This document shows, one piece after another, positions 1-64,000 of a DNA stretch of 64,000 bases. The position numbers and the translations under genes are program-made. Each line of letters begins with the position of its first letter. Within the stretch, counting starts at the first letter, position 1. The stretch spans positions 62,001 to 126,000 of IMG/VR virus record IMGVR_UViG_3300033153_007973. One strand, 5' to 3'. The notes below the pieces were generated by a model. It was not told where the DNA came from, did not search any database, and was given only the letters and a program-made list of their open reading frames with translations.

Positions 1-14
1 AGAGGACTAGAGAT

Positions 15-278
15 ATGGGCAATGGACCTTCATTTATTGTTAAACATGCTAGAGCCGCCGATGATGCTGTTAATGTCGAGGTCATATGTCCACATTGTAG
101 TAAGATTCAATATGATATGATCGTCAGAGGGATTGATGTTGGAAGATGCTGTATGCATTGCATGAGTTCAGCTACTATTAGAGCAAAGGATGTGGAACAC
201 GCCATCAATGATTTGTTAGAACAAGATAAGCCCATGAATATGAGTGTGTTGCGTGATGGGCTTATACCGGAGGAATAA
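15..278 (+). CDS. small Zn-ribbon-like hypothetical protein with C-terminal LRDGLIP motif
   Basis: GAGGA SD; CPHC...CMHC; stop overlaps next ATG (TAATG). Confidence 0.75.
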   Translation: MGNGPSFIVKHARAADDAVNVEVICPHCSKIQYDMIVRGIDVGRCCMHCMSSATIRAKDVEHAINDLLEQDKPMNMSVLRDGLIPEE

Positions 279-733
279 TGTCACAAGCAGATGCACTAGA
301 AGCATTAATGAGGAGAAGAAATATGGCATTGACACCAGCACCACGAGCTATATCACGTAGTGAAGCAGCATACGAACGCCCACCAATGATTGCACAAAAT
401 GCTTGGCTCCGGGTTCCAAATGGAAACGTAAAGCCGCCGGAGCCAAAAATAGATGGCCCTGATATCAGTACGAAAACGATTATCCTAGATATGATCTCTA
501 TGGGTGTCGCTGTGCTGCGTCGGCTTTGGACCAAGAAGAAGGTATCATATGGTAATGTCGCGGCTGATGTACTGAAGACGCGTAAAAAAGAAGATGAGAA
601 GCTGGCGATTCTGGTCAGTCCAGTTATCAGACCGGGGATTATTACACTGGATAAACTTCCAAAGAAGAGACCGCGACCGGTTCCAACTATAGATGGCATT
701 GGCATAATGAGAGGAGATATCGATGGCGACTAA
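278..733 (+). CDS. hypothetical protein
   Basis: GGAGG SD, coupled to upstream ORF; internal IRPGII motif. Confidence 0.7.
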   Translation: MSQADALEALMRRRNMALTPAPRAISRSEAAYERPPMIAQNAWLRVPNGNVKPPEPKIDGPDISTKTIILDMISMGVAVLRRLWTKKKVSYGNVAADVLKTRKKEDEKLAILVSPVIRPGIITLDKLPKKRPRPVPTIDGIGIMRGDIDGD

Positions 734-1028
734 CGTAGGAGAGAATGATCCGCGTTTCCTTCAAGATATGCTCGATATACCGACGAATGAGCCAGCATGG
801 CAGCTGGATAGTCGGGGCAATATCATAGGTATAGTTAATTGTCCGCGGGCTGTGCATTATCAGCTGGATGAGAATGGTGTGATAGATTTTAATCATACGG
901 TTAATGTGCCGCCAGCGCTAGGAGATATATTCTCTGCTATGAATAAAGAGAATGAAGAAAAACCGGTAGTACCTGATGTTGCGCAGATAGTGCGTTCTGG
1001 ACTTATTCCTGATGATACCATTCGGTAG
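723..1028 (+). CDS. hypothetical protein with C-terminal VRSGLIP motif
   Basis: AGGAG SD; overlaps end of upstream ORF. Confidence 0.75.
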   Translation: MATNVGENDPRFLQDMLDIPTNEPAWQLDSRGNIIGIVNCPRAVHYQLDENGVIDFNHTVNVPPALGDIFSAMNKENEEKPVVPDVAQIVRSGLIPDDTIR

Positions 1029-1041
1029 TATAGGAGGAGAC

Positions 1042-1407
1042 ATGGGAATAGTAGTTTGCGGGCCAATGTGCATATATCGATCTGGACGTAAGTGTTCACA
1101 TGAGGATGCGCCGGATACTTTCCTCAGTAAATGGTTCCCGAAATGGTTCTCGCCCAGATGCACTGAGTGGGGTAAATTACAGGAAGACTGCGACATGCAT
1201 GAGCTTCCCCCGCGACCACCCATGCGTGGAAGAGCGATGCGAACTGAGAGGCCGGCTAATCTAGATGGTATCTCCATGCAGTTACATACGACAATGGACC
1301 CAGATGTATTCTTTGGTAAGAGGACAATGGGAGGAAAACAGTTGCAGCCAGACTCCACCAAGGTAATCAGGAAGGGACTTATCCCGGAGGATAAAAATGG
1401 CAAGTAA
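1042..1407 (+). CDS. Cys-rich hypothetical protein with C-terminal IRKGLIP motif
   Basis: AGGAGG SD before ATG 1042, preferred over the track start 1012. Confidence 0.75.
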   Translation: MGIVVCGPMCIYRSGRKCSHEDAPDTFLSKWFPKWFSPRCTEWGKLQEDCDMHELPPRPPMRGRAMRTERPANLDGISMQLHTTMDPDVFFGKRTMGGKQLQPDSTKVIRKGLIPEDKNGK

Positions 1408-1684
1408 AATATATTTCATGAGCGATGCACATATCGGAAATGGAGATATGATAGACAATCTGAAACTATATACTAGAGATCCAAGTAAAGAGATCTCGCT
1501 GCTTTGGGACAAGATCGCAGACCAGAAAAAGGTCTCTAGTGATCCAAATGACATGGTACTGACATATTCAGTGGGTAAGTTCGGGAAGGGGCTGAGAATA
1601 GAGGAGAAGAAGGAGAGACCGGTGATCCCTGAAATCTCGAAGACCATCAGAGATGGGATCATCCCGTTCAGCAAACTGACATAA
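1397..1684 (+). CDS. hypothetical protein with C-terminal IRDGIIP motif
   Basis: GGAGG SD; overlapping coupling. Confidence 0.75.
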   Translation: MASKIYFMSDAHIGNGDMIDNLKLYTRDPSKEISLLWDKIADQKKVSSDPNDMVLTYSVGKFGKGLRIEEKKERPVIPEISKTIRDGIIPFSKLT

Positions 1685-2286
1685 TGCCTATATCTAAGTC
1701 ACATTTTCTTGGTATTCTGAGAGAACGCCGGGACCGGCGCGAGCAAGAGAAGAGACTGGCCACACATGATGATGTATCAAAAGAGAAGAAGAGGAAGAAG
1801 CTTGCCAGGATCTCAATGACCGATGAGGTATTTATGAGATTCCTCACTGGAGAATACTACATAGATCTAGATGATGATATTGTCATAGAAAGAATGTGGA
1901 TTGAGAACCAATATGTGGAGGCCAAAATAAATATCGTTATATCAGGGGAGAGTCTGAAAGTAGGTTATACTACGCCAAATGCAAGTATCCCGGAGTTCTC
2001 TATGGATATACAGACTTCGAATTCCAAGCCAATCTCGCGCGGACAGGTTGACGTCACCGAATGTCCTGGTATAATGGGAGTTAGAGCGAAAACCAGAGGT
2101 GAGATCAAGATAGTCGAGAGACTCCTTGATCTCGATAAGAATGCGGTTGATGCAGATAGTGATATGATAAGTATGGCTGCTCAGCGTCTTATTGGTGATA
2201 TTCCTAATATATCTAACGAGGTTGCTGAGATGATCATCAGAGAGCTTTTGGAAGGAGAAGAAAGAACGACACATGATGTGGTATAA
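1684..2286 (+). CDS. hypothetical protein
   Basis: 200-aa ORF coupled by TAATG. Confidence 0.7.
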   Translation: MPISKSHFLGILRERRDRREQEKRLATHDDVSKEKKRKKLARISMTDEVFMRFLTGEYYIDLDDDIVIERMWIENQYVEAKINIVISGESLKVGYTTPNASIPEFSMDIQTSNSKPISRGQVDVTECPGIMGVRAKTRGEIKIVERLLDLDKNAVDADSDMISMAAQRLIGDIPNISNEVAEMIIRELLEGEERTTHDVV

Positions 2287-2289
2287 TAT

Positions 2290-2571
2290 TGCCTTATGGC
2301 GGAAAGGGAGACGCAGGAGGGTAGGTGAGAGCACCAGCATCTGTGGCCAGGATGCTACACGACTGTGACAAGCAGGAGAGCAAACACCGTTAGCTTGGAG
2401 GATGAGCGGGATCCAAAGGGTGAGCGCGGACACCTACAGTGGTATGTCAGTGAGAAGAGCAGAAGTGTATGACCCAAAGTAAATGGCCTATGCTGACATG
2501 AAGCCGAGAATCTTGTCCGGCCAGATACCCACAAAAAGGTGCTCATTCCAGTTCGAGTCTGGATAAGGCAA
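2290..2571 (+). ncRNA. ~280-nt structured RNA with tRNA-like acceptor, D and T arms
   Basis: TGCCTTA/TAAGGCA stem; Leu-type D arm GCGGAAAGGGAGACGC; T arm TCCAG-TTCGAGT-CTGGA; long-range internal helices. Confidence 0.7.
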
Positions 2572-2586
2572 ATGTGTAAAATGATC

Positions 2587-2664
2587 GCGGGACGGCATAA
2601 GAGGCAGGGGAGCCTTGTTGGTTTCATACGCCATCGCCTGACGAGTTCGACTCTCGGTCCCGCT
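2587..2664 (+). tRNA. atypical tRNA, anticodon CAT
   Basis: GCGGGAC/GTCCCGC; TGGT-TTCATAC-GCCA; CGAG-TTCGACT-CTCG; irregular D region. Confidence 0.55.
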
Positions 2665-2668
2665 AACT

Positions 2669-2785
2669 TGTGGGTGGTACGCACCAATAGAAAGGTGTAC
2701 GCGGCAGAGCCACCGGATCGGTCGCGTGGTCCCTCTCAGATGGCCACTGAAACCTTTGTCAGGTTGAATTCCTGACCCACCCACA
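2669..2785 (+). ncRNA. tRNA-like RNA without canonical anticodon arm
   Basis: 9-bp terminal stem TGTGGGTGG/CCACCCACA; T-like arm GTCAGG-TTGAATT-CCTGAC; D-like hairpin GCACC/GGTGT. Confidence 0.6.
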
Positions 2786-2807
2786 TTCTTTTAATAGAGG
2801 AGATAAG

Positions 2808-3323
2808 ATGATACCAACAGAGAGTGCCTGGGACCTGTATTACCGCGTATTCAATGACAATGATGATGTCTATGTGATCACTGATAGTGATGAAGCATAC
2901 TGGGGTAAGGCACACGCCACCCAGACAGGACTTCTGCTATCTCATCCTAACGTAGTGGACAGGTTCTTAGATTGGGATGATATTACGTTTATGGCACATG
3001 ATGGATTCCCTGTCCGCAAGCTGATGGGAGCTGATGGATCAAAGGCGATCGAGAAGACGAATACCAATACGATCGAGGCAGGTATCAGGAAGCTCCTGAC
3101 TAAGAACCCAAGCATCACAGATGGTCCGCGGGTGAAGCAGGCAGTATTCGGAGATCCGTTCCTGGTCGAGAATGTCGAAGCTACTCTGATGAATACATAT
3201 TATCCCGGGAACCACATCTGGGAACCAGAACACGAGGAGCTGATCATCCTCAAGGCGCCGGATGGTGCAGTTGGTCTTCTGTATGAACTGAACCGTATAT
3301 ATCATTTTGATGCGCGGGAGTAG
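2808..3323 (+). CDS. hypothetical protein
   Basis: AGGAG SD; 171 aa; stop codon inside tRNA-Gly. Confidence 0.8.
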   Translation: MIPTESAWDLYYRVFNDNDDVYVITDSDEAYWGKAHATQTGLLLSHPNVVDRFLDWDDITFMAHDGFPVRKLMGADGSKAIEKTNTNTIEAGIRKLLTKNPSITDGPRVKQAVFGDPFLVENVEATLMNTYYPGNHIWEPEHEELIILKAPDGAVGLLYELNRIYHFDARE

Positions 3324-3385
3324 CTCAGGGGTAGAGCGCCTGCTTGCCATGCAGGAGGTCGAGGGTTCGAATCCCTTTTCCCGCT
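3314..3385 (+). tRNA. tRNA-Gly(GCC)
   Basis: cloverleaf; CCTGC-TTGCCAT-GCAGG. Confidence 0.95.
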
Positions 3386-3397
3386 CAGGAGGAAAGA

Positions 3398-3484
3398 ATG
3401 AGAAACGAAGAACAGGAAATACTGAAGATCCTTGGAATTCTCATTTTGACAGGAATTCTTCTTGCAATTTTCTTCTCTTTCTGA
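3398..3484 (+). CDS. 28-aa single-TM peptide MRNEEQEILKILGILILTGILLAIFFSF
   Basis: AGGAGG SD; manual translation. Confidence 0.6.
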   Translation: MRNEEQEILKILGILILTGILLAIFFSF

Positions 3485-3499
3485 TAATATAGATTATAT

Positions 3500-3571
3500 G
3501 CGGATAAGGTGTTAATGGCTGCACGGGAGCCTTCCAAGCTTTCGGATCGGGTTCGATTCCCGATATCCGCT
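3500..3571 (+). tRNA. tRNA-Gly(TCC)
   Basis: cloverleaf; loop CTTCCAA. Confidence 0.93.
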
Positions 3572-3578
3572 CATGAAT

Positions 3579-3652
3579 GGCTGCGTAGCGTAGCGGTCTA
3601 ACGCACCGCCCTGTCAAGGCGGGGATCGACGGTTCGAATCCGTTCGTGGCCG
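3579..3652 (+). tRNA. tRNA-Asp(GTC)
   Basis: cloverleaf; loop CTGTCAA; G73. Confidence 0.95.
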
Positions 3653-3654
3653 AT

Positions 3655-3728
3655 GCACCCTTAGCTCAGCTGGCTAGAGCAAGCGGTCGATAACCGCTAG
3701 GTCCCTGGTTCGAGTCCAGGAGGGTGCA
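3655..3728 (+). tRNA. tRNA-Ile(GAT), C33
   Basis: cloverleaf; AGCGG-TCGATAA-CCGCT. Confidence 0.92.
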
Positions 3729-3729
3729 C

Positions 3730-3954
3730 ATGATTGAGATATTAACTATAGTGGCTGCAATCGCTGAGATTGCTGGTATCTATCTTCTGGGTCAGAAAAA
3801 GAAGCTCGGGTTTATTCTGGGTTCAATTTCTGGTGTGCTCTGGGTCGCCTATACTGTGATAACCGGGAATGCGATCGGTCTTGTAATCGTATGTTCCGTA
3901 ACCTTTGTTCTTAATGGACGAGGATTCTTCAAGTGGAGGAAAGAAGAGACATGA
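3730..3954 (+). CDS. PnuC-like three-helix membrane protein
   Basis: three hydrophobic segments; GIYLLGQKKKLGF...LW...GFFKW pattern resembles half of PnuC. Confidence 0.55.
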   Translation: MIEILTIVAAIAEIAGIYLLGQKKKLGFILGSISGVLWVAYTVITGNAIGLVIVCSVTFVLNGRGFFKWRKEET

Positions 3955-4604
3955 ATACATTCATGAAGATTATCAACAAGATATTTAAGAAGAATCCTGG
4001 AAGAAATAAGTGGATGTTGAAAGCTGCTCAGAATGGTGATGTTCTCCTAATTGGTTGCGATAGATTTACTACCAACCTAACATCTAAGCTTCTTCACGAG
4101 GGAATTATCAAGTTTACTGGTGGAAAGTGGTCTCATTCTGGAATCATCAAGATCATAAGAGGTGAGACCAATGTCATAGAAGCAACCAGTGATGGAGTCA
4201 TAACCACTCCATTATGGAGATATATGACATCTAATGGTATATCATATAACATGAAGATTAAGAGAGTCCAAGAAGAACACATCTCACAAGCAAAGAAAGC
4301 GGCATGCAATGCCAAGAAACACAAGGGCAAAAAGTATGATTATGTAGCAGTGATCAATTTGGCCGGTTATATTCTCTATACGAAACAGAAGAGAAAAGGT
4401 CTATCATTGCCGAATGCAGAAGACATCTTCGGCAGAAACACTCCCGATCTCTTTATTTGTTCAGAGCTTGTTCATGCTGCATATAGAGAAGCTGGAATAT
4501 GTCTGTGTGATTTCGTAGAGGATCCAGATGAACAAGAAGCACTGGTAACTCCTCGAGATCTGGACGAATCCAAATATCTACACGATGTGAGAAAACCTAA
4601 ATAA
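3951..4604 (+). CDS. permuted papain-like NlpC/P60 (YiiX/YaeF-type) cysteine hydrolase
   Basis: GDVLL, WSHSGI, IEAT..GV, KKYDY, FICSELV, VTPRDL with His before Cys. Confidence 0.85.
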   Translation: MNTFMKIINKIFKKNPGRNKWMLKAAQNGDVLLIGCDRFTTNLTSKLLHEGIIKFTGGKWSHSGIIKIIRGETNVIEATSDGVITTPLWRYMTSNGISYNMKIKRVQEEHISQAKKAACNAKKHKGKKYDYVAVINLAGYILYTKQKRKGLSLPNAEDIFGRNTPDLFICSELVHAAYREAGICLCDFVEDPDEQEALVTPRDLDESKYLHDVRKPK

Positions 4605-4608
4605 ATCG

Positions 4609-4637
4609 TTGACAAGAAGAAACTTGTGCTTTATAAT
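4609..4637 (+). promoter_or_regulatory. sigma70-type promoter
   Basis: TTGACA-17-TATAAT. Confidence 0.85.
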
Positions 4638-4778
4638 GACACATAGATTAGAGAAAGAAACCAACCAACGCCCGCGGAGGACTATAACATGAAACTATCA
4701 CCTACCTCATTAGAAATTCCCCTTAGTAAGCTAGCCGCGCGGGCATCATTTAGTTATCAGCATATATCTGAACTTCTT

Positions 4779-4850
4779 GGCTCCGTAGTCTAGCGGCTAG
4801 GACACCAGGTTTTCATCCTGGGGGTGGGAGTTCGATTCTCCCCGGAGCTA
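4779..4850 (+). tRNA. tRNA-Glu(TTC)
   Basis: cloverleaf; CCAGG-TTTTCAT-CCTGG. Confidence 0.93.
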
Positions 4851-4854
4851 ATAT

Positions 4855-4926
4855 GTCAGGGGTAACTCAATGGTAGAGTGCACGACTGTGACTCGTGTTA
4901 CGGGGGTTCGATTCCCCTTCCTTGAC
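4855..4926 (+). tRNA. tRNA-His(GTG)
   Basis: cloverleaf with encoded G-1:C73; loop CTGTGAC. Confidence 0.93.
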
Positions 4927-4939
4927 CAAAGGAGATTGA

Positions 4940-5488
4940 ATGGCTAATGTCAGAGATAGCATAGGTAAGATGAGCAAAGTACATTTAATAGATGTCATTG
5001 CTGATGTTGCGATTTATCTCTCATTCCAGCAACATACCCGGAATAAGGATCTGGCGCATGTGGAAAAACTAGAAAAATGCTTGACAACTCTGGAATCATT
5101 GAAGAACTGGAGGACGAAGAAATCTTTGGAAGGGAAGATGAAAACCAAGGAACCTTTAGCATTAACCAATGATATGTTGTTTGATCCAGTAGCTCAAGAG
5201 GAGGTAAATAAGTCTGGCCGTGGTGTGAAGATTAAGAAATCGCCACCAAAGAAACAGGTCAAAAAGAAAACAAAGAGAACAAATGCAACACATACTCATG
5301 AGTTGACACAGGATGAAATAGAAGCACTATTATCAGCTATATCAGATAATCCACCGATAATAGGGTCTGATTCTCTGGAGGAACTCTCGATAAGAGATCG
5401 ACCCCGTCGGCGTCAATCATTTTATAGCCGAACACGGAGCAGACATATACGAATACGAATGGACAGAGAAAGGAAATCACCAGAATAA
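4940..5488 (+). CDS. hypothetical protein with FliM-N-like peptide
   Basis: AAGGAG SD; ELTQDEIEALLSAIS. Confidence 0.75.
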   Translation: MANVRDSIGKMSKVHLIDVIADVAIYLSFQQHTRNKDLAHVEKLEKCLTTLESLKNWRTKKSLEGKMKTKEPLALTNDMLFDPVAQEEVNKSGRGVKIKKSPPKKQVKKKTKRTNATHTHELTQDEIEALLSAISDNPPIIGSDSLEELSIRDRPRRRQSFYSRTRSRHIRIRMDRERKSPE

Positions 5489-5490
5489 TT

Positions 5491-5575
5491 GGAGAGGTGC
5501 GAGAGCGGTTGAATCGGGCTCCCTGCTAAGGAGTTGGGTGTAACAGCCCCGGGGGTTCGAATCCCTCCCTCTCCG
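5491..5575 (+). tRNA. tRNA-Ser(GCT)
   Basis: cloverleaf with long variable arm; G73. Confidence 0.95.
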
Positions 5576-5599
5576 AACTAACTTAAAAAGGAGAAGTAG

Positions 5600-5875
5600 A
5601 TGCCAGACGAAACAAAGATTGTAATACCAAAAAAGGTTCCAAGTAAGAAAGAAGTAGAGGTCATGCAACATGGTGCACAGTGGATCAATGAAGGTAATGA
5701 AATAACATGTCCAGAATGCATGTCGCGTAGTCCAAGGATCAGATGTACTGTAGATAAAGGATTTGATCTCTCTACGGCAAAGGATCCAAATATTGGAAGA
5801 GCAACACATAAGTATATTGCAAAATGTCAATGTACTTTATGTAGTTGCGCATTCGAGATCAGACGCAGCGAGTAG
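5600..5875 (+). CDS. Zn-ribbon hypothetical protein
   Basis: AAGGAG SD; CPEC...CTLC. Confidence 0.75.
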   Translation: MPDETKIVIPKKVPSKKEVEVMQHGAQWINEGNEITCPECMSRSPRIRCTVDKGFDLSTAKDPNIGRATHKYIAKCQCTLCSCAFEIRRSE

Positions 5876-5881
5876 CTAGAC

Positions 5882-5969
5882 GGAGCGGTATCCAAGTCCG
5901 GTTGAAGGAGTCGCACTGTAAATGCGATGCCACGTGCTAAACTCGATGGTTCGAATCCATCCCGCTCCA
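5882..5969 (+). tRNA. tRNA-Tyr(GTA)
   Basis: cloverleaf; TCGCA-CTGTAAA-TGCGA. Confidence 0.92.
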
Positions 5970-5983
5970 ATTGGGTAATGAAT

Positions 5984-6131
5984 CCGGTAATTTTGGTTAC
6001 CGATATTAACGGAAACCGGTAACATGTGTTACCGGAATACCAATACCCGATAAGGTATAATATGTTGGTAGTTATACCCGAAAGGGATGATTTACTGATA
6101 AGATATTAGTAATTATACCCGAACGGGTATA
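5984..6131. repeat. array of six short palindromes
   Basis: 2x CCGGTAA-N6-TTACCG, 3x ATACCCGA..GG(TAT), 1x TTACTGATA-AGA-TATTAGTAA. Confidence 0.8.
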
Positions 6132-6132
6132 T

Positions 6133-6214
6133 GGAGAGGTGGACAACGGTTGTCGAACGGTTTTGAAAACCGTCGCTGGTAAAACAGTTGCAGGTTCGAA
6201 TCCTGTCCTCTCCG
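6133..6214 (+). tRNA. tRNA-Ser(TGA)
   Basis: ACGGT-TTTGAAA-ACCGT; variable arm; G73. Confidence 0.9.
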
Positions 6215-6215
6215 C

Positions 6216-6431
6216 ATGTGTGACAGAGCAGAAGATTGGGACCTAATGATCCGCGCTGAAGCAAAATGCACGGGCGCTAATGTTCACAGGATTCATACCC
6301 TTACATGCTTGCTGGATGGTGCATGGTCGCTCAAACAGGAGAATAGGGAAGATGCTAAAGAATGGCGGAAAGAACTAGTACAATTTGTTTATGGACGCAC
6401 TCGTGCTGGAATGGTAGACAGGTCTGGTTGA
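6216..6431 (+). CDS. possible hypothetical protein
   Basis: fills spacer but has no SD and ends inside tRNA-Leu. Confidence 0.35.
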   Translation: MCDRAEDWDLMIRAEAKCTGANVHRIHTLTCLLDGAWSLKQENREDAKEWRKELVQFVYGRTRAGMVDRSG

Positions 6432-6480
6432 GAACCAGGTGTCAGTAATGGGCGTGTGAGTTCGACTCTCACCGGGTGCA
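6397..6480 (+). tRNA. tRNA-Leu(GAG)
   Basis: cloverleaf with variable arm. Confidence 0.94.
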
Positions 6481-6485
6481 TATGC

Positions 6486-6556
6486 ACACCTATAGCTCAG
6501 GGGCAGAGCAGGAGACCTTTAATCTTTTGACGGTGGTTCGATTCCACCTAGGTGTA
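6486..6556 (+). tRNA. tRNA-Lys(TTT), C33
   Basis: GGAGA-CCTTTAA-TCTTT. Confidence 0.88.
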
Positions 6557-6580
6557 AACCTCTCGAGTTCGAGAGGTTTA
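6555..6580. repeat. perfect 12-bp inverted repeat between the two tRNA-Lys genes
   Basis: TAAACCTCTCGA-GT-TCGAGAGGTTTA. Confidence 0.8.
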
Positions 6581-6583
6581 GAA

Positions 6584-6657
6584 GGACGTGTAACTCAACT
6601 AGGTAGAGTAGCGGGCCCTTAACCCGCAAGTTGTGGGTTCGATTCCCACCGCGTTCA
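6584..6657 (+). tRNA. tRNA-Lys(CTT), C33
   Basis: GCGGG-CCCTTAA-CCCGC. Confidence 0.92.
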
Positions 6658-6658
6658 G

Positions 6659-6760
6659 ATGTTCACGAAGGCTCAACAAAGCCCGACGACACCCGATGCT
6701 AGATCAGGCTGAGGGACGCATGCAGAGGCCGAGTTGTTCAGAGCTGGATCTTTGTGACAT
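6659..6760 (+). ncRNA. putative rod-like structured RNA
   Basis: nested helices TCACGAAG/CTTTGTGA, GCTC/GAGC, AACAA/TTGTT. Confidence 0.45.
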
Positions 6761-6768
6761 GTACAAAA

Positions 6769-6847
6769 GAAGCCGTAGTGTAGAGGCAGCACACCGCCGG
6801 GTAACAACTGTGCGGAGGGGTTATGGTTCAATACCTAGCCGGCTTCC
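6769..6847 (+). tRNA. atypical tRNA with extended anticodon arm (loop GTAACAA)
   Basis: GAAGCCG/CGGCTTC; D arm GTGT/GCAC; bulged T arm GG-TTCAATA-CC. Confidence 0.55.
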
Positions 6848-6852
6848 AAGTG

Positions 6853-6932
6853 ACAGTGTCGGGGCGAGGTCGCGACCACTTCGTGGTCCTCGATAGAAAG
6901 GGTGTGCACACCGCCTTTAGCCCCCGTACTGT
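6853..6932 (+). ncRNA. putative three-way-junction RNA
   Basis: closing ACAGTG-T-CGGGG/CCCCG-TACTGT plus two internal hairpins. Confidence 0.5.
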
Positions 6933-6937
6933 TTTAT

Positions 6938-7010
6938 GGGCTTGTAGCTCTAATGGGAGAGCGCCTCGCTTGCACCGAGGATGTTGCTGGTTCGAATCCA
7001 GTCAGGTCCA
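6938..7010 (+). tRNA. tRNA-Ala(TGC)
   Basis: cloverleaf; G3:U70. Confidence 0.95.
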
Positions 7011-7015
7011 CAATT

Positions 7016-7090
7016 AGCGGGATTGCCTAATTGGCTAAGGCACCAGTCTCTGACACTGGTTTATTGAAGGTTCGAATCCTTCTCCCGCCG
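7016..7090 (+). tRNA. tRNA-Gln(CTG)
   Basis: CCAGT-CTCTGAC-ACTGG; unpaired 1:72; G73. Confidence 0.92.
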
Positions 7091-7106
7091 GAATTATAGG
7101 AGTGAT

Positions 7107-7181
7107 ATGACAGAATTGATGGTAATAGGGTTGATTCTTTTGTGGGGTTTTGGTTTATGGCTCATGGATAAACATTGCTAG
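7107..7181 (+). CDS. 24-aa single-TM peptide MTELMVIGLILLWGFGLWLMDKHC
   Basis: AGGAG SD; manual translation. Confidence 0.55.
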   Translation: MTELMVIGLILLWGFGLWLMDKHC

Positions 7182-7228
7182 TTTGCGTCGAATATTTCCG
7201 TAATCGACGCAGATTTTGCGTCGAATAT

Positions 7229-7302
7229 GCGCTCATAGACCAACGGCAGAGTCAAGGGCCTTAAAAGCCCTCAAGTGATGGGTTCGAATCCCTCTGGGCG
7301 CA
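7229..7302 (+). tRNA. tRNA with TAA (Leu) anticodon and short variable loop
   Basis: AGGGC-CTTAAAA-GCCCT; A73; no long V arm. Confidence 0.85.
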
Positions 7303-7312
7303 AAGGAGAACA

Positions 7313-7384
7313 ATGGAGATTCTAATCATAGTAGTGATAGTCTTAGCAATTTGTGCTATCGATGTGATAGTAAAAAAGAAGTAG
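7313..7384 (+). CDS. 23-aa single-TM peptide MEILIIVVIVLAICAIDVIVKKK
   Basis: AAGGAG SD; stop shares its G with G1 of tRNA-Phe. Confidence 0.55.
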   Translation: MEILIIVVIVLAICAIDVIVKKK

Positions 7385-7455
7385 CCGAGATAGCTCAATG
7401 GGCAGAGCAGGGGATTGAAGATCCTCAAGCGGAGGTCCGAATCCTCCTCTTGGCA
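7384..7455 (+). tRNA. tRNA-Phe(GAA)
   Basis: cloverleaf; T loop TCCGAAT (C55). Confidence 0.9.
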
Positions 7456-7456
7456 A

Positions 7457-7810
7457 ATGAATCGACGAGATAAAATTGTATCGTTCTTACGTAAGCCATA
7501 TCGGAAGGTAAATCCATATGGTCGTATGATGTGTAAGTGTGGTAATTTACAGGTGCACAGTCTTAGGTGGTGCCCTGATTGCGGTGGCGAATACGCCGAT
7601 GATCCATGCAATATGACATTCTGTGATGTTATTATGAGACAGGTAACTGAGAATCCTAGATATCAAAAAGAAGATGGTTATGTTGGATACCTATGGTGGG
7701 AAGCACTACTCAGTAGGTCTATCGGAGTTGGACCAATACCTGCCGCTGAGCTTAAAGATCTGCATGAACAGACATTAAAGGAGGTGCGACATGAAAGATC
7801 TCTAGATTAA
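7457..7810 (+). CDS. Zn-ribbon hypothetical protein
   Basis: first ATG after tRNA-Phe; CKCG...CPDCG. Confidence 0.65.
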   Translation: MNRRDKIVSFLRKPYRKVNPYGRMMCKCGNLQVHSLRWCPDCGGEYADDPCNMTFCDVIMRQVTENPRYQKEDGYVGYLWWEALLSRSIGVGPIPAAELKDLHEQTLKEVRHERSLD

Positions 7811-7825
7811 TCAAGGAGGTTAGAC

Positions 7826-8083
7826 ATGTCACGATCATATAAGAAGAATCCAGGCTACATAGATGGTCCACATGGTGATCATAAACGGTGGGCAAACAAG
7901 GTGGTGCGTAGAACAAAAGATGTCCCAGATGGTTGTCTATATAAGAAACATTATCCACAGTGGGACATCTGCGACTTCAAGTGTATCTACTATAGTAACA
8001 AAGAATGGTTGCGTTACTCCGCTCCAAATAGGACAGAGTTTGGATCAGAATATGACGAACCATATAGAGCAAGAATGAAATAG
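7826..8083 (+). CDS. basic hypothetical protein (MSRSYKK...ANKxVR...WDICD type)
   Basis: AAGGAGG SD; pattern recalled from phage hypothetical proteins. Confidence 0.8.
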   Translation: MSRSYKKNPGYIDGPHGDHKRWANKVVRRTKDVPDGCLYKKHYPQWDICDFKCIYYSNKEWLRYSAPNRTEFGSEYDEPYRARMK

Positions 8084-8088
8084 ATAGA

Positions 8089-8168
8089 GCACTCGTGGTG
8101 GAACTGGCAGACACGCTAGACTTAGAATCTAGTGCGAAAGCATGAGGGTTCGACTCCCTCCGAGTGCA
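8089..8168 (+). tRNA. tRNA-Leu(TAG)
   Basis: cloverleaf with variable arm. Confidence 0.95.
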
Positions 8169-8171
8169 CAG

Positions 8172-8252
8172 GCACTTGTGGCGAAATGGCATACGCGCAC
8201 GGTTCAGAGCCGTGTCCCATTCGGGTTGGTGGTTCGAGTCCACTCAGGTGCA
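8172..8252 (+). tRNA. tRNA-Leu(CAG)
   Basis: cloverleaf with variable arm. Confidence 0.94.
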
Positions 8253-8302
8253 AATATGTATTTTAATTTACGAATACGTTAATTCGAATACATAATTGCC
8301 TT

Positions 8303-8418
8303 GGGCGACATTAATTCAATGGCCAGAGCGAGAGGCACGCGTAGTATGAGGCCTGAGTGAGTTATAGAAATGGGACAGCTTGTCCCTATGTGCGGGTTCG
8401 AATCCCGCATGTCGCCCA
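8303..8418 (+). ncRNA. tRNA-like RNA with two hairpins replacing the anticodon arm
   Basis: GGGCGACAT/ATGTCGCCC; GCGGG-TTCGAAT-CCCGC; D-like TTCAATGGCCAGAG. Confidence 0.65.
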
Positions 8419-8421
8419 CTT

Positions 8422-8494
8422 GCATCCATAGCTCAGTTGGCAGAGCACCTGTTTTACACGCAGGGTGTCGGAGGTTCGATTCCTTCTGGATGCA
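8422..8494 (+). tRNA. tRNA-Val(TAC)
   Basis: cloverleaf; loop TTTACAC. Confidence 0.95.
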
Positions 8495-8499
8495 CAGAT

Positions 8500-8583
8500 G
8501 TGCTGGTTTCCCTCCCGGCGCCCAATATTGTGTTTATGGACTGGGGAGAGTCGTTATGGAGCTCTCCCCTTAGTCCTGCAAAT
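8500..8583 (+). repeat. two-hairpin element, copy 1
   Basis: GTGCTGG/CCGGCGC then GGACTGGGGAGAG/CTCTCCCC..AGTCC-TGCA. Confidence 0.7.
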
Positions 8584-8656
8584 GGTCTTGTAGCTCAATC
8601 GGTAGAGCACCATACTCATAATGTGAGGGTTGGTGGTTCGAGTCCACCCAAGACCA
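8584..8656 (+). tRNA. tRNA-CAT (elongator Met or lysidine Ile2)
   Basis: cloverleaf; loop CTCATAA. Confidence 0.92.
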
Positions 8657-8681
8657 ATAGCTAGCCGATTCCAAGGACGCC

Positions 8682-8769
8682 GCGCGGGTTTCCCCCTTTT
8701 TCCCGCGCCAATTTGATTAGGACTGGGGGAGAGTTGATGTGGAACTCTCCCCCGGGATCCTGCAGATGG
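8682..8769 (+). repeat. two-hairpin element, copy 2
   Basis: GCGCGGG/CCCGCGC then GGACTGGGGGAGAG/CTCTCCCCC..TCC-TGCA. Confidence 0.7.
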
Positions 8770-8776
8770 AGAGAAG

Positions 8777-9175
8777 ATGAAATATTATACAGGTACCATA
8801 CCGCTAAACCCCAAGCTATATGAGAATGATTATATCGACTGTCTCGAGATTGCATCAATCAAACTGGGTGATGATCTCAGTTTCATGACAAGTAATCGAG
8901 TACGTAAGCTGTTAGAAATGACACGTGATGATCCAGAATGTGATCCCGAGGTCCAGAGTGTGGTATCAGTTGAAGCACTGAAGCGTGCTATGGCAGGAGA
9001 TCCTGAAATGGGCATTGCTGGGAGCATGACCACAATGAGAGCTGGAATTCCGAATCAAATTAATATCCACCACCATCATTTACAACCAGTAACACACATA
9101 GAGATCTCTGGCACATTAGTTGATCCTAGTATCTTTGAAGATGCATATTCAGGAGAGATTATTTTACCTGATTAA
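8777..9175 (+). CDS. hypothetical protein
   Basis: GGAG SD; 132 aa. Confidence 0.75.
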   Translation: MKYYTGTIPLNPKLYENDYIDCLEIASIKLGDDLSFMTSNRVRKLLEMTRDDPECDPEVQSVVSVEALKRAMAGDPEMGIAGSMTTMRAGIPNQINIHHHHLQPVTHIEISGTLVDPSIFEDAYSGEIILPD

Positions 9176-9264
9176 AAGAATGGGGCAGAGGGCAGATGGT
9201 TGTAGGTGAGCTATCTGGGAGGGGAGCCCATCTTCGCCGAGAGGCTACCCTCCACCCCAAAGAT

Positions 9265-9483
9265 TTATTTCTTGTTTGCGAGTAGATATCCGATAACCAG
9301 GATAACCACTACTTCTTTGATCCCGAAGCCCGTCATTAGTGAGAGCCTTTTCAGGATTGCGAACTTGGTCTTGATGATGAGATCTGATGTGATTAGTAGC
9401 CCACAAATCGGGACAATGATCATCACTAGTCTCAGTACGATAGCTCTGATCTGGTCTAGCAGTGCTACAATCTTTTGAAACAT
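9265..9483 (-). CDS. small two-TM membrane protein
   Basis: AAGGAG SD; hydrophobic segments, basic C-terminus. Confidence 0.7.
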   Translation of the reverse strand: MFQKIVALLDQIRAIVLRLVMIIVPICGLLITSDLIIKTKFAILKRLSLMTGFGIKEVVVILVIGYLLANKK

Positions 9484-9493
9484 TTCTTACTCC

Positions 9494-9670
9494 TTATCCT
9501 TTTCTCCCACGACCTCTGCCGCGTCCATTGCCCTGACCATATCCAGGACCACCTAATTTACAACCACCAGAATTTGCATTTCTTCGCAGACCACTGCCGC
9601 TACCATTCCTAAGTGGTGTACCATTTTTCTTAGGCTTTGATTTCTTCTTTTTGTCTAGTTCGATGTCCAT
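9494..9670 (-). CDS. 58-aa Gly/Arg/Lys-rich protein
   Basis: AGGAGG SD; manual translation MDIELDKKKKSK...GRGRGRGRKG; below track cutoff. Confidence 0.7.
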   Translation of the reverse strand: MDIELDKKKKSKPKKNGTPLRNGSGSGLRRNANSGGCKLGGPGYGQGNGRGRGRGRKG

Positions 9671-9678
9671 TTTGCCTC

Positions 9679-9924
9679 CTATTTCTTAGAGATATAACCA
9701 CCTATCATCAAACTCATAGCTGACATAAATGCAGTGAACACGCCATGTGATACTTTAAGCGTATCAGGACTCATATTCTTTGAATAGAACATAAGGACAA
9801 AACCTTGTCCCGCGGCAAGGAGAATAAGCATGAGCGTGATAATTGCTCTTACTGTTCCTTTTGGCCATCCGAATGATGAGTTTCGTCTTTGACTTCGATT
9901 TCCGTACTTCCGCACTGTACGCAA
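9679..9924 (-). CDS. small two-TM membrane protein (GWPKGTVRA motif)
   Basis: TTG start with AAGGAG SD; start uncertain. Confidence 0.6.
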   Translation of the reverse strand: MRTVRKYGNRSQRRNSSFGWPKGTVRAIITLMLILLAAGQGFVLMFYSKNMSPDTLKVSHGVFTAFMSAMSLMIGGYISKK

Positions 9925-10022
9925 TATTTTATCTCCTTGAGGTCCTTTATTCCCGGACGCATGCTCATCAGATATGCTTCGTCTCCGCATTTCTTACACT
10001 TTATTGTGACATCGGTAATCAT
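9849..10022 (-). CDS. Zn-ribbon protein
   Basis: CKKCG...CVQCGS. Confidence 0.6.
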   Translation of the reverse strand: MITDVTIKCKKCGDEAYLMSMRPGIKDLKEIKYCVQCGSTEIEVKDETHHSDGQKEQ

Positions 10023-10149
10023 TATTGTTTCCAGTGATGTATCACAGATGCTATAACTGCCAAAGCTGCTAAAGTTATAGACAAGAAGGTTATAACTACG
10101 AGAATAGATAGGAACACTTGCATGTATGCCTCCAAAATGTTGATCACCA

Positions 10150-10178
10150 AGTATACACCTGAGTCGCATTTGTGTCAA
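10150..10178 (-). promoter_or_regulatory. sigma70-type promoter
   Basis: TTGACA-17-TATACT on minus strand. Confidence 0.75.
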
Positions 10179-10202
10179 CCATTTTTATGTAATTCTGTCG
10201 GG

Positions 10203-10231
10203 TTGACAGTCCCAGAAATTCAGTGTACTAT
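10203..10231 (+). promoter_or_regulatory. sigma70-type promoter, probably leaderless transcript
   Basis: TTGACA-17-TACTAT, ATG 6 nt downstream. Confidence 0.75.
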
Positions 10232-10237
10232 CTCTAT

Positions 10238-10942
10238 ATGTCAGCGACACTTCCAGCGATCAAGGTTAAGAAGGTCGCAGACAAAATCTATTGCATTCTC
10301 TTCAAATCGTATCGAGAAATGGGCCGGACAATGCTTCGATTTGAGGAACACTACGAGTGTACATCCGCTTACTTCAGGAAGAATCCATTCACATTGAAGG
10401 AATATAAAGCATGGTATAAGACCGCCCTTCACGGTGGCACCACTGGTAAGTTCACATATTATACAGACTGGGGAGGATATAATCTTCATGCTGAGAATTT
10501 GCTCCCATTCTATGATGGTACATTCAAGTATATCACCAAGCGCGAAAAGCAGCTACTGTATGCATTTAGAGACATGGAACCATATGACTTCTATATCATC
10601 GGATTAGTTGGTGATAGTAGAGATTGGACCGAAGAACTATCACATGAGCTATCTCATGCTATGTTTAGAGTTAACGAGACATATCGCAAACGTACCACCA
10701 AGATCATCAAGAAATGCATGCACAAGCTCAGTACTCTAAACAAATACCTGCGCAGTGAAGGTTACTGTCGTGGGGTTATGATCGACGAAGCCACAGCTTA
10801 TCTTGCCTGTGATTCAGAGTGGCTTGCAACTAAGGGAGTGAAGATTGATCACCTGACAAAGGAGATCACAAAGCTTAAGCACCTCTTTCTACTACATAAG
10901 CCCAAGAACACCTTCGATATCAGTTCTTGGAAGAGAAGGTAA
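10238..10942 (+). CDS. HExxH zincin-like metalloprotease
   Basis: HELSH plus downstream DEATAY; RFEEHYE motif. Confidence 0.7.
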   Translation: MSATLPAIKVKKVADKIYCILFKSYREMGRTMLRFEEHYECTSAYFRKNPFTLKEYKAWYKTALHGGTTGKFTYYTDWGGYNLHAENLLPFYDGTFKYITKREKQLLYAFRDMEPYDFYIIGLVGDSRDWTEELSHELSHAMFRVNETYRKRTTKIIKKCMHKLSTLNKYLRSEGYCRGVMIDEATAYLACDSEWLATKGVKIDHLTKEITKLKHLFLLHKPKNTFDISSWKRR

Positions 10943-10949
10943 ATAAAGG

Positions 10950-10978
10950 TTGACATGATCATTTCTATATGATATTAT
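10950..10978 (+). promoter_or_regulatory. sigma70-type promoter, extended -10
   Basis: TTGACA-17-TATTAT with TGn. Confidence 0.75.
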
Positions 10979-11102
10979 GTACACAGGGTCTAGGTTGGTC
11001 CGCCGAAGCCCTTCCAGAGAACGTGAATCGGCCAACTTAGGAAGTATCCAGATAAAGATATAGATGTAAAGAAGGTAATCAAAAACATGAAGGAGCATAC
11101 AC

Positions 11103-11333
11103 ATGGCAACAACTAACATCAACATGAAGAAAGGCCAACCATCTATTAATATGGGTGTCGGAACCAACCGCGGCGGATCAAATGCAGGTGCTAAGGGTGG
11201 AAAGCCTGCTGGTTACAGTGGTAGTGGTGGTAAGAGTTCTGGTAATACGCTGAACAAATCCGGCCAATCTAAGAGTCTAAATGTAGGACGCAAGGGTGGT
11301 TCCGGTTCGATTAACATGGGCAGCAACAGATAA
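11103..11333 (+). CDS. Gly/Ser/Asn/Lys-rich low-complexity protein
   Basis: AAGGAG SD; repeated (S/N)(I/L)N(M/V). Confidence 0.8.
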   Translation: MATTNINMKKGQPSINMGVGTNRGGSNAGAKGGKPAGYSGSGGKSSGNTLNKSGQSKSLNVGRKGGSGSINMGSNR

Positions 11334-11369
11334 CCACTAAGACAGCACTACAGACAAGAGGAGGGAGAT

Positions 11370-11501
11370 ATGCGAACTCCCAAACAATACCTTGACTTCA
11401 AACGAGATGACAAGGACAAGCGTAAAACGTCCAAAGCATCTCAACGTACGCTCCGGCGGTCGAGCCTTCGTCGCGTAGAGAAATCGGATACTGACAAATA
11501 A
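11370..11501 (+). CDS. 43-aa basic protein
   Basis: GAGGAGGGAG SD; TAATG coupling to next ORF; manual translation. Confidence 0.6.
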   Translation: MRTPKQYLDFKRDDKDKRKTSKASQRTLRRSSLRRVEKSDTDK

Positions 11502-11896
11502 TGCCTACAGTAGAAGAAGCAGTACGTCAGATTATCTCGAGAGAGATCCAGGAGTGTGATACTATCCTTCGGACTGATGAGGTTACTCGCATCAAGGATT
11601 TTGTCCGTGGATTCAAGCTTGGACTGAATCGGACAAAAAGATATTCTCTTGATCAGCCACAGTTGATAAAACTGTATGGTAAGTTTAGGGAGGATGAGGA
11701 TAAGGAATATCGTAGGAAAAGAGTGAATGTTGAGAAGGTTAGATTGATGAAGGGAAAGGTACATGCAATTGCATCTGTAATGTCACTTATACAGGAAGCA
11801 TTGTATGTTGACTATACACCACATCTTGAAATCGGTGGCGATGCCCTTTTACGGATATTTCTCAATAATAAGTCACTCTTTATGCAAGACGACTAG
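11501..11896 (+). CDS. hypothetical protein
   Basis: 131-aa ORF, coupled. Confidence 0.75.
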   Translation: MPTVEEAVRQIISREIQECDTILRTDEVTRIKDFVRGFKLGLNRTKRYSLDQPQLIKLYGKFREDEDKEYRRKRVNVEKVRLMKGKVHAIASVMSLIQEALYVDYTPHLEIGGDALLRIFLNNKSLFMQDD

Positions 11897-11946
11897 ATCG
11901 GTGCATATGTTCCGGATCTCGATACCTGCGAAAGAGGCGCAATTGA

Positions 11947-12111
11947 ATGGTAATTAGATCTAAGATAGGATCTACCGGATCGGGAAGATCAAGTAACACA
12001 CAACGGGGCCGCGGCCGTCCACGAAGCACAATGAAGATAAGACTTAAAATAAGAAGCAAGAAGAAGAGCGGCTGCTGCTTCGGGAGTACGTCGAATACAA
12101 AAGGAGAATAA
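11947..12111 (+). CDS. 54-aa basic protein with AT-hook-like RGRGRPR
   Basis: manual translation; GAGG SD. Confidence 0.55.
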   Translation: MVIRSKIGSTGSGRSSNTQRGRGRPRSTMKIRLKIRSKKKSGCCFGSTSNTKGE

Positions 12112-12117
12112 TATAAC

Positions 12118-13002
12118 ATGCCAATTTCAGACATGGTAAGTGATATCCTGAATAAACGAATGACGAGAGCAGCGAACCAGAAGAAAGCCAGGACAAAAGC
12201 CAAGGAAGATGCACCAAATGACAAAGCAACAGTTCGTCAGGATTTCGAAGATATAGCAAAAGAAGATATCAAAGTAACTGAGAAACCTGAATCACCAAAA
12301 CCCACACAGAAAACAGATTCTGAAGAGACAGTCCCTGCAGTTCCTCAGGTGGGCATTCCTGATTCTAATGCTGCTATGTTCGTGCAGAGATTCCTAGCTA
12401 ACGTGTCAGATTCCAGTTTAGAACTAACAAAACAACAACTTGCAGATCTGGAGCATGATATCAAGAATCTCAACGTATCAGCCAGTACAACGATTCTCAG
12501 ATGCAAGGGAGCAGAAGATTGTGTGTATGGCAAATTCTGTTCACTGGATAAGATCAAGGGCACATTCCCGATTGGTGAGATCTGTCCTATGGAGAAAACC
12601 ATTGCTGAGATATCATTTAATGAATATCTAGTGTCTCTGAATAAGACAATGGATGATGTTGGTATCATAGAATTTAATCAGATCATGAGTCTTATAGAAT
12701 GTGATCTCCTGGATATGCGATCCAGGAGTCGTCTGAATGAAGAAGGTATGACGAGAATGGTTACGACATTTGTGAATCATAAGACAGGCGACACAGCAGA
12801 GACAGAAGAGCTATCTGTTATGTTTGGGATCAAGGATAGGGTAGCAAAGCGCAGGGACACAATCCTGAAACAGATGTTGGCTACACCAGAGATCAGAGCC
12901 AAATACAAGATAGCAGATGTTGGTGACAGAGGCCGCAAAGATGCTCGCCAGCTTGTGAAGGAAGCAAGAGAGAAACTCATTGAATTGAAACAGGATAAAT
13001 AA
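12118..13002 (+). CDS. probable terminase small subunit
   Basis: helical core ending QMLATPEIRAKY resembles P27-type LGLTPxxRxK; four-Cys cluster; upstream of TerL. Confidence 0.5.
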   Translation: MPISDMVSDILNKRMTRAANQKKARTKAKEDAPNDKATVRQDFEDIAKEDIKVTEKPESPKPTQKTDSEETVPAVPQVGIPDSNAAMFVQRFLANVSDSSLELTKQQLADLEHDIKNLNVSASTTILRCKGAEDCVYGKFCSLDKIKGTFPIGEICPMEKTIAEISFNEYLVSLNKTMDDVGIIEFNQIMSLIECDLLDMRSRSRLNEEGMTRMVTTFVNHKTGDTAETEELSVMFGIKDRVAKRRDTILKQMLATPEIRAKYKIADVGDRGRKDARQLVKEAREKLIELKQDK

Positions 13003-16000
13003 TGCCCCCTCGAGTTAATAGAAGTAGCCCCAAAGAAAAGCGAACTTTAGCCAACCTGTTCTTTGGTCTAGGAAAGAGAGTTCGAATAGAAGGAAAGAAT
13101 GGAAAGCCAGCTCGCTATATAACAAGAACAGCTGAGAATGAATGGCGAGATGAGCTTTCATATAGACCAGTACCAATCGAAGAAATTGCCGATGACCTCC
13201 TTAAACCATCTACCCGATTAGTAACTGAGAGAGATCTCCTTGAATTCAAGACATTAGCACGAACTAGGAATACACATCGCAGAAAGGTCTTTATTGACAC
13301 AGAGACCAGGATCAAGTCAAATACAGGTAGACTAGTCAAAGAAGACACACTCCAGGTTGCATTTAAGATAAAAGGTGAGAATAAGGGACATAGTCTTATA
13401 TTCAGTGATATAGCAAAACAACATAAAACATTACAGGGTGCGCCATCTGATCCAATACATGATATGCCAAAGGCACTTGATCAACAATATGAACAGATGG
13501 ATAAGTTCTATACGCCTCATGGAAGATCTGAGTTCATGGTTGATGATAATGCACTTGGCATCAAGATGCATGTTAATATGATCAATCGTTCGGAATATGT
13601 TGGCAAGAGCAAACGCATATTTGATCCAACGAAACATCAAGGCATGGCATATAATTCATCATTCGATGAAGCTAGAATTAACGCAATGAGTGGTCCAGAG
13701 AACCAGATACAACTGGATGATTTAAGAGGATTTGCTTCAATCTCATATGCTCGACACATGCCAGAAGTAGATGAAGTATATATGAAGGCATTGACTACCA
13801 ATTTCAAACCGCTACTGAAGAAGATGAATATTACAGACGATGCAACTGCTCTCATTGTTGATAATGCAAGACATGGATTAGGTAGTCAATACACATCAGC
13901 AACAGCACTCGAAGATCTTCATTATATTAATCAAGGAACACTTGGTCCCCATGCACAGAAGCTAAAGACAGGGAGACTCAATGACGATTTCACCACACAG
14001 ACTCATGAAGGTGTTGGTGATAATATTCTTGCTGAGAATGCTTATAGTGATACCAAGCAACTTAATGAGATGATGCGTCGTGAGAAAATGGGGCTATTCG
14101 GTCATGATCCAAATCGAAGATATTTTAGTACTGCGGATAGACGAGCATATTTTTGGATGCGACAGGCATATGCTAGAGAAGCCGTTGCTAATCCTAATTC
14201 AGTATGGCAAACAGTCGCTGAATTCAATAAGGCATGGGATAGAGCAGCAGGTAAAGATGGCGATCCTGTCATGGTCGCTAGACGTATAAAAGCTAATCTC
14301 GAGATAAAACAAGGCATTAAAATCGAGAAAGGCATATTCAAAGGAACTAAGGGATCATTGGGAGGACCAGGAACAGTCGGCGCACTTCTTGGCGGAGCAG
14401 CACTTTCTGCTGGTGTTAAATGGGCTGTCACGAAAGCATCAATGCGAGCAGGTGAAGGACAAGATCAGGTTCCAGAGGGACTCGGTCATAACTCACTAAT
14501 GACAGTTGCTCGTCGTCTGGCACTAACAGATTTTCACTCATCATGGTCAAGTGGTATATCACAGGCCGCTGGTGCTTTCGTAAAGATTATAGGTGGTTCG
14601 ATGAGGATGATGAAAAATAGTCCAACTGGTAAAGCAGTCGGTGAAGCATTCTCAGCAATCTTAGGATCTCCAAAGTATCAAGGTAGTGGTGATATTACAA
14701 AAGGTGCAGTAAAGAGTTGGTTCGGTGGTGGCGGTGGAACAAAACATATGCAAACTATCATGTCTAAGATACAATGTGCTCTTGGTAAAATGGCTACCAG
14801 TGCTTCAGAGAATGTTCATCTAACTGATAAAGCTCGTGAGAATGTTAGTGGTTTCTTTCAAAAAGCAGCAGAGAAGGTAGCGGAATTGGGAACTTCTGTA
14901 CCGACCGATAAGTCACTTCTAACAGAAGGTACAGTCAAGTTTAAGAAAACACTTAGTGACTTGTTCGCAATGAGAGGTGGAAAACTACCACCACATGCCA
15001 TAGCAGCAATGGCAGGCATTGGTGGTGCAGTACTTCTAGGTGTTACTACTGGAAAATATGATCCAGATAAAGCTCCGGAAGTACCGGAGACACTTGATAA
15101 GAACAAAGTTAGAAATCCTCAGAGACATAGACGAACACCAGGAAGTCTGTGGCAACGCTTGAATGATCTTAGATCTACTCAAGATGAAGGCATTCGATAT
15201 GGTTCTCCAACAAGACAACAACAAAGATACTCAAAGACAGACTTTGGATCTGGCATGCGCCCTCGCAGAACTCTAGATGAGATGATAACAGGAGGTTCAT
15301 TTCCAACAGTACAGAAAAGTGTCATTGATGGAGCACATGGTGTTCATGGTGTTGAAACTGCTCGTACAAATAGAAGAAATGTTAATCTGGATCGGGCTAA
15401 CATTCAATCATCTACAGTACAATTAAAGAGCGGAAAGTCATTACAGATCAGTGGAAAGCTATCAGAAGCAATTAACAGTCTAGAAGATGGAAAGAGCATG
15501 TTAGCTAGCGAAGCGATTAGTGAATCACTAGAAAATAGAAAAGAGGAAACTGCAACTAAGTTAGCACTCGTAAGATCTAAATCCTCACACAGTGAAGCTA
15601 GAAAGATGAAAATGTATACATCTCAATATAGACCTCATCAGCTACCGGACGAAAGCATGGCACATAAGTCAATGAAACGACAGCTTGTTGGTGAAGGACC
15701 AGGCCCATTTTATCGAGGCAAAGACCTATATGGTGGAAGTCTTTCTGGAATTGATGGTAGGATGAGAAGACAAGTCAGCCATAATCCATATAATGCGACT
15801 GCTCGCGGATATGAGCAAATCATTCCAAATGAAGAAGGAATGGTTAATAGACAAACAACAAAGCTAGATGACAGCATTAGTTCAGCAAGTATCGTTCCTC
15901 GTCGTATTATTGATACTGGAAATAAGGGAATGGAATCGGCAGATGCAAATCAATATTATACCAGGAGAAATGTTAGTAGAAATTCTTCTGAATCCGACGC

Positions 16001-16304
16001 ACTAGATGCATCAGATAGCCGAGATTATCTTAAGCCGCTGAGAAATGCCAATCGCATACAAGGAGAAGTACAATCAGAAATAAACCAAGGTAGTATTAAT
16101 AATGCAGTCATGATGAATCAAGGTGGATATCCTGATAGGATTATAGCAATGAGCCTAGATAATAAAGGTCTGCAAGATGCCGGTGTAAATATGCATATTA
16201 ATCGTCAGGAGATGAGTGGTCATCGCATCCCAGGATGGGCAAGCAGTGGATCAAAAACGTTCAATAATGATTCAAACATACATACCACAGAGAATGTCAC
16301 ATAG
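13002..16304 (+). CDS. DEDDh 3'-5' exonuclease domain fused to Gly/Ala-rich putative internal virion protein
   Basis: IDTET, AYNSSFD, THEGVGD; hydrophobic segments; repeated EG..TDF motif. Confidence 0.65.
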   Translation: MPPRVNRSSPKEKRTLANLFFGLGKRVRIEGKNGKPARYITRTAENEWRDELSYRPVPIEEIADDLLKPSTRLVTERDLLEFKTLARTRNTHRRKVFIDTETRIKSNTGRLVKEDTLQVAFKIKGENKGHSLIFSDIAKQHKTLQGAPSDPIHDMPKALDQQYEQMDKFYTPHGRSEFMVDDNALGIKMHVNMINRSEYVGKSKRIFDPTKHQGMAYNSSFDEARINAMSGPENQIQLDDLRGFASISYARHMPEVDEVYMKALTTNFKPLLKKMNITDDATALIVDNARHGLGSQYTSATALEDLHYINQGTLGPHAQKLKTGRLNDDFTTQTHEGVGDNILAENAYSDTKQLNEMMRREKMGLFGHDPNRRYFSTADRRAYFWMRQAYAREAVANPNSVWQTVAEFNKAWDRAAGKDGDPVMVARRIKANLEIKQGIKIEKGIFKGTKGSLGGPGTVGALLGGAALSAGVKWAVTKASMRAGEGQDQVPEGLGHNSLMTVARRLALTDFHSSWSSGISQAAGAFVKIIGGSMRMMKNSPTGKAVGEAFSAILGSPKYQGSGDITKGAVKSWFGGGGGTKHMQTIMSKIQCALGKMATSASENVHLTDKARENVSGFFQKAAEKVAELGTSVPTDKSLLTEGTVKFKKTLSDLFAMRGGKLPPHAIAAMAGIGGAVLLGVTTGKYDPDKAPEVPETLDKNKVRNPQRHRRTPGSLWQRLNDLRSTQDEGIRYGSPTRQQQRYSKTDFGSGMRPRRTLDEMITGGSFPTVQKSVIDGAHGVHGVETARTNRRNVNLDRANIQSSTVQLKSGKSLQISGKLSEAINSLEDGKSMLASEAISESLENRKEETATKLALVRSKSSHSEARKMKMYTSQYRPHQLPDESMAHKSMKRQLVGEGPGPFYRGKDLYGGSLSGIDGRMRRQVSHNPYNATARGYEQIIPNEEGMVNRQTTKLDDSISSASIVPRRIIDTGNKGMESADANQYYTRRNVSRNSSESDALDASDSRDYLKPLRNANRIQGEVQSEINQGSINNAVMMNQGGYPDRIIAMSLDNKGLQDAGVNMHINRQEMSGHRIPGWASSGSKTFNNDSNIHTTENVT

Positions 16305-16305
16305 G

Positions 16306-16334
16306 TTGACATTCTCCGCACTAGATGATATAAT
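16306..16334 (+). promoter_or_regulatory. sigma70-type promoter, extended -10
   Basis: TTGACA-17-TATAAT with TGn. Confidence 0.85.
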
Positions 16335-16352
16335 GATAGATGGAGGTGCAAT

Positions 16353-16661
16353 ATGTCAGCATTCGCGCGCTCAGGACAAATTGTAAAGGGTATTGTTAGA
16401 TCGGGTCTGTTTAGAGGGGTTAAGAATCTAGCACATCCTACAAAACTTGTAGGCACATATGCACATGATGCCAAAAGAATAGCACAAGGTATCACTGCTG
16501 GTAATATACAGTCCACAGCAAGAAGATCTGCTCTAATGCTAGGTACAACAATTGGACTGGGATATACAGCAAGAGCAGTTCGTGGTGCTGCTGGTGGTAG
16601 CGGAGTATTCAAAAATAGAAAAGGTAAGCGAGATATGATACCATTTGTACCATTTATATAG
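16353..16661 (+). CDS. small basic Gly/Ala-rich putative virion protein
   Basis: GGAGG SD; one hydrophobic segment. Confidence 0.75.
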   Translation: MSAFARSGQIVKGIVRSGLFRGVKNLAHPTKLVGTYAHDAKRIAQGITAGNIQSTARRSALMLGTTIGLGYTARAVRGAAGGSGVFKNRKGKRDMIPFVPFI

Positions 16662-16672
16662 AGGGGTGACAC

Positions 16673-17044
16673 ATGGCTACAGTTAATACTGCGATAAATG
16701 CAGCAAGAGCACTTGCCAGTAAAGGTGCAAAGAAGGTTGGTGTTAATTATTTCCAGGCCGGTGGTGTTTTCAAGAGTGGTGGTAACTTTCTTAAGAGTGC
16801 ATTTGCTAAGGGCGGAAACATAAGAGAAACAGTCGGTCTCGCAGCATCGGGTGCACTTGTTATGAGAGGAATCACAGGTGCAGCATCTGGATCATATAAG
16901 ACACTGCGAAACACAGGTTTGATTAATCCATTACTTGGAGGCAGACGAGTTCATCACGGATATGGAAAACGAGGAATAGACTCTAATAATCAACAAACTG
17001 ATGGACTTGTTCAGTCACTTCATAGAAATAGAAGACAAAGGTAG
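16673..17044 (+). CDS. small basic Gly/Ala-rich putative virion protein
   Basis: SD; C-terminal DGLVQSLHRNRR. Confidence 0.75.
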   Translation: MATVNTAINAARALASKGAKKVGVNYFQAGGVFKSGGNFLKSAFAKGGNIRETVGLAASGALVMRGITGAASGSYKTLRNTGLINPLLGGRRVHHGYGKRGIDSNNQQTDGLVQSLHRNRRQR

Positions 17045-17049
17045 GTAGC

Positions 17050-18651
17050 ATGCCTCCACAGCCAGTACCGAGTCAAGGCGAACCATTTGCCACTCAACCT
17101 GAAATTGAAAGTCCTATAGCTAGAGCACGTAATTTCGCTAGTGGCTATAATCCAATGAAGCACCCATTAAGAACTCTCATGCGGTTGGGTGTTGCTTCCA
17201 CATTCATACCTGGAGCACCAAAGCTCTGGAATATTCCAACACAAGGTACCAATCTTAATTCTTTTAGCTTCTTTGGTTTTAGATCACTTCTAACAGGAAC
17301 TGCTAGCATAGGACAAGGAAGATTATATGGAGCAGCAGCTGGTAGTCTTCTTGGTGGTGTACCTGGAGCAGTAATGGGTGCTCTTTCTGGTGGCGGACTA
17401 GCAAGAGACAAGAAGGGCGCTGGTGGTTTAACTAAGTTACTTGGGAAAGGTACAACGATAGGTGGATTTGGACAAACGGCATTCAATACAAGTACAGACT
17501 TCATGCATTCAATGTTTGCTGGTGGGATACCAGAAGGAACATCGGCTGCTAGTAAAGCAGCAACAGGATTCGCCGAACGAACCATTGGTAAACCAATCCC
17601 ACTATATTCAGAGCTATGGCAAAATAGATACTACAAAAGGACAGTAACCGCACCATATGCTATTGCTAAAAATGTTCCTGAAAATGTGATTCGTGCATCG
17701 GGTGAATTAGCAAGTCAAACAATAGGGGCCAAACCCGGCGGTTTCGTCTATGAAGAAGCAACAACAGCAACATTAGCACAACAAAAGTCACGAGTAAAAC
17801 AACAAGTTAAAGCGCGAGCCCGTAGTCGTGGCCGTAAACGAGTATCCAAGAAAATAAGAAGAGGTTTCAGGAAAGAGTCGGCTGCATATAGAAGATTATT
17901 CGATGTCGATAAAATAATAGAAGGTTCTCATAAAGCGTACTTCGCGTCAGCTGAACAATCATATAAAAGTGTATATAGTGCTATGAGAGGCATCACCAAA
18001 CAATCATCAGCATTATCATTAAAGATGAGCATGTTTGGAGAATATTCTCCATTCTTCGCACGAGGTCGAGAAGCGATGGACAAGACGATGCTGGGTTTAT
18101 ATACTGGCCCAGAAGCAATGAAAGCTGGAAATGCGGCATGGATAGCCAAAAGAAATGCAACAGCATATCAAGCAATGAAAACATCAACCAAAGTAGGTGC
18201 AACAGCAGTGCAACAAGCAAAAGCTGGAGGGGAACTTGCAAAGTTCATTAACCCAAAGACAGGGAAAGTATTTGAGAGCGCCACTGTTGCGGGGTTATCG
18301 CCAGAGCAAATAACAGGTGAGGTTGGATTAGGCGCCAAGGCAGGTCTTAAGTCATCAGCTAGAAAACAAATAGCAAGCGCTACTCGCTCTATGATCAAAG
18401 TTGCAATTGCTGCAAAGGTGATCAGAGGCGTCGGAAGAATTGCAGGCGGAGCAGTTAGAGGGGCAATATCTACATTAGAAACAGGATCAGCAATAGCCAG
18501 ACAAATCGGAAAGGCTGAGTTCGGTTCCGGCCGAGCACTTGTCACCAAACAAGCATCAACAGAACGCAGTCGTGCAATTATGGCAATTCAAAATTCAGGT
18601 ATTAATGCGCGCCAATATCTTGGACGCGAAGCACTAATGTATGCGGAGTAA
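17050..18651 (+). CDS. basic Ala/Gly-rich putative internal virion protein
   Basis: glycine-zipper segments; C-terminal TERSRAIMAIQNSGINARQYLGREA. Confidence 0.7.
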   Translation: MPPQPVPSQGEPFATQPEIESPIARARNFASGYNPMKHPLRTLMRLGVASTFIPGAPKLWNIPTQGTNLNSFSFFGFRSLLTGTASIGQGRLYGAAAGSLLGGVPGAVMGALSGGGLARDKKGAGGLTKLLGKGTTIGGFGQTAFNTSTDFMHSMFAGGIPEGTSAASKAATGFAERTIGKPIPLYSELWQNRYYKRTVTAPYAIAKNVPENVIRASGELASQTIGAKPGGFVYEEATTATLAQQKSRVKQQVKARARSRGRKRVSKKIRRGFRKESAAYRRLFDVDKIIEGSHKAYFASAEQSYKSVYSAMRGITKQSSALSLKMSMFGEYSPFFARGREAMDKTMLGLYTGPEAMKAGNAAWIAKRNATAYQAMKTSTKVGATAVQQAKAGGELAKFINPKTGKVFESATVAGLSPEQITGEVGLGAKAGLKSSARKQIASATRSMIKVAIAAKVIRGVGRIAGGAVRGAISTLETGSAIARQIGKAEFGSGRALVTKQASTERSRAIMAIQNSGINARQYLGREALMYAE

Positions 18652-18653
18652 AT

Positions 18654-20444
18654 ATGCCAGATGATCAGAAACAATACGAAAAGAATAACTTCGATAACAT
18701 AGATCAGAGAGACCATTTTACTGAAGAAGAGTTAGAGTGTCTTCGTATTTCTGATGATGTTAGTGATGAAGAATATCTTATAGCAACATGGATTACTTAC
18801 CCTTCAATATGGGCAGAAGAGTTCTGTGCAAATCCTAGAGACGCACAGCAACGAATAGAAATCAGACCATATCAAGCCGCCATCATGAATGATCCTGGTC
18901 GAAGAAAGATCTTGAGACTGGGGCGCCAGATCGGTAAGAGTATGAGTATTGGTATTCTTGCTGTCTGGGAAGCATATCTATTTGGTCAAAGTAAGATCCT
19001 AGTCGTCTGTCCTCGACAGACACACGTTAATAATATCTTTAAGGAAATCAGGTACTTCGTCGATCATGATGAACGACTAAAGAACGAAGTAATCGGGATA
19101 ACGAAGCAACCGCATGAGATCACATTTAGAAACGGATCCTATATTAGGGGACTGACAGCCGGCACCGCGGCAGCTGGTATTCGTGGACAGGTCGCGAATA
19201 CTTTATTCGTCGATGAGGCGGATTATGTACCTGAGGCTGCTGTTGAGGCCATTGATCCGGTCGTTAGTTCATTCAAACATCCAAACATCTGGCTTTCTTC
19301 AACACCATCAGGATTGCGCAAGGCGTTCTATAATAAGTACTACTCCAAGGAATATAAACCATTCCATTTTCCATCATGTGTTAGTCCAGACTGGACAGCA
19401 CAGAAGGAAGCACAATACAGAGCCAGCTATAGTATCGCAGGATACACACATGAGTTTGATGCAGAATGGGGAACAGCTGAGAGCAGCGTGTTCCCACGCT
19501 GGGCAATTGAACAGATCAAATCTAACTCCATCATTATACCGACCGAAGACTCTTCAACCAGACAATATACATATAGCGATGCCGAAGCACTCCATGCAAC
19601 TAATAAATTCAAATGGACCATCATTGGAATCGACTGGAATAAAGCCAAGAATGGTACCAGGTTTGTCATCTGTGGAGTAGATGATAAATACAGAGTTAGT
19701 GTCATAAAGAAGGAGAAGATCGACGCAACTGAGTTCACACAAGTCAAAGCAGTGAACAGAATACTCGAACTTAATAAGATCTATAATCCAAACTATATTG
19801 CCGTGGATGTTGGTTATGGTAGCATGCAGATCGAGTATCTCCGACTGATAGGCAAAAAGTATCCAGAAACTGGTCTGGATGAAAAGCTAATTGGAATTGA
19901 GACAGGTGGCTCCATCGATATTAAAGATATCGTTACTGGCGAGGATAGAAATACATTCGTTAAACCGTTCATGGTAGAGAACATGGCAAGGTTCGTAGAA
20001 CGAGGACTAATCCAATTTCCAGAAGAAGAGAATCTGACAACAGATACTGGATCAGCAGTCGGCGTGATGACACTATCTGACCAGCTTCTAAACTATGAGA
20101 TCGACTATTATACTAGCACCGATAGACCAGTATATAAGGGTACAGAGGATCATGACCTGGATGCATTTATGTTCTGTGTCTATGCTGTTGTTGTTCATAT
20201 TCTCAAATCAACAAATCTATATGACTCTCTCCCAATGGTACAGCCAATGCGTCTTAATGGCAATACACTACTAAAGTCTCTAGTAGGTCACACTGGTGAA
20301 AAGAAAGACGGAAACCAGGGACCCAATGTTGATACTCTTCCAACAAGGCAGATCTTTGGTGGCAAAAAGAATAGGAATAAACCAGCATCAATCTCTAGAT
20401 CGATAGGATTCTCGAGCAGATCAAGATCAGGGAGAGGACTATAA
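18654..20444 (+). CDS. terL: terminase large subunit
   Basis: Walker A GRQIGKS, Walker B LFVDEAD, coupling SSTP, nuclease IGIDWN...DHDLDA. Confidence 0.96.
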   Translation: MPDDQKQYEKNNFDNIDQRDHFTEEELECLRISDDVSDEEYLIATWITYPSIWAEEFCANPRDAQQRIEIRPYQAAIMNDPGRRKILRLGRQIGKSMSIGILAVWEAYLFGQSKILVVCPRQTHVNNIFKEIRYFVDHDERLKNEVIGITKQPHEITFRNGSYIRGLTAGTAAAGIRGQVANTLFVDEADYVPEAAVEAIDPVVSSFKHPNIWLSSTPSGLRKAFYNKYYSKEYKPFHFPSCVSPDWTAQKEAQYRASYSIAGYTHEFDAEWGTAESSVFPRWAIEQIKSNSIIIPTEDSSTRQYTYSDAEALHATNKFKWTIIGIDWNKAKNGTRFVICGVDDKYRVSVIKKEKIDATEFTQVKAVNRILELNKIYNPNYIAVDVGYGSMQIEYLRLIGKKYPETGLDEKLIGIETGGSIDIKDIVTGEDRNTFVKPFMVENMARFVERGLIQFPEEENLTTDTGSAVGVMTLSDQLLNYEIDYYTSTDRPVYKGTEDHDLDAFMFCVYAVVVHILKSTNLYDSLPMVQPMRLNGNTLLKSLVGHTGEKKDGNQGPNVDTLPTRQIFGGKKNRNKPASISRSIGFSSRSRSGRGL

Positions 20445-20445
20445 G

Positions 20446-22719
20446 ATGCCAGATAATATAACAAGAGAAGATTATGATAGTACATCATATCGTCCTCGTG
20501 CTACATCCCAGACAGCACGAGCAGATCGTGAAGCTGTAATAACTAAAGTCAAGAACGTAAGATTAGATAACCCACCAAAAGCAATGCCAGAATTTCCAGC
20601 TATTGATTTCAACAATGCTGAGGAAGTAACACCTGCACAAGCAAGAGAATTAATCAATAGGACACAAGATGAGTTGCAGAGTGTGGATGCTCGAATCAGT
20701 GCTGCAGAAGACATCCTTTATTCCAGCAATTCAATGCTTGGACATTATTCAAATGAAGAATATCCGCGACTGAATCGAGCGATGCGAGATCTTCTTGGAG
20801 TAGGTGACCTTGTACAAGAGGATGGATTTGATCTCACACCAGAAACACTTGCATGTATCAATAAAATCGCAACATATTCAGAACCCGCACCCACACAAGC
20901 GGAACTGCAAGATCCAGATGCTCTAACTGAAAAGATTGAAAAGAATTTCCCTACCAAAGAGCAACTTTGGCCAGGCCTTCTCTATCGCCTATTCTTCATG
21001 TTCTTTACTCTTACTGTGAAATATATCTTTACATCATTGTGTAAGATGTCGAGAGTGTTACCGGATGAGATTATTGGAATTGATGTCGGAATAGCAATAA
21101 GAAAGATGTTCAAGAAAGCTGCAAATTATCTCTTCTATATCATCAATAATCTGTCAGCAAAGGTAAATCCTAAGATTATAGGTGTGAAATCATATCATTC
21201 ATTTCAAGCATATCTCAAAGAGAAGAGTGTCGATGTATGTTCAAAACAATCGATGGATGAACTAGAAGATCCAGATACAATGAGCAGTGTGGTTGATCAA
21301 TATACTATTCAGGAAGAAGGGTGTAAGCAATGCAACGAGGGATGCAAACCTACCCCAGAACAACCGGGCCTTGCAAAACAAGCCATTAAGGAATTATTAA
21401 TAGCTCAAATAAAGAACAAGTCAAACACAAAGACAGACATATCATCAACCCTTATTCTAGAACAACTAAAGAATCAGAGTAAGAATATAAAAGAATCTCT
21501 AACTGGATATGAAATTGCTATCGAGGATAAACCATCTGGAGAAGCAAGCGTTCTTGGAACAGTTCGAGGTACCATTCTTGGTCATCTTATTATGATTGAA
21601 GAGCTTGTGCGCGGAATGGATATCACTGTATCCAGAGTCATTAATCTAGAATTCATTTCTCCCGCGGCTAAGGACTTTGTGTGTTGTTTCGTCAGACTAA
21701 TATTCTTTGCGTTTGCTGATGCTGATAAATTGGGTAGCGATGTAACCGAGTTCCTAAAGGATGGTCTTGATTCCAAGAACATTAACAAGAAACTCCAACC
21801 AAATAAGCAGACTATTGCTATTCTCAAGATGCTCGATAGTGTTCTCTCATATATGATGGGACAGGCACAATATAATATGCTCATCCAGCTACCAATCGAT
21901 TCTGAATTCATCATGGGTGCTATGAAACAAGCACTTGCAGAAACGTTAACTATGTTTAATGAGACAATTAGCTTTCCCATCAATGTTGCATTTACAAAGA
22001 TGTTTGAAATCCCAAGCTTTAAGGTTGCTGCTGAGTTGTGTGTTCCATTCTCATACGTTGCAAATCTAGCCACTTGTGGCTTTCAGATGTTGCAAAATAA
22101 GATATACGAACTCATTGCAAAGCTCTGGATGGAGGGAAACGAGACAATGAAATCATTTGATTCGTTCCTTACATTGTCACTGAGAGTCAAGAATCTGAAG
22201 ATCTTCTCATCCCTAATCAACTTTGTACTAGACAATACAGCAGCACTCCAGCAGTTCTGTGATGTGGATAAGCTAACCACACCAGAAGAGATAGAAAGAA
22301 TTAAGACAATGTTGGAGAATGAAATTCCTGTTACTGTATATGACGATCGCGTTCCGGTGCCAGATGATAATAATTCAGATGCAGCAAAGAAGACTAAAAT
22401 ACTGATGACTCCTATATTTAAAGCAGATGATCCGATTGGCCCAGATGATAATGACTTTATCAATAGTCAATATGGGAGAGGATTGGCTGGAGAATTTGGT
22501 GAACTAGACATGGAACTATCTCCTATGTATGTAGAGCCAGAGGAATTAGAGAAGAAATGGGCAATAGAAGTACCCATTAAAGACTCAAAGACAATCACTC
22601 TCAGAGCAGCTATTGGCTGTGGTAATGACTTTAAGGAAATTCTTGCAGAATCAGCATCAGCAATGAAAGAACTAAAAGACGAGAATGTTATAAGCCATCT
22701 AAAGCTGCGAAACCAGTAG
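20446..22719 (+). CDS. large helical hypothetical protein between TerL and portal
   Basis: 757-aa ORF. Confidence 0.75.
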   Translation: MPDNITREDYDSTSYRPRATSQTARADREAVITKVKNVRLDNPPKAMPEFPAIDFNNAEEVTPAQARELINRTQDELQSVDARISAAEDILYSSNSMLGHYSNEEYPRLNRAMRDLLGVGDLVQEDGFDLTPETLACINKIATYSEPAPTQAELQDPDALTEKIEKNFPTKEQLWPGLLYRLFFMFFTLTVKYIFTSLCKMSRVLPDEIIGIDVGIAIRKMFKKAANYLFYIINNLSAKVNPKIIGVKSYHSFQAYLKEKSVDVCSKQSMDELEDPDTMSSVVDQYTIQEEGCKQCNEGCKPTPEQPGLAKQAIKELLIAQIKNKSNTKTDISSTLILEQLKNQSKNIKESLTGYEIAIEDKPSGEASVLGTVRGTILGHLIMIEELVRGMDITVSRVINLEFISPAAKDFVCCFVRLIFFAFADADKLGSDVTEFLKDGLDSKNINKKLQPNKQTIAILKMLDSVLSYMMGQAQYNMLIQLPIDSEFIMGAMKQALAETLTMFNETISFPINVAFTKMFEIPSFKVAAELCVPFSYVANLATCGFQMLQNKIYELIAKLWMEGNETMKSFDSFLTLSLRVKNLKIFSSLINFVLDNTAALQQFCDVDKLTTPEEIERIKTMLENEIPVTVYDDRVPVPDDNNSDAAKKTKILMTPIFKADDPIGPDDNDFINSQYGRGLAGEFGELDMELSPMYVEPEELEKKWAIEVPIKDSKTITLRAAIGCGNDFKEILAESASAMKELKDENVISHLKLRNQ

Positions 22720-22748
22720 TTGACAGCTAATTAGATAGATGATATAAT
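22720..22748 (+). promoter_or_regulatory. sigma70-type promoter, extended -10
   Basis: TTGACA-17-TATAAT with TGn. Confidence 0.85.
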
Positions 22749-22781
22749 TCAAATCTAAAGGAATTAGGACGGTTCAACCAC

Positions 22782-24452
22782 TTGATGAATCCTTTTAAAT
22801 TTGCTTTCAATAAAGATTACCGCCGCCAAGCTATAATTAACTGGGCATATGATGATGTTAAAGGCGCTGTTTCTGACAATAGGCGCACTAGAGCATTGGA
22901 TGCGCAGCGCATACGGAATCTGCCCACAGAGGTATCGATTGGTCGTTTCACAAAGATCAATATTCCACAAAGGTCTGATCTTGCCGGCCGAGTCTTCATT
23001 AATAATTATTTCTTTGATGATCTAGATAAGGCATATCAGGGCGAGACATATGTCAAGTATGCAGTTGATCGATATGTCGAGAGTGTCCTCAGAAATGGCT
23101 GGAGCATTGTTAGTGGGAATGCAAAAGTTGTTGGGTATCTTGAGAAGCGCTTTCATGAAATGGCAATCGCATCATCAACCACCATGGAGGAAATGTTCAG
23201 TGATTTCCTCTCAACAACAATACTATACGGAAACGCATTTCTAATCAAATACAGAAATGCGAAGTCATCTAGTGGCAAACCTGTTACTAGATCTGATGGT
23301 AGAACCATTCCTCCGATTGCTTCTTTGTTCATCGAAGATACAAGGAAAATGCATATAGCAATGACCGGAGCTAACAGATATATCTATATCAGAACACCAC
23401 AGAATATAACTGGACGCACTCCCAATACACTGAATACATACGCATTCCCATTTGGACTTAATGCATTCTCTTCATATACTGGCTACCCAAAATCACATAC
23501 TCCGCCAGCAATAATCAGTGGTCAGATTGCTCAAGCAATCTCTGCTGGTAGATCTGGCAGAATCGGTGATATCAGAATCTACAGAGATCTTGATGTCGCT
23601 CACATCAGATATCATCATGTGCCTGGAGAGAAATGGGCAATGCCTCCGTTCTGGCCGGTCCTTCCCGATGTTGATACTCTACGAAGAATCGAAGAAAATG
23701 TTGAATTGCTCATGTATCAATATGGTCACAGTCTTCTGCATGCTGCCATTGGAAGTGATCAGCGTCCTGGGTCCAAAGCAGACGTAGCCACTATCACCCA
23801 GAAGATGAAAGACATGGAAGGAAATGGATTTATCGCAACGGACCATCGTGTGAATCTAGAATTTAAAGGCGCGGAAGGGAAAGCAATTCGTGCAGAAGAA
23901 TACCTGAAATACTTTAAGGCAAGAGCATTCTCTGGACTCTGGCTCAGTTCAACGACAGTTGGTGAAGGCGATAGTGCTAACCGAGCAACTGCAGAGACGG
24001 TTGATATGATTCGCCAAGACAAGACGATCGAACTCCAGAGAATTCTGCAGAAAGAGCTTCAGCCTATTCTGATCGAACTCCTACTCGAAGCAGGTGTAGA
24101 TTATGGCTGGGCACTACAGCCAGAGAATATTCCGGCAATACACTTCCCAGAAGTAGACGTTAATAAGAAGATCGCACTGGAAAGTCATATCCTGAATCTG
24201 TATAACTCGAATGTAATCACGGAGACAGAGGCTAGAGTGCTGCTCGGTATGAAGCCTCTGGATGAGAAGGAACGAAGTGGACTATTCGTATATGCGGTTT
24301 CCTCAGTCGCTAGTCTCCTGAAGCTGGGTATGGAACCTGTAGCAAAATTTGCAATGCAGAGAATTGGTGGGGCAAATGCATCGACCAAATCAATCGTAAA
24401 GCCTACGAATCAGAGCGGGCAGAAGACAGGCCCTTCACAGGCAAAGAATTAG
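22782..24452 (+). CDS. portal protein
   Basis: YGNAFL, VAHIRY, GEGDSANRATA, ITETEARVLLG; synteny. Confidence 0.9.
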   Translation: MMNPFKFAFNKDYRRQAIINWAYDDVKGAVSDNRRTRALDAQRIRNLPTEVSIGRFTKINIPQRSDLAGRVFINNYFFDDLDKAYQGETYVKYAVDRYVESVLRNGWSIVSGNAKVVGYLEKRFHEMAIASSTTMEEMFSDFLSTTILYGNAFLIKYRNAKSSSGKPVTRSDGRTIPPIASLFIEDTRKMHIAMTGANRYIYIRTPQNITGRTPNTLNTYAFPFGLNAFSSYTGYPKSHTPPAIISGQIAQAISAGRSGRIGDIRIYRDLDVAHIRYHHVPGEKWAMPPFWPVLPDVDTLRRIEENVELLMYQYGHSLLHAAIGSDQRPGSKADVATITQKMKDMEGNGFIATDHRVNLEFKGAEGKAIRAEEYLKYFKARAFSGLWLSSTTVGEGDSANRATAETVDMIRQDKTIELQRILQKELQPILIELLLEAGVDYGWALQPENIPAIHFPEVDVNKKIALESHILNLYNSNVITETEARVLLGMKPLDEKERSGLFVYAVSSVASLLKLGMEPVAKFAMQRIGGANASTKSIVKPTNQSGQKTGPSQAKN

Positions 24453-24466
24453 AGCACAGTAGCTAG

Positions 24467-24495
24467 TTGACAAGATTACTAGCATAGTGTATACT
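24467..24495 (+). promoter_or_regulatory. sigma70-type promoter
   Basis: TTGACA-17-TATACT. Confidence 0.8.
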
Positions 24496-24516
24496 TTGTA
24501 AAGTGAGGTAACATTA

Positions 24517-26523
24517 GTGGACAAAGAATTACTGATCCGCGACATCCTTGTCATTGACAAGGCACAGTCAGCATACATCGGCCGTACAGGTAAAGTCTCT
24601 AAAGATGTCTCTGAAAACAAGATGAGTTCGTATTTCAGACGCGCATTAAAAGAGGCTGGCGGAATCTATGATAAACCTGTTCTTGTAACTGAAACCGAAG
24701 TAACCCATTATGGATTTGTCAATGGTAATTTTCGGCGTTACAGACTTGAATTCATCAAGCATAATTCCCGCACATGGACTGCTGACTACGCAAAGCCAAT
24801 CCAACTCGATCATAATGACCACGTAATAAACGATACTATCGGACGTGTTCTATTCGCAGTTCCAATTATCTATAAGCAGGATCAGAAACAGCGCGATAGT
24901 CTCGATAAACCTAGTGGACATATTACTGTATTTGGTGCCATTCCTGCTCCCGAACACATCGAAAGAATTATGGATGGTCGGTACCTAACAGTATCAATGG
25001 GCGCGAGAAGCACTGATATTACATGTTCGATCTGTGGAAAACACCCCATGAGCTATGAATGTGAGCATCGGATGGGCAAGCGGTATGATGTGGAAGTAGG
25101 TGACAAGAAGTTAAAGAACCAATTAGCATTTGCTGACTTCGGAAAGAAATACTATAACGAGTATAGTTACGTGTCCGCTCCTGGTGATATCCATGCAAAG
25201 ACTGGCAGATATGAACTGTCAGGAACTGATGCTACTAATATGTTTAACACACAGGATGCATTAGCACAGGACATGGGCAAATTCGATATTCCCAATACAC
25301 CACCAAAGGTGTACTTTTTCTTTGGTGATGCTGCTAGGATGGATGCAGTCACCACATCGGTGACTCAGGATTCATTTAATGATTCGGATGCAAATCCGGA
25401 CATCCTCTTATTCGACTGCAAAAGAATAGGTGAGCTAGTCACATCTGAAGAAGATGTGACAGCCTCTGATTCTACAGCAGAGATACATACAACAGAAGAT
25501 AAAACAGAAGGCGATGTTAATAAACAAGTCCCCGAAAGGGACCAAGAAAAGGAACAGGAGGACAAGATGTTGCAGAAGAAATATGCGGTACTTCACCTCG
25601 TTCACTCCCTCCTTCATGCTGACAATATGGATGTATCCGACGCACTGAAAGAAATTGCGGACGTGAGCGTCGATATCGTCGGTGAAAATCTTAGCAAGGA
25701 TGATGTTCTAGCGAAGATCGTTGCAGTACTTGATAAGATGGAAAAAGAAGATGAGGAAAAAGACGAGAAAGACAAAGCGCTGACCACGAAGACCCGCAAG
25801 AAATTGTCAGCTTCAACATTCTGCGGACCCGATAAGTCTTGGCCTGTTCCTGATTGCCAGCACGTTGCAACTGCCAGATCTTTCCTTGCTCAATCGAGCA
25901 AGACAAAGAATCTGACGACAGCACAAAAAGCCAGAGTTCGTGCATGCGTAAATCGCAAAGCACGTTCACTGGGTTGTGACAAAGGCAAGGATGACAATGG
26001 CAGTGATGAACTTCATTTCCTTTCACAGGATGAAGTACTCACAGCAGACTTCGTAACCACAGCCATCGACGAACTACTTTCTGCTAAGGAAAGAGAAATC
26101 GATACTCTCGAAAGCAAACTCCAGAAGACCTTCATCAATCAGATCATGGACTTCGGTGGACGCCTCGAGAAGGTCTGGGCGAAGGATGACGAGAAGAGGG
26201 CAACATATGTTGCTGACCTGAAAACTCGAGCCATCGATTCCCTGGAAGATACCCTCAACGACCTTATGGCCGAAGCTGGTATCAGTACAGATCAGGACAG
26301 CCAGAATAATCAAAAACTCGATGACGCATCCAATGAGACAGCTGGTGCGCAAGAGGGCAAGGATAATAAAGAGAAGAAAGACGAAGATAAAAAGATCGAT
26401 GCTACGGCGGCTGATTCAAAAGCCGATGAGACCGTAGACAACCCCGGAGACAAGACCAAGACAAATAAAGAGAACGACTCTAAAGGCGTTTCTCTCTTGG
26501 CCAAATCTGGCGCTCTCAGATAA
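24517..26523 (+). CDS. prohead protease-scaffold fusion
   Basis: LDHND..IGRV, TVSMG, CSICG..CEH, EYSYVSAPGD; acidic coiled C-terminus. Confidence 0.85.
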   Translation: MDKELLIRDILVIDKAQSAYIGRTGKVSKDVSENKMSSYFRRALKEAGGIYDKPVLVTETEVTHYGFVNGNFRRYRLEFIKHNSRTWTADYAKPIQLDHNDHVINDTIGRVLFAVPIIYKQDQKQRDSLDKPSGHITVFGAIPAPEHIERIMDGRYLTVSMGARSTDITCSICGKHPMSYECEHRMGKRYDVEVGDKKLKNQLAFADFGKKYYNEYSYVSAPGDIHAKTGRYELSGTDATNMFNTQDALAQDMGKFDIPNTPPKVYFFFGDAARMDAVTTSVTQDSFNDSDANPDILLFDCKRIGELVTSEEDVTASDSTAEIHTTEDKTEGDVNKQVPERDQEKEQEDKMLQKKYAVLHLVHSLLHADNMDVSDALKEIADVSVDIVGENLSKDDVLAKIVAVLDKMEKEDEEKDEKDKALTTKTRKKLSASTFCGPDKSWPVPDCQHVATARSFLAQSSKTKNLTTAQKARVRACVNRKARSLGCDKGKDDNGSDELHFLSQDEVLTADFVTTAIDELLSAKEREIDTLESKLQKTFINQIMDFGGRLEKVWAKDDEKRATYVADLKTRAIDSLEDTLNDLMAEAGISTDQDSQNNQKLDDASNETAGAQEGKDNKEKKDEDKKIDATAADSKADETVDNPGDKTKTNKENDSKGVSLLAKSGALR

Positions 26524-26536
26524 GGAGGAGTAGAAG

Positions 26537-27697
26537 ATGGGTGTTAGACATACTCTCAATTACACAGCAAACGGCCAAGCCCTCAATGTAGACCAGCGTG
26601 CAATGGAAGCTGCCCTGCAGACGAGTGGGTTCCGTTGGGGATTCGAAAGATCGCAAGGTGAACGACCTGCCGAAGCGATGCTTCCTCACCGGTATGCACC
26701 TACACGTCGTGTCATTACTGACCAGGGTCTTTCGCGGCATTCGGTCGTGATTCCTGTTGGAACAATCGTGAGTGCAGTACCTGTAATGAGTAGAGATTAC
26801 TATTACAGAAACTCAACGGTATTCAGCGGATCACCGATCGATGGTTCCGGAGACACATATTCCGGCGAACTCGTGCTAGGAACAGGCAATGACAGTTCTG
26901 TATTGACTGCCCCAGCAGACGACGCTATTGATGGCTATGGCAAGGTCAACGCCGCTCTGATCATCGCAAACGGCGGATCATCTGTCGACGATCTGTATAC
27001 ATCGTACGACTACACTGATCTTGGAAGACTTGACAAGGATGGCAATGCAATCACCAATGTTACGGTGTTTAATCGTCCTCCAAATATTCCAATCGGTGTT
27101 GTTTTCAACGATATCTACATCGAAGACACTGGTGCAACACTGAACTTCGTCGAGAGTCCTCTCATGAAGTTCAGCTCAATTCTGTGTGACTGGTACGTAG
27201 AAATTCCTTACTGTGCCAATATTGCTAATTACGGGATGAGCAACACTCTCGCAAGTGGTACTACACAGGATATCAATAACTCAAGTGCACTCGGCTACAA
27301 TGCCGTGTATAACTTGGGTCTTCCGTTCCTCACAGCGGCATCACTAGCGGACTTAGTCCCTGGTGGGTTCGTGTCAGCTGACTTGAACGGTAAGTACAAG
27401 ATGCAGAATGTGGCTGCAAATTCCTACACTGCATCAAAAACCGCACAGACGGTTGGAAAACTGACGGCTCTTGATAACAAGTTCCCTAAGGACATTGAAG
27501 ACCTCGTTCAGATGTACAACCTGTCAGCGGCTGGTGGTACAGCCACCTACGGGCTCCCTTCACAGTTGTTCGCGTTTGTGTTCAACATTCTGAAGTACGG
27601 TGTAAATGGTGGAACTAATCCAACATTTGCACAGATCATTGCGGCAGTTGATAGTGGCGACATGGGAATGGCGCGCATCAACTTGCACGTGGCTTAA
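26537..27697 (+). CDS. head decoration/minor capsid protein
   Basis: between scaffold and capsid genes; AAGGAGG SD. Confidence 0.6.
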   Translation: MGVRHTLNYTANGQALNVDQRAMEAALQTSGFRWGFERSQGERPAEAMLPHRYAPTRRVITDQGLSRHSVVIPVGTIVSAVPVMSRDYYYRNSTVFSGSPIDGSGDTYSGELVLGTGNDSSVLTAPADDAIDGYGKVNAALIIANGGSSVDDLYTSYDYTDLGRLDKDGNAITNVTVFNRPPNIPIGVVFNDIYIEDTGATLNFVESPLMKFSSILCDWYVEIPYCANIANYGMSNTLASGTTQDINNSSALGYNAVYNLGLPFLTAASLADLVPGGFVSADLNGKYKMQNVAANSYTASKTAQTVGKLTALDNKFPKDIEDLVQMYNLSAAGGTATYGLPSQLFAFVFNILKYGVNGGTNPTFAQIIAAVDSGDMGMARINLHVA

Positions 27698-27709
27698 GGA
27701 GATTATAAC

Positions 27710-29005
27710 ATGAAAGACCTTCTAAAAGCATACAGCGATCCCAAAGTTCTAGAGGTAGCGGATGCAGTTCGTTCGATCCTCTATACTGATGGGGCAATGA
27801 TCACCGAGAATGATGAGACAAAAACGCCAGAACTTTCGAGCCTGCAACTGAAAGACCTTCTGACAAGTGCGGATATTATCCCATTACTGCCGGAAGCGAT
27901 CACTCACGTGATCCTGGAGGAAATCGAACCCGCCTCCATCATATACAACACGTTCTTCAATGAAGTGCGTGCAATCAGAAGTGGCACATTCGTGATCCAC
28001 TCAATCGGACCGATGGTTGCTCTTCCCGTCGGCGCCAATGGCGAATACCCTGAAACAAGCTTCGCCCTGGACGCAACGGGTCATCGGATCAACATCAACA
28101 CCCAGAAGTATGGCCTTGAGATCAACATCGCGGACGAAGTCCTCGAAGACAATCTCATCGGCGTGGTGGGGATGTGGCTCCGCAGAGCTGCTAACGCTCT
28201 GGTTCGGAACAGAGAAAAGATGGCTATTGATATGATCAAGAAATACGGGATCATAATGATGGACAACAATTCTCCTTCCGCTCCTGTGAAAAACCTCTCT
28301 GGACGTGACATCACTGGTACCCAAAATGGTACCATGACGATGAACGACCTGATGGAACTCTACACGAGTGCCCTGATGGAAGGTTTCACTCTGGATACAA
28401 TGATCATGCACCCCCTTGCATGGCAGACTTTCATGACGGATGCAGAGATGAAGGAAATCGTCCTGAATAACAACACCCTGGTGACCTATCGGCCACCTCG
28501 GGGTTCCTATTCAAGGGCACTCCAGCAACTTGCACATCCTGAGAATCTTGGATTGACATGGAACAAGGGCTACGGTAATCCAACTCTTGATCCTACAACC
28601 AACAAGCTCGGAAAGAACCCATACGCATCGACTCTGTCGGTGATGAATGCAACTTTCAATCTTCCACCTCGGAGTGTTCTCCCAACTCCGCTCCAGATTA
28701 TCGTATCTCCTTATGCTCCAATCAGTACGGTTAATAACCGCACGATCACAGACATTATCTTCGCCGAATCTAGCGAAGTAGGTCTGGCGCTGCGTAAGAC
28801 AGATCCGATTACGGAACGGTTTGAGAATCCTGAAAAGGAAAGAGTGAAGATTCGAATGAAAGAAACATTCGGAATGGGAATTCTGAACCAGGGGAAAGCC
28901 ATCAGAATCGCAAAGAACGTTGTGGTCGACAGAAATTACGTGTTCGATAATGTGAACAGCGTGACGAATATGGCCAACCTCAACCGTTACTCCGATCTGG
29001 TGTAA
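27710..29005 (+). CDS. major capsid protein (HK97 fold)
   Basis: VGANGEYPE, KYGLEINIADEVLED, MIMHPLAW, IRMKETFGMGILN. Confidence 0.92.
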   Translation: MKDLLKAYSDPKVLEVADAVRSILYTDGAMITENDETKTPELSSLQLKDLLTSADIIPLLPEAITHVILEEIEPASIIYNTFFNEVRAIRSGTFVIHSIGPMVALPVGANGEYPETSFALDATGHRININTQKYGLEINIADEVLEDNLIGVVGMWLRRAANALVRNREKMAIDMIKKYGIIMMDNNSPSAPVKNLSGRDITGTQNGTMTMNDLMELYTSALMEGFTLDTMIMHPLAWQTFMTDAEMKEIVLNNNTLVTYRPPRGSYSRALQQLAHPENLGLTWNKGYGNPTLDPTTNKLGKNPYASTLSVMNATFNLPPRSVLPTPLQIIVSPYAPISTVNNRTITDIIFAESSEVGLALRKTDPITERFENPEKERVKIRMKETFGMGILNQGKAIRIAKNVVVDRNYVFDNVNSVTNMANLNRYSDLV

Positions 29006-29024
29006 CTAGAAAAACACTGGTAAT

Positions 29025-29056
29025 GACTGGGGTCCTTTATTGGGCCCCAGTCTTTT
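29025..29056 (+). terminator. intrinsic terminator
   Basis: GACTGGGGTCC/GGGCCCCAGTC + TTTT. Confidence 0.85.
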
Positions 29057-29084
29057 ACCATATTAGAATAAAAGGAGACATACA

Positions 29085-29642
29085 ATGGTAGACAAAGGCG
29101 AAAAGATTCTTCATTTCAAATTAGCACCTGGGCGTGTAATTTGGGGAACAATGAATGGTTCGATCAAGCTAAATGCTTTTCCTGATGGTAATGGAATGGC
29201 TAGTATTGGTGGAAAGGTATCATCTAAGGAAGTGGCTGACTATGAATCAGTCGCTCGTGGGATCGTAACTGGAGCACTTATCAAAGTTAGCAAGAAAGAA
29301 GCTATCACTCCACAGAAGATCGAAGTTAAGAGGGTTTCCGATATAAAGGAGACACAAGTAAAGATCGATATGGCAACTAAGAAGCTGCTTGATATGCGGG
29401 AAGAACAGGCTATTATTGAACTGAAAGATATGAAACATCCGGCTCTTCTGACTAGGATTCTTCAGGTCGAATCAAAGAAGAAAAGGAGACCAAAGGTTAT
29501 AGAAGCAGCAAAAGCCGCTCTTGATATGGTACAAGCAAGTTCGATCATCGAGACTGTAGAAGAAGGATCCGATATTGAAGCAACACTCAATTCTGATAAG
29601 CGGAGCGGCTCCATCGAAAGCTCACTCGAAGAATCATTCTAA
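29085..29642 (+). CDS. hypothetical protein
   Basis: AAGGAG SD; 185 aa. Confidence 0.75.
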   Translation: MVDKGEKILHFKLAPGRVIWGTMNGSIKLNAFPDGNGMASIGGKVSSKEVADYESVARGIVTGALIKVSKKEAITPQKIEVKRVSDIKETQVKIDMATKKLLDMREEQAIIELKDMKHPALLTRILQVESKKKRRPKVIEAAKAALDMVQASSIIETVEEGSDIEATLNSDKRSGSIESSLEESF

Positions 29643-29658
29643 AGACAGGTTGTGATGA

Positions 29659-30840
29659 ATGCTCACGATAAGCAGTACAATACCGGCCGCAGAGGCCACT
29701 AATGTTCTTCGCGATGCATCCATTGATATTATCTTTAGTAAAGAAGTAAAGACAGCATCACTCACAATAGTTAATTTCGTTATCTACCGGATGGACGGCG
29801 GTACACCTGTCGAACAGGTTGCTATTGGTCTAAATAAGACAGGCACAACAGTAAAAATAGCACCGGCCGTTGATCTACTAGCAAATACTGGTTATACTGT
29901 ACTGATCCTTGGTGATCAAGACCTCTCTGATGTAATCGACAGTGGGGTTGTCGCTATTGATAATGACACCATGGATGGTAACCATACATTCGTATTCACA
30001 ACTGGTGAAATGCGTCATATTGATGTCGTTGGTGGTGCTGATCCCGGTGATTCATCCACCGTTAGTGGACAAATCGATCTAGCGGTCGTGAGTACAGATC
30101 CTGTGGATTATGAAAGCCAGGTTAATAGTCTTCCAACTATTACAGTAGATTTCGATCGATATATGACTGCCATAAGTGGAGAGACACCATTTGTCATCGA
30201 ATCCAGGGCACTAGTCTTCGGAGAAACCCCAGACCTACCCGGAGTGGCTTCACTGAGTTACAGTTCTGATCATAAGAGTCTCATTGGAAATATCAGTGGA
30301 ACAATTACTTCGAATACTGAATACCATGTGACTGTAGATAAGAATGCAGTCAGTGGTTCTCTGGATACATGGCTACCAGTGAGCCATTGCTTTCGCTTCT
30401 TCACCCAGATGCACCCGTATTATACTGACCCTGGAACTGTCCGCCAGCGGGGTGGGCACTTCATTAGTCCAACCATTGATGACTGGCTAATTAACATGTA
30501 TATCCTGGATGCCAGCATATTAGTCTCTGATGAACTAGAAGTGGGTTTCCTCTCTGGATCCAGTATCACACGCAATATCACCAGGCTAACTACCTGTATA
30601 GTGATCTCTGAGATCGCGCACGGTATAGCTGACGGCTCGCTGAAGGGCATTAGCAGCAAGGCATTGGCCGATCTGAAGATTGAGTACGACTACCGCGGTG
30701 CAATGGCTGCTATAGGCCGTATTGATCAATGTATTGATGATATGCAAAACACCCTCGGTGCCGGTTCTATCCAGACCGGAGTCAAGAGTGGTGATAGTGG
30801 CCATTATCCTGGCCGTAGAAGGGTAATTTGGGCAGAATAA
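29659..30840 (+). CDS. two Ig-like (Big_5-type) domains plus head-tail adaptor domain
   Basis: ISSTIP..ATNV..I.F..L.ANT.YTV pattern twice; C-terminal SKALADLKIEY. Confidence 0.7.
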   Translation: MLTISSTIPAAEATNVLRDASIDIIFSKEVKTASLTIVNFVIYRMDGGTPVEQVAIGLNKTGTTVKIAPAVDLLANTGYTVLILGDQDLSDVIDSGVVAIDNDTMDGNHTFVFTTGEMRHIDVVGGADPGDSSTVSGQIDLAVVSTDPVDYESQVNSLPTITVDFDRYMTAISGETPFVIESRALVFGETPDLPGVASLSYSSDHKSLIGNISGTITSNTEYHVTVDKNAVSGSLDTWLPVSHCFRFFTQMHPYYTDPGTVRQRGGHFISPTIDDWLINMYILDASILVSDELEVGFLSGSSITRNITRLTTCIVISEIAHGIADGSLKGISSKALADLKIEYDYRGAMAAIGRIDQCIDDMQNTLGAGSIQTGVKSGDSGHYPGRRRVIWAE

Positions 30841-31373
30841 TGACCATCGATACATCATATATTACTTCTGCTGTACATGGATCGGCAAATGATATCCGAC
30901 TCAAGAATGAATTTGACGCCCTAGTAGATGAGTTCGGATGGTGGGTTGTCCTGAGAGTTATGGATCTTTCCAAGCATAGTTCATATTGGAATGAAGAGCT
31001 AAAAGAGGCGCCAAATGGTCCCGCATGGGAATACACTGACTATCTCGTGAAGGCACGAAGAGTAGAGATACAGCGTCTAACATCAGAAGAGATGCAGAAA
31101 TTTGGTGTCCAGTACAACCTGGGCAAGATCTTCTATCTGAAAAGCAATCTGACTCCTAAAAGAGAGGATGTCATATACTCAATTACCACGAGATTAAATC
31201 CTACAGTTACTGCACCCCAAAATGTGTTCGCAGCAGAGGGTTTCAATATCGAGGAAATCGAGAGAAAAATTGAACATGGGTTAGTTTACAACAAGTGTTA
31301 TTGCAGTTATAATGTACCTAGGAACAATGAGTCAATTGAGGGTGGCTTTATAGTAAATAATATAATAAGATAA
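30840..31373 (+). CDS. putative head-closure/neck protein
   Basis: synteny; TAATG coupling. Confidence 0.55.
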   Translation: MTIDTSYITSAVHGSANDIRLKNEFDALVDEFGWWVVLRVMDLSKHSSYWNEELKEAPNGPAWEYTDYLVKARRVEIQRLTSEEMQKFGVQYNLGKIFYLKSNLTPKREDVIYSITTRLNPTVTAPQNVFAAEGFNIEEIERKIEHGLVYNKCYCSYNVPRNNESIEGGFIVNNIIR

Positions 31374-31385
31374 AGGAGACAAGAT

Positions 31386-31712
31386 ATGCCAGACACAGTA
31401 GAACCAAAGAAAACAAGCGGTGCGGTACCTGCGCCAAAACAGAAGATTTATAAGACATCAGACATTGCCATTGCTTCATGTCTAATTCTAAACCAGACCA
31501 AGCTGTTAAAGCTTGAACCAATGGCGAATGTACAGAAGGGACGAAAGGTTCCTCAGAATCATTATTTCTTTGTGTTTGTTGATGACAACATTGTTAAACG
31601 CGAAGAGATCGTTATGGGGTATCTGGATAAGTCACTAAAGGTCGTTCCGTCAGATTTTATGGATACGATCCGAAAATTGAAACAACAAACAAAGGAGACA
31701 GCACTAACATAA
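31386..31712 (+). CDS. hypothetical protein (DUF5659-like)
   Basis: YKTSDIAIASCL...YFFVF pattern. Confidence 0.5.
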   Translation: MPDTVEPKKTSGAVPAPKQKIYKTSDIAIASCLILNQTKLLKLEPMANVQKGRKVPQNHYFFVFVDDNIVKREEIVMGYLDKSLKVVPSDFMDTIRKLKQQTKETALT

Positions 31713-31737
31713 GTGTTGATCCAGGAAAGGTCATGAA

Positions 31738-32424
31738 GTGAATCTTGTAGTAGCAGAGAGAAAACCTGGAGAACTCAATATTCTTCAGACCGCATTACTT
31801 GTTGGTATAATTCACAATCTATACAACAAACTGCTTACAGATTCAGACAAGGAATATAAAGCATTTGAATATATGCCTGCACATCCTGCCTGGCTTTTAG
31901 GAAAGACAGGATCAGCAGACACCCAAGATACATATGACAGAGTCATAACTTGGGATGTAATGCGAAGAGAAGACGGAACTCTTGGAAAGTCACCATTTTC
32001 TGGTACTAAGCAGAAAAGACCAGCACTTAGAGAAGAGGTACCTATAACAAGAGACGATGGTACAAAATATGTAAGAGAGATCTATGGAAAGTTCTATGAT
32101 AATCTTTTACGATTTGATTGTTTTGCCCCGACAGCAACGGAGGCACATGATACTCTCATAAAGTTCGAAAGAATGCTTGAGAATCATGCAATGTTCTTCG
32201 AGAATCAGGGTGTGAGCAAATTTCTATATCATGGAAGGACGTCGCCACTTTACTTAGAGAACGCAAGATACCACACGAAGGCGTGTATCTTTTATGTAAG
32301 AACAGAAGAGATGTGGTACAGAGATGAAGATACTATTAAGAAAATAGAGCTCCAAGCTAATAGTGAGCTTCGAACCTGGACATCTGGTTCGGATCTTACC
32401 GGGATTTCCGGCGAAGTCTATTAA
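31738..32424 (+). CDS. putative tail completion/terminator protein
   Basis: precedes sheath; YDNLLRFDCFA...FYVRTEE. Confidence 0.55.
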   Translation: MNLVVAERKPGELNILQTALLVGIIHNLYNKLLTDSDKEYKAFEYMPAHPAWLLGKTGSADTQDTYDRVITWDVMRREDGTLGKSPFSGTKQKRPALREEVPITRDDGTKYVREIYGKFYDNLLRFDCFAPTATEAHDTLIKFERMLENHAMFFENQGVSKFLYHGRTSPLYLENARYHTKACIFYVRTEEMWYRDEDTIKKIELQANSELRTWTSGSDLTGISGEVY

Positions 32425-32451
32425 CATTGGAAGACTAACGGAGGTTGGAAC

Positions 32452-34893
32452 ATGCCAACACAAGATCTTTACCCAAATGTCAATAGTGTTGTTAGTAACA
32501 TTATTGAACAAGATGTTGTTCGCGAGCCTGCGCCTGTTAGTCCTGATGCGATTCTCGTTATTGGGACTGCGACAAAAGGTCCGCTTTATCAACCAATTCG
32601 TATCAATGATGCGAATATCACAGAGCTCTTCGGTGCTTCACCAAATGATCTGTATGGACAGACTTCGCTCGTAAAAGGATACAAGGAAATGGTGGGTTCC
32701 ATGGGAACCACAACCGACATCGTAGCAATTCGGGTCGGAAACGCCACCAAAGCATCCGTATCTCTCTATGAACATAGAGAGATAACAAGCGGAGATCTTC
32801 AATACACAGGGGATACTGTTGCCCTGACGATCGATGCATTAACCGAAGGAGAAGAAGGAAATAGTGTCGAGGCCAGAGTGCGTTCAGCCACACCTGATGG
32901 CGAAACGCCACCTAGTCCTGACTATCCTACTCAACTCGATATCACAACACCAGAGGGAACCTCAGTATTTCCTCTATCAGTAATGGGCGTTGGTGGTTAT
33001 GCTCGAGTGAGTGAACTAGCTGCGGCTATCAATGCAGATACATTGGTGTCTGCATACGTTCAAGCTACATCAAATGTTCTTCAGCAAACAGAAATAGTGG
33101 ACATCGTGTCCGGATCAGTCTCTGGTCATATTGAAACTCGGTATGACATGCAGTCTGTAAGTGGAAGTTATGGCGATAAGATGCTCGAGATCACTGAAGC
33201 ATATACACAAGATCAGTTTGAAGATACTGATAGTGTACTAGCAGGCGTGATCACAGCAACTCTCGAAAATACTCCCATGAAAGATGCGGATGAGAATACC
33301 GAGACAATCGATGAGTTCTGGAGAAAGCCTATCAATGAGGTTCTTATTGGACCCGTTCTGTTCGCAGATGTAGGAACAACTGCTCTTCCTCTGGATGCAG
33401 CTGGCGACTCTTTCTGGGTTGCTGGTGAGATCGAGAGTCTCGTCGTAACAAAAACCGATGGAAATGGAACAGTTACAACTCTAACATTGACGACTGATTA
33501 TACTGTGAATGTAAATACCGGCATAGTCACTCTCGTTGGTGTAGGAGCACAACTGAACGAAACCTACAAAGCAACATACGAATACCAAGCAACTTATGTT
33601 GAAGCAAATGTGCGCTCTGCATTGCAGAGTGGAAATCAGTACAGCTACTTTGTTGGTGGAGACACTATTCTCTTCGGTGCAACTCAGTCTTATTCTCTGA
33701 CTTTGAAGTACCAGGCAAAGAACAACTTCCAGGTACCGCGGGATATTGCCGTAGATGATGATGATGATGGGATTATTCAGTTTAGAAATCCCGATAACGA
33801 ACCGTCTGTTGGTGATTCTGTGTCCGTAACATTCTTATACGAACCAGAACTCCCAGCAAGAGCCGGTAGTTCTCTCGCATCTGGAAGGTTCCAAGCATCA
33901 AGTCTTACTGGTGGATCAGATGGTCGTCGGCTCAGTGGAGCTGAGTACTATTCTGAACTAGCCAAGGGCTATCTTGCGGCCGACAACATTCCTATACGGC
34001 ATGTTGTACCACAAGGTGTTTATCTCGATGATGTACTTGATGGTATCGATTACGAGACTGGCCTACCATCAGAAAGAAATGCTGGATACCATTCTCAGCT
34101 TTCTCTATTCCTAAGACGGAAGAGTCAATATGTATCAGAATGCGAAGGATATATCAGTACACAACCGCTGATTCCTTCGTCTGCTACGAACAATCCTACT
34201 CTTACGGAAAAGGAAGCTTGGTATAATGCGCTCGTAACAGTAAGCGCAACAGAAACAACCAGAGCAGCAAATGTGATGGCTACATTTGATGATTATCATG
34301 TCACTGTTTTGACTGGATCAGCAACACTCCTCACTGCTGGTATATATGGAAACCGTCCGTATGTTGATGGGTTCGCAAACATATATGCAGCTATGAGATT
34401 CCATCACAACAATCTTGACTCGATGATCAACAAGCGTGTCCCTACGAATGTAATCCAGGACATGATTTACCCAGTTCTGGCCATGGATAGGGTCAACGAG
34501 ATCAATGCTGCTCGTTACACAATGATCACACGACATTCGCAAGATGGTTCGATCATCGTTGCGGATGCACCGACCGCGGCACGTGCTTCTTCTCAGTTCA
34601 ATAGACAGTACAATGTCGCGATCGTATTCGAAGCTGTAAATGCTGTCAGGTCAGTGCTTGATCAGTTCATCGGGAAACCGAATAAGAACGCGGTCAGGCA
34701 GTCAATGGAGACAACCGCTAAGATGGTTCTCCGTGAAATGACACCTGATAAACTCCTGAGCTTTGATGTTAAAGTGATCGCAGATCGGAATGATGCAATC
34801 AGCGGTAAAACGCGCGTCAAACTGATTCTGCTCACAGCAAATGAGATCAGGAAGATCGAAATCGAAACCAGAATGCAGCTCGGTTTCGAATAA
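32452..34893 (+). CDS. tail sheath protein
   Basis: LVIGTATKGPLYQPIRI, LTGGSDG, FIGKPN, EIRKIEI. Confidence 0.92.
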   Translation: MPTQDLYPNVNSVVSNIIEQDVVREPAPVSPDAILVIGTATKGPLYQPIRINDANITELFGASPNDLYGQTSLVKGYKEMVGSMGTTTDIVAIRVGNATKASVSLYEHREITSGDLQYTGDTVALTIDALTEGEEGNSVEARVRSATPDGETPPSPDYPTQLDITTPEGTSVFPLSVMGVGGYARVSELAAAINADTLVSAYVQATSNVLQQTEIVDIVSGSVSGHIETRYDMQSVSGSYGDKMLEITEAYTQDQFEDTDSVLAGVITATLENTPMKDADENTETIDEFWRKPINEVLIGPVLFADVGTTALPLDAAGDSFWVAGEIESLVVTKTDGNGTVTTLTLTTDYTVNVNTGIVTLVGVGAQLNETYKATYEYQATYVEANVRSALQSGNQYSYFVGGDTILFGATQSYSLTLKYQAKNNFQVPRDIAVDDDDDGIIQFRNPDNEPSVGDSVSVTFLYEPELPARAGSSLASGRFQASSLTGGSDGRRLSGAEYYSELAKGYLAADNIPIRHVVPQGVYLDDVLDGIDYETGLPSERNAGYHSQLSLFLRRKSQYVSECEGYISTQPLIPSSATNNPTLTEKEAWYNALVTVSATETTRAANVMATFDDYHVTVLTGSATLLTAGIYGNRPYVDGFANIYAAMRFHHNNLDSMINKRVPTNVIQDMIYPVLAMDRVNEINAARYTMITRHSQDGSIIVADAPTAARASSQFNRQYNVAIVFEAVNAVRSVLDQFIGKPNKNAVRQSMETTAKMVLREMTPDKLLSFDVKVIADRNDAISGKTRVKLILLTANEIRKIEIETRMQLGFE

Positions 34894-34952
34894 TAGATAC
34901 TCTTAGAGTAGATAGGTACAGAATACAGTAACTACTGTTCGGAGGAACAGAT

Positions 34953-35684
34953 ATGGGAACAAACACACAAGCGTATTCGAGTTTCTCTGGGATTGACATC
35001 ATCGCAGCGGTAGGAAGCACGGTGATTGGCACCCTCCAGGGGATCTCGTACTCGGTGACCCGTGAAAAGGCACCCGTATACACGTTTGGCTCGGCGAATG
35101 CTAGAAGCTTCTCCAGAGGCAAGCGTGGTCTCGCTGGTTCCATGATCTTCACGCTCTTCGATCGCTCAGCTCTCTATCAAATCATGAGAGCTGACAGTGG
35201 TGAATTCGACTATTACGCACACGAGTTCGAGCAATATACACTCGACTCGAACACCAACGTTTGGGATTGGGCGGCTGATGCAAGTCAACAGATCGCTGAT
35301 GCAGGTGGTGTAAACACGGTACAACGTCATGCAGAATTTGCTGACCAGATTATGCCGTTCAACATCACACTGATTGCTCAGAACGAATATGGTCTTGCAG
35401 CATGGATGGCCATCCTCGGGCTGGAAATCCTCAACGAAGGTGGCGGTCTATCAGTCGATGATATCACAAATGAAGAGCAGATGACGTACGTTGCTAGGTC
35501 AAAGACTGCTTGGGTACCTTGGGTACCAGACGATAGCGCCGATGCCACAACAGGGAATTTCCTTAACAGCTTGAGTGGAAGCATTCAAGGCGAAACTTCC
35601 ATTAAGACAATTGGGGCAGAAGGTGTTCTTGGTCAGTACAAGGCCTGGTTGAATGTACAATCACCCGGCGAAACTGAAGGATAA
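34953..35684 (+). CDS. tail tube protein
   Basis: SFSGIDI..GTLQGISYSVTREKAPVYTFG..RGKRGLAGSMIF; follows sheath. Confidence 0.85.
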   Translation: MGTNTQAYSSFSGIDIIAAVGSTVIGTLQGISYSVTREKAPVYTFGSANARSFSRGKRGLAGSMIFTLFDRSALYQIMRADSGEFDYYAHEFEQYTLDSNTNVWDWAADASQQIADAGGVNTVQRHAEFADQIMPFNITLIAQNEYGLAAWMAILGLEILNEGGGLSVDDITNEEQMTYVARSKTAWVPWVPDDSADATTGNFLNSLSGSIQGETSIKTIGAEGVLGQYKAWLNVQSPGETEG

Positions 35685-35700
35685 TATGTAAGGACGAGGA

Positions 35701-35732
35701 ACAGGGGAGGCATCGCCTCCCCTGTATCTTCA
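35701..35732 (+). terminator. probable terminator hairpin
   Basis: ACAGGGGAGGC/GCCTCCCCTGT, weak U tract. Confidence 0.6.
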
Positions 35733-35749
35733 TTATGATATGAGATGCA

Positions 35750-36976
35750 ATGCCTAAAGTCCAATACAGTGTCCATAGTTTACACAATCAATACCTCGTT
35801 CAAGAGAACGAGTATAATATTCTTATGCGCGATGATGTATTCAAAAGCATCGTAAAGCGCACTCTAAATACAAATAGATTCGATCTTGTTTCCGGCCTAA
35901 ATACAACAATCACAGCACGAATCAATGATGCACTTGGAAAATCTGATATCAATAGTCAACTTGATGCTCTTTTTGCAATACATCTAGATAACGTAACAAG
36001 TGATGCATCAAGAACCATAATGTCCAATAACTTTCGGAATGTGGAGATAGTTCTTAATGACCGAGAAATATCATCACTGGATTCACAGACATTACTTCTA
36101 CTGGGATATACTGGACTAAGTCTAGAAGCTCAGTTACAAGTCCCTCCATCTGCAGTATTCCAAAATAATGTCAACGTCAATCATGGTGGCCAGGTACCAA
36201 CTTATACTGGTTCTGATATGCAGGTATTTGCAATTACCCCGCATACATTCTCACTGATTCCAACCATGAAAGTGCTTTCTTATTCCACACATGTAGATAA
36301 AACATTTGTTAGAGTATTAGGGAGATCCATACCTAAGGGACATTCAGATGGATTTAGGACAATAGCTGGTTCTATGATTCATACCATCAGTGTAAATGAC
36401 CCACTAATGCCACTTCATCCAGAATGGATTAATGGTGACATTAGTACTGTTCATAATATTCAGGATCTCTGGAGAGCTGTTCTAGCAACAGATCAGTTAC
36501 CATCATTTGATCTTCTTATCTTCTTTACAAATGAGGTAGGATTCGCATCAACTATGGCCATCTTTGGTATCCAGATCCCGGATACAGGACAGACAATCTC
36601 TATGTCTGATTCAGAAATTGAGATTAGTTATACATATACTGCGCTCGACATAGATATTATGCGTGGAACACAGTATCGAAAGAACTCAGTTGGTATAGGC
36701 AAGAACAAACAGGACATCTATACACTTGATATCATTGGCATGAATGAATATCTAGCCAGACGAAATAGAATCTTAAATGGCTATTCTCTACATACATCAC
36801 CATTCGAAGCACCAGCACTCTGGGCAAAGATGAATGCAATCTATGAGGAAGTAGACTTTGCAGTTTCTTCTCGCCAAGCTAAAGACAAAGCCAATCTTAG
36901 TCCATTTTCAGGTAAACAGGAAACAGCAAAGTACACAAGAAAAGAAGTAGAACGACTTAAAGGACTGATTAAATAA
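35750..36976 (+). CDS. tube-fold paralog (tube initiator/hub)
   Basis: TYTGSD..LSYSTH..VRVLG..RTIAGSMI..DQLPSFD aligns by eye with the tube protein. Confidence 0.75.
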   Translation: MPKVQYSVHSLHNQYLVQENEYNILMRDDVFKSIVKRTLNTNRFDLVSGLNTTITARINDALGKSDINSQLDALFAIHLDNVTSDASRTIMSNNFRNVEIVLNDREISSLDSQTLLLLGYTGLSLEAQLQVPPSAVFQNNVNVNHGGQVPTYTGSDMQVFAITPHTFSLIPTMKVLSYSTHVDKTFVRVLGRSIPKGHSDGFRTIAGSMIHTISVNDPLMPLHPEWINGDISTVHNIQDLWRAVLATDQLPSFDLLIFFTNEVGFASTMAIFGIQIPDTGQTISMSDSEIEISYTYTALDIDIMRGTQYRKNSVGIGKNKQDIYTLDIIGMNEYLARRNRILNGYSLHTSPFEAPALWAKMNAIYEEVDFAVSSRQAKDKANLSPFSGKQETAKYTRKEVERLKGLIK

Positions 36977-37890
36977 TGAAGAATATATCAGAATATTATG
37001 AGGGACAGCAGCAGTATTATACTGGTGCAAATGTTTCTATCTTCATTGATAATATATATCTAGATGAAGTAACTATGATCAGTTGGAGAGGGGTTAGAGG
37101 TGATACTCCTCTCTATTCATATAATGAAGAACACTTTAACTCCCTTGCAAAAGGCGTATACCGAGTAGAAGGCAAGTTCTCTATCAATTATGTAACTACT
37201 GGATATCTGGAATATATTATAGCTAAAGCAGCAAATCATCCTGCCAATCCACACGGTGAAGCGGCTGAGGATGTTACTGGTGCGGTTCCAGTTGGTCGAT
37301 TTGACTATCAGGTTGAGAAGTTTAAGAGGTCTGAGAATAGAATCAGAGAAGGAGATATTATTAATGACAAGTATGTCTTTGATAAATTCAAAGCGGGCGT
37401 ACAAGTCGGCACTATAGAAGAAGTTAGGAATTCACTTAGAAACTATCTCTGGGGAAACAAAACTGAAAAGATTAAGAGTCTTGGTAAGAATGTTGGTAGT
37501 GTATTATCGGATCACTATTTCAATATTCTAGTAATCTATGGAAATCCTAATAGTGATTCATACACAATGCATAACATTATTAATGCTAAGATTATTGATG
37601 TTAGCCAACAGTCTGCAGCGGATGGAACTCCTATACAGGAAGTATATACATTTCTAGCACAAGACATGGACAGACCACTATTCACAGACCATGCTATTGA
37701 GCATCCATTAGCTGGTGGATATGCCGAGAAACCAAAGATCTCTCCACAAGCAATGCTCGGATATCTGAAAGTGTTAGTAGAGAAGTTTGCGGACCAGAAT
37801 ATCCTTGCTCCAATATTGGATGGTTCTACTAGAAGTAACTTCTTAAAAGTAACTCATAAACAAATGTTTGATACTGGGGATCTAACATAG
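36976..37890 (+). CDS. tube-fold paralog (baseplate hub)
   Basis: YYTGANVSIFID..PLYSY..KG..RVEGKFSINY..YTFLAQD. Confidence 0.65.
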   Translation: MKNISEYYEGQQQYYTGANVSIFIDNIYLDEVTMISWRGVRGDTPLYSYNEEHFNSLAKGVYRVEGKFSINYVTTGYLEYIIAKAANHPANPHGEAAEDVTGAVPVGRFDYQVEKFKRSENRIREGDIINDKYVFDKFKAGVQVGTIEEVRNSLRNYLWGNKTEKIKSLGKNVGSVLSDHYFNILVIYGNPNSDSYTMHNIINAKIIDVSQQSAADGTPIQEVYTFLAQDMDRPLFTDHAIEHPLAGGYAEKPKISPQAMLGYLKVLVEKFADQNILAPILDGSTRSNFLKVTHKQMFDTGDLT

Positions 37891-40800
37891 TGGCTGAGAA
37901 AACACAACCACCAGCATTTCAGGTAATGAAGAGTGGACTGAGAGTAGTATCTCCACGATATATAACTGGGGACCTGCAGTTTCTCATGGTTAATTATATT
38001 ATTGGTCAATATAACTTCATCACATTTAGTCTGAACTATCCAGAATATTATAAGTCCCTTAATACAATGGTACAGTCACTATTTGATGAAGTTGCTGCTG
38101 ATGGGTATCGTCTTGTTGAAGGACAAACGACCGAACAAGGCAAACTATTGCCATCTATATATGAAGTTCCAATCCAATGGAACAATATAAAGAATTATGG
38201 ATATCTCACAAGTGCTGTCCGAACAGCACTAGATGCTGTTGCGGATACACCAACAGATGATACATTTGGCAACAACAGTATTATTAATCTTGGTGACACT
38301 CTTCTTGATGAGTCTGCTGAAGGAATTACAGCAAAACTAGATGGTCCTGTTAATACATGGATGTTTCAGAGTCCAAATCATCCTTCGGAGAGAGTGGATT
38401 TCCGTACTGTAAATGAGGCACGGAGAACCACATTTGGATTAACAGAAGATCAAATCAAGTATACTGATATCTTCAATCCTAACGTTCCAGAACAAAGATA
38501 TCCTGAATTTCAGGATGGAAATCTTAAAGCAACTATTGAACTTGAGTCTCATAATGGGATGGAATTCACACTTGATACTGATAACTACATGAAAGAAACG
38601 GAGAACAGTGTTTTATCTACAGTATATCCTGATCTTCGCGGATACGGACGTGGTTCATTTGATGTAACCGCAGATGAACTCCCATTAAATGTTGAGTCTC
38701 AGTTTAATACACTCGAATACACCACAGCGTATAGTATATTTAAAACAGGAGTATATTATCGAGTAATGAGATATACGATTGATGTATCATGGAAGGAAAA
38801 GGAAGCAGATGCCAAGGATGGAATACACGGAGGAGCAATAAAACAACTTTATGATATCCTTCTTGGTACCTCAGATTATGAAGGCGCAATAATAACAACG
38901 AAAATAAGAGATGATCTAGATCGAGCAAAGTCACCGATCATACCAGTCAGTGCAACGATTACAGGACTAACTACCGATGGTAAGTCACTAAGCATACATC
39001 CTTCAAATATGTTTATAACATATACCGAAAGCACTGCGACAGAAATACACATTGGCGCAGATACCAAAGACTTTCAGGTTCAGCTTCTTGTTGTTGTAGA
39101 AGAACAACAAGACATGGGAATGGCCACCAACTCAATTCTAAGAGTAAGACTAACACCATTGGAACAAACAAGAGATCTTTTAAGATATTGTGACCTATAT
39201 GGATCTCAGCTCGTAAATTCTTCATTCTGGGATATTAATGGTACAACTATCAACGCACGAAATACCGAATGGAAAGCCATATTAGAGAAGATCATTGATA
39301 CAAAACCCACTCTTGGAAGAATACTAGTTAAGGATAAGGTTAATCCAACTCAAAGAATATTCGCCATTACGGGATGTTCTTCTAGTCGTGCTGATGATCT
39401 CATAGAGTTTAAAGGAGAAACCATCGGTGATGAAACAGATACACTATCTCCATTAGATGCAAAATCACCATCTCCAGAAACTATGGAAGATAAGATCAGA
39501 AAGGTTGTTGGTAGAATCCAGGGAGATGTAGATACTCTATGGAAACTAGAACTTGATAGTGTTGCTAAACTAGTAACTGATTACATTATCGATCCAACAT
39601 TGGAAGAAGATGGTCGCAATCCTAAAGGCATGGGAACGCTGAATGTTGTCATAGATAGCGAACATGCAATCATTGCTGAAGTTCAGAAATGGCTCGCATG
39701 CAAATCAGCTCTCGATTCTTTAACATTAAGTGGTGATATATCTCATGAAGTTAAGCAATTATTTTATCCGAATATTACAATAATCAATAAACAGAGAGAA
39801 GATACTAATAAGATAGCATATACCACGGATGAGTATAACACAATAGTTGATGCATTGCAAATCACTAAAGCTATGCTCAAGACTAAGATGGATGACATTA
39901 TTGTACTCATAAAGGGAATACAAAATACTCTAGATATCACAATGGGCGGCGGTGGGCAGCTTGTTCAGACACTAAAAACAATTGAAGCTTTTCCAAAGAC
40001 AGAAACCGCGAAAAGTCAGTTAAAATCTCTAGATCTTTCAGATAGTGTGATCTCTGATCTTTCTAAGCGTCTCAATGAAATGAAAATTAGAATTGATGAT
40101 GAGGTCCTCAAACCCGCTAGAAAATTTAGTCTCGCTGTAACAGAGTTTACATTCTCTACTAGTGCATTATCTGGTCCAAACCCAGAAGCAACATACCAAG
40201 AGAAATATGATATGTTGATACAGCTGCTAGAGCCATTCCCTGTTAAACACATTGATAACTGGATTTATAATGATTATCTCAATATGGGAGATGATAGCAA
40301 AATGAAGGGAGATGTTCAGGGTATAAAACATGATCTTCTCTATGCTATTATTAAAAAAGAAACACTCAATGATAGTGATCTGACTGCCAGTGTCTATAGA
40401 AAGCTGCGGCAGACACTAGCTGGAGACACAGCAGTCGAAGATAGTAAGTTCGTTATTACAGATAAGTGGCTAACAGACGGCACTGCCGGAGATATCATCG
40501 CACTCAGTGATGATTATCCTCTATGTAGACAATGTATGCGATTAGATGAATCTAGTTTCGAAACTGCTGAACCAGTTGTTGATCGCGGTTGGTTTATGGA
40601 TATGGGAATCATTGCGAATACTGACTCCATAAGCAATAATGCAATGAATCCAATACATAGAAATCAGATCTTTGGTATTATAAGAGCATGGAAGGCATCA
40701 GATAGTAATCCCAATGTAGCTATTCCAGGTGCTGATGCTGAGTCTCTAGCGCGAAACCTTCATACACATACTAAGACAGGAATAACACTTCGATCAGATG

Positions 40801-42365
40801 AGAGCGCAGTATTTCCAATGCTTCCTCTATCTAGTATGCTCTTTGGTGAAAGACAGAAATGGATAGATGCAAATAACCAGGCTGAAACTAAAATATATCC
40901 ACTTGTTCCAGACACACTTGTTCCAGATAGAGCTGGATTTGATAAGTGGCTAAATAGACTATATGGACAAGAAGTCAAAACTGCATGGCACAGAATTTCA
41001 TCCAGTGAAGAAGCAACTCTATCTGCGTTGGATGATAAAGAAGTCGTTTTTATAAATCCATCCAGGGAAGTGAAATACATACTTGAAGGTGGATCTGAGA
41101 ATACAATTTCTATAGCATCTCGTCAATTTCTATGTCTTATACGAATCCCTGATCATCGCCCGGAGGGATCCGCTCCAGTTCTCCGATTCCTAGTATTTCC
41201 ATTAGAGAATAAGATTGCGGAATCTGATATTGATGATCTAGAGAAATTACGATTTAGTCCGACGCTCGATTACTTTGATCCAAAGTATGGAGATCGAAAT
41301 GAGTTAGTGAATAAGATCACATTTAGTACATTCAGTCTTACATCTACACATGAAAGTCAGATGGTGTTTCGGCCCCATTATAATCGGATTGAGAATGCTC
41401 AGTGTACATATGCATTGGAGGAACTCAGTGATGCTGAAACACAATTACCACAACAAGAACCAGAGAAACAAACAGCAGAACTGATCATAACAGACTACTG
41501 GATACTCTCATATACTGCTCTGCGGGCAATCAGTGATAAGTTTATGCCACCATATAAATTTGTATCACAACCTCTTATTGATTTTAGCGATGAGTCATAT
41601 ATTTCAGTGAATGTCATTGCACCTTCTCCATTATGGAGAGATACATTCATACCCGTAACCAGGAAAGAATCAACTACAGATATTGCTGATCAATCAATAA
41701 CTCAGAATCTTGCTACTATGTCAAATCTGGCACAGACATCCACAGGTGCACCACAGGCAACATGGGATGGAACCCTTTTCTCGTTTGATGAGATAGATGA
41801 TCCTGATTCAAGTGAAACAAATATAACTTCTCCATCTCACATGTATACTGTTGTCACAAAGGACGAAAAGGGATTTAGTTTCCTACAGACTCTTGTGAAT
41901 AACAATCCATTAATCATTCCAAAGAAAGTTTCTGGTGATCCATATGTGCCACCTGCGGTAGGATCAATTGATGCATGGAACGGTAATACCACCAAGTTCG
42001 AAATAGAGATGAAATCTAGTGACACCTCCAAGTATGATCCTGGAGGAGACATCATGTTATTTGTTGATAGTAAATATGCATCATATCTAGACAATCTGCC
42101 ATCTATTATCTCCAATGGAAAATGTACTATCAGAATGGACTTTAATCATATGGTAGTACAGATAGATACCCAGCATGATACGTTGACAATGCTCCAAACT
42201 ACTCGTATAATACTAGCAAAGCTATTACTTGGAATAATGAAAGATAAGCTTGATAGCATTATTGATGAAGGACACACAGGATTAACACTTTCCTACTTTG
42301 TTACTGATGCTCCAGATACAGAGCAACAGTGGATCGATATAACCGTTCAGATGGAACGTATATAA
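37890..42365 (+). CDS. large acidic putative virion protein
   Basis: 1491-aa ORF in tail module; no motif recognised. Confidence 0.7.
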   Translation: MAEKTQPPAFQVMKSGLRVVSPRYITGDLQFLMVNYIIGQYNFITFSLNYPEYYKSLNTMVQSLFDEVAADGYRLVEGQTTEQGKLLPSIYEVPIQWNNIKNYGYLTSAVRTALDAVADTPTDDTFGNNSIINLGDTLLDESAEGITAKLDGPVNTWMFQSPNHPSERVDFRTVNEARRTTFGLTEDQIKYTDIFNPNVPEQRYPEFQDGNLKATIELESHNGMEFTLDTDNYMKETENSVLSTVYPDLRGYGRGSFDVTADELPLNVESQFNTLEYTTAYSIFKTGVYYRVMRYTIDVSWKEKEADAKDGIHGGAIKQLYDILLGTSDYEGAIITTKIRDDLDRAKSPIIPVSATITGLTTDGKSLSIHPSNMFITYTESTATEIHIGADTKDFQVQLLVVVEEQQDMGMATNSILRVRLTPLEQTRDLLRYCDLYGSQLVNSSFWDINGTTINARNTEWKAILEKIIDTKPTLGRILVKDKVNPTQRIFAITGCSSSRADDLIEFKGETIGDETDTLSPLDAKSPSPETMEDKIRKVVGRIQGDVDTLWKLELDSVAKLVTDYIIDPTLEEDGRNPKGMGTLNVVIDSEHAIIAEVQKWLACKSALDSLTLSGDISHEVKQLFYPNITIINKQREDTNKIAYTTDEYNTIVDALQITKAMLKTKMDDIIVLIKGIQNTLDITMGGGGQLVQTLKTIEAFPKTETAKSQLKSLDLSDSVISDLSKRLNEMKIRIDDEVLKPARKFSLAVTEFTFSTSALSGPNPEATYQEKYDMLIQLLEPFPVKHIDNWIYNDYLNMGDDSKMKGDVQGIKHDLLYAIIKKETLNDSDLTASVYRKLRQTLAGDTAVEDSKFVITDKWLTDGTAGDIIALSDDYPLCRQCMRLDESSFETAEPVVDRGWFMDMGIIANTDSISNNAMNPIHRNQIFGIIRAWKASDSNPNVAIPGADAESLARNLHTHTKTGITLRSDESAVFPMLPLSSMLFGERQKWIDANNQAETKIYPLVPDTLVPDRAGFDKWLNRLYGQEVKTAWHRISSSEEATLSALDDKEVVFINPSREVKYILEGGSENTISIASRQFLCLIRIPDHRPEGSAPVLRFLVFPLENKIAESDIDDLEKLRFSPTLDYFDPKYGDRNELVNKITFSTFSLTSTHESQMVFRPHYNRIENAQCTYALEELSDAETQLPQQEPEKQTAELIITDYWILSYTALRAISDKFMPPYKFVSQPLIDFSDESYISVNVIAPSPLWRDTFIPVTRKESTTDIADQSITQNLATMSNLAQTSTGAPQATWDGTLFSFDEIDDPDSSETNITSPSHMYTVVTKDEKGFSFLQTLVNNNPLIIPKKVSGDPYVPPAVGSIDAWNGNTTKFEIEMKSSDTSKYDPGGDIMLFVDSKYASYLDNLPSIISNGKCTIRMDFNHMVVQIDTQHDTLTMLQTTRIILAKLLLGIMKDKLDSIIDEGHTGLTLSYFVTDAPDTEQQWIDITVQMERI
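42183..42211 (+). promoter_or_regulatory. intragenic sigma70-type promoter
   Basis: TTGACA-17-TATAAT about 170 nt upstream of the chaperone gene. Confidence 0.7.
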
Positions 42366-42383
42366 AACAAAAAGGAGATAGAG

Positions 42384-42818
42384 ATGCCAGATGAAAATGC
42401 AATACCAAGCGTAGCTCCAAAACCAGAGGATGATATAATCGGACCAGAAAATGAGGTCCAGAAGGTTGATCAGAGAAAGATCGAGGAATGGAAAGCACAA
42501 TACACCACGATCTTCGCTGCATATCATCTTGGTGAACCATACGTTTACAGACTGTTCAACTATAAAGAATACAAACTCATCAAAGCAAATCTCGCCAAAC
42601 ACTATCAGGAAACACAAACCCCCATTACCGTTGAACAAGAGATGGAAGCGATCTTAAAGCATTGTGTCCTATGTCCAGAAGACTTTGCTGCAAAACTAGA
42701 CGAAGGTGATATCCCGGGTGGACTCCCTTCCGTTATGTACGAAAGTATTATGCAGGCATCTGGATTTAGTGAGCTTTATCCTGATATCATCACAAATAAA
42801 CAACCTTCCACAATATAA
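42384..42818 (+). CDS. putative tail assembly chaperone
   Basis: WKAQY..YVYR..EY..CVLCP..G.PS....IM..SGF; position before tape measure. Confidence 0.65.
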   Translation: MPDENAIPSVAPKPEDDIIGPENEVQKVDQRKIEEWKAQYTTIFAAYHLGEPYVYRLFNYKEYKLIKANLAKHYQETQTPITVEQEMEAILKHCVLCPEDFAAKLDEGDIPGGLPSVMYESIMQASGFSELYPDIITNKQPSTI

Positions 42819-42828
42819 CGGAGGGTAA

Positions 42829-43749
42829 ATGATAGACAAACAGAAACTAGACAAGTGGAGACGCAGATACGGCATAATCTCCGCATTGTCCACTAAGAAC
42901 GGGGATGAATATGTCCTCCGCGGTCTTCAGTTTGAGGAGATGCATAGATGGTCTTCCTTTATTACCGTATCTAAAGGTACTTCAGATACGTATGATATTG
43001 ATGATCAGATTATCGAAGATGTCCTTTCTGCATGTATCCTTCATCCTGAAGAACCAAACATATCTCTAATCATGGAAAAAGCAGGGCTTGTTGTCGAAAT
43101 GTGTAACCGCATTATGAGTGTAACACAATTCGAGAACATGGACTTTCTGATTAATTGTTATATAGATAAACTTAGATCAGCCAATATGGTATATGGAGTC
43201 ATCCGTATGCGATTGGTTGCTCTCTACGGAGTAGCAGTTCTAGAAAAGCTCAGAGATCTAAAGGCAGAAGAAATTATCGAGCTTTTAGTATATGGTGAAT
43301 ACTCCACAGAGAGTATCGGACAGTTCTCTGAGATTATTAACAAGCCAGAGATCCTTCCTAGAGATAGAAAGGGCAAGATCATAGAGAAAGAGATGATGAA
43401 TCTTCTCTTTGGAAAGGACAAACCAAACACTCCTGCACAGAACAAAAGGGAGAAGACACCACATAAACCAAAGACAATCGATGATCTTCAATCGATGATG
43501 GATAAATCACAACAAGCAAATAGAGGACCATCTGAAGAAGAGCTTCAAACAATGGATAGTAAGACACATGCACAGATGAAGAAAGACGGAAAGATACCAG
43601 ATTTCCAACAAGAAGTTAAGGGATCAATGAATGATGCAACATCAGCACTTCAGAAGAAGATTGAAGAAGATAAAGCCAAGTTTGGCACAGGTGCTGCGGA
43701 CAGAACGGGTGGATTTAGAGGAAACATACAGGATCTAATTAATAAATAA
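42829..43749 (+). CDS. putative tail assembly chaperone paralog with C-terminal extension
   Basis: N-terminal ~105 aa resemble the preceding ORF. Confidence 0.6.
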   Translation: MIDKQKLDKWRRRYGIISALSTKNGDEYVLRGLQFEEMHRWSSFITVSKGTSDTYDIDDQIIEDVLSACILHPEEPNISLIMEKAGLVVEMCNRIMSVTQFENMDFLINCYIDKLRSANMVYGVIRMRLVALYGVAVLEKLRDLKAEEIIELLVYGEYSTESIGQFSEIINKPEILPRDRKGKIIEKEMMNLLFGKDKPNTPAQNKREKTPHKPKTIDDLQSMMDKSQQANRGPSEEELQTMDSKTHAQMKKDGKIPDFQQEVKGSMNDATSALQKKIEEDKAKFGTGAADRTGGFRGNIQDLINK

Positions 43750-46700
43750 TGCTTACTCGAACAAGAGACCGAGAAAACCGTGAGCGACTTGGAGAATTTT
43801 CCAAAAAGTCGCGCGGTAGTCCTATTCGCTCTATCCTAAAGATGGGCGCGACCATGCTGGGCTGGGGCATTGGTCTTAAGGTATTCAGAGGAATGTCATT
43901 CAAGGCTAATCTTGGCCTTGGAAAGATATTAGCCAGCACTGTCCGTAAGGGTTCACTGACAAATGCATTCGTCTCTAAAGTTTCTGAGGTAGCAAAAGCT
44001 GGAATAAGAGCTGGTAAGTACACGCCTGGTCAAATATCAACAATGAAGAAAGGCCGCGGCTGGTATAGGAAACTCCAGACAACAGTAAAGACTTCTCTAG
44101 ATACAATGGCTACTCGACATCTCTCTCTGCATGATGCAATAAAGACAGAGGGACTCGCTAAAAGACAGTACTTTGTTAAGAGTAGTCTCGAGAAGACGAC
44201 TAATAGACTTGGAGGAATGCATCAAAGATATGCACAAGCAAAGATCAATGCGAATATTCCAGAACTATTAGATGATCTAAGTCTAAAAGATATTCGCTTT
44301 ACTTCCATTGTTAGAAATACAAAGAAGTTCAGTGGTTCTGGTCTTGGAAGAAAGATAAATGAGATGAGATCCACAAAACTGCTAGAGCCTGGCGGAGATC
44401 TCTATGCTCGAGCAAGGAAGAACAGTGGTGCCACATTGGGAGGACCGAACTTTGGGAAGGCAATGGCGGCACGCATGTATAGATATGGCACAGACTTTAT
44501 GTCATATGCTCCGCTATTCTATGCTTCACATAGATTGACTGCAGTTGATGATAAGAAATGGTACCAGCCTTCTGCAATAGCGGACTGGACTAAATGGGCA
44601 GTCGGTACAGATATTGTATTCCGCGGTGCTATGCCTGCTGCATCAATTGGTCTTCGTAAGCTGGGAAGAGGAGCAGCAAATATTCTTGAGAATACAATCA
44701 GCCCCACAATGGCTCAGAAAGGTGCCAAGTTCCTTGAGTCGATATCAAAGAGCGCACCAATTAGAGCAGCAGATCTTGCTAGAGACTATACTAAAGCAGA
44801 AATTGGCAAGGTAGGCGTTAAAGATGTTCCTAGATATACAAAGACATTCTTCCAACAGTATAGACGATTCCGCGGAATGATTACTAAAGATCCTAACCTT
44901 CATCTGCGGAAGGGCACTGATCATCTAGAGGAAGCAATGTCAATGCTTTCCAAAATAAATACCAGAATCAAAGGATCGATGCCAAAACACGAGGCACTTG
45001 CTCAATTCAAGAAGGAAACTATAGAACCACCAAGCAGGGCAATGTCATTCTTTAATAAGATGATAAGAGGAGGAGGACTGTCAAGTGCATCACGCACAAT
45101 AAAACCAACCGATGTTGGTAATGCATTCAACAAACAAGTTACTGTTAATGCAGGTAGAGGAATGATTTCCTTACAGGGACAAGAGTTTGATGTCTCTAAT
45201 ATACTGCCAAAAAGACTCATGCAAGAAGCAGGGAGGATGCTTGGGAAAGTCAGTATAGCTGGAGTTCGTCCTGGCACATGGTTTGGACTAAAGGGCGCAT
45301 TCAGAAAGAGGCGTCCTTTCGCACAGTTACTGGAAAAGGATCAGCACCTTGGAATTGGGATAGGCGATCATGACGGATTTAGTGGGAGTGCAATTTTACA
45401 GAAGTTTGGTGAACAAGGTGATCGATTAGAACTAGAAAACCAAATAAAATATGCATCCGTGGGAGGAAAGGGGCAAGTCGCAACACTAATTGATAAAGGT
45501 GACAAGACATCAGAAGGATGGGCAAAAACAAATACAAAGAAACTCTATCAGTCCATGATTGCTGCACGAAAGGAAGAATTAACTCCGACCGGTATGGAAA
45601 AGTATAAAGCAGCTCTCGCTAGAGGACATAATATTCAGAGAGAAGGTGAGTCGTTCTTTCTTATGGGAGACAAATCATATTACTCAGTTTCCTCTGGAGT
45701 CGGCACCAAAAAAGCACCGGTAGTATTCCAAACGGGTTATGATGTAAATGCAGGACAATTTCATAGATGGGATCTATATGCTAAAGGACAGGGAGGAACA
45801 TTATCAGATGTCGCAATGGACCATTTTGGTCGAGCTGGTACTGTAGAAGTCGATGGTAAACCCATATATGGATCATCTGGTCCTAGATTACATAGTAGAA
45901 TGCATCCCGACAAGAGTCCAATTGCGAACATGGCAGCTAAGTTCTTGGATAAATTTGAAGTTGGGTCAAAAGAAGAACGAGCAGTATTAGGTAAGATTAC
46001 TGATCTTGGGTTAGGAAGATACATAGACTCAGCCAATACCAAAGTCTTTCTCAGTGATGAATTCCTCTTTCATCCTGAATTCGCAAAGACAACCCTGGCA
46101 CAAGATGATGGTTCAGCTGCAAAACTTATCAGAAGACTAGATGCTCAATCACACCGAATGGAAAAGGTCCAAGCTCAACGTGTTCTCAAGGGTGAACGAT
46201 TAATTACAGCAATTCGTGGAGATATGCAAGGTAATGCAGCCGGTAAGAAAATAGAAAGTACAATAATAAATAGACTAACAGATGATTTCTCTGTTGTAAA
46301 ACAGAAAGCAAAAGCAAGAATGACATTCAATAAAGCAAACAAAATTCAATTAAGACCAGAAATGGAAGAGATCATAGAAGAGATCGCAAGCGGGAATGCT
46401 ACGAGCTTTAGGAAACTACAATCTTCAGTTCATCCTAAATTACGAATGAATAAGCTTGATGCATATAATAACTCTGCATACCGAACATGGTTTAAGTCAG
46501 AAGATTTTGGTGTCCTAGATAGAGAAATGGCAAGTCTCATGGACAGAGGGATTATAACTAGAAACGATAAAGCATTCAGAGCATTAGAGGCAACACGAAT
46601 AATAAGTGAATTCGATAATTTTGATGTACATAATGAACTAATAAATGCAGAATTGGGCAAGTTAGGTGACTATAATCATAACACAATCAATAGAGTCATC

Positions 46701-49700
46701 GGTCGTTTCCAGACTGATAAGGCTTCAGTATTAGATATAGATAGATCAATAGAACCATTATGGTCACCCTGGGGAAGAAATAGCAGAGTAAAAAGCAGTG
46801 GTGGTGATTTCCCGAGATCTGGTCTTCTTATGTCAAAGAATAAAGATGAACATGGTGACATAATGATGTCAATAAAGGAAGAACTATTTCCTAATTCTAA
46901 TGCAATGGAAGGACAGATCCAACCTATTACAATGAAGGGTGCGCAATCTTTGATGATAACCAATGCGATCAACAATGTCGGAAACATTGTTGGTATGGGA
47001 TTTAATAAGAATACAGCATCATCTACTAAATCATTTATGCAAGCAACGCTCTTCAAAAGAATATTGCCAGCTGCTGCAATTGCATCAGCGTGGCAAACTG
47101 CCGATATGGTTGCAGATGAAAGCAATCTCTTTGAGGGTACAAGTCTTGGCGAAGGTCTGAATGTATTTGTAGGAGAACAGATTGCGAAGACGCGACTTAG
47201 TATTGCGAGAATCAATGATATAACTGGAGTAACTGATAGTGCAAAGTATCTAGAAGATTTAATGCCGGGAGCAGTTAATAGCGGATTCAGTGGTGCATTA
47301 AGAGGATTTGGTATTCCAATGCTGGGAAGTGCACTTGGAATGGCTAAAGGTGGTCCCAAAGGTGGGATGATTGGTGGTGCAATTGGTGGCCTAGTCAGTC
47401 TCTTTACTGCAGGTGGACCACTAGCAACGATACAACAATTTGACATTACTAAATCCAGACGAGAATTATTAGAACAATATGCAGGTAGAGCTGAGGTGCC
47501 AATATATAAAGGTCAAGGTTGGTTATTTGGAGGAGGCTCAGTCGGTGGTATAAGACTTGATAGATATCAACCAAACTGGTTTCATAGATTAAGTTCACAG
47601 TATAGACATAGCGATGTTCTTTATGGTGACAAGTTCGAGAGAATGCGAGCATCTCTAGACCCATTTCATTACTACGAGAAACACAAATACTCACGCCCAT
47701 ATCCAGTCAAAGAGATAGCCGGCGTAAATATGCCTCTCGTTGGTAATGTAATTGGACTTGGTGGACAAATGGCTTCTGAAGAGGATCTGAAATATGGAAA
47801 TCTAGCATCATCTGTAGATAGTAATACATCATATCAATCAATTCCATTTGGTGGACAACCAAGTATATATAGTAATGAAAGACCATGGGGTGGATCCATG
47901 ATGAATGGCATAGGACTTCCAGCCGGATCCGCTCAACCAGATGCTCCTCGAGCTATTAAACCAACATCATTCCCTGCTAGAGTAAATGCAGCATTCAGAA
48001 TGTCCACAGAGTTCGCTGGTCTTCGTGGATTTATGACACAGGAAATGATCACCAATGCAAATGGCGGGATGTATCCATACGAACAGAATCCTATTCTAGC
48101 ATCAGCTAGTAGCATGACCTCTCCAAGTCGAATGTTCTGGGAACAGGAATGGGGAGACATGTTAGCTATGTCAGAAATGATCAGACGTTTTGTTCCTAAA
48201 AAGGGACAACACACAAACGAATGGAATCAGATGCCAAACATAATGCCTAAGTGGATGCCTGGTGATGATGGATTTATTAATTTTCAGGCGGGAGATCCCT
48301 ACTGCGTCAGTGCTGACACTCCAATAAATACTTCAACTGGGTATACATTGGCAGCTGATATCTGCGAAGGAGATAAGATCTATACACATAATGGAAGCTG
48401 GTTACCAGTCAAGAAGAAAGTAAGAAGAAAGATCAGGAAAGAAGAGAAGAGTTACAGTTTGAAAGTTTCTGGAGTGTGTGGAGTCGATCTTGAGTTCTCA
48501 GAAGAGCACCCATTGCTGGTAAAGAGAACATCAAAGTGTACGTTCTCGAATTCTTCTATCTGCAGACCGTTGCGAAATCTGATCAAGCCTCTCCCAGATC
48601 TTAAAGGATTCTGTGACAAGGTCAATTCCAAGAAATATAAGAAAGGGTCAGCAGGAACTCCAAAGAGAGGATGTAGTAACTCATGGGAGAATTCAGAAGC
48701 TTCCTTCGTTCCAATTAAAGATTGTAAGCCAGGAGATTATCTTGTCTACAAAATTCCAGCATCTGGCAACGATGAATCAACAATTGTTTCATATAAGCAG
48801 CTCGTTAATAGGTATCGATCACAATATGTAGATGTTGATAGAGTCCTCCACCTAGACGGAGGAATGTGCTGGGTGATCGGGCTGTACCTAGCAGAGGGAT
48901 CCACAGCAAAGGGTAAGAATGTTCCTCATCGGCTCATCTTCTCTATGTCTGATGATGAAGTTGAAGTTCTTAAACATGTCAAGATGCTTCTGTTGCAGGA
49001 ATTCAGTGACGTTCTGAGAGAAGAGTCGTGCCATATCAAGATTCGAGATAAGTCGGCAGAGCTTGTAATCACATCATACATTCTAGCGCAGATATTCAAT
49101 AATTTAGCTCCTGGTAACCTGTATCAGAAACGGATACCTCAAGTATTGTTTGATACAGACAACGATTGTCGCTTAGCATTATTATTTGGAATGATTCTCG
49201 GTGATGGATACATCTCATCCAAAGGCACAAGAATCGGATACTCTACAGCTAATGGTGATCTCGCACATGACTTTAGACGGCTGGCATTCTCACTAGGCAT
49301 CCCTGCATCATATGAGGCTAGGGAGAGAGTTGATGGAAGAACCGGCCGAAGAAACAACGCATATGAATGCAATTTCCATTCGATCAATGTATATGGAATG
49401 AATCTGGCTGACCTACATTACAAATCCGAGTTTGTTAGTTGGGGTTATAGTAGACTTCCCCACGTGGATAACTTCTCAGATGGCGAATACATATATCAAC
49501 GTATAGCACAAATCGATGAGATCGAACTCGAGTATGTGTACGGATTCGAAGTCGACGATGATGATAGTTTCTGTGTCATGGACTTTGCAACTCATAATAC
49601 AAAAATCACAAGAGGAGAGGCTCGTCTACCAGGAGCAGGTTATACATCTATGAAAGATGTTGCATTTAATTTCCCATTTGAAGCTGAATATCTTGGATTC

Positions 49701-51461
49701 AGTCAGAATGATGCTATCGGAATGTTAACTGGCCAAAAACTTCCAACAAGTCCAGATGATAGATATGACAAAATCCTTAGTGGAAAGATGGCACAGCGAA
49801 TAGCACAGAACATGTCAGCAACTAATATAAATATTAAGACTAATGAACAGGTATTTCATCCAGAGATGAACCTGTCTGGAAAAGCAGACTTAGTTGTTAA
49901 TGGTAATATCATGAAGATCAAAGCTGTCTCTAATAGAACATTCAGCAATCTAACCTCTCCTAATCCACAGCACACTTCAGAACTGAATGCACTTCTTAAT
50001 ATTTCACAGAGTAATGTCGGCTCACTCATGTATGTAAATGCTGAAACTGGAGACACAACTTCATTCAATGTATCTTCAGATCCGAATCGATTTAAACGTG
50101 ATGTAGAAACTTTAGAATCTGCAAAAGCAGTCTCTGAACATCTTATGACAAAGTATGGACCATCTATTGGTGTAGATATGGGACAAGCATATAGCAGAAT
50201 AGATCGTCTACGGATTCTGGGAGATGTCGCACCATACTCTAAGCAATTCAAAGATACACTCAAACAAGTTAAGACACTAGCACAAGTTGATAGATTAAGT
50301 CCTAGAGAACTACAAATTCTAGACGAAACTCTAGCAAGGGTTGATGAAAAGAGGGATAGATTCATATTTACAGAGAAGAGATTCAATCGCGGCAACCCAG
50401 TCACTAGTGAGGAACGACAGTATCAAGAGGGTATAAAATTGCAGTACAGTCCTTTGGAAAGAGCAGTTGGAAGCGGATGGGAAGCATTCACCCACCTCAA
50501 AAGTCCACTCCATACTAAGTTCTTAAATACATATGATCCTATCGAACAATATGAGAGAAATGAAGTCTATGGAAAACCAATTAGAATGTGGGGACAACCA
50601 TATCAGGATTTTGTCCGTCCGTATGCTACCTCTATGACGAATATCGATAGACCTATTCAAGGTGCGTTATCATTTGGAACTGGTGGCCTTATTTTTGGTG
50701 GACCGATAGGTGGTGCCATAGGTGCAGGGATAGGAACGATCTGGGGTGCATCAAATGGCGTTCGAGAAGTACCTGGATATAAACAGAAGGAACGAAGACT
50801 CATTGATACACTAGATAAAGTCCAATATGAGAAGGCCAGACGAGCATATGAACTAGATGGTGATACAGAGCAACTCAAGAAGATGAAGAATACAATGACA
50901 TGGGCATACTCAAATGCAACCACAGCAAACCAGCTTATTGCTGCCACTCCGAGACCAGAGAGAGCATTCATGGAAAGATTCATGAGAGCAGGAACGGAAG
51001 AAGAGCGAGAAAGGATTATGAGTGTTGTTCCAGATTATGTAAAACCTGTATTATCAAATGCCTGGATGGGTGGCTCTGTTGATAAGATTAAAGGAACAAA
51101 ACTCGAACGAATGCCTACCCCAGGTGAGGATTGGTCTGGATGGAAGAACGAGTTTAGAACAGAAGACATTGCAGTAAAGATGTTTAATAGAGCAGGACTC
51201 GATGCACATGATGTAGGACTTGGGTGGCAAAGTCAGATCAGGAAAATGAGCGCAACCCCCAATATTCCAGAATCATTCACAGAGGCTGTTGCTGGTGTTC
51301 CTGAAACACAATATGAACAAGTAATTAGAAGAGTAATTCCTGGAGCGACAGTCTCTGCATCAACATCAGGTGCAGGTGGCGTTAGTGTCAATCTGAGAGT
51401 AGAAGTTATAAATGAAGCAGCAATGGCAAAGAACACAGGGGTAAGAAATGCGCTATCCTAA
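43749..51461 (+). CDS. tape-measure-like protein with intein and degenerate PD-(D/E)xK domain
   Basis: 2570 aa after chaperones; glycine zippers GGPxGGxIGxxIG; internal intein. Confidence 0.75.
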   Translation: MLTRTRDRENRERLGEFSKKSRGSPIRSILKMGATMLGWGIGLKVFRGMSFKANLGLGKILASTVRKGSLTNAFVSKVSEVAKAGIRAGKYTPGQISTMKKGRGWYRKLQTTVKTSLDTMATRHLSLHDAIKTEGLAKRQYFVKSSLEKTTNRLGGMHQRYAQAKINANIPELLDDLSLKDIRFTSIVRNTKKFSGSGLGRKINEMRSTKLLEPGGDLYARARKNSGATLGGPNFGKAMAARMYRYGTDFMSYAPLFYASHRLTAVDDKKWYQPSAIADWTKWAVGTDIVFRGAMPAASIGLRKLGRGAANILENTISPTMAQKGAKFLESISKSAPIRAADLARDYTKAEIGKVGVKDVPRYTKTFFQQYRRFRGMITKDPNLHLRKGTDHLEEAMSMLSKINTRIKGSMPKHEALAQFKKETIEPPSRAMSFFNKMIRGGGLSSASRTIKPTDVGNAFNKQVTVNAGRGMISLQGQEFDVSNILPKRLMQEAGRMLGKVSIAGVRPGTWFGLKGAFRKRRPFAQLLEKDQHLGIGIGDHDGFSGSAILQKFGEQGDRLELENQIKYASVGGKGQVATLIDKGDKTSEGWAKTNTKKLYQSMIAARKEELTPTGMEKYKAALARGHNIQREGESFFLMGDKSYYSVSSGVGTKKAPVVFQTGYDVNAGQFHRWDLYAKGQGGTLSDVAMDHFGRAGTVEVDGKPIYGSSGPRLHSRMHPDKSPIANMAAKFLDKFEVGSKEERAVLGKITDLGLGRYIDSANTKVFLSDEFLFHPEFAKTTLAQDDGSAAKLIRRLDAQSHRMEKVQAQRVLKGERLITAIRGDMQGNAAGKKIESTIINRLTDDFSVVKQKAKARMTFNKANKIQLRPEMEEIIEEIASGNATSFRKLQSSVHPKLRMNKLDAYNNSAYRTWFKSEDFGVLDREMASLMDRGIITRNDKAFRALEATRIISEFDNFDVHNELINAELGKLGDYNHNTINRVIGRFQTDKASVLDIDRSIEPLWSPWGRNSRVKSSGGDFPRSGLLMSKNKDEHGDIMMSIKEELFPNSNAMEGQIQPITMKGAQSLMITNAINNVGNIVGMGFNKNTASSTKSFMQATLFKRILPAAAIASAWQTADMVADESNLFEGTSLGEGLNVFVGEQIAKTRLSIARINDITGVTDSAKYLEDLMPGAVNSGFSGALRGFGIPMLGSALGMAKGGPKGGMIGGAIGGLVSLFTAGGPLATIQQFDITKSRRELLEQYAGRAEVPIYKGQGWLFGGGSVGGIRLDRYQPNWFHRLSSQYRHSDVLYGDKFERMRASLDPFHYYEKHKYSRPYPVKEIAGVNMPLVGNVIGLGGQMASEEDLKYGNLASSVDSNTSYQSIPFGGQPSIYSNERPWGGSMMNGIGLPAGSAQPDAPRAIKPTSFPARVNAAFRMSTEFAGLRGFMTQEMITNANGGMYPYEQNPILASASSMTSPSRMFWEQEWGDMLAMSEMIRRFVPKKGQHTNEWNQMPNIMPKWMPGDDGFINFQAGDPYCVSADTPINTSTGYTLAADICEGDKIYTHNGSWLPVKKKVRRKIRKEEKSYSLKVSGVCGVDLEFSEEHPLLVKRTSKCTFSNSSICRPLRNLIKPLPDLKGFCDKVNSKKYKKGSAGTPKRGCSNSWENSEASFVPIKDCKPGDYLVYKIPASGNDESTIVSYKQLVNRYRSQYVDVDRVLHLDGGMCWVIGLYLAEGSTAKGKNVPHRLIFSMSDDEVEVLKHVKMLLLQEFSDVLREESCHIKIRDKSAELVITSYILAQIFNNLAPGNLYQKRIPQVLFDTDNDCRLALLFGMILGDGYISSKGTRIGYSTANGDLAHDFRRLAFSLGIPASYEARERVDGRTGRRNNAYECNFHSINVYGMNLADLHYKSEFVSWGYSRLPHVDNFSDGEYIYQRIAQIDEIELEYVYGFEVDDDDSFCVMDFATHNTKITRGEARLPGAGYTSMKDVAFNFPFEAEYLGFSQNDAIGMLTGQKLPTSPDDRYDKILSGKMAQRIAQNMSATNINIKTNEQVFHPEMNLSGKADLVVNGNIMKIKAVSNRTFSNLTSPNPQHTSELNALLNISQSNVGSLMYVNAETGDTTSFNVSSDPNRFKRDVETLESAKAVSEHLMTKYGPSIGVDMGQAYSRIDRLRILGDVAPYSKQFKDTLKQVKTLAQVDRLSPRELQILDETLARVDEKRDRFIFTEKRFNRGNPVTSEERQYQEGIKLQYSPLERAVGSGWEAFTHLKSPLHTKFLNTYDPIEQYERNEVYGKPIRMWGQPYQDFVRPYATSMTNIDRPIQGALSFGTGGLIFGGPIGGAIGAGIGTIWGASNGVREVPGYKQKERRLIDTLDKVQYEKARRAYELDGDTEQLKKMKNTMTWAYSNATTANQLIAATPRPERAFMERFMRAGTEEERERIMSVVPDYVKPVLSNAWMGGSVDKIKGTKLERMPTPGEDWSGWKNEFRTEDIAVKMFNRAGLDAHDVGLGWQSQIRKMSATPNIPESFTEAVAGVPETQYEQVIRRVIPGATVSASTSGAGGVSVNLRVEVINEAAMAKNTGVRNALS
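48303..49598 (+). mobile_element. intein with LAGLIDADG homing endonuclease (432 aa)
   Basis: Y/CVSADT start, SEEHPLL, IGLYLAEGS, LFGMILGDG, VYGFEV..SF..THN/T end. Confidence 0.95.
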
Positions 51462-54400
51462 TAGAATACATGCTGGCGATCATGATAATGATAGTATATT
51501 TAGTCCGATCGCTCCTCTTCTAGCAATTGGTGCTGTCAGTGCGATTGGTATGTCTGTAGCTATGATTAATCGCAATAGCATGCTTCGCTCAAAGTATTCT
51601 AGAATAGCCGCGGGGATGGATAGATATCCAACACAAGCCCTACCAAGAGTGGATAACAGTAGTGCATTCAGTGTTCTTCGTAGCGAAGCGGCCATGAATG
51701 AACTGAAAGCCATGAAGAAGCAGCGCTTAATTGATGTAGCTAGAATGGCTATTCAAAAAGAAGAAGAGGTGATCGCTAACGAGGTTAGTGATGCTCTCGG
51801 CGATCTAATGAATATCCGCTACAATCTATCTAATATAGAACTTAGAAGGGCATGGGGATCAGGCCATCCATTCGAACTAGCAGGCACTATCGCCGACACA
51901 CTCGATGAAGCCATATTAGGAATTAGTACAGGAAAACCAGATTCAATTCGAGATGCAATAACTCGCTTAAAAACAGATATAGCAACAATACAAACGCGGC
52001 CGAATACATCAGTTGAGATCAGGGCAGGAGATCTACAACAAGTTCTTGAAAGACTTCAGGGAGCTGAGAAACTATACACTGAAGATCTTCCAAAATTAGT
52101 AAACGCAGTGCAACCATTCGCTCCTGGTGCAGTTACCGCAGAAACAGCAGCAACTATCTTGGGCGGCTCACCAGCTACTTTAGCGAAAAGACTAAATGAA
52201 GAACAAATTCCCGGTGGAAAGAAAGGAAGAGTTAATCGGGAACGAATGGAACAAATAAAGATACTGACTGGATTCAAGACAGAGAAGATCAATAATAGAT
52301 TAGTTACCACACATGGACGAGTAAACTGGGTGCGAAAACTAAGGGGAATCAGTCCAACAACTGGGGCAATCATGCCCGCTGGTTCCACAATTAAAGTCAT
52401 ATATCCTCAAATTGGAGTTACTGGTAATATCGAAGATCTTGATAGAGTAGTTCAGGCTGCTGGAAAAGAATTCAGGACTCATCCATTACTGAAAGAAGCA
52501 CACAAGACACATCTCAGAATGGCTAAAAATGCAAAGGGAAATGTTAAGTTACTATTATCATCTCCAGATATGAAAACGTCACTTAAGAGATTTACAGATG
52601 GAGTAGTGGAACATCTTGGAGTAAACCCTAGAGATATTACTTTTACTCAAGAAGGAGCCAATGTTGTTTCCCTTGTTAAGTTCACTGACGCACCACCGAT
52701 GCGATTTGTCTTCCCATATGAAGAAGCAGGTCTATCAGCATCATATGGACATAATGTAATCTCAGCTTCCAAGAAATCTTTCACACATATGGGCAAAGGT
52801 GAAAAGAAGATACTGTCATCCAGCATCACTAATGGTTTTATTGATAGAATGGTTGGAAAAGGCACCGGTTCCAATGGTGTGTTCCAGAAGATGGCTACTG
52901 CAGGTGATATAAAGAATGGAGCATTCAAGGACGCAACATCAAGAGTTCTTTTCCAACGAAAAGTTAAAGGAATATTCTCTGGTGGTGGTAAAATGATGAC
53001 AGACGTAACAAATGCTTCCCCAGAGGCAATATCAAATGCAGTAACAACTTTTGAAGAGCTTCCAGGAACAGACAAAATTAGTGTATTACAAATAATGAAA
53101 CATGAAGAGGAAACTAAACTCAGTACTATTATATCTAATCCAACTGGTAATAGATTTGTAGGTCAGAAAACTGCGGTCCTCGATAAGATAAATAGTCTTC
53201 AACGACAAATCAATAAACTCCAAAAAGGATATAGTGCAGACAAAGCACTTACCGATCTTGAGCGAACCCACACTGGAAAACTCAAAGTTGCAGAAGTGAT
53301 TAACTATAATAATAATAATATCATTATTAGTGAATTAAGTAAAGACGGATTTATACCTACAACTTCTGTCGTAACGCCAGAACGAGCACTAAAGAATAAA
53401 GCGTGGGGATTGGAAGACATTAGAGAAAGATACAGTGATCCTGGATTGCAATGGATCAAAGGATCTAAATCTATAAATAATATGTATGTTTCTTCTGATG
53501 TATCAATATTTAGTCCCAGTAGCAGTGATTGGGGCAGAAGAATATCAAATTTAAAGAAGAGATCAAAACACAGACTAAAATTAACCATCGGTAAGAAAGA
53601 GGTTAATTTTAGTGGTGTTAGAATGATTAGTAGAGCAGAACAGGTTAAACGAGCAGCACTTGCAGGAGATTATAGCACAGCTCGTGGATCATATGGACAA
53701 GTTAATGTATTATTTGTTGACTCCATAGGAGGAGATGCTGGAGAACTCAGAATCACAGATGAAGTCGGTGACATGTTAGCTGGCTCAAGAGATAGAAAGG
53801 TTTCACTTAATTCTGCAGACATTAGACGGCCATTTAGTGGCATTGATCAGCAAATGACTAAAGCATTAAAGAAAGTATCTAAAGAGAATGGATTAATTGA
53901 TCTAACTGCTCCAGAGAATTGGCACGTTAGAAAGAAGCTTAATGTATTTCTTCCAAAGATAAAAGATCAAATCAAAACTCCTTACGAGGATATAAAGCTA
54001 ACTGCAATAACACATAAAGCAACGGGCAGTTATGAATTTCATTATACTGCGAATATGACAGCTGCGACGAAATCAAAGATTCTGCTTGGTGCGAACAATG
54101 AAAGATTACAAGTACATTCTACATTATCCAAAGATAGAATGTTTGAAATGCTTGCTGCTGAAATGGACTGGGATTTATCAGATGCTAATAGCTCTAAGAC
54201 TCAGTTCCTCAGAGACATAGGAGCAACAGTGGGTGCAAAAGCACCACTCAGTCTCTTCAAGAAGGGAATTGCAACACCAGGAGCAGCAGCCGGATTAGGA
54301 ATGAGCATAACAAATGCGCTAGTTTTTAGAACACTCTATAGAGTTCAAAAGATTCTGGCAGATCGTGGTCTTAGAACCATGGATGATAAACAAGCAACAA

Positions 54401-57400
54401 AGATCGTACAAGGTCTTTTGAAGATAATTGACAATCAAGGAGAACTTGGGCGAAATGTCAAATTTTCAGTTGATGATCTTCTTGGTGGAGCAACACTATT
54501 AACACACATGGGTAATAAAAGCACTAGTGATACAGCAACTCTTATAGGTAGGACTCTCAATATTAATACTATCAAAGATCCTGACACTTATAAAAAGATG
54601 ACTAAAGGTCTGGCAAAAGTGATCGAACAATTTGGACATGAGAATAAGTCGAAGAGTGCAAACACAGCAAGTGAGATTATGGATTCTATTGTAAAATTTA
54701 GAGATGGAGAGATCAGAATATTTGGTCTCTCACAGATGTATCATACTGCACCAGACATTGATGAAACTTTCAAGATGAGCTCTGGAAAGTTTGGGCCCGC
54801 GGGAGTTGGTGGTGATCCAGCTGGGACAATAACATCAATGACAGAAGTAATAGCAGCAAAATTGAGCGGGTTCAATTCACTTGCAGACAAAGCACAATTA
54901 CAAATGGCAATGGGAATGGAATACACAAAAGATTACTTTGCCATATATGCAGGTCTTCTTGAGCCTTCATTAATGGAAGAACGTCTGGCTCAGTTTGGAA
55001 CTGATAGATTCAAAAGTAAGAATCCTGGAAAACAAGAAGTACTAACTATAGATAAGCTCATGAGTATGGCAAAGAGAGATAAAGATGGAAAGAAGAACAG
55101 ATTCTTCGATCTGTTCAAAACCAGATACGGAGTCAATACAGAAGCATTTCAGGAAGCAGTTGGTGAAGGTGGTATTCTATTCGGGAAACAGAAGATTGAG
55201 ATGGCAGAAGCCATGAGTAATATACAAAGACTCGTAAATGAAAACATGAAGGAAGTGGATCTCGAAAAGTTCTCTGGTAATGTAAAGAAACAAATACAAG
55301 AGATCATGTCACTGTCTCCGCTTATTTCGTCAAAACAAGCACAATTATATCACGAAATAACTCGAGATTATAAGTTCCTTGAACTAAGTAAGAAACACCC
55401 ACTGAAAATACTGGGAGTTAATAGATCAATGTCAAGAGTTCCTATGGTTGGATTCTTTGATATTCCTACACGTGATATTCCAGATAACCTTATGGATGTC
55501 TTTGCAAATAGAGATCTATATGCTATAAACCAAAAGATTATAGAAGGTACAAATGTAGATATTGGAAAACAAGTCATAGGGAAAACAGGCGCAAAGATAG
55601 GAAAGGATATTTCAAAGAGTTCAAAGGTGCTTGTTCAAAATGCTCCACATCGCGCATTGTTAAATCTTATGACTGCGGTATCTGTGGGTGCAGATGAAGA
55701 AGTCATCGGAACATTCGCAGATAGATACACAACAGCCATACAACAATACTCACAGGCAGTAGGAAGAACTACAATTAGTCCTAGAGTTGGTGGGTCTTTA
55801 CAGACACGGCCATTACAATCTGAGGGAAAATTTAACCTCGCTATTATGAATACCAAAGCAGCAAAATATAGTCTTATGAATGCTGAGAAAGTAAAGAATA
55901 TGCCTGGTGCACTTTCTGGTACTCGGATATGGCAACCAGATCTAGGTGAGATTTGGATGGATAAGAGCACTTTTATTAATGTAATGAAGAGTGAGATGAG
56001 CGGTGATCATAGATCAATGAACAAGGCAACACAGATGGCTGATGAAATCATGGCCGAATCTAGAATATTTACGAGATTCTATAATAGAAAACCAACACTA
56101 GGACAAGACATAAGAGCACTCCGTGTCAGACTTTTTGATGCTGAGATGCTTACAGATCAAAGATTTGCTGGAAAGGTTGCATCAGGTGAGATAGCAAGAT
56201 TAAAGAAATCAATGATCCTTTCCGTGATTGATCAAAATCTTGCATCAGGTGACTTTGATGGTGATACTGGTGCAATGGTCATGGCTATGTTCAAAGGTAA
56301 GATGTCTGATAATGCAGATGTACTAGCGGATTGGGTAGTTGGTAATAGTTTCAGATATCAGACAAGCGATGGAAATATCAAAGTATTCGAGAATAGTGGC
56401 AGAACTGGTAGAGCATATATGGAGACATTCCAAGAAGTAATAGAAACATCTGCTCATAAATCAGACAATAAAAGATTATCTAATCAATTATCAAAGACAA
56501 CAGTAACAATTGAACAACAGATAGAACACGTTGCAGGAATGGTTCCAGATTCTGCAGAACGCGGACAGTTCTATACAAAAGTAAGAGATCTAGCAAAAAA
56601 GCAATATGGAGATGATCTATCACAGGCTGTAACATTTCGCACTGGAATAGGAGATATCAGATTTTGGAATAACTCAACAAGCATTCCTAGAAATCTTATA
56701 CGCGCTAAAAGAGCAGCAGAAGCAAAGATGACAGAACGAGCAACGGGCATCAATACTGCAGATATTATCGAAGAAGGAATTGAAGCAACTGAACAATTCC
56801 TTGGTGATCACGGTATGGTCTATGACCATAAAGGCATAGCACAAGAACTAAAAGCTACACATGCTGGGACAGGTGGAGGGAAAATAGCACATGCAGCATT
56901 AGCAAACATGAAAGATCAAATAGATTATTATGGTCCTTCACGGCTCATGTTAAAAGCCGGAACAGGACCCGTATATAACTTTATGCACAACCATTTATGG
57001 AACGCAGCAATTAATACCTTTGGTATTACTTCTCAACAATCAAAGGATCTTGTTAAGTGGGGAAGAGTTCCACAGCAAGCAAATATCTCTATGAAACATA
57101 TGCTTCCTGGAATTGCCGGCGATGCTGTTAATAATCTAAAGACATTCTGGACTGCTATACCAGGAAGTTCAGCACACAGAAACTCTGGATTGAAACTAAA
57201 GACAGGCAACTATGATTTTACACTTACAAAGTTTTGGGGAAATCAAGTAAAGAGAACACAACAGATAGCTAAGAAGCTTGGTGATGATAGTCTTGATGAT
57301 ATGCTAGAGAAGGTCACATCATTTGGTACAAATCCCATCGTCAAAGATGATGGAGTAATCAATCTAGGTGACTTTATACGACTTCAGGATCGAAGACTTA

Positions 57401-58272
57401 AATATATGGAACGAGGTCTTCTCGCTAAAGTATCAGATGAAGGAATAGCTGCAACACAAAAGAGTAAGTCTGTATCTGAAAAGCTCATGAACGAGTTAGC
57501 TACAGAAGATCGAGTATATAATGAGATAGAGGAATCTGGAGCTTTCTTCAGAAGTGTTGCTGGTAGTGAATCCGCAACATCTCATATCATGAATAAGAAG
57601 ATCTTTGAAGGTGGTAATCAGAGAATACATAGATCTTTTCGTGCATTATTTAGTGGAGAAAACATTGGAAAACATGTCGATGATGATATATTAAGAGGAA
57701 CACTGGGGCAAGTAGCACAGAAAATAGCACCAGCAAAGATAAAGCCGCTATTCACTCGTCCTAATGTTGCTAAATATGCAGCAGATTCAATCTCTCGAAA
57801 AGCAGCTAGACTGATTGAAGGTACTTCTCTACGGAAACATATAGATACTAAAGGAATGAAAGCCGCGGGAATGGGAATGACTTTGCTCGGCACTGCTGCA
57901 GTTGGTTTCTTGGCATTTGCTGCTGCATCCCCTGGCGGACAACCTTGGCTAGGACCAAAACCTGGATATGGTGGAGAATACAACGAACGCAGACGTCGCA
58001 AAGATGAAGAGCACATGGAGAATATCACCACCACTGGAAGATCCAAGCTCAAATTTCTAGATGGGAACTCATATCCAGATTACACACCATCCAAAACTGC
58101 TAGAATCTATATAGATCCACAGAAGAAGAGATATGCAACTGTATCACAAACCTTACGTTCTGTCCAAAATCTTGGTAATGCAGGAATCATGGACTTTAAT
58201 AAGCGACAGATGGTATCTGGTGGAACAACAATCAATAATATGTCAAGGCCGAATGGATATGGAGGATTCTAA
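51448..58272 (+). CDS. putative single-chain two-barrel (virion) RNA polymerase
   Basis: PRVGGS, NRKPTL (aa 1546), GDFDGD (DFDGD aa 1602-1606) in beta-prime order; beta-like GQVNVLF..DAGELRITDE upstream. Confidence 0.75.
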   Translation: MRYPNRIHAGDHDNDSIFSPIAPLLAIGAVSAIGMSVAMINRNSMLRSKYSRIAAGMDRYPTQALPRVDNSSAFSVLRSEAAMNELKAMKKQRLIDVARMAIQKEEEVIANEVSDALGDLMNIRYNLSNIELRRAWGSGHPFELAGTIADTLDEAILGISTGKPDSIRDAITRLKTDIATIQTRPNTSVEIRAGDLQQVLERLQGAEKLYTEDLPKLVNAVQPFAPGAVTAETAATILGGSPATLAKRLNEEQIPGGKKGRVNRERMEQIKILTGFKTEKINNRLVTTHGRVNWVRKLRGISPTTGAIMPAGSTIKVIYPQIGVTGNIEDLDRVVQAAGKEFRTHPLLKEAHKTHLRMAKNAKGNVKLLLSSPDMKTSLKRFTDGVVEHLGVNPRDITFTQEGANVVSLVKFTDAPPMRFVFPYEEAGLSASYGHNVISASKKSFTHMGKGEKKILSSSITNGFIDRMVGKGTGSNGVFQKMATAGDIKNGAFKDATSRVLFQRKVKGIFSGGGKMMTDVTNASPEAISNAVTTFEELPGTDKISVLQIMKHEEETKLSTIISNPTGNRFVGQKTAVLDKINSLQRQINKLQKGYSADKALTDLERTHTGKLKVAEVINYNNNNIIISELSKDGFIPTTSVVTPERALKNKAWGLEDIRERYSDPGLQWIKGSKSINNMYVSSDVSIFSPSSSDWGRRISNLKKRSKHRLKLTIGKKEVNFSGVRMISRAEQVKRAALAGDYSTARGSYGQVNVLFVDSIGGDAGELRITDEVGDMLAGSRDRKVSLNSADIRRPFSGIDQQMTKALKKVSKENGLIDLTAPENWHVRKKLNVFLPKIKDQIKTPYEDIKLTAITHKATGSYEFHYTANMTAATKSKILLGANNERLQVHSTLSKDRMFEMLAAEMDWDLSDANSSKTQFLRDIGATVGAKAPLSLFKKGIATPGAAAGLGMSITNALVFRTLYRVQKILADRGLRTMDDKQATKIVQGLLKIIDNQGELGRNVKFSVDDLLGGATLLTHMGNKSTSDTATLIGRTLNINTIKDPDTYKKMTKGLAKVIEQFGHENKSKSANTASEIMDSIVKFRDGEIRIFGLSQMYHTAPDIDETFKMSSGKFGPAGVGGDPAGTITSMTEVIAAKLSGFNSLADKAQLQMAMGMEYTKDYFAIYAGLLEPSLMEERLAQFGTDRFKSKNPGKQEVLTIDKLMSMAKRDKDGKKNRFFDLFKTRYGVNTEAFQEAVGEGGILFGKQKIEMAEAMSNIQRLVNENMKEVDLEKFSGNVKKQIQEIMSLSPLISSKQAQLYHEITRDYKFLELSKKHPLKILGVNRSMSRVPMVGFFDIPTRDIPDNLMDVFANRDLYAINQKIIEGTNVDIGKQVIGKTGAKIGKDISKSSKVLVQNAPHRALLNLMTAVSVGADEEVIGTFADRYTTAIQQYSQAVGRTTISPRVGGSLQTRPLQSEGKFNLAIMNTKAAKYSLMNAEKVKNMPGALSGTRIWQPDLGEIWMDKSTFINVMKSEMSGDHRSMNKATQMADEIMAESRIFTRFYNRKPTLGQDIRALRVRLFDAEMLTDQRFAGKVASGEIARLKKSMILSVIDQNLASGDFDGDTGAMVMAMFKGKMSDNADVLADWVVGNSFRYQTSDGNIKVFENSGRTGRAYMETFQEVIETSAHKSDNKRLSNQLSKTTVTIEQQIEHVAGMVPDSAERGQFYTKVRDLAKKQYGDDLSQAVTFRTGIGDIRFWNNSTSIPRNLIRAKRAAEAKMTERATGINTADIIEEGIEATEQFLGDHGMVYDHKGIAQELKATHAGTGGGKIAHAALANMKDQIDYYGPSRLMLKAGTGPVYNFMHNHLWNAAINTFGITSQQSKDLVKWGRVPQQANISMKHMLPGIAGDAVNNLKTFWTAIPGSSAHRNSGLKLKTGNYDFTLTKFWGNQVKRTQQIAKKLGDDSLDDMLEKVTSFGTNPIVKDDGVINLGDFIRLQDRRLKYMERGLLAKVSDEGIAATQKSKSVSEKLMNELATEDRVYNEIEESGAFFRSVAGSESATSHIMNKKIFEGGNQRIHRSFRALFSGENIGKHVDDDILRGTLGQVAQKIAPAKIKPLFTRPNVAKYAADSISRKAARLIEGTSLRKHIDTKGMKAAGMGMTLLGTAAVGFLAFAAASPGGQPWLGPKPGYGGEYNERRRRKDEEHMENITTTGRSKLKFLDGNSYPDYTPSKTARIYIDPQKKRYATVSQTLRSVQNLGNAGIMDFNKRQMVSGGTTINNMSRPNGYGGF

Positions 58273-58469
58273 TGGGTGCTACAATCACAGTGAATGTCAC
58301 GATAAAGAACCAGGATCCAAACGAGATCGCAGCCAGGATCAGAAGTGCCCTTGAAAGCGTAACTTCAGAGCCAGTAACGATTAACATAACAGCGAGTGAA
58401 CAACAGGTTGACAATAATGCTATCTCAGTGTACAATAGAGAAAAACAGGAGAGAGGGCAACCACGCTAG
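58272..58469 (+). CDS. 65-aa beta-alpha-beta protein
   Basis: GGAGG SD; TAATG coupling. Confidence 0.7.
   Translation: MGATITVNVTIKNQDPNEIAARIRSALESVTSEPVTINITASEQQVDNNAISVYNREKQERGQPR
58408..58436 (+). promoter_or_regulatory. intragenic sigma70-type promoter
   Basis: TTGACA-17-TACAAT upstream of ATG 58484. Confidence 0.7.
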
Positions 58470-58483
58470 CCCGCAGCTAATCT

Positions 58484-61400
58484 ATGGCTATATCTGCTAT
58501 ATCCTATTCTTCATTTTCTGTCCACGAGCTGTGTAAATACCAGTTCTGGTATCAGTATTATGCACAGCTTGCTGGTGATACTGGATCCAAGGCAACTGCC
58601 ATTGGTAACGTTACTCACACAGAAGCTGAAGACATGCTTCAGGAGCTGACGAATGTCCTTCCAGACAACACAGAGATAGGCTTCACAGAGATACAGAGAC
58701 AAGAAGTCGTACAAAGATATCAGGCTATTGTGTCATCCGGTCTAAAATCACTCCAGAGCCGATACGATATAACTCCAGCAGATATACAGAGAGCACTGGA
58801 TGGACTGGATAGACTTTCAAAGAGAACATATCTAGTTGGTGTACCAAATGACCAAGGTGTATATGATAAAATCAGATGGCAAGTAATAGACAAGGAAAAG
58901 CGATTTGATAAGACAATCAGTTCTCCAGATGGCGAATATAAACTGACTGGATCTATTGACTTAATCTTGAAGCGTCTCTTGGATGCCGGTGGTAATCCTA
59001 TTGCATCACATGTCCACCAGTTTATGGATCTTAAGTCTGGAAAGAAACAGTTTGGCCCAATCAGCTGGAAATCAGAACAGGTTATGGTTTATGATATCGC
59101 ACTTGGTGACCTATATAAGGTAGACGGCATAGCACCAACTCTCCGATATGACTTCTTCCTCTTACCAGATGATCCGAATCCCCACTATACCACTGTTGTT
59201 CCAGTTGGAAACGAAGTAAGACCAGCAGATTATCTTGCTAGAAGAGACAAGGTAAATAGCAGACTTTCTGCAGCATATAAATTCTTAACAGATGGAATTC
59301 CGAACGATTCAAATGATCCAACTGTTATCATAACTGAACCCAATGATTGGTGTACCAGATGTCCGGCATATCAACATTGTCCTAATAAAGAAAATGCAAA
59401 TCTCAGAAAAGCCCCAGCTGGCGGCCTCCGCGGAGGACCATATCCTGAACTCAGAACGCTCACAGAAAAGACAGGAGCATTTGCGAAGTCTGAACTAAGC
59501 GACGAAACACTCACTGAAATAATTGAACAGATTATAAATCATGGTGGTACAGTACGTGAAGCAATCGGCCACATGAAATCAGATGAAAGAGAATTATGGA
59601 CAACAAAATATACTAAATTCATGCAGGATCATTTATCTAACAAGACAAACGATATTATTGCTGATAATAAAAGGATCAAAGAAACAATACTTCAAATTGG
59701 TGCAGTTCACATAACCGCACCAATTACTAACATCAGTCTAACAGATAGAAAAGAAGTCGTTACCGCAGACACACTACGAACAAAAGAATCATTGACGCTA
59801 AGGAAACAGACATCAAATAGAGAAGCAAATCTCACTATTATCTTTTCTGGTAAAGACCAGATCAACTATGAACTACGTCATATCTTAGCACAGTACCAGG
59901 CTTTTCCATTTACTCAGATCAGGAACAAAGAAATCACAAGGATGCTAATCCCGCTCCAGTCACATCTACCAACATACTTTGCAGTCGATCAGACTCTTCT
60001 CAGAAAGGTACTCACAGACAACAACATAAAAGACTTCTCCACACAAAAAGGAGAAGCACACAGAAAAGACCTTAAAGCAGCTAGAGATGAAGTCTATTCT
60101 AAAGTTAAATTCATGTATGCAATCCGATCAATATCAATCGCACCAGTGCCATCTCTGGTTGATACTATTGAACTCAACTTAAGGATCCAGGTCATGGACT
60201 TGGATCCTGTAAGCGAAACTGGCAGAATCAGATTTCTATATGACACACAATCCGCACTGGAACAGCTTGGTTGGTTCACGCATTTCTGCCGACTAAATGA
60301 ATATCGTAAGAATGATACAAATGGATCTAAAACCATTGTTGATACAATTATACCAAAAGAAAAAGCAATAACGATATCATTCAAGAATGCAACAAACCAT
60401 AGAAAAATTGATCTAGGTAAATATTCAGTATTAGCTATGCCTTTATATATTGGAAGAGAAGATAATACATATTTCGTAAATCCAGGAGACGATGAGTTTA
60501 TTGATAAAGATGCGTACATCTTATTGGTTAGAACTCCTAATCGAGACACAACAACAACAACGTATACTTATCTAGCATTCTTGTATACCAGAGGATTATT
60601 ACTACCGATACGAGAATCAGATACATATCTTGATAAAGGGAAGATCAAGTTACCAGATGAACGATTAGTGGGACCTATAGATTCTCTAAAAACTGCTGAT
60701 CTTTCATATGTGTTCTGTACGGATCTATCAGTATATACTGAATCTGCATATAGCAGACGCGAATTAACAGAAGCATTTAAACTGTCGTGGAATAAACTTA
60801 CAGCGGCAAATTTTAATATAGCGCAAATAAATGCACGTAATGGAGTCCTTTCTCCTAGCACATCTGATCCACGACGTGCACCCGCATGGTTGAATGCATC
60901 AAAGAGATGGAAGAATTTCAATACTAACGGTGATATCTGGCCAATCATTAACCCTACTAATGTTATTGACCCATTCCTGACAATGATTGAAATCAGAAAC
61001 CAATCAAGTAACATAGTATCAGGCATCAGTGCAGAGATAAATGATTTGCCATGGGTAAGCGAACACAGAAACATGCAAAGCAGAGGTGTCTTTGGTGAAT
61101 GGATGTATACTTCACCTGTGATGCCAGCGCGTGTATCATCTGAAAACAGCACAGGAACAAAAGATGCAACAGTAACTATTACAGGGGTGGATAAATCAAC
61201 AATACCATTATTAGTAATCCAAAGGATATTCAGAAAACTATTCCTTAATTCTGAAGTATTGTTTACAACAAATCTTGGTGCTCTTATTAAGAGAAACTTA
61301 CCAAAGACATCTGCAGACCCAAAGCCATTTATTAAAGATCTTCAGAAATCATTTGAGGCTCGGTTCCAAAATGCATACGATAATGGATTTTATGCATCAG

Positions 61401-64000
61401 GACAGACCGAAGCTTATATCAGATTCTTAACTATTGATGCAATAGATAGAAGTAATATGCATCCGATCAACAAGACACAGGAAATTACTGTTAGTGACAG
61501 AAAGGGAACAATATTAACTAAACATAATATAGCATTTACTTCTGATAATCCTAATACAATGGATATAAAGTCTGGGAAACCAAAGGCTGAAATTGATACT
61601 AATACATTTATAGTAATGCCGCCAATCATTAATAAGAAGTACGCACAAATACTTATTAGCGAATATCATCGATATTCTGCAACTACTGAAGTTGCATATA
61701 GATTAGCATACAAAAGATTAGGTTCGGATGCTGATGCAACCAAAATTATATCAGAAGTGCAGAAGATTAAAAGTGCGCTATTACCATCGAATACACTATA
61801 TAGAGTACACAATACATTCTGTAAAAGAATGTCAGAGAAAGGTATTGGTTTTATTAATTATAGGAATGCTGTAGAAGAAATGCTATATGACAGTAGCATA
61901 ATAACCCCCAGTGCTGTTACATATACACCAAATCCTAATTCCACAAATGGAATGCTTGTTAGACTTGACCATGCAGCAGCAAACAATCTTCTAGATAAAA
62001 TAGTAGGATACGAAGGTCAAGATATCACATATTATGAGAAGATACTAAATGGCGGTACTCCGATTTTACGAGATGATATAGAATCATCCGAGGTCACTAG
62101 AGATATAAAAGTTATGTCAGGTGGTGGTTCCAATCCTGCACAAAGAGGATTGACAGTTGATAGTCTATCGCTCTCCAGACCATTCATTAAATATTATACT
62201 TCTCTTCTCGCAGAGTATGTCGATCCAGATAAGTATCTTGATATACTCGAGAGAGTTCCAAGTTACTTATATCACAAACCATATGAACAACACGTAGAAT
62301 TCCCATTACTACAGCCATATATCAAATCAGGCGAAGAAGGAAGAAGGAACAACATCAAAATCTTCTTCCGTAGTCTCAGATCGAGCACATTTGCAGCAAC
62401 TCAAGAAGATAAACTTAGCCGTGCTGCTTTTAGAACTATTAATGATATCGTCTTAAATGGAATACGAGAGATAATCTCAGGTTTCATGCCAGGAACCAGT
62501 GCAGAATATAGGCAATTTATTAATAGCGTTGCAAATGATCCAGAGACATCCAAATTATATAATCCAACAAATTGTGCAGACTGTTACTGTCCACACAATG
62601 CGGATATCAAAGCATACATAGATAGGCAATTAAGTGCTAAAATCAATAAGATGGCGGAAGATCTTGGAAATACTATTCCAACAGATAGTTCGATAACAGC
62701 ATCATCAACTGGCGCAGCCGATGGAATAGCAGCAAAAGAACTAATAATAAGTATAGTAAAGCAACTGAAGAAATATCCTGAACTCGTGACTGTGCATCAA
62801 CCACCAACAGAAGCTTCATATAATAGAATCGTTCGTGCTGTGCATAAACAAGGAACGATTAATCCAAATGACGGAGCAGTTGACCAAAGAAATCCAAGCC
62901 GCAGCCCTAGATTTCAGAGCTATTTGTACATAGGTACATATATAGCTGGTCTTCTTTACCTTCTCATGTGGAGAATGAAAAGATTTGCAGAACAGGATAG
63001 AGATAAGAATATAGTAAATGATGATGTTAGACGAAAAATAAGCATCACAATGAAATTAATAGATACTATTTTGAACAATTCAAGTTCAACTCAAGATAGG
63101 TTGACGCAGGAAATTCGTGGGATATTCAGTGGTATTGTAACAGATTATAAGAAAGATCAGAGTGCAAAAGAGAAGAGCAAATTCCAAAACTTAAATGTTG
63201 ATATAGAAACAACACAAGCAGAAAACAGTGTGTTAGAACTATCAAATCTATTTAATCATTATGGAAGAGCAATTGTAAAGTTAAAGACCATGCCAACATT
63301 CATAATTAAACGCAATGTTGATGGTAATATTATAAATCAAAGACAAGTACTAACTGATAGAGCAATATTAGATAGTGTACCAGAAGGCGATGTCTATCAC
63401 ACTATTATTACAAGTGATATTTTTGAAACACCAAATTTCAGGATATCAAGTGAAGTATCTATTTTGAAGGATGCACTGCTAAGTAGTGTTCTCACCTTAT
63501 TTGATAGTTTCATACCGGATCTCTTCTTTTGGAAAGAAATTAATATCGAGAATTCCAAAGACAGAGAGACTAATGTGACTACGATTACGAACTTCAAAAT
63601 AGCACAAGAGAATAATATTGTACCAGTATATATGGAGGGACATGAATATCCATTCCCACAGTGTCTTGGAGGAAGTTCGACCCAACTAACTATTGACTTC
63701 ATCACAGATGATATGTTCTTGGTAGAAAACATTGCAGAAGCAGCAACTGAACTCAATATCATGATGAAGAAATATAACCTGATCAAGAATGTCAATCCAC
63801 TTCGAAGACCAGCTGGTACTGAAGAATCCAGTTCCAGACATAAACAACTTAATAATCTACTTACTAGAGATCGACACAGAAGACACCTCGTAAATAAGCT
63901 CAATACTGCTATCAATGGTAAAGAACCTCAAATTAGCAAGAGCGGTCTTGATACTCCAATGCTTATCCAGAACAATATCGCAAATATGGTAGGTCTATAT
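58484..64000 (+). CDS. Cas4/AddB-like Fe-S PD-(D/E)xK nuclease fused to giant baseplate-like protein (partial, at least 1839 aa)
   Basis: manual translation: SYSS....LCKYQF, IGNVTH, EKRF, GSIDL, DLKSG, QVMVY, WCTRCPAYQHC; frame spot-checked as open to window end, which explains its absence from the ORF track. Confidence 0.8.
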   Translation, partial: MAISAISYSSFSVHELCKYQFWYQYYAQLAGDTGSKATAIGNVTHTEAEDMLQELTNVLPDNTEIGFTEIQRQEVVQRYQAIVSSGLKSLQSRYDITPADIQRALDGLDRLSKRTYLVGVPNDQGVYDKIRWQVIDKEKRFDKTISSPDGEYKLTGSIDLILKRLLDAGGNPIASHVHQFMDLKSGKKQFGPISWKSEQVMVYDIALGDLYKVDGIAPTLRYDFFLLPDDPNPHYTTVVPVGNEVRPADYLARRDKVNSRLSAAYKFLTDGIPNDSNDPTVIITEPNDWCTRCPAYQHCPNKENANLRKAPAGGLRGGPYPELRTLTEKTGAFAKSELSDETLTEIIEQIINHGGTVREAIGHMKSDERELWTTKYTKFMQDHLSNKTNDIIADNKRIKETILQIGAVHITAPITNISLTDRKEVVTADTLRTKESLTLRKQTSNREANLTIIFSGKDQINYELRHILAQYQAFPFTQIRNKEITRMLIPLQSHLPTYFAVDQTLLRKVLTDNNIKDFSTQKGEAHRKDLKAARDEVYSKVKFMYAIRSISIAPVPSLVDTIELNLRIQVMDLDPVSETGRIRFLYDTQSALEQLGWFTHFCRLNEYRKNDTNGSKTIVDTIIPKEKAITISFKNATNHRKIDLGKYSVLAMPLYIGREDNTYFVNPGDDEFIDKDAYILLVRTPNRDTTTTTYTYLAFLYTRGLLLPIRESDTYLDKGKIKLPDERLVGPIDSLKTADLSYVFCTDLSVYTESAYSRRELTEAFKLSWNKLTAANFNIAQINARNGVLSPSTSDPRRAPAWLNASKRWKNFNTNGDIWPIINPTNVIDPFLTMIEIRNQSSNIVSGISAEINDLPWVSEHRNMQSRGVFGEWMYTSPVMPARVSSENSTGTKDATVTITGVDKSTIPLLVIQRIFRKLFLNSEVLFTTNLGALIKRNLPKTSADPKPFIKDLQKSFEARFQNAYDNGFYASGQTEAYIRFLTIDAIDRSNMHPINKTQEITVSDRKGTILTKHNIAFTSDNPNTMDIKSGKPKAEIDTNTFIVMPPIINKKYAQILISEYHRYSATTEVAYRLAYKRLGSDADATKIISEVQKIKSALLPSNTLYRVHNTFCKRMSEKGIGFINYRNAVEEMLYDSSIITPSAVTYTPNPNSTNGMLVRLDHAAANNLLDKIVGYEGQDITYYEKILNGGTPILRDDIESSEVTRDIKVMSGGGSNPAQRGLTVDSLSLSRPFIKYYTSLLAEYVDPDKYLDILERVPSYLYHKPYEQHVEFPLLQPYIKSGEEGRRNNIKIFFRSLRSSTFAATQEDKLSRAAFRTINDIVLNGIREIISGFMPGTSAEYRQFINSVANDPETSKLYNPTNCADCYCPHNADIKAYIDRQLSAKINKMAEDLGNTIPTDSSITASSTGAADGIAAKELIISIVKQLKKYPELVTVHQPPTEASYNRIVRAVHKQGTINPNDGAVDQRNPSRSPRFQSYLYIGTYIAGLLYLLMWRMKRFAEQDRDKNIVNDDVRRKISITMKLIDTILNNSSSTQDRLTQEIRGIFSGIVTDYKKDQSAKEKSKFQNLNVDIETTQAENSVLELSNLFNHYGRAIVKLKTMPTFIIKRNVDGNIINQRQVLTDRAILDSVPEGDVYHTIITSDIFETPNFRISSEVSILKDALLSSVLTLFDSFIPDLFFWKEINIENSKDRETNVTTITNFKIAQENNIVPVYMEGHEYPFPQCLGGSSTQLTIDFITDDMFLVENIAEAATELNIMMKKYNLIKNVNPLRRPAGTEESSSRHKQLNNLLTRDRHRRHLVNKLNTAINGKEPQISKSGLDTPMLIQNNIANMVGLY

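What the first reader, a model, noticed from the sequence alone, without database searches (positions are those of the whole stretch)
13280..14060. Complete DEDDh exonuclease motif set inside a putative internal virion protein
Seen: ExoI IDTET (13296), ExoII YNSSFD, ExoIII HEGVGD (14004-14021), followed by two hydrophobic Gly/Ala segments and a polar tail, between putative TerS and TerL. Inference: an ejected, possibly membrane-tethered 3'-5' exonuclease acting early in infection.
Basis: partly seen in the sequence, partly recalled or inferred. Interest (0 to 1): 0.6.

Follow-up and report, generated by a model that had tools for sequence, protein, structure and literature searches.

The report
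Divergent exonuclease in phage head cassette
A 1100-residue protein of an uncultured 234-kb jumbo phage carries a very divergent but strictly conserved DEDDh 3'-5' exonuclease motif set, followed by two hydrophobic segments, and its gene lies among genes whose counterparts in a distant relative are virion proteins, so it may be a nuclease delivered with the phage DNA, though this is unproven.

Summary
ORF 13002..16304 (+, 1100 aa) contains FIDTET (aa 97-102), YNSSFD (217-222) and HEGVGD (335-340) at the stated coordinates. Two Gly/Ala-rich hydrophobic segments and a polar tail follow.

Pfam, PHROGs, NCBIfam, PDB sequences and cultured phages give no match, and AlphaFold2 could not fold the domain (pLDDT 36-43). 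I found nine metagenomic homologues (median 17% identity in this region). The ExoII acid is D in six sequences and E in two.

A profile-profile comparison with a DEDDh reference aligns all three motifs in register. Its score of 22.8 exceeds 200 shuffles (maximum 16.2) and 10 unrelated-profile controls. A protein-language-model neighbour search returns only 3'-5' exonuclease (PF01612) clusters. I rate an active DEDDh-type site at about 0.8.

"Internal virion protein" remains an inference, at about 0.5. The gene sits in a conserved cassette: gp112-like putative TerS, this gene, three small Gly/Ala-rich proteins, then TerL. In Bacillus phage 0305phi8-36, cassette genes gp113, gp114 and gp116 are virion proteins by mass spectrometry, but that phage has no counterpart of this gene. 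Verdict: a new variant of a known kind, of moderate interest.

The parts
13002..16304 (+). ORF of 1100 aa (P0001), the protein in question. Its start overlaps the stop codon of the upstream gene by one base.
   Evidence: Homologues of 772-1231 aa with the same architecture occur in nine metagenomic or viral contigs.
13029..13265 (+). Small N-terminal beta-rich domain (aa 10-88), the only confidently modelled part.
   Evidence: AlphaFold2 pLDDT about 76-84. Only weak (Z about 4) resemblance to SH3/Tudor/PWWP-like barrels.
13275..14096 (+). Putative DEDDh (DnaQ-like) 3'-5' exonuclease domain, aa about 92-365. Inter-motif spacings are 118-120 residues, longer than in the E. coli DEDDh domains aligned here.
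13290..13307 (+). ExoI motif FIDTET (D99, E101).
   Evidence: D and E are invariant in 8/8 homologues that have an N-terminus. The next residue is T in 7 and S in 1.
13650..13667 (+). ExoII motif YNSSFD (N218, D222).
   Evidence: N is invariant in 8/8. The acidic position is D in 6 and E in 2.
13713..13730 (+). Family-specific invariant motif LDDLRG (D240, R242), not part of the three DEDDh motifs tested here.
14004..14021 (+). ExoIII motif HEGVGD (H335, D340), H-x4-D.
   Evidence: Invariant in 10/10 homologues. It is the best local hhalign match onto ExoIII of KapD-like exonucleases.
14361..14429 (+). Hydrophobic Gly/Ala-rich segment 1 (GGPGTVGALLGGAALSAGVKWAV).
   Evidence: KD 1.1-1.3. Conserved in all homologues; G455, L463 and G465 are invariant.
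14523..14543 (+). First copy of the repeated motif R..L.(T)DFGSG (here LTDFHSS).
14994..15068 (+). Hydrophobic Gly/Ala-rich segment 2 (HAIAAMAGIGGAVLLGVTTG) followed by the conserved KYDPD.
   Evidence: KD 1.5-1.7; conserved.
15234..15254 (+). Second copy of the motif (KTDFGSG).
15255..16304 (+). Polar, poorly conserved tail. RIPGW (16224-16238) aligns with the near-C-terminal (L/I/M)P(F/Y)(I/V)P peptide of the homologues.
12118..13002 (+). Upstream 294-aa protein with four invariant Cys, a homologue of 0305phi8-36 gp112 and a putative small terminase.
   Evidence: HMM against gp112 4e-12, Edson 1.5e-17, ME3 gp009 5e-17. Weak TerS PHROG hits for one member. Invariant Cys.
16306..16334 (+). Perfect sigma-70 consensus promoter (TTGACA-17-TGnTATAAT) just after the ORF's stop codon. 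It starts a separate transcription unit for the next genes.
   Evidence: nine such sites in the genome, about 0.08 expected.
16353..16661 (+). 102-aa Gly/Ala-rich protein ending ...KRDMIPFVPFI. Probable counterpart of 0305phi8-36 gp113, a virion protein by MS.
   Evidence: blastp E 0.015; HMM E 0.012, C-terminus aligned to C-terminus.
16673..17044 (+). 123-aa Gly/Ala-rich protein with the conserved C-terminus YGKRGIDxNNxxTDGLVQSLHRNRR. It was used as an anchor to find more loci.
17050..18651 (+). 533-aa Gly/Ala-rich protein. Its C-terminal EFGSGR...TERSRA motif matches the 170-aa protein just upstream of TerL in Bacillus phage Edson.
   Evidence: E 7.3e-6
18654..20444 (+). Large terminase.
   Evidence: phrog_2 4.6e-38, PF03237. 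It is 25-32% identical to TerL of Moorella phage MTATph1 and Bacillus phage 0305phi8-36.

Best explanation
The ORF encodes a large late protein of an uncultured jumbo myophage distantly related to Bacillus phage 0305phi8-36. It has five parts. (1) A small beta-rich N-terminal domain. (2) A highly divergent DnaQ-like DEDDh 3'-5' exonuclease domain, in which D99/E101 (ExoI), N218/D222 (ExoII) and H335/D340 (ExoIII) would bind two metal ions and a general base to remove nucleotides from free 3' ends. (3) Two modules, each made of a moderately hydrophobic Gly/Ala-rich helix followed by an R..TDFGSG motif. (4) A long polar tail. (5) A short C-terminal peptide of the (L/I)PF(I/V)P type. What is shown: the gene and its family are real, the DEDDh residues are the most conserved positions of the N-terminal half, the architecture is conserved, and the gene lies in a conserved head/packaging cassette. 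What is inferred: the protein is packed into the capsid with the neighbouring small Gly/Ala-rich proteins and leaves with the DNA. The hydrophobic segments, too weakly hydrophobic for constitutive membrane proteins, would then insert into the host membrane on ejection. This would place the exonuclease domain at the DNA entry site early in infection, where it could trim 3' ends of phage, host or competitor nucleic acid.
For: Real gene family: the exhaustive phmmer search found 4 relatives. An anchor search with the conserved downstream gene found 4 more.

Active site:
- Of 368 alignable N-terminal columns only 12 are invariant, and they include D99, E101, N218, H335 and D340. The hypergeometric P for 5 of the 6 motif positions is 8.5e-8. 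Median pairwise identity in this region is 17%.
- hhalign against a broad DEDDh reference (E. coli dnaQ, orn, sbcB, rnt, exoX plus KapD-like sequences) scores 22.8 (P 0.026). At low MAC threshold ExoI, ExoII and ExoIII align in register.
- 200 column shuffles give a mean of 11.3 and a maximum of 16.2. Ten unrelated real-profile controls score 10.3-16.7.
- The ESM Atlas feature search of aa 85-365 among named clusters returns PF01612 3'-5' exonuclease clusters at the top (0.87, 0.85, 0.85), and all ten best family-bearing hits share that family or clan.

Virion context:
- The same gene order occurs in L005, L006, L007 and L008.
- The upstream gene is a clear homologue of 0305phi8-36 gp112 (4e-12).
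- In that phage gp113, gp114 and gp116, which lie between gp112 and TerL, are annotated as virion proteins by mass spectrometry.
- The 102-aa neighbour matches the gp113 C-terminus (E 0.012-0.015).
- Its C-terminal ..IPFVPFI peptide recurs at the C-termini of P0001-family members: GLPFIPQV, PIPFVPSYR, MPYIPLV.
- Portal, protease/scaffold, capsid and sheath genes follow on the same strand.
Against: Against the exonuclease assignment:
- No curated model reaches the protein: Pfam, PHROGs and NCBIfam at E up to 10, and PF00929/PF01612 searched directly on the genome.
- hhalign probability is only about 2%.
- Both AlphaFold2 models are unusable in the domain (pLDDT 36-43), so the RNase H-like fold is unverified.
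- Inter-motif spacings (118-120 aa) are longer than in the E. coli DEDDh domains aligned.
- The ExoII acid is Glu in two homologues.

Against virion delivery:
- 0305phi8-36, Edson and ME3 have the cassette but no counterpart of this gene, so the MS evidence is for neighbours, not for this protein.
- A perfect promoter at 16306 places this gene in a different transcription unit from those neighbours.
- The phage has a contractile tail (sheath gene). From my own knowledge, membrane-inserting ejection proteins are best documented in short-tailed phages.
Confidence: 0.5

Rival explanations
1. An active DEDDh exonuclease that is not packaged. It would be a late, cell-internal protein, possibly membrane-anchored by its hydrophobic segments. 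It would work with the adjacent putative small terminase in maturing or protecting concatemer or terminal-repeat ends, degrade host DNA for nucleotide supply, or exclude superinfecting DNA.
For: Its start overlaps the stop of the gp112-like putative TerS gene, and it shares that transcription unit rather than the unit of the small virion-type proteins. The genome ends in direct terminal repeats, whose formation needs end processing. The cultured relatives with MS data lack this gene.
Against: The protein shares the Gly/Ala-rich hydrophobic module, the (D/E)FG(S/T)G motif and a C-terminal peptide with the neighbouring cassette proteins. At least one of those neighbours corresponds to an MS-verified virion protein. 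From my own knowledge, no terminase system needs a 1100-aa partner bearing membrane segments. The genome already has a canonical soluble DEDDh exonuclease elsewhere.
Confidence: 0.27
2. Not an exonuclease. The conserved D/E/N/H/D residues would serve another function, such as a metal site of a different fold or a structural or protein-binding role. In that case the protein is a purely structural or scaffolding internal protein.
For: No curated HMM and no structure prediction supports the fold. The profile-profile P-value is only 0.026. Two homologues have Glu at the ExoII acid. Additional invariant residues (D240, R242, P254) lie outside the three DEDDh motifs tested.
Against: All three motifs occur in the canonical order, with the flanking pattern seen in the E. 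coli DEDDh domains aligned: a hydrophobic strand before D-x-E-T, a second hydrophobic strand of the (D)I(Y/F)x(L/V/M)(G/A) type 15-20 residues later, and H-x4-D. They are the most conserved positions in the region, align in register with five E. coli DEDDh enzymes, and score above all controls. The language-model neighbours are all 3'-5' exonuclease clusters.
Confidence: 0.15
3. The motif set is a chance coincidence in one long protein.
For: A loose version of the pattern occurs in 9% of shuffles of this protein and in 8 ORFs of the genome.
Against: The strict pattern occurs in 0.4% of shuffles. The motif residues are invariant in 8-10 homologues that share about 17% identity.
Confidence: 0.02

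Closest known systems
DEDDh (DnaQ-like) 3'-5' exonucleases: Pfam RNase_T PF00929 and its clan, e.g. E. coli DnaQ epsilon, RNase T, ExoX, Orn, ExoI, KapD/ERI-1-like
   Same: The three motifs occur in the same order: D-x-E-T, N-x3-4-D and H-x4-D. Each is preceded by hydrophobic strand-like segments. They align in register with five E. coli enzymes and with the phage's own KapD-like exonuclease.
   Different: It falls below every curated family threshold. Inter-motif spacings are about 30-60 residues longer. Two homologues have Glu at ExoII. The family has extra invariant residues (LxDxRG, P254). The domain is fused to an N-terminal beta domain and about 730 residues of hydrophobic and polar sequence. 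Fold and activity are unverified.
Bacillus phage 0305phi8-36 cassette gp112-gp116 upstream of TerL gp117 (gp113, gp114 and gp116 are virion proteins by mass spectrometry, per the GenBank record)
   Same: The gene order is the same: gp112-like protein, small Gly/Ala-rich proteins, TerL, portal, protease/scaffold, capsid. gp112 homology is clear (4e-12). The gp113 C-terminus resembles that of the 102-aa neighbour.
   Different: 0305phi8-36, Edson and ME3 have no gene corresponding to the 1100-aa protein. It is an insertion specific to the metagenomic clade.
Ejection (internal virion) proteins with an enzymatic N-terminal domain, e.g. T7 gp16, ejected with gp14 and gp15 (PMC8605104 for the ejectosome; the gp16 N-terminal transglycosylase domain is from my own knowledge)
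   Same: The proposed logic is shared: a large head-packaged protein carrying an enzyme domain plus segments that engage the host envelope during DNA delivery.
   Different: There is no sequence relationship, the enzyme is different, the phage is a myovirus rather than a podovirus, and packaging is unproven here.
Phage polyvalent proteins and MuF-fused effectors delivered with the DNA (Iyer et al. 2017, PMC5512222; also discussed in PMC7824862)
   Same: The concept is shared: large enzymes encoded near portal and terminase genes that are packaged and injected to act early.
   Different: Only one enzymatic domain is detectable, and no MuF domain or other hallmark polyvalent-protein domain was found. 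A term search of that paper found no mention of 'DEDD' and only one reference-list mention of 'exonuclease'.

Membership tests
DEDDh / DnaQ-like 3'-5' exonuclease superfamily | ExoI motif D-x-E on the first strand | tested here: met
   FIDTET, aa 97-102. D and E are invariant in 8/8 homologues with an N-terminus.
DEDDh / DnaQ-like 3'-5' exonuclease superfamily | ExoII motif N-x2-3-(aromatic/aliphatic)-D | tested here: met
   YNSSFD, aa 217-222. N is invariant in 8/8. The acid is D in 6 and E in 2 homologues, at N+4 or N+5.
DEDDh / DnaQ-like 3'-5' exonuclease superfamily | ExoIII motif H-x4-D (the 'h' subtype) | tested here: met
   HEGVGD, aa 335-340. H and D are invariant in 10/10.
DEDDh / DnaQ-like 3'-5' exonuclease superfamily | Score above the curated threshold of a family model (PF00929, PF01612 or related) | tested here: not met
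   There is no hit even at E up to 10 for the whole protein, for the domain alone, or for any homologue. A direct search of the genome with PF00929 finds only the separate canonical gene. PF01612 finds nothing.
DEDDh / DnaQ-like 3'-5' exonuclease superfamily | Profile-profile similarity to the family with motifs in register | tested here: inconclusive
   hhalign score 22.8, P 0.026, probability about 2%. All three motifs are in register at low MAC threshold. The score is above 200 shuffles (maximum 16.2) and 10 unrelated controls (maximum 16.7).
DEDDh / DnaQ-like 3'-5' exonuclease superfamily | RNase H-like alpha/beta fold with the five residues clustered | tested here: inconclusive
Two AlphaFold2 jobs with a 6-sequence alignment gave pLDDT 43 and 36, with the domain unmodelled.
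DEDDh / DnaQ-like 3'-5' exonuclease superfamily | Metal-dependent 3'-5' exonuclease activity | not testable with these tools
   Needs a biochemical assay.
Phage internal virion / ejection proteins | Physical presence in purified virions | not testable with these tools
   No cultured member exists. There are no hits in 50,697 phage records.
Phage internal virion / ejection proteins | Encoded within the head/packaging gene module | tested here: met
   The gene lies between the gp112-like gene and TerL. Portal, protease, capsid and sheath genes are downstream on the same strand. The order is conserved in four other contigs.
Phage internal virion / ejection proteins | Homology to a protein shown to be in virions | tested here: not met
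   P0001 itself has no detectable homologue in 0305phi8-36, Edson or ME3. Only its neighbours do: the 102-aa protein against gp113 (E 0.012) and the 533-aa C-terminus against the Edson 170-aa protein (7.3e-6).
Polyvalent proteins / MuF-fused effectors (PMC5512222) | Two or more effector-type domains in one polypeptide, or a MuF head-attachment domain | tested here: not met
   Pfam finds no MuF domain or other domain in P0001 or its homologues. Only one putative enzymatic domain is present.

The most novel reading that the evidence does not exclude
This is a capsid-packaged DEDDh exonuclease. It would be ejected with the genome together with three small Gly/Ala-rich proteins. Its glycine-zipper-like segments would insert into the host membrane and hold a 3'-5' exonuclease at the DNA entry portal. 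There it could resect the direct terminal repeats for circularisation or concatemer formation, or destroy host or competitor nucleic acids before any phage gene is expressed. I know of no phage enzyme described as delivered in this way.
Probability: 0.3. Interest if true: 0.7.

Novelty: new variant of a known kind. Interest (0 to 1): 0.5.

Why it matters
If the domain is active, it extends the DEDDh superfamily to a lineage that current family models do not detect. It also gives jumbo-phage annotators a testable function for a large 'hypothetical' gene in the head module. If the protein is also packaged and ejected, it would be an example of a nuclease delivered with the phage genome, which bears on how large phages prepare genome ends or disarm the host in the first seconds of infection. 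More broadly, the conserved cassette of Gly/Ala-rich proteins upstream of TerL is shared with 0305phi8-36-like phages, where members are virion proteins. It would then be a candidate DNA-delivery apparatus for this old myovirus lineage.

Tried and rejected
- Family scans of the whole protein, the domain alone and all homologues against Pfam, PHROGs and NCBIfam found nothing relevant.
- PDB sequence searches with the single sequence and with a profile gave only noise: eL38, and the RSV F fusion-peptide region at E 0.12.
- tblastn of P0001 and of the 533-aa neighbour against 50,697 phage records gave no match.
- The word-index search with the protein and with the alignment returned only the query itself. 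The candidate lists were cut at 8000, and I suspect the Gly/Ala-rich words filled them.
- The first metagenome scan with the family alignment found nothing. The anchor-gene strategy then worked.
- AlphaFold2 on aa 1-470 and on aa 87-365 gave pLDDT 43 and 36, with the domain unmodelled. Both jobs are used, so the later 10-sequence alignment could not be folded.
- hhalign against a narrow KapD-like reference was not significant overall (P 0.067-0.076), although the local hits fell on the cognate motifs. The -glob mode was useless.
- hmmsearch of the KapD-like HMM against the family gave only a marginal ExoI hit in P0003.
- The Thomas et al. 2007 proteomics paper (PMC2171028) is not held, so the virion status of gp113, gp114 and gp116 rests on the GenBank annotation.
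- Homology of the 123-aa protein to gp114 was seen by eye but is not supported by an HMM.
- The chance-motif reading was rejected.
- Not used: the read-mapping tools, any alternative genetic code, and complex prediction (no binding claim is made).
Full report
**Setting.** The window is bases 62001-126000 of a 234,008-bp IMG/VR virus record with direct terminal repeats, rated 100% complete. Genes in the region are almost all on the + strand. Downstream of the finding lie TerL (18654..20444; phrog_2 4.6e-38), a portal (22782..24452), a protease/scaffold-like gene, a major capsid protein (27710..29005), an Ig-like decoration protein and a tail sheath (32452..34893). TerL and portal are 25-32% identical to those of Bacillus phage 0305phi8-36, Bacillus phages Edson and WH1, Moorella phage MTATph1 and Acinetobacter phage ME3. 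The virus is therefore an uncultured jumbo myophage distantly related to the 0305phi8-36 lineage.

**Observation.**
- The finding lies in one ORF, 13002..16304 (+), of 1100 aa (P0001).
- Two Gly/Ala-rich hydrophobic segments follow at aa 454-476 and 665-684. Their Kyte-Doolittle 19-residue means are 1.1-1.3 and 1.5-1.7. A Ser/Gly/Asn/Arg-rich tail comes after them.
- The strict three-motif pattern occurs in 0.4% of shuffles of the protein, and a loose version in 9%.

**No known family reaches it.**
- Pfam, PHROGs and NCBIfam give nothing for the protein, for the isolated domain or for any homologue, even at E up to 10.
- Searching the genome directly with PF00929 finds only a separate, canonical KapD-like DEDDh exonuclease at genome 29692-30216 (2.1e-12). 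PF01612 finds nothing.
- PDB sequences and 50,697 phage records give no match.

**A family exists.**
- The exhaustive phmmer search with aa 1-470 found four relatives: P0002-P0005, with E from 4e-27 to 3e-4. A viral-contig scan added P0006.
- The downstream 123-aa gene has a much better conserved C-terminus (YGKRGIDxNNxxTDGL..NRR). I used it as an anchor and recovered four more homologues from the flanks: L020:5032-8649, L013:3455-7000, L015:376-2691 and L014:1-2259.
- That makes ten sequences in all, eight of them with an N-terminus. Median pairwise identity in the exonuclease region is 17%, with a range of 12-34%.

**Conservation test.** In the alignment, 368 columns of aa 1-470 can be evaluated and only 12 are invariant: D99, E101, G186, N218, D240, R242, P254, H335, D340, G455, L463 and G465.
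- Five of the six residues that define ExoI (D, E), ExoII (N, D) and ExoIII (H, D) are among these 12.
- The sixth, D222, is Asp in six sequences and Glu in two.
- The hypergeometric probability of five or more of six chosen positions falling among 12 of 368 columns is 8.5e-8.
- The local context also fits. A hydrophobic run precedes D-x-E-T. A second strand-like segment of the type DI(Y/F)x(L/V/M)(G/A) follows 15-20 residues later, as in the '..IIEIG..' strand of the E. coli DEDDh enzymes aligned. ExoIII reads H-(A/G)-(A/G)-x-x-D in several members.

**Profile comparisons.**
- Against 120 KapD-like sequences, collected with the phage's own canonical exonuclease, hhalign is not significant overall (P 0.067-0.076). 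However, its best local alignment puts ExoIII on ExoIII. Separate blocks land on their cognate motifs: ExoI P 0.042, ExoIII P 0.011, and ExoII nearby at P 0.23.
- I then built a broader reference from E. coli dnaQ, orn, sbcB, rnt and exoX plus 20 KapD-like sequences. The 10-sequence family profile scores 22.8 (P 0.026). At low MAC threshold all three motifs align in register.
- 200 column-shuffled versions of the query give a mean of 11.3, an SD of 1.5 and a maximum of 16.2. The reversed alignment gives 11.9.
- Ten comparisons between unrelated real profiles give 10.3-16.7.
- The signal is real but weak. I attribute the weakness to the long insertions between motifs and the extreme divergence.

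**Language-model neighbours.** The ESM Atlas feature search of aa 85-365 among named clusters returns PF01612 (3'-5' exonuclease, same clan) clusters at ranks 1-3, with scores 0.87, 0.85 and 0.85. All ten best family-bearing hits share that family or clan. By the tool's own calibration this is only a lead, but it points the same way.

**Structure.** Both AlphaFold2 jobs failed for the domain: pLDDT 43 for aa 1-470 and 36 for aa 87-365, each with six sequences in the alignment. Only aa 10-88 fold confidently, into a small beta-rich domain with weak (Z about 4) resemblance to SH3/Tudor/PWWP barrels. Weighing everything, I put the probability of a DnaQ-like active site at about 0.8.

**Rest of the protein.** All homologues share two modules. 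Each consists of a Gly/Ala-rich hydrophobic helix followed 30-60 residues later by R..x(T)DFGSG; in P0001 the motifs are LTDFHSS at aa 508-514 and KTDFGSG at aa 745-751. The 533-aa neighbour ends with a third version, EFG(S/T)GR...TERSRA. Several family members end in (L/I/M)P(F/Y)(I/V)P: GLPFIPQV*, PIPFVPSYR* and MPYIPLV... The same peptide ends the 102-aa neighbour (..KRDMIPFVPFI*) and its homologue in L008. The function of these motifs is unknown. Maturation cleavage sites or capsid/portal docking peptides are possibilities I could not test.

**Context and the virion claim.** The gene order is the same in L005, L006, L007 and L008:
1. a Cys-rich protein of about 290 aa
2. this protein
3. 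a protein of about 70-100 aa
4. a protein of about 90-120 aa
5. a protein of 460-660 aa
6. TerL

The Cys-rich protein is a clear homologue of 0305phi8-36 gp112 (4e-12), of an Edson protein (1.5e-17) and of the C-terminal half of ME3 gp009 (5e-17). One member has weak hits to three small-terminase PHROGs, with E from 0.003 to 0.03.

In 0305phi8-36 the genes between gp112 and TerL are gp113-gp116. The GenBank record marks gp113, gp114 and gp116 as virion proteins identified by mass spectrometry. The gp113 C-terminus (..GERDIAGIPFI*) matches the 102-aa neighbour (blastp E 0.015; HMM E 0.012, end to end). The C-terminal motif of the 533-aa protein matches the Edson protein just upstream of TerL (7.3e-6). 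The cassette as a whole therefore very likely encodes virion components.

None of the cultured relatives has a counterpart of the 1100-aa protein. It is an insertion between the gp112-like and gp113-like genes that is specific to the metagenomic clade.

A perfect TTGACA-17-TGnTATAAT promoter at 16306-16334 separates it transcriptionally from the downstream small proteins. The genome has nine such perfect sites, against about 0.08 expected by my own estimate, so they are real promoters.

Packaging of P0001 is therefore plausible, given the shared modules, the shared C-terminal peptide and its location, but it is unproven. I put it at about 0.5.

**Mechanism proposed.**
- Shown: a conserved DEDDh-type residue set, conserved moderately hydrophobic Gly/Ala segments, and residence in the head-module cassette.
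- Inferred: the protein is packed in the head with the small Gly/Ala-rich proteins and exits with the DNA. Its hydrophobic segments insert into the host membrane; segment 1 falls below, and segment 2 only just reaches, the 1.6 hydropathy cut-off commonly used for constitutive membrane helices (my own knowledge). The N-terminal exonuclease then acts on 3' ends near the entry site.
- Possible substrates are the phage's own terminal repeats, where resection would expose complementary strands, or host or competitor nucleic acids. The data do not discriminate between these.

**Rivals.** They are a non-packaged late exonuclease working with the terminase or on host DNA (0.27), a non-catalytic protein whose conserved residues serve another role (0.15), and chance (0.02).

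**Comparison with what is known.** The catalytic motifs match DEDDh enzymes, but the protein fails every curated family threshold, and its fold and activity are untested. I describe it as working like a DEDDh exonuclease and being a probable, very divergent member of that superfamily.
- The delivery idea resembles T7-type ejection proteins (PMC8605104). It also resembles the packaged 'polyvalent' or MuF-fused effectors described by Iyer et al. (PMC5512222; also PMC7824862).
- It has none of their defining domains. A term search of that survey found no mention of DEDD domains.
- Novelty: a new variant of a known kind.

Noticed in passing
window 58484..64000 and beyond (genome 120484-131871; L024): A 3795-aa ORF downstream of the tail genes begins with a PD-(D/E)XK nuclease domain (PF12705, 7.6e-10 to 2.1e-9) that ends in a Cys cluster (CTRCPAYQHC). 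The remaining roughly 3500 residues have no Pfam match. It is a second giant protein with an N-terminal nuclease in the structural region, and a possible packaged 'polyvalent'-type protein.
   Followed up: partly
window 4609, 16306, 22720 (and six more sites in the genome): There are nine perfect TTGACA-N16-18-TATAAT promoters in the 234-kb genome, against about 0.08 expected. At least those at 16306 and 22720 have an extended -10 TG. They sit in intergenic gaps before structural genes, which suggests that host sigma-70-type RNA polymerase transcribes the morphogenesis genes.
   Followed up: partly
window 43749..51461: The 2570-aa ORF contains an intein (LAGLIDADG_3 at 4.7e-10 above the Pfam cut-off, plus weaker Hint_2 and Hom_end hits below it) at about aa 1519-1877. 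The TerL homologue in the related contig L007 (8703-11813) also carries an intein (PF14890, PF14528).
   Followed up: no
window 12118..13002: The 294-aa protein has four invariant cysteines (C129, C135, C141, C156). It is homologous to 0305phi8-36 gp112, an Edson protein and the C-terminal half of ME3 gp009, which is annotated there as a methyltransferase. One member has weak hits to three small-terminase PHROGs. It is a candidate for the unidentified small terminase of this phage lineage.
   Followed up: partly
window 14523-14543, 15234-15254 and 18517-18534 (533-aa protein, aa 490-495): A motif R..x(T/A)(D/E)FG(S/T)G recurs twice in every member of the P0001 family and once at the C-terminus of the 533-aa family. 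Each copy lies 30-60 residues after a Gly/Ala-rich hydrophobic segment. It may be a maturation cleavage site or a docking element; its function is unknown.
   Followed up: partly
window 16626-16658 (C-terminus of the 102-aa protein); C-termini of P0003, P0005, P0006; 0305phi8-36 gp113: A shared near-C-terminal peptide (K/R)(D/N)(I/M)..(I/L)PF(I/V)P links the small cassette protein, the MS-verified virion protein gp113 and several members of the large exonuclease-like family. It could be a common capsid-targeting or docking signal.
   Followed up: partly
genome 29692-30216 (-), outside the window (L003:1483-2121): The phage also encodes a canonical, easily recognised DEDDh exonuclease of the KapD/ERI-1-like type (PF00929, 2.1e-12; thousands of relatives). 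The divergent domain in P0001 is therefore not the genome's only 3'-5' exonuclease.
   Followed up: yes
window 13029-13265: The N-terminal 80 residues of P0001 fold confidently (pLDDT about 80) into a small beta-rich domain with weak SH3/Tudor/PWWP-like matches (Z about 4). It is conserved in all full-length homologues and could be a nucleic-acid or protein-binding module.
   Followed up: partly
window 20446..22719: A 757-aa ORF between TerL and the portal has no Pfam or PHROG match. It occupies the position where 0305phi8-36 has gp118-gp121, which include the putative curly-fibre subunit.
   Followed up: no

What the first reader, a model, noticed from the sequence alone, without database searches (positions are those of the whole stretch)
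43749..64000. Candidate system: tail-module giant proteins carrying a transcription and nuclease toolkit
Seen: three giant ORFs after the tail chaperones, separated only by a 65-aa ORF, carry in order an intein plus dead PD-(D/E)xK domain, RNAP catalytic motifs, and an intact Fe-S nuclease; a DEDDh exonuclease fusion lies in the head module. The first two giants have hydrophobic or glycine-zipper segments. Inference: an injected, membrane-associated complex that couples genome entry to first transcription and DNA-end processing or protection in a contractile-tailed jumbo phage. I cannot confirm novelty without searches.
Basis: inference. Interest (0 to 1): 0.85.

Follow-up and report, generated by a model that had tools for sequence, protein, structure and literature searches.

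The report
Tail-borne RNA polymerase in jumbo phage
Three giant tail genes of an uncultured 234-kb contractile-tailed phage match the internal tail and baseplate-hub module of Bacillus phage 0305phi8-36. Here the middle protein probably carries an RNA polymerase active site and the hub carries an intact iron-sulfur nuclease, so the phage may deliver its first transcription enzyme through its tail.

Summary
Three co-directional giant ORFs follow the tail chaperonins:
- G1: 2570 aa, window 43749-51461.
- G2: 2274 aa, window 51448-58272.
- G3: starts at 58484 and runs off the window; the full protein is 3795 aa.

A conserved 65-aa gene lies between G2 and G3.

G1 is a homologue of virion protein gp145 of Bacillus phage 0305phi8-36. 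It carries a complete intein (residues 1519-1950) and a degenerate PD-(D/E)XK-like domain.

G3 is a homologue of gp147, the enlarged gp27-like baseplate hub. It has an N-terminal Cas4-type four-cysteine nuclease that three orthologues also carry.

G2 sits where that lineage has its presumed tape measure. It has N- and C-terminal membrane segments and an RxPTL...GDFDGD block. That block is invariant in five orthologues that are only 17-21% identical, and it aligns collinearly with the catalytic barrel of crAss-like virion RNA polymerases (hhalign E = 0.002).

The polymerase fold itself was not confirmed: both structure models were of low confidence.

The best reading is a tail-delivered virion RNA polymerase. 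This resembles the tape-measure-fused polymerase of Thermus phage P23-45, but in a contractile-tailed jumbo phage and with a nuclease-bearing hub. I file it as a new variant of a known kind.

The parts
32452..34893 (+). Tail sheath (context)
   Evidence: phrog_16991 tail sheath, 3.5e-25. BLASTP to 0305phi8-36 gp139 sheath, 5e-20.
34953..37890 (+). Tail tube, tube paralogue and gp142-like protein (context)
   Evidence: BLASTP: the 243-aa ORF matches gp140 tube at 5.6e-31, the 408-aa ORF matches gp141 at 2e-17, and the 304-aa ORF matches gp142 at 1.3e-07.
42384..43749 (+). Two tail-chaperonin-like genes (144 aa and 306 aa)
   Evidence: The 144-aa ORF matches gp143 ('hypothetical tail chaperonin') at 4.7e-07 and the L006 176-aa gene at 2.4e-18. 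The 306-aa ORF matches the L006 348-aa gene at 7e-32. Gene order is as in 0305phi8-36.
43749..51461 (+). G1, 2570 aa: gp145-family internal virion protein
   Evidence: phmmer to 0305phi8-36 gp145 at 1.2e-58, to Edson at 1.5e-43 and to Moorella phage at 6.1e-38. Full-length BLASTP to the L006 homologue.
48303..49598 (+). Intein with LAGLIDADG homing endonuclease (G1 residues 1519-1950)
   Evidence: Pfam LAGLIDADG_3 4.7e-10, Hint_2 and Hom_end. gp145, Edson and L006 read GDP[YF]-x-K...GE-x-RLPG without interruption. C1 and the terminal HN|T are present.
49599..50250 (+). Degenerate PD-(D/E)XK-like domain of G1 (D2047; KIK at 2056-2058 in place of ExK). The 3' boundary is approximate.
   Evidence: ESM features are nearest to PDDEXK_1, Cas4 and YqaJ clusters, scores 0.93-0.95. 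The alignment shows gp145 D...EFK, G1 D...KIK and L006 D...DIH. No HMM hit.
51448..58272 (+). G2, 2274 aa: giant protein in the tape-measure position, with a two-barrel RNA-polymerase-like catalytic block
   Evidence: Orthologues P0004, P0005, P0006 and P0007. The synteny G1-G2-small ORF-G3 is seen in four other contigs.
51493..51573 (+). G2 N-terminal hydrophobic segment (residues 16-42)
   Evidence: Kyte-Doolittle mean 2.0 over 19 residues. The full-length alignment of the orthologues has an invariant residue within it (A26); their N-termini look similarly hydrophobic by eye, not measured.
55933..56292 (+). DPBB-A-like catalytic block (residues 1496-1615): P-x-x-GE, NRKPTL, GDFDGD
   Evidence: Invariant P1497, G1500, R1547, P1549, G1601, D1602, D1604 and D1606. 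hhalign against the crAss-like vRNAP profile gives 97 collinear columns, E = 0.0022. 84 of the 100 nearest named ESM clusters carry PF05183 RdRP.
57862..57981 (+). G2 C-terminal hydrophobic segment and the WLGP-x-PG-x-GGEY motif
   Evidence: Hydropathy. Invariant W2167, L2168, G2169, G2173, G2175 and G2176. Shared by the C-terminal fragments P0002, P0003 and P0008-P0010.
58272..58469 (+). Conserved 65-aa gene between G2 and G3
   Evidence: Homologous small ORFs of 51-68 aa lie in the same position in L005, L011, L012 and L006 (uncalled there), all starting MG-x-x-h-x-V.
58484..64000 (+). G3, first 1838 of 3795 aa: enlarged gp27-like baseplate hub protein, continuing beyond the window
   Evidence: Full ORF is L003:2201-13588. 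phrog_20474 7.9e-38. phmmer to gp147 at 9.6e-17, Edson at 1.9e-26 and Moorella phage at 3.1e-20. A Baseplate_J gene lies downstream.
58484..59383 (+). Cas4/RecB-type PD-(D/E)XK nuclease domain with four cysteines (G3 residues 1-300)
   Evidence: Pfam PDDEXK_1 7.6e-10, above the cut-off. phrog_69 exonuclease 1.5e-14. Motif positions. The same domain is found in orthologues at 2.9e-32, 8e-20 and 4.2e-07.

Best explanation
The three giants are the internal tail and hub module of a distant, uncultured relative of Bacillus phage 0305phi8-36.

- G1 is the gp145-type virion protein. It has glycine-zipper segments and a PD-(D/E)XK-like domain that is no longer catalytic. An intein sits in its most conserved motif.
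- G2 occupies the slot that this lineage assigns to the tape measure. It has a membrane segment at each end and an embedded catalytic barrel of a single-chain two-barrel RNA polymerase, closest to the crAss-like gp66 / QDE-1 clade.
- G3 is the enlarged gp27-like baseplate hub, with a Cas4-type Fe-S nuclease at its N-terminus.

Inferred mechanism:
1. G1 and G2 are stored in or at the tail tube, and G3 closes the tube at the baseplate.
2. After sheath contraction G1 and G2 leave through the tube and insert into the cytoplasmic membrane through their hydrophobic segments.
3. The G2 polymerase transcribes the first-entering genes without host polymerase, as shown for P23-45 gp96.
4. The hub nuclease enters, or is exposed, at the same moment and acts on DNA at the entry site. 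Its target is unknown.

Shown: the homologies, the synteny and the motif conservation. Inferred: virion location of G2, ejection, catalytic activity, and any coupling between the three proteins.
For: Lineage and position:
- The gene order sheath, tube, tube paralogue, gp142-like, two chaperonins, three giants, gpJ-like baseplate matches 0305phi8-36.
- G1 matches gp145 at 1.2e-58 and G3 matches gp147 at 9.6e-17.
- gp145 and gp146 are virion proteins by mass spectrometry. gp147 was assigned as a gp27 hub homologue with exchangeable enzymatic N- and C-terminal domains, including a nuclease domain in the BtI1 homologue (PMC2147016).

Polymerase:
- RxP[ST][LI], then about 50 residues, then GD[FL]DxD, is invariant in five orthologues at 17-21% identity.
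- Chance expectation is 1.4e-5.
- Profile-profile alignment to eight crAss-like vRNAP segments covers the whole barrel collinearly, E = 0.0022.
- ESM features are nearest to RdRP PF05183 clusters.

Nuclease: PDDEXK_1 in G3 and in three orthologues.

Conserved gene order G1-G2-small ORF-G3 in four further contigs.

Precedent: the P23-45 tape-measure-fused vRNAP carries DFDGD and transcribes the pre-early genes (PMC10770324).
Against: - No library HMM recognises G2: Pfam, PHROGs and NCBIfam are all negative, even at E up to 10 for Pfam and PHROGs.
- No PDB sequence hit.
- hhalign to P23-45 gp96 aligns only 21 columns around the motif, E = 0.2-0.3.
- The extended hhalign to crAss vRNAP drops to E = 0.1.
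- Both AlphaFold models are of low confidence (pLDDT 37.7 and 47.8) and the fold search returned nothing meaningful.
- A second barrel (DPBB-B), a bridge helix and a trigger loop were not identified.
- G2 shows no detectable similarity to gp146, so its tape-measure role rests on position alone.
- No virion proteomics exists for this phage.
- Cultured relatives lack both enzymatic features, so nothing can be transferred from them.
Confidence: 0.6

Rival explanations
1. G2 is only a tape-measure or ejection protein. The conserved Asp-rich block is a structural metal site, or another non-polymerase function, that resembles the polymerase motif by convergence.
For: No HMM or structural confirmation. 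The positional counterparts in 0305phi8-36, Edson and Moorella phage have no such motif. hhalign significance is borderline.
Against: Three collinear blocks (PxxGE, RxPTL, GDFDxD) match the polymerase barrel rather than one motif. Invariance at 17-21% overall identity. Chance expectation is 1.4e-5. ESM features independently point to RdRP-type clusters.
Confidence: 0.15
2. The hub nuclease, and the enzymatic decorations in general, act outside the cytoplasm. On this reading they are exchangeable 'attack' domains at the tail tip, analogous to the tail lysozyme, for example clearing extracellular or periplasmic DNA. There would then be no link to genome entry or transcription.
For: In this lineage the hub N- and C-termini carry interchangeable lytic domains, and the BtI1 homologue carries a staphylococcal-type nuclease (PMC2147016). 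gp147, Edson and Moorella hubs have other domains at these ends.
Against: A Cas4-type domain with an oxygen-sensitive four-cysteine cluster is typical of cytoplasmic enzymes (established knowledge of Cas4/AddB, not tested here). It co-occurs with the G2 polymerase motif in all four contigs in which the hub N-terminus can be read.
Confidence: 0.2
3. G2 is a two-barrel enzyme but not a DNA-dependent RNA polymerase. It could be a primase-like or RNA-dependent polymerase, or a PolD-like DNA polymerase.
For: The nearest ESM clusters are annotated RdRP (PF05183). QDE-1 has both activities (PMC9508822, abstract).
Against: Characterised phage members of this clade (phi14:2 gp66, P23-45 gp96 and gp64) are DNA-dependent RNA polymerases (abstracts). 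A dsDNA phage needs early transcription.
Confidence: 0.05

Closest known systems
Thermus phage P23-45 gp96, tape-measure-fused virion RNA polymerase (PMC10770324)
   Same: A giant protein of the tail module carries a DFDGD two-barrel polymerase motif and membrane segments. It is thought to leave through the tail and to transcribe pre-early genes at the entry pore.
   Different: P23-45 has a non-contractile tail. Its polymerase is N-terminal (DFDGD at residue 779 of 5002) in a protein with a metallopeptidase. G2 has the motif at 1602 of 2274 and no peptidase. Sequence similarity is limited to 21 columns, and the barrel resembles crAss-like enzymes more. In the window a separate giant (G1) lies between the chaperonins and G2.
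crAss-like phage virion RNA polymerase (phi14:2 gp66, PDB 6VR4; crAss001 gp50)
   Same: A single-chain giant virion protein with DFDxD. It gives the best profile match to the G2 barrel: PxxGE, YRIPT versus NRKPTL, and GSDFDID versus SGDFDGD, all collinear. It is encoded among other giant structural genes.
   Different: crAss-like phages are classified in a different order (Crassvirales) and are podovirus-like (my own knowledge). The match is borderline (E = 0.002) and limited to one barrel. No similarity was found outside it.
Bacillus phage 0305phi8-36 gp145-gp146-gp147 module (PMC2147016)
   Same: Same gene order. G1 is homologous to gp145 and G3 to gp147. The two-gene chaperonin, the tube paralogue and gp142 are shared. 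The hub has exchangeable enzymatic ends.
   Different: gp146 has no DxDxD motif and no similarity to G2. gp147 carries peptidoglycan hydrolases rather than a Cas4-type nuclease. gp145 has no intein and keeps a canonical D...ExK.
Cas4 / AddB / RecB-type PD-(D/E)XK nucleases with a 4Fe-4S cluster
   Same: Pfam PDDEXK_1 above threshold. One N-terminal cysteine and three C-terminal cysteines (CxxCx5C), plus the D, DxK and QxxxY motifs.
   Different: Here the domain is fused to the N-terminus of a 3795-aa baseplate hub protein. Cluster binding and activity were not tested.
N4-like (Schitoviridae) gp50 and phiKZ-like virion RNA polymerases
   Same: Virion-carried polymerases that start transcription without the host enzyme. 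N4 gp50 is ejected together with other ejection proteins (PMC13434306, abstract).
   Different: N4 gp50 is a T7-like single-subunit enzyme packaged in the head (my own knowledge). phiKZ-like enzymes are split multisubunit polymerases. Neither is encoded in the tail module.

Membership tests
Two-barrel (DPBB) RNA polymerase superfamily | Metal-binding DxDxD motif in the DPBB-A barrel | tested here: met
   GDFDGD at G2 1601-1606. D1602, D1604 and D1606 are invariant in five orthologues.
Two-barrel (DPBB) RNA polymerase superfamily | Conserved barrel strands upstream of the motif (RxP[ST]L-type strand, as in beta-prime NRAPTLH and crAss YRIPT) | tested here: met
   NRKPTL at 1546-1551, with R and P invariant. 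Aligned to the crAss consensus YRIPT by hhalign. The comparison with beta-prime is from memory.
Two-barrel (DPBB) RNA polymerase superfamily | Statistically significant profile similarity to a known member | tested here: inconclusive
   E = 0.0022, probability 13%, against the crAss profile. E = 0.2-0.3 against gp96. E = 0.1 for the extended region. No Pfam, PHROG or PDB hit.
Two-barrel (DPBB) RNA polymerase superfamily | Second barrel (DPBB-B) with basic residues, bridge helix and trigger loop | tested here: inconclusive
   Conserved blocks KxGTGxVYN (1836-1844) and QQxNISxKH (1876-1884) lie downstream, but hhalign to gp66 and gp96 did not align them. No upstream block could be assigned to DPBB-B.
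Two-barrel (DPBB) RNA polymerase superfamily | Double-psi beta-barrel fold | tested here: inconclusive
   AF2 mean pLDDT was 37.7 for the 836-aa segment and 47.8 for the 261-aa segment. Foldseek found no match at E <= 0.001.
Two-barrel (DPBB) RNA polymerase superfamily | Template-dependent RNA synthesis | not testable with these tools
   Needs biochemistry.
Tail tape measure protein | Encoded after the tail chaperone genes and before the hub | tested here: met
   Both G1 and G2 lie between the chaperonin-like genes and the hub. In 0305phi8-36 the second giant (gp146) was assigned as tape measure.
Tail tape measure protein | Homology to a known tape measure, or a length that scales with tail length | tested here: not met
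   No similarity of G2 to gp146 and no TMP family hit. Tail length is unknown. G2 is therefore not filed as a tape measure, only as occupying its position.
gp27 / gpD-type baseplate hub | Homology to hub proteins and a position just upstream of the baseplate wedge genes | tested here: met
   G3 matches gp147 at 9.6e-17, Edson at 1.9e-26 and Moorella phage at 3.1e-20, in collinear blocks around residues 2812-2965 and 3401-3556. Baseplate_J lies three genes downstream. The gp27 assignment of gp147 comes from PMC2147016. Pfam itself reports no hub domain in G3.
Cas4/RecB-type PD-(D/E)XK Fe-S nuclease | PD-(D/E)XK core motifs (D, D/ExK, QxxxY) and a family HMM match | tested here: met
   PDDEXK_1 at 39.6 bits, cut-off 22. 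D159, D182-L-K184 and Q199...Y203. Orthologues match at 2.9e-32, 8e-20 and 4.2e-07.
Cas4/RecB-type PD-(D/E)XK Fe-S nuclease | Four cysteines: one N-terminal and CxxCx5C C-terminal | tested here: met
   C17, C290, C293 and C299 in G3. The same pattern is present in the L005, L006 and L011 orthologues. Cluster binding was not tested.
Intein (Hint + LAGLIDADG) | N-terminal Cys, terminal His-Asn followed by a +1 nucleophile, two LAGLIDADG motifs, and a host protein that is contiguous in intein-free homologues | tested here: met
   C1519, H1949-N1950, T1951; LYLAEGS at 1712 and GMILGDGY at 1814. Pfam hits. gp145, Edson and L006 are contiguous at this site.

The most novel reading that the evidence does not exclude
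A rare clade of 0305phi8-36-like jumbo myophages has turned its tail lumen and hub into an enzyme-delivery device. On this reading a crAss/QDE-1-type RNA polymerase built into the tape-measure-position protein, and a Cas4-type nuclease built into the hub, are injected together. Both would act on DNA at the entry pore: the polymerase would pull in and transcribe the leading genome end, and the nuclease would attack host DNA or process the incoming end. This would be the first tail-delivered polymerase in a contractile-tailed phage. It would also be evidence that the crAss-type virion polymerase moved between unrelated virion architectures.
Probability: 0.3. Interest if true: 0.8.

Novelty: new variant of a known kind. 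Interest (0 to 1): 0.6.

Why it matters
In the paper library searched here, tail-delivered transcription has one characterised example, the siphovirus P23-45.

A second, independent case in a contractile-tailed jumbo phage, with a barrel closer to crAss-like enzymes, would suggest two things. First, fusing a two-barrel polymerase to tail-internal proteins may be a recurrent solution for host-independent early transcription. Second, it would give a new, very divergent branch for tracing the history of two-barrel polymerases.

The hub-fused Fe-S nuclease and the paired intein insertions in G1 mark out conserved, probably essential sites in proteins whose functions have been unknown since 0305phi8-36 was sequenced.

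The practical limit is that every member found is metagenomic. The cultured relatives lack the enzymatic domains.

Tried and rejected
**Searches that found nothing**
- Megablast of the region and tblastn of G2 against 50,697 phage records: no match.
- Word-indexed protein searches with G2, with the G2 alignment and with the G3 N-terminus: only the query itself.
- IMG/VR scans with G2 and with its alignment: only the source contig.
- The JGI metagenome scan added one known locus and two short fragments.
- The exhaustive HMMER search of G2 residues 1080-2274 found only ten representatives, so no deep alignment could be built.

**Structure**
- AF2 on 836 aa and on 261 aa, each with five sequences, gave low confidence.
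- The Foldseek result on the second model is noise and is not used.

**Family and profile comparisons**
- Relaxed Pfam and PHROG scans of all five G2 orthologues found no polymerase family. NCBIfam found only intein models.
- PDB sequence searches of G2, G3, the G2 profile and the G3 C-terminus found nothing relevant.
- hhalign of the G2 C-terminus against gp146 found no relation.
- hhalign of the downstream conserved blocks against gp66 and gp96 found none.

**Readings I dropped**
- I considered that this was a crAss-like podovirus. The sheath, tube and 0305phi8-36 synteny reject that.
- I read a staphylococcal-nuclease-like segment by eye in some G3 orthologues. Pfam does not support it, so I dropped it.
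- The resemblance of QQxNISxKH to the trigger-loop motif of cellular polymerases is from memory only and is not used as evidence.

Full report
**What is there**

The window comes from a 234,008-bp viral contig, IMGVR_UViG_3300033153_007973. A second contig from another sample carries an identical copy of the region that was compared.

All large genes are on the + strand. In order they are: terminase, portal, major capsid, sheath, tube, tube paralogue, a gp142-like gene, a 1491-aa ORF, two chaperonin-like genes, and then the three giants.
- G1: 43749-51461, 2570 aa.
- G2: 51448-58272, 2274 aa.
- G3: starts at 58484 and has no stop before the window ends. On the contig it is 3795 aa (L003:2201-13588).

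A 65-aa gene lies at 58272-58469, between G2 and G3. Downstream of G3 come two small genes and a Baseplate_J gene. The genes overlap or abut, so they form one operon-like block.

**Which phage lineage**

Nothing in 50,697 GenBank phage records matches at the DNA level.

G1 gives tblastn hits to Bacillus phage 0305phi8-36 ORF145, Moorella phage MTATph1 and Bacillus phage Edson. The annotated 0305phi8-36 region shows the same order: sheath gp139, tube gp140, tube paralogue gp141, gp142, two chaperonins gp143 and gp144, then gp145, gp146 and gp147, followed by gpV-like and gpJ-like baseplate genes.
- gp145: 1930 aa, a virion protein by mass spectrometry.
- gp146: 2537 aa, "hypothetical tape measure", also found in virions.
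- gp147: 1903 aa, annotated "endolysin".

Pairwise tests confirm homology for the sheath, tube, paralogue, gp142 and gp143. G1 matches gp145 at phmmer 1.2e-58 and G3 matches gp147 at 9.6e-17. Edson and the Moorella phage give similar values.

Hardies et al. (PMC2147016) made three relevant assignments:
- gp146 is the tape measure, from its length only.
- gp147 is an enlarged homologue of the T4 gp27 hub whose N- and C-terminal enzymatic domains are exchangeable. The homologue in the Bacillus thuringiensis prophage-like element BtI1 carries a nuclease domain.

The three giants are therefore the conserved internal tail and hub module of this old myovirus lineage.

**G1**

The intein is real.
- Pfam finds LAGLIDADG_3 (4.7e-10), Hint_2 and Hom_end.
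- The residues expected at both splice junctions and both LAGLIDADG motifs are present.
- gp145, Edson and the L006 homologue read GDP[YF]-x-K-x-x-x-GE-x-RLPG without interruption exactly where G1 has C1519...N1950.

The L006 homologue has its own intein about 45 residues upstream, in front of the conserved NEI-x-RRF motif. Two independent inteins in one short segment mark it as the most constrained part of the family.

The segment after the intein looks like a PD-(D/E)XK domain to the protein language model: named neighbours are PDDEXK_1, Cas4 and YqaJ at 0.93-0.95, and the top hit scores 0.96. In the alignment gp145 has a canonical D...EFK, G1 has D...KIK and L006 has D...DIH.

The second glycine zipper (about 2306-2335) is conserved in L006.

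**G2**

No library recognises it.

An exhaustive HMMER search of residues 1080-2274 found ten representatives: three other giants (2605, 2700 and 2925 aa), a 1314-aa fragment and several C-terminal fragments. They are 17-21% identical to G2. The invariant positions cluster in a few blocks:
- P1497-x-x-G1500
- R1547-x-P1549
- G1601-D-x-D-x-D1606
- K-x-x-T-G-x-x-x-N near 1836
- Q-x-x-I-S-x-K-H-x-x-P near 1877
- the C-terminal membrane segment with WLG-x-x-x-G-x-GG

The ordered pair RxP[ST][LIM] followed by GD[FLY]DxD is expected 1.4e-5 times in a protein of this size and composition.

The same three blocks appear in the same order in phi14:2 gp66: RPGQIFM, YRIPNQ and GSDFDID. A profile of eight crAss-like polymerase segments aligns to the G2 family over 97 collinear columns that span the whole barrel, E = 0.0022 for this single comparison.

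The language-model search placed G2 residues 1459-1779 next to RdRP (PF05183) clusters in 84 of the 100 nearest named clusters, score 0.85.

Evidence on the other side:
- The match to P23-45 gp96 covers only 21 columns.
- Extending the region weakens the crAss match.
- The downstream blocks do not align to gp66 or gp96.
- Both AlphaFold models are of low confidence, and the fold search is uninformative.

I put the probability that G2 contains a two-barrel polymerase active site at about 0.8.

G2 has no detectable similarity to gp146. gp146, the Edson protein and the Moorella protein in that slot lack the motif pair.

**G3**

The N-terminal 300 residues match PDDEXK_1 above Pfam's cut-off, and PHROG 69 exonuclease. 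The domain has C17 and C290-x-x-C293-x5-C299, D159, D182-x-K184 and Q199...Y203.

The same domain is found in the G3 orthologues next to the G2 orthologues: 2.9e-32, 8e-20 and 4.2e-07. The fourth orthologue is cut off by the end of its contig.

The rest of G3 shares collinear blocks with gp147 and with the Edson and Moorella hubs, and with the 1954-position PHROG 20474. The cultured relatives have no cysteine cluster.

**Synteny**

G1 homologue, G2 homologue, a 51-68-aa gene and a G3 homologue occur in that order wherever the contig is long enough: L005, L006/L009, L011 and L012. The small proteins are alignable by eye.

The polymerase motif and the hub nuclease thus travel together in a small metagenomic clade. 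The clade is rare: ten representatives among 1.8 billion, and only the query's own phage in IMG/VR.

**How it most likely works**

[quoted passage not shown] It is present in virions and transcribes the pre-early genes. The authors propose that it works at the pore formed by the tape measure while DNA enters (PMC10770324).

G2 fits that model in position, in its membrane segments and in its motif. G1 and the hub are its physical neighbours in the tail by homology. I therefore propose tail delivery of G2, membrane insertion, and host-independent first transcription.

The role of the hub nuclease is open. It could act in the cytoplasm on host or incoming DNA, or outside the cytoplasm as one of the exchangeable attack domains typical of this hub family.

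Nothing here shows that the three proteins form one functional complex.

**Comparison and novelty**

The kind of system, a tail-associated virion polymerase, is known from one siphovirus.

What is new here:
- a contractile-tailed jumbo host lineage;
- a barrel closer to the crAss/QDE-1 clade;
- a separate gp145-type giant ahead of the polymerase protein;
- a Cas4-type nuclease on the hub.

Full-text searches found no report of this arrangement. I rate it a new variant of a known kind, of moderate to high interest. The rating is held down by the unconfirmed fold and by the absence of a cultured member.

Noticed in passing
window 13002-16304 (+): A 1100-aa ORF upstream of the terminase. Read by eye, its N-terminus has DEDDh-like motifs (FIDTET, NSSFDEA, HEGVGD). 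It also has two glycine-rich hydrophobic segments like those of the tail giants. No Pfam or PHROG hit. It could be another ejected protein.
   Followed up: partly
window 37890-42365 (+): A 1491-aa ORF inserted between the gp142-like gene and the chaperonin-like genes. It has no family hit and no counterpart in 0305phi8-36. L006 has a 2318-aa gene in the same position, with no detectable similarity.
   Followed up: partly
window 58272-58469 (+); L005:10659-10814; L011:9591-9791; L012:3992-4198: A small gene (51-68 aa, starting MG-x-x-h-x-V) is conserved between the polymerase-motif giant and the hub in every contig of the clade. Function unknown.
   Followed up: partly
L006:3020-9994: The G1 homologue of another clade member carries an intein at a different site (...VHN|TNEILRRF), about 45 residues upstream of the G1 insertion point. 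These are two independent intein invasions of one conserved segment.
   Followed up: partly
L010:18435-24227 (0305phi8-36 gp145): The cultured phage's gp145, of unknown function, keeps a canonical D...EFK where G1 is degenerate. The gp145 family may therefore include active PD-(D/E)XK nucleases inside virions.
   Followed up: no
L002 (IMGVR_UViG_3300033143_005075): A second IMG/VR contig from a different sample (120,098 bp) matches the compared 662-residue stretch of the hub gene at 100% identity, so the phage was assembled independently twice.
   Followed up: no
L009:11534-17527: In the phage that encodes P0007 the G3 counterpart ends after 1522 aa and another long ORF follows in a different frame. 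Either the hub gene is split there or the assembly has a frameshift.
   Followed up: no
L017, L022 (crAss-like cr4_1 and cr52_1 polymerase segments): These segments have 3 and 2 in-frame stops when translated with table 11. This would fit the stop-codon reassignment reported for some crAss-like phages (my own knowledge).
   Followed up: no

What the first reader, a model, noticed from the sequence alone, without database searches (positions are those of the whole stretch)
48303..49598. Full intein in a tape-measure-like protein, with a Cys-rich insert
Seen: a 432-aa Cys1...His-Asn/Thr intein with both LAGLIDADG blocks, splitting GDPY/TKITRGEARLPG; a roughly 55-aa four-Cys insert (CTF..IC..FC..GC) follows block B. 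Established: inteins mostly target conserved motifs of nucleotide-handling enzymes. Inference: the GDPYTK segment is a critical conserved site, and splicing could be metal- or redox-gated.
Basis: partly seen in the sequence, partly recalled or inferred. Interest (0 to 1): 0.6.

Follow-up and report, generated by a model that had tools for sequence, protein, structure and literature searches.

The report
Mobile intein in jumbo-phage tail protein
A giant tail-region virion protein of an uncultivated 234-kb phage carries a complete self-splicing, self-spreading intein, and the intein's cysteine-rich insert is most likely a small zinc-binding DNA-recognition add-on for its homing nuclease, not a switch that gates splicing.

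Summary
Window 48303-49598 (+) encodes a 432-aa class-1 intein with Cys1, an SxxH block B, two LAGLIDADG motifs, His-Asn at its end and Thr+1. It sits in a 2570-aa ORF (43749-51461).

- **Fold:** the AlphaFold model has pLDDT 90 and matches solved homing-endonuclease inteins (TliVMA, PI-SceI, PI-PkoII).
- **Host protein:** it is the homologue of Bacillus phage 0305phi8-36 gp145, a virion protein of unknown function. In that phage the next gene, gp146, was assigned as the tape measure. gp145 reads GDPY-IKVKKGESRLPG uninterrupted.
- **Insertion site:** it lies in the most conserved motif of the family. I found 43 metagenomic homologues with an intein at exactly this site and 22 without.
- **Mobility:** the intein tree and the host-protein tree conflict strongly (AU p = 0.0007), which indicates horizontal spread.
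- **Cys-rich insert:** the 55-aa insert is real and marks a 19-member intein clade. Every member keeps at least 4 Cys in it. Sibling inteins at the same site carry either nothing or a winged-helix DNA-binding domain at that same point.

I therefore read the insert as a zinc-knuckle accessory DNA-recognition module, analogous to the PI-SceI DNA recognition region (DRR). Metal or redox gating of splicing has no support, but it is not excluded.

The parts
43749..48302 (+). N-extein (1518 aa) of a giant tail-module virion protein, homologue of 0305phi8-36 gp145. It ends with the conserved motif ...MPKWMPGDDGFINFQAGDPY.
   Evidence: ORF; translation; collinear BLASTP with gp145; tblastn hits to gp145 and related phage structural proteins; conservation of the last 160 aa, invariant R121, R122, N135, N139 and D158 of the segment.
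48171..48197 (+). SEMIRRFVP motif. This is 'site b', an independent intein insertion point in at least 9 homologues. It is empty here.
48303..49598 (+). Intein, 432 aa, class 1 (Cys1 ... His-Asn / Thr+1), with a nested double-motif LAGLIDADG homing endonuclease.
48498..48509 (+). Block B, SEEH (Ser66 and His69 invariant in 43 same-site inteins).
48537..48701 (+). Cys-rich basic insert in the HINT domain (intein residues 79-133; Cys79, 87, 104, 124). Proposed Zn(Cys)4 accessory DNA-recognition module.
   Evidence: Low model confidence, pLDDT 49-67. No Pfam family. A wHTH sits at the same position in sibling inteins.
48870..48899 (+). LAGLIDADG motif 1 (WVIGLYLAEG; G193 and G199 invariant, catalytic Glu198 nearly invariant).
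49173..49208 (+). LAGLIDADG motif 2 (LALLFGMILGDG; G300, catalytic Asp301 and G302 conserved in at least 90%).
49533..49598 (+). Blocks F and G (YVYGFEVDDDDSFCVMDFATHN). A429, T430, H431 and N432 are invariant.
49599..51461 (+). C-extein (620 aa plus stop). It begins T+1-KITRGEARLPGAGY and carries the other family motifs and a glycine-zipper segment.
49761..50168 (+). Degenerate Cas4/RecB-like PD-(D/E)xK module. It is optional in the family. Here ExK reads KIK and the QxxxY motif reads E..L, so it is probably not a nuclease.
   Evidence: PHROG 1706 at 6.5e-5; family profile against Cas4 4ic1 at 4.5e-7; alignment; Foldseek on a homologue model.
50190..50240 (+). YSRIDRLRILGDVAPYS motif. This is 'site c', occupied by an intein in homologue P0065. 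It is empty here.

Best explanation
The region is a canonical, probably still active, mobile class-1 intein. It sits in the gene for a giant, cysteine-free virion protein of the tail module (0305phi8-36 gp145 family) of a 234-kb phage.

Shown:
- The intein boundaries, all splicing residues and both endonuclease motifs.
- The HINT plus LAGLIDADG fold.
- A clean insertion relative to intein-less homologues.
- Occupancy of the same site in 43 homologues.
- Conflict between the intein tree and the host-protein tree.

Inferred mechanism: after translation the intein excises itself, through an N-S acyl shift at Cys1, attack by Thr+1 and cyclisation of Asn432. This rejoins GDPY to TKITRGE and restores the most conserved motif of the protein before tail assembly. 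Separately, in co-infections its LAGLIDADG enzyme cuts intein-less alleles at the GDPY/xK...RLPG coding sequence and is copied in by repair.

The 55-aa insert is most likely a small basic Zn(Cys)4 knuckle that adds DNA contacts for the endonuclease. That would make it an accessory domain inserted into the HINT domain, like the DNA recognition region (DRR) of PI-SceI. In sibling inteins the same position is empty or holds a winged-helix domain.

My probabilities: true intein about 0.97; still splicing-competent about 0.85; insert binds a metal through four Cys about 0.6; insert serves DNA recognition about 0.5.
For: - **Boundaries and motifs:**
- **Family scans:** Pfam LAGLIDADG_3 at 8.8e-12 and Hom_end above cut-off. 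A profile of the 43 inteins hits PI-PkoII at 6.6e-19, TliVMA at 9e-15, PI-PfuI at 4e-9 and PI-SceI at 4e-7.
- **Fold:** AF2 model pLDDT 90.3, pTM 0.90. Foldseek gives TliVMA intein 6.9e-18 and PI-SceI 3.9e-17.
- **Clean insertion:** intein-less gp145 reads GDPY-IKVKKGESRLPG. 21 more intein-less alleles were found.
- **Conserved catalytic residues:** across 43 same-site inteins of 356-538 aa, C1, S66, H69, G193, G199, A429, T430, H431 and N432 are invariant, and E198 and D301 nearly so.
- **Mobility:** the Cys-insert inteins form one clade with support 100. Their hosts are scattered on the C-extein tree, and several have an intein-less sister (P0004/P0061 98, P0007/P0048 100, P0006/P0054 100). 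P0002's sister P0008 carries a wHTH-type intein. At least 11 gains or losses of the intein are needed on that tree. The AU test rejects host monophyly, dlnL 1548, p = 0.0007.
- **Insert:** at least 4 Cys in all 19 clade members. Two columns are invariant and the other two ligands alternate, including a classic CxxxC...CxxC form. Charge is 13 K/R against 4 D/E.
- **Same position, DNA-binding domain:** wHTH Pfam hits fall at the same intein position in P0041 (HTH_24, 4.6e-7) and P0008 (HTH_45, 1.6e-4).
Against: - No experiment exists: splicing, cleavage and metal binding are all unobserved.
- The insert is modelled with low confidence (pLDDT 49-67) and matches no curated zinc-binding family.
- This phage's version lacks one Cys of the commonest five-Cys consensus and has long spacings (C-x7-C-x16-C-x19-C), which is not a textbook knuckle.
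- The equivalence of the insert position with the PI-SceI DRR rests on my recollection of the PI-SceI sequence plus a general statement in PMC8966425. No residue-level structural alignment was made here.
- Intein GC content equals that of the host gene, so this copy is not a recent arrival, and its endonuclease could be inactive despite intact motifs.
- The tally of 43 occupied to 22 empty sites is biased, because the first search query included the intein.
Confidence: 0.6

Rival explanations
1. The four-Cys insert is a metal or redox sensor, so splicing, and with it maturation of the virion protein, is conditional.
For: Four conserved Cys lie in a loop of the splicing (HINT) domain only 9 residues after block B. 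The host protein itself has no Cys, so all thiol chemistry of the precursor sits in the intein. Zinc- and redox-conditional splicing exists in other inteins (PMC7360933).
Against: In the case read here, zinc acts at the catalytic centre: it binds the catalytic nucleophile of DnaBi1. Here +1 is Thr and no extein Cys is available for a trap. The same loop holds a winged-helix DNA-binding domain or nothing in sibling inteins that splice at the same site, which points to a DNA-related role that splicing does not need. Cys4 sites with swapped ligand positions are typical of structural zinc sites (general knowledge).
Confidence: 0.08
2. The insert is a structural or neutral elaboration of a HINT loop, either a zinc-stapled or a disordered basic loop. 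It plays no part in DNA recognition or regulation and is simply inherited within one intein clade.
For: Low model confidence. No family match. Length and sequence between the Cys vary widely, and this phage has an extra lysine-rich stretch shared with only 3 relatives. Several sibling inteins do without any insert.
Against: At least four Cys are retained in all 19 members despite 39-50% overall identity, with compensating ligand switches, which argues for selection. The net charge of +9 and the wHTH alternative at the same site argue for nucleic-acid contact.
Confidence: 0.25
3. The element is a decaying intein. It still splices, but its endonuclease is dead, and it persists only because precise loss is rare.
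For: Composition is fully ameliorated to the host gene. No near-identical copies were found in the viral collection.
Against: Both catalytic acidic residues and a conserved Lys276 are kept across 43 alleles. On the host tree, Cys-type inteins sit next to intein-less sisters on short branches, e.g. 0.11 and 0.15 for P0004 and P0061, which suggests ongoing gain or loss.
Confidence: 0.07

Closest known systems
PI-SceI (Saccharomyces VMA1 intein; PDB 1VDE, 1LWS)
   Same: Class-1 intein with a nested double-motif LAGLIDADG endonuclease. [quoted passage not shown] The block F/G style is similar (..YG....DD....F......HN). Foldseek E = 3.9e-17. Profile E = 4e-7.
   Different: The PI-SceI DRR is a larger, cysteine-independent fold, while here the module is a 55-aa four-Cys basic segment. 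The host is a phage virion protein, not an ATPase. The +1 residue is Thr, not Cys. Sequence identity is about 14%.
Archaeal endonuclease inteins TliVMA (7QSS/7QSU), PI-PkoII (2CW7), PI-PfuI (1DQ3)
   Same: These are the best structural and profile matches. They have a modular HINT plus endonuclease plus accessory-domain architecture. Accessory domains differ between inteins at one insertion site (PMC8966425), as seen here (none / Cys4 / wHTH).
   Different: Their accessory domains lie between the endonuclease and the C-terminal HINT part, not after block B. None is a Cys4 module, according to that paper's descriptions.
Bacillus phage 0305phi8-36 gp145 (virion structural protein, found in virions by mass spectrometry)
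   Same: Collinear homology with both exteins. The gene neighbourhood is the same: sheath, tube, tube paralogue..., gp145, then a giant downstream gene. It has the same GDPY/..GE.RLPG motif and is likewise cysteine-free.
   Different: gp145 has no intein. Its Cas4-like module keeps a D-x-K (DIK) at the ExK position, whereas this phage has KIK. Identity is only 20-39% in the conserved blocks.
Inteins in actinobacteriophage structural proteins (portal, minor capsid, tape measure; bioRxiv 10.1101/2025.01.02.630785)
   Same: They set a precedent that phage virion and tail proteins, not only nucleotide enzymes, host inteins.
   Different: The host protein family is different (InterPro IPR013491 tape measure there, no such match here) and so is the phage group. 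No relation between the inteins themselves was tested.
Zinc/redox-conditional inteins (mycobacterial DnaBi1; redox-trap inteins from memory)
   Same: Cysteine chemistry within an intein could in principle respond to zinc or oxidation.
   Different: In DnaBi1 the sensing residue is the catalytic cysteine at the splice centre. Here the Cys cluster is in a dispensable loop, the +1 residue is Thr, and the exteins have no Cys.

Membership tests
Class-1 intein (HINT splicing domain) | N-terminal nucleophile (Cys or Ser at position 1) | tested here: met
   Cys1 at 48303-48305; invariant in 43 same-site inteins.
Class-1 intein (HINT splicing domain) | Block B TxxH | tested here: met
   SEEH at 48498-48509. 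Ser replaces Thr in all 43 alleles; His69 is invariant.
Class-1 intein (HINT splicing domain) | C-terminal His-Asn followed by a Ser/Thr/Cys nucleophile | tested here: met
   H431-N432 then Thr (49599-49601). The +1 residue is T in 42 and S in 1 of the 43 alleles.
Class-1 intein (HINT splicing domain) | Flanks are contiguous in intein-less homologues | tested here: met
   gp145 and 21 metagenomic homologues read GDP(Y/F)-x-K...GE.RLPG without interruption.
Class-1 intein (HINT splicing domain) | HINT fold | tested here: met
   AF2 pLDDT 90.3. Full-length matches to solved inteins. Pfam Hint_2 alone is below its cut-off, 24.4 against 28.4 bits.
Class-1 intein (HINT splicing domain) | Protein splicing actually occurs | not testable with these tools
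   Needs expression or virion mass spectrometry.
LAGLIDADG homing endonuclease (monomeric, two motifs) | Two LAGLIDADG helices, each ending in a catalytic acidic residue | tested here: met
   ...LAEG (Glu198) and ...LGDG (Asp301), each kept in at least 90% of the alleles.
LAGLIDADG homing endonuclease (monomeric, two motifs) | Family profile above the curated threshold, and matching fold | tested here: met
   LAGLIDADG_3 at 45.6 bits against 22.5. Foldseek matches I-DmoI at about 1e-7.
LAGLIDADG homing endonuclease (monomeric, two motifs) | Site-specific cleavage of the empty allele (homing) | not testable with these tools
   Only indirect evidence: conflict between intein and host trees, AU p = 0.0007.
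Phage tape measure protein | Match to a tape-measure family profile | tested here: not met
   No Pfam or PHROG hit for either extein at the thresholds used.
Phage tape measure protein | Gene position directly after the tail chaperone pair; length scales with tail length | tested here: inconclusive
   The gene lies in the tail module after the sheath and tube genes. In 0305phi8-36 the homologue gp145 sits between the chaperones and gp146, and gp146 was assigned as the tape measure. The downstream 2274-aa ORF has no database match. The tail length of this phage is unknown.
Cys4 zinc knuckle / ribbon | Four conserved metal-ligand cysteines | tested here: met
   At least 4 Cys in the insert of all 19 clade members. 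Two columns are invariant, the others alternate, and a sub-clade has CxxxC...CxxC.
Cys4 zinc knuckle / ribbon | Match to a curated zinc-binding family, or a confident compact fold | tested here: not met
   No Pfam hit at E up to 10 for the window's insert. The best hit in a relative is Mcm10 Zn motif at E = 0.067. pLDDT is 49-67.
Cys4 zinc knuckle / ribbon | Metal binding | not testable with these tools
   Needs metal analysis of purified protein.
Cas4/RecB-like PD-(D/E)xK nuclease (C-extein module) | Fold and profile similarity | tested here: met
   Family profile against Cas4 4ic1 at 4.5e-7 and 4r5q at 6.6e-5. PHROG 1706 at 6.5e-5 for this protein. Foldseek on the homologue model: 4ic1 at 9.7e-6, lambda exonuclease at 2e-5.
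Cas4/RecB-like PD-(D/E)xK nuclease (C-extein module) | Catalytic D...ExK and QxxxY residues | tested here: not met
   This phage has D...KIK and E..NAL where active-looking relatives have D...EIK and Q.N.Y.
Conditional (zinc/redox) splicing inteins | Sensing through a catalytic Cys or a Cys partner at the splice junction | tested here: not met
   The +1 residue is Thr and the exteins hold 0 Cys. A partner Cys inside the intein cannot be excluded without coordinates.

The most novel reading that the evidence does not exclude
The Cys4 module makes excision of the intein depend on zinc availability or thiol redox state. Maturation of an otherwise cysteine-free giant tail protein, and therefore virion assembly, would then be checked post-translationally against the physiological state of the infected cell. 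A milder novel reading is compatible with the evidence: three independent intein insertion sites flag the RRF.P / GDPY..GE.RLPG / ILADVAPYS core as an unrecognised functional centre of a protein that is probably ejected into the host.
Probability: 0.08. Interest if true: 0.75.

Novelty: new variant of a known kind. Interest (0 to 1): 0.45.

Why it matters
Inteins are usually discussed as parasites of replication and repair enzymes. Here a whole family of giant, cysteine-free jumbo-phage virion proteins turns out to be an intein hot spot. It has three insertion sites, and dozens of alleles at one of them. That gives a natural series of inteins at a single site carrying no accessory module, a Cys4 module or a winged-helix module at the same HINT loop.

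That series is a ready-made test of the idea that homing-endonuclease inteins survive by acquiring and swapping DNA-recognition modules (PMC8966425). It could also supply compact new specificity modules for engineered meganucleases.

The inteins also act as pointers. They mark the RRF.P / GDPY..GE.RLPG / ILADVAPYS core as the functionally critical part of a protein family that has no annotation at all.

Tried and rejected
- **The search for related loci with the intein in viral contigs:** 8 pattern hits, none confirmed. No close DNA-level relatives were retrieved that way.
- **The protein-atlas search on the C-extein:** no usable hit.
- **Pfam on the isolated insert and on three relatives' inserts:** nothing significant.
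- **Pfam and PHROG on both exteins and on the neighbouring giant ORFs:** no tape-measure or other family. The only exception is the weak Cas4-like PHROG hit.
- **tblastn of the downstream 2274-aa ORF against phage records:** no match. Its equivalence to gp146 rests on gene position only.
- **Profile of the N-extein flank against PDB:** nothing.
- **Considered and rejected: a BIL/pretoxin-HINT autoprocessing domain rather than an intein.** Rejected because His-Asn/Thr, the nested LAGLIDADG enzyme and contiguous intein-less alleles are all present.
- **Considered and rejected: the intein targets a nuclease active site.** Rejected because about half of the family lacks the Cas4-like module yet keeps the insertion motif, and many of those members still carry the intein.
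- **The large representative search** was not run. The word search had already answered the questions that depended on relatives.
- **No spliced (joined-extein) sequence was built for any search or fold.** Exteins were searched separately by reference, and a natural intein-less homologue (P0039) was folded instead. In one search extein halves were concatenated in memory only, to count cysteines; nothing was saved or searched.
Full report
**1. What is in the sequence**

The window is part of a 234,008-bp viral record with direct terminal repeats, rated complete. Around the finding lies a myovirus-type structural module:
- large terminase, 18654-20444
- portal, 22782-24452
- major head protein, 27710-29005
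- tail sheath, 32452-34893

The finding lies inside a single 2570-aa ORF, 43749-51461 on the + strand.

Window 48303-49598 translates to 432 residues that start with Cys and end with His-Asn, and the next residue is Thr. Checked by translation, the intein motifs are:
- block B SEEH at 48498-48509
- LAGLIDADG motif 1 at 48870-48899
- LAGLIDADG motif 2 at 49173-49208
- blocks F and G at 49533-49598

Pfam finds LAGLIDADG_3 (45.6 bits, cut-off 22.5) and Hom_end above threshold. Hint_2 falls just below its threshold.

An AlphaFold model built on 43 related inteins has mean pLDDT 90.3 and pTM 0.90. It matches solved endonuclease-bearing inteins over their full length: TliVMA 6.9e-18, PI-SceI 3.9e-17, PI-PkoII and PI-PfuI. 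A profile of the 43 inteins hits the same proteins by sequence.

**2. The host protein is not shown to be a tape measure**

Both exteins are collinear with gp145 of Bacillus phage 0305phi8-36. gp145 is a 1930-aa protein found in virions by mass spectrometry and annotated only as a virion structural protein. In that phage gp145 lies between the two tail chaperone genes and gp146, and the authors assigned the tape-measure role to gp146 (PMC2147016).

Neither extein, nor the downstream 2274-aa ORF, matches any tape-measure family. I therefore call the host a giant tail-module virion protein of the gp145 family, function unknown.

The family is almost free of cysteine. This protein's 2138 extein residues contain none, and twelve intein-free homologues of about 2100 aa contain none or one.

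**3. The insertion site**

gp145 reads GDPY-IKVKKGESRLPG without interruption.

A word search with the region around the intein returned 56 large metagenomic proteins. Of these, 43, counting this phage's own protein, carry an intein at exactly the same point: GD(P/A/S)(Y/F) | C ... ATHN | T-K...GE.RLPG. Their intein lengths run from 356 to 538 aa. A second search with an intein-less member added 16 more alleles that are empty at this site.

The site lies in the best-conserved stretch of the family. On the N side, two Arg, two Asn and the Asp of GDPY are invariant. On the C side, G+6, R+9, P+11 and G+12 are invariant.

The +1 residue is Thr in 42 of 43 occupied alleles. In empty alleles it is A, T, S, N, G, R, I, V or E, so the Thr is associated with intein occupancy rather than conserved by the host.

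Two further insertion points exist in the two neighbouring conserved motifs:
- 'Site b' lies before (S/T)E..RRF.P and is occupied in at least nine proteins.
- 'Site c' lies inside ILADV|APYS and is occupied in one protein (P0065).

What the segment does remains unknown.

**4. The neighbouring nuclease-like module**

A profile of the first 300 C-extein residues hits Cas4 structures (4ic1 4.5e-7, 4r5q 6.6e-5). A model of the intein-less homologue P0039 matches Cas4 and lambda exonuclease by fold.

This roughly 165-aa module is absent from about half of the family. It sits as an insertion between GE.RLPG.GY and DR.RILADVAPYS.

In many members the D...ExK and Q...Y residues are intact. In this phage and its nearest relative P0008 they read D...KIK and E...L. 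So the intein does not sit in a nucleotide-enzyme active site, and this copy of the module is probably inactive.

**5. Is the intein alive?**

All splicing residues and both endonuclease acidic residues are invariant or nearly so across the 43 alleles. These alleles are only 23-50% identical to the window's intein.

The intein tree places the 19 Cys-insert inteins in one clade with support 100. On a tree of the C-exteins their hosts are scattered:
- This protein's sister, P0008, carries a different, winged-helix type of intein (support 97).
- P0004, P0006 and P0007 each have an intein-less sister (support 98-100).

At least 11 gains or losses of the intein are needed on the host tree. An AU test rejects a single host clade for the Cys-type inteins (dlnL 1548, p = 0.0007). 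I had defined that group from the insert alignment before building the host tree.

This is the pattern expected of homing. GC content of the intein equals that of the gene, so this particular copy is not a recent arrival.

**6. The Cys-rich insert**

Compared with insert-less siblings, the insert spans intein residues 79-133 (window 48537-48701), directly after the block B strand. It has four Cys, at positions 79, 87, 104 and 124. It has 13 Lys/Arg against 4 Asp/Glu.

All 19 members of the clade keep at least four Cys in the insert. Two columns are invariant. The other two ligands switch position between sub-clades, one of which shows a classic CxxxC...CxxC arrangement. Ligand switching with a constant count of four suggests a structural Zn(Cys)4 site. 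This is inference: no curated family matches, and the model is unconfident here (pLDDT 49-67).

At the same alignment position, eight sibling inteins carry an insert of about 90 aa. In P0041 and P0008 that insert is recognised as a winged helix-turn-helix (HTH_24 4.6e-7, HTH_45 1.6e-4). Others have nothing there.

Published structures show that accessory domains of endonuclease inteins differ between inteins at one site and modulate DNA recognition. [quoted passage not shown] From memory, the PI-SceI region also follows block B. I could not verify this residue by residue here.

The most economical reading is that the insert is a compact, basic, zinc-stabilised DNA-contact module for the homing enzyme.

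**7. The gating hypothesis**

In the conditional intein I read about, zinc binds the catalytic nucleophile itself (PMC7360933).

Here +1 is Thr, the exteins have no Cys, and the Cys cluster is in a loop that sibling inteins lack or fill with a DNA-binding domain. I rate gating at about 0.08. It is testable with a simple reporter.

**8. Novelty and verdict**

This is a real, canonical class-1 LAGLIDADG intein. Inteins in phage structural proteins have precedent.

Three things are new as far as my searches reach:
- the host family, with at least three insertion sites
- the abundance of alleles at one site
- a Cys4 module, alternating with a winged helix, in the HINT loop

I rate it a new variant of a known kind, of moderate interest.

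**9. Limits**

- The ratio of occupied to empty sites is biased by the query design.

Noticed in passing
Homologues P0026, P0037, P0040, P0047, P0048, P0051, P0054, P0062, P0063 (site b) and P0065:1663-2071 (site c). The corresponding empty motifs are at window 48171-48197 and 50190-50240.: The gp145 family carries inteins at two more sites, both in conserved motifs: before (S/T)E..RRF.P, and inside ILADV|APYS. Three proteins (P0037, P0040, P0047) have inteins at both sites a and b. The site-c intein ends ...FCILGAATHN|C, which resembles the site-a inteins, so it may derive from them by a jump to a new site.
   Followed up: partly
window 43749-48302 and 49599-51461, and homologues: The exteins contain no cysteine in 2138 residues. 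Twelve intein-free homologues of about 2100 aa have 0-1 Cys. This extreme depletion in a giant virion protein would fit a protein that must stay unfolded or be threaded through the tail.
   Followed up: partly
window 49761-50168: A Cas4/lambda-exonuclease-like PD-(D/E)xK module is embedded in the virion protein. It looks catalytically intact in many homologues, degenerate here, and is absent in about half of the family. Homologue P0017 additionally has a staphylococcal-nuclease domain (Pfam SNase, 1.2e-5). Nuclease cargo on a possibly ejected tail protein is worth a look.
   Followed up: partly
G000:C1:194593-195648 (- strand; locus L005, outside the window): The same phage genome holds a second intein (Pfam Intein_splicing, 44 bits), in an 1185-aa protein with a helicase C-terminal domain. 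No LAGLIDADG hit was found there.
   Followed up: partly
window 3314-8657 (+): An array of 20 tRNA genes (Gly x2, Asp, Ile, Glu, His, Ser x2, Tyr, Leu x4, Lys x2, Ala, Gln, Phe, Val, Met) lies upstream of the structural module.
   Followed up: no
window 51448-58272 and 58484-64000 (+): Two more giant ORFs (2274 aa, and more than 1839 aa running off the window) follow the intein-bearing gene. The first has no match in phage records, Pfam or PHROGs. By position it corresponds to 0305phi8-36 gp146, the assigned tape measure.
   Followed up: partly
G000:C1:23016-23162 (locus L004, outside the window): A weak LAGLIDADG_3 match (16.6 bits, below cut-off) falls in a 166-aa open frame. It may be a free-standing or degenerate homing endonuclease.
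   Followed up: no
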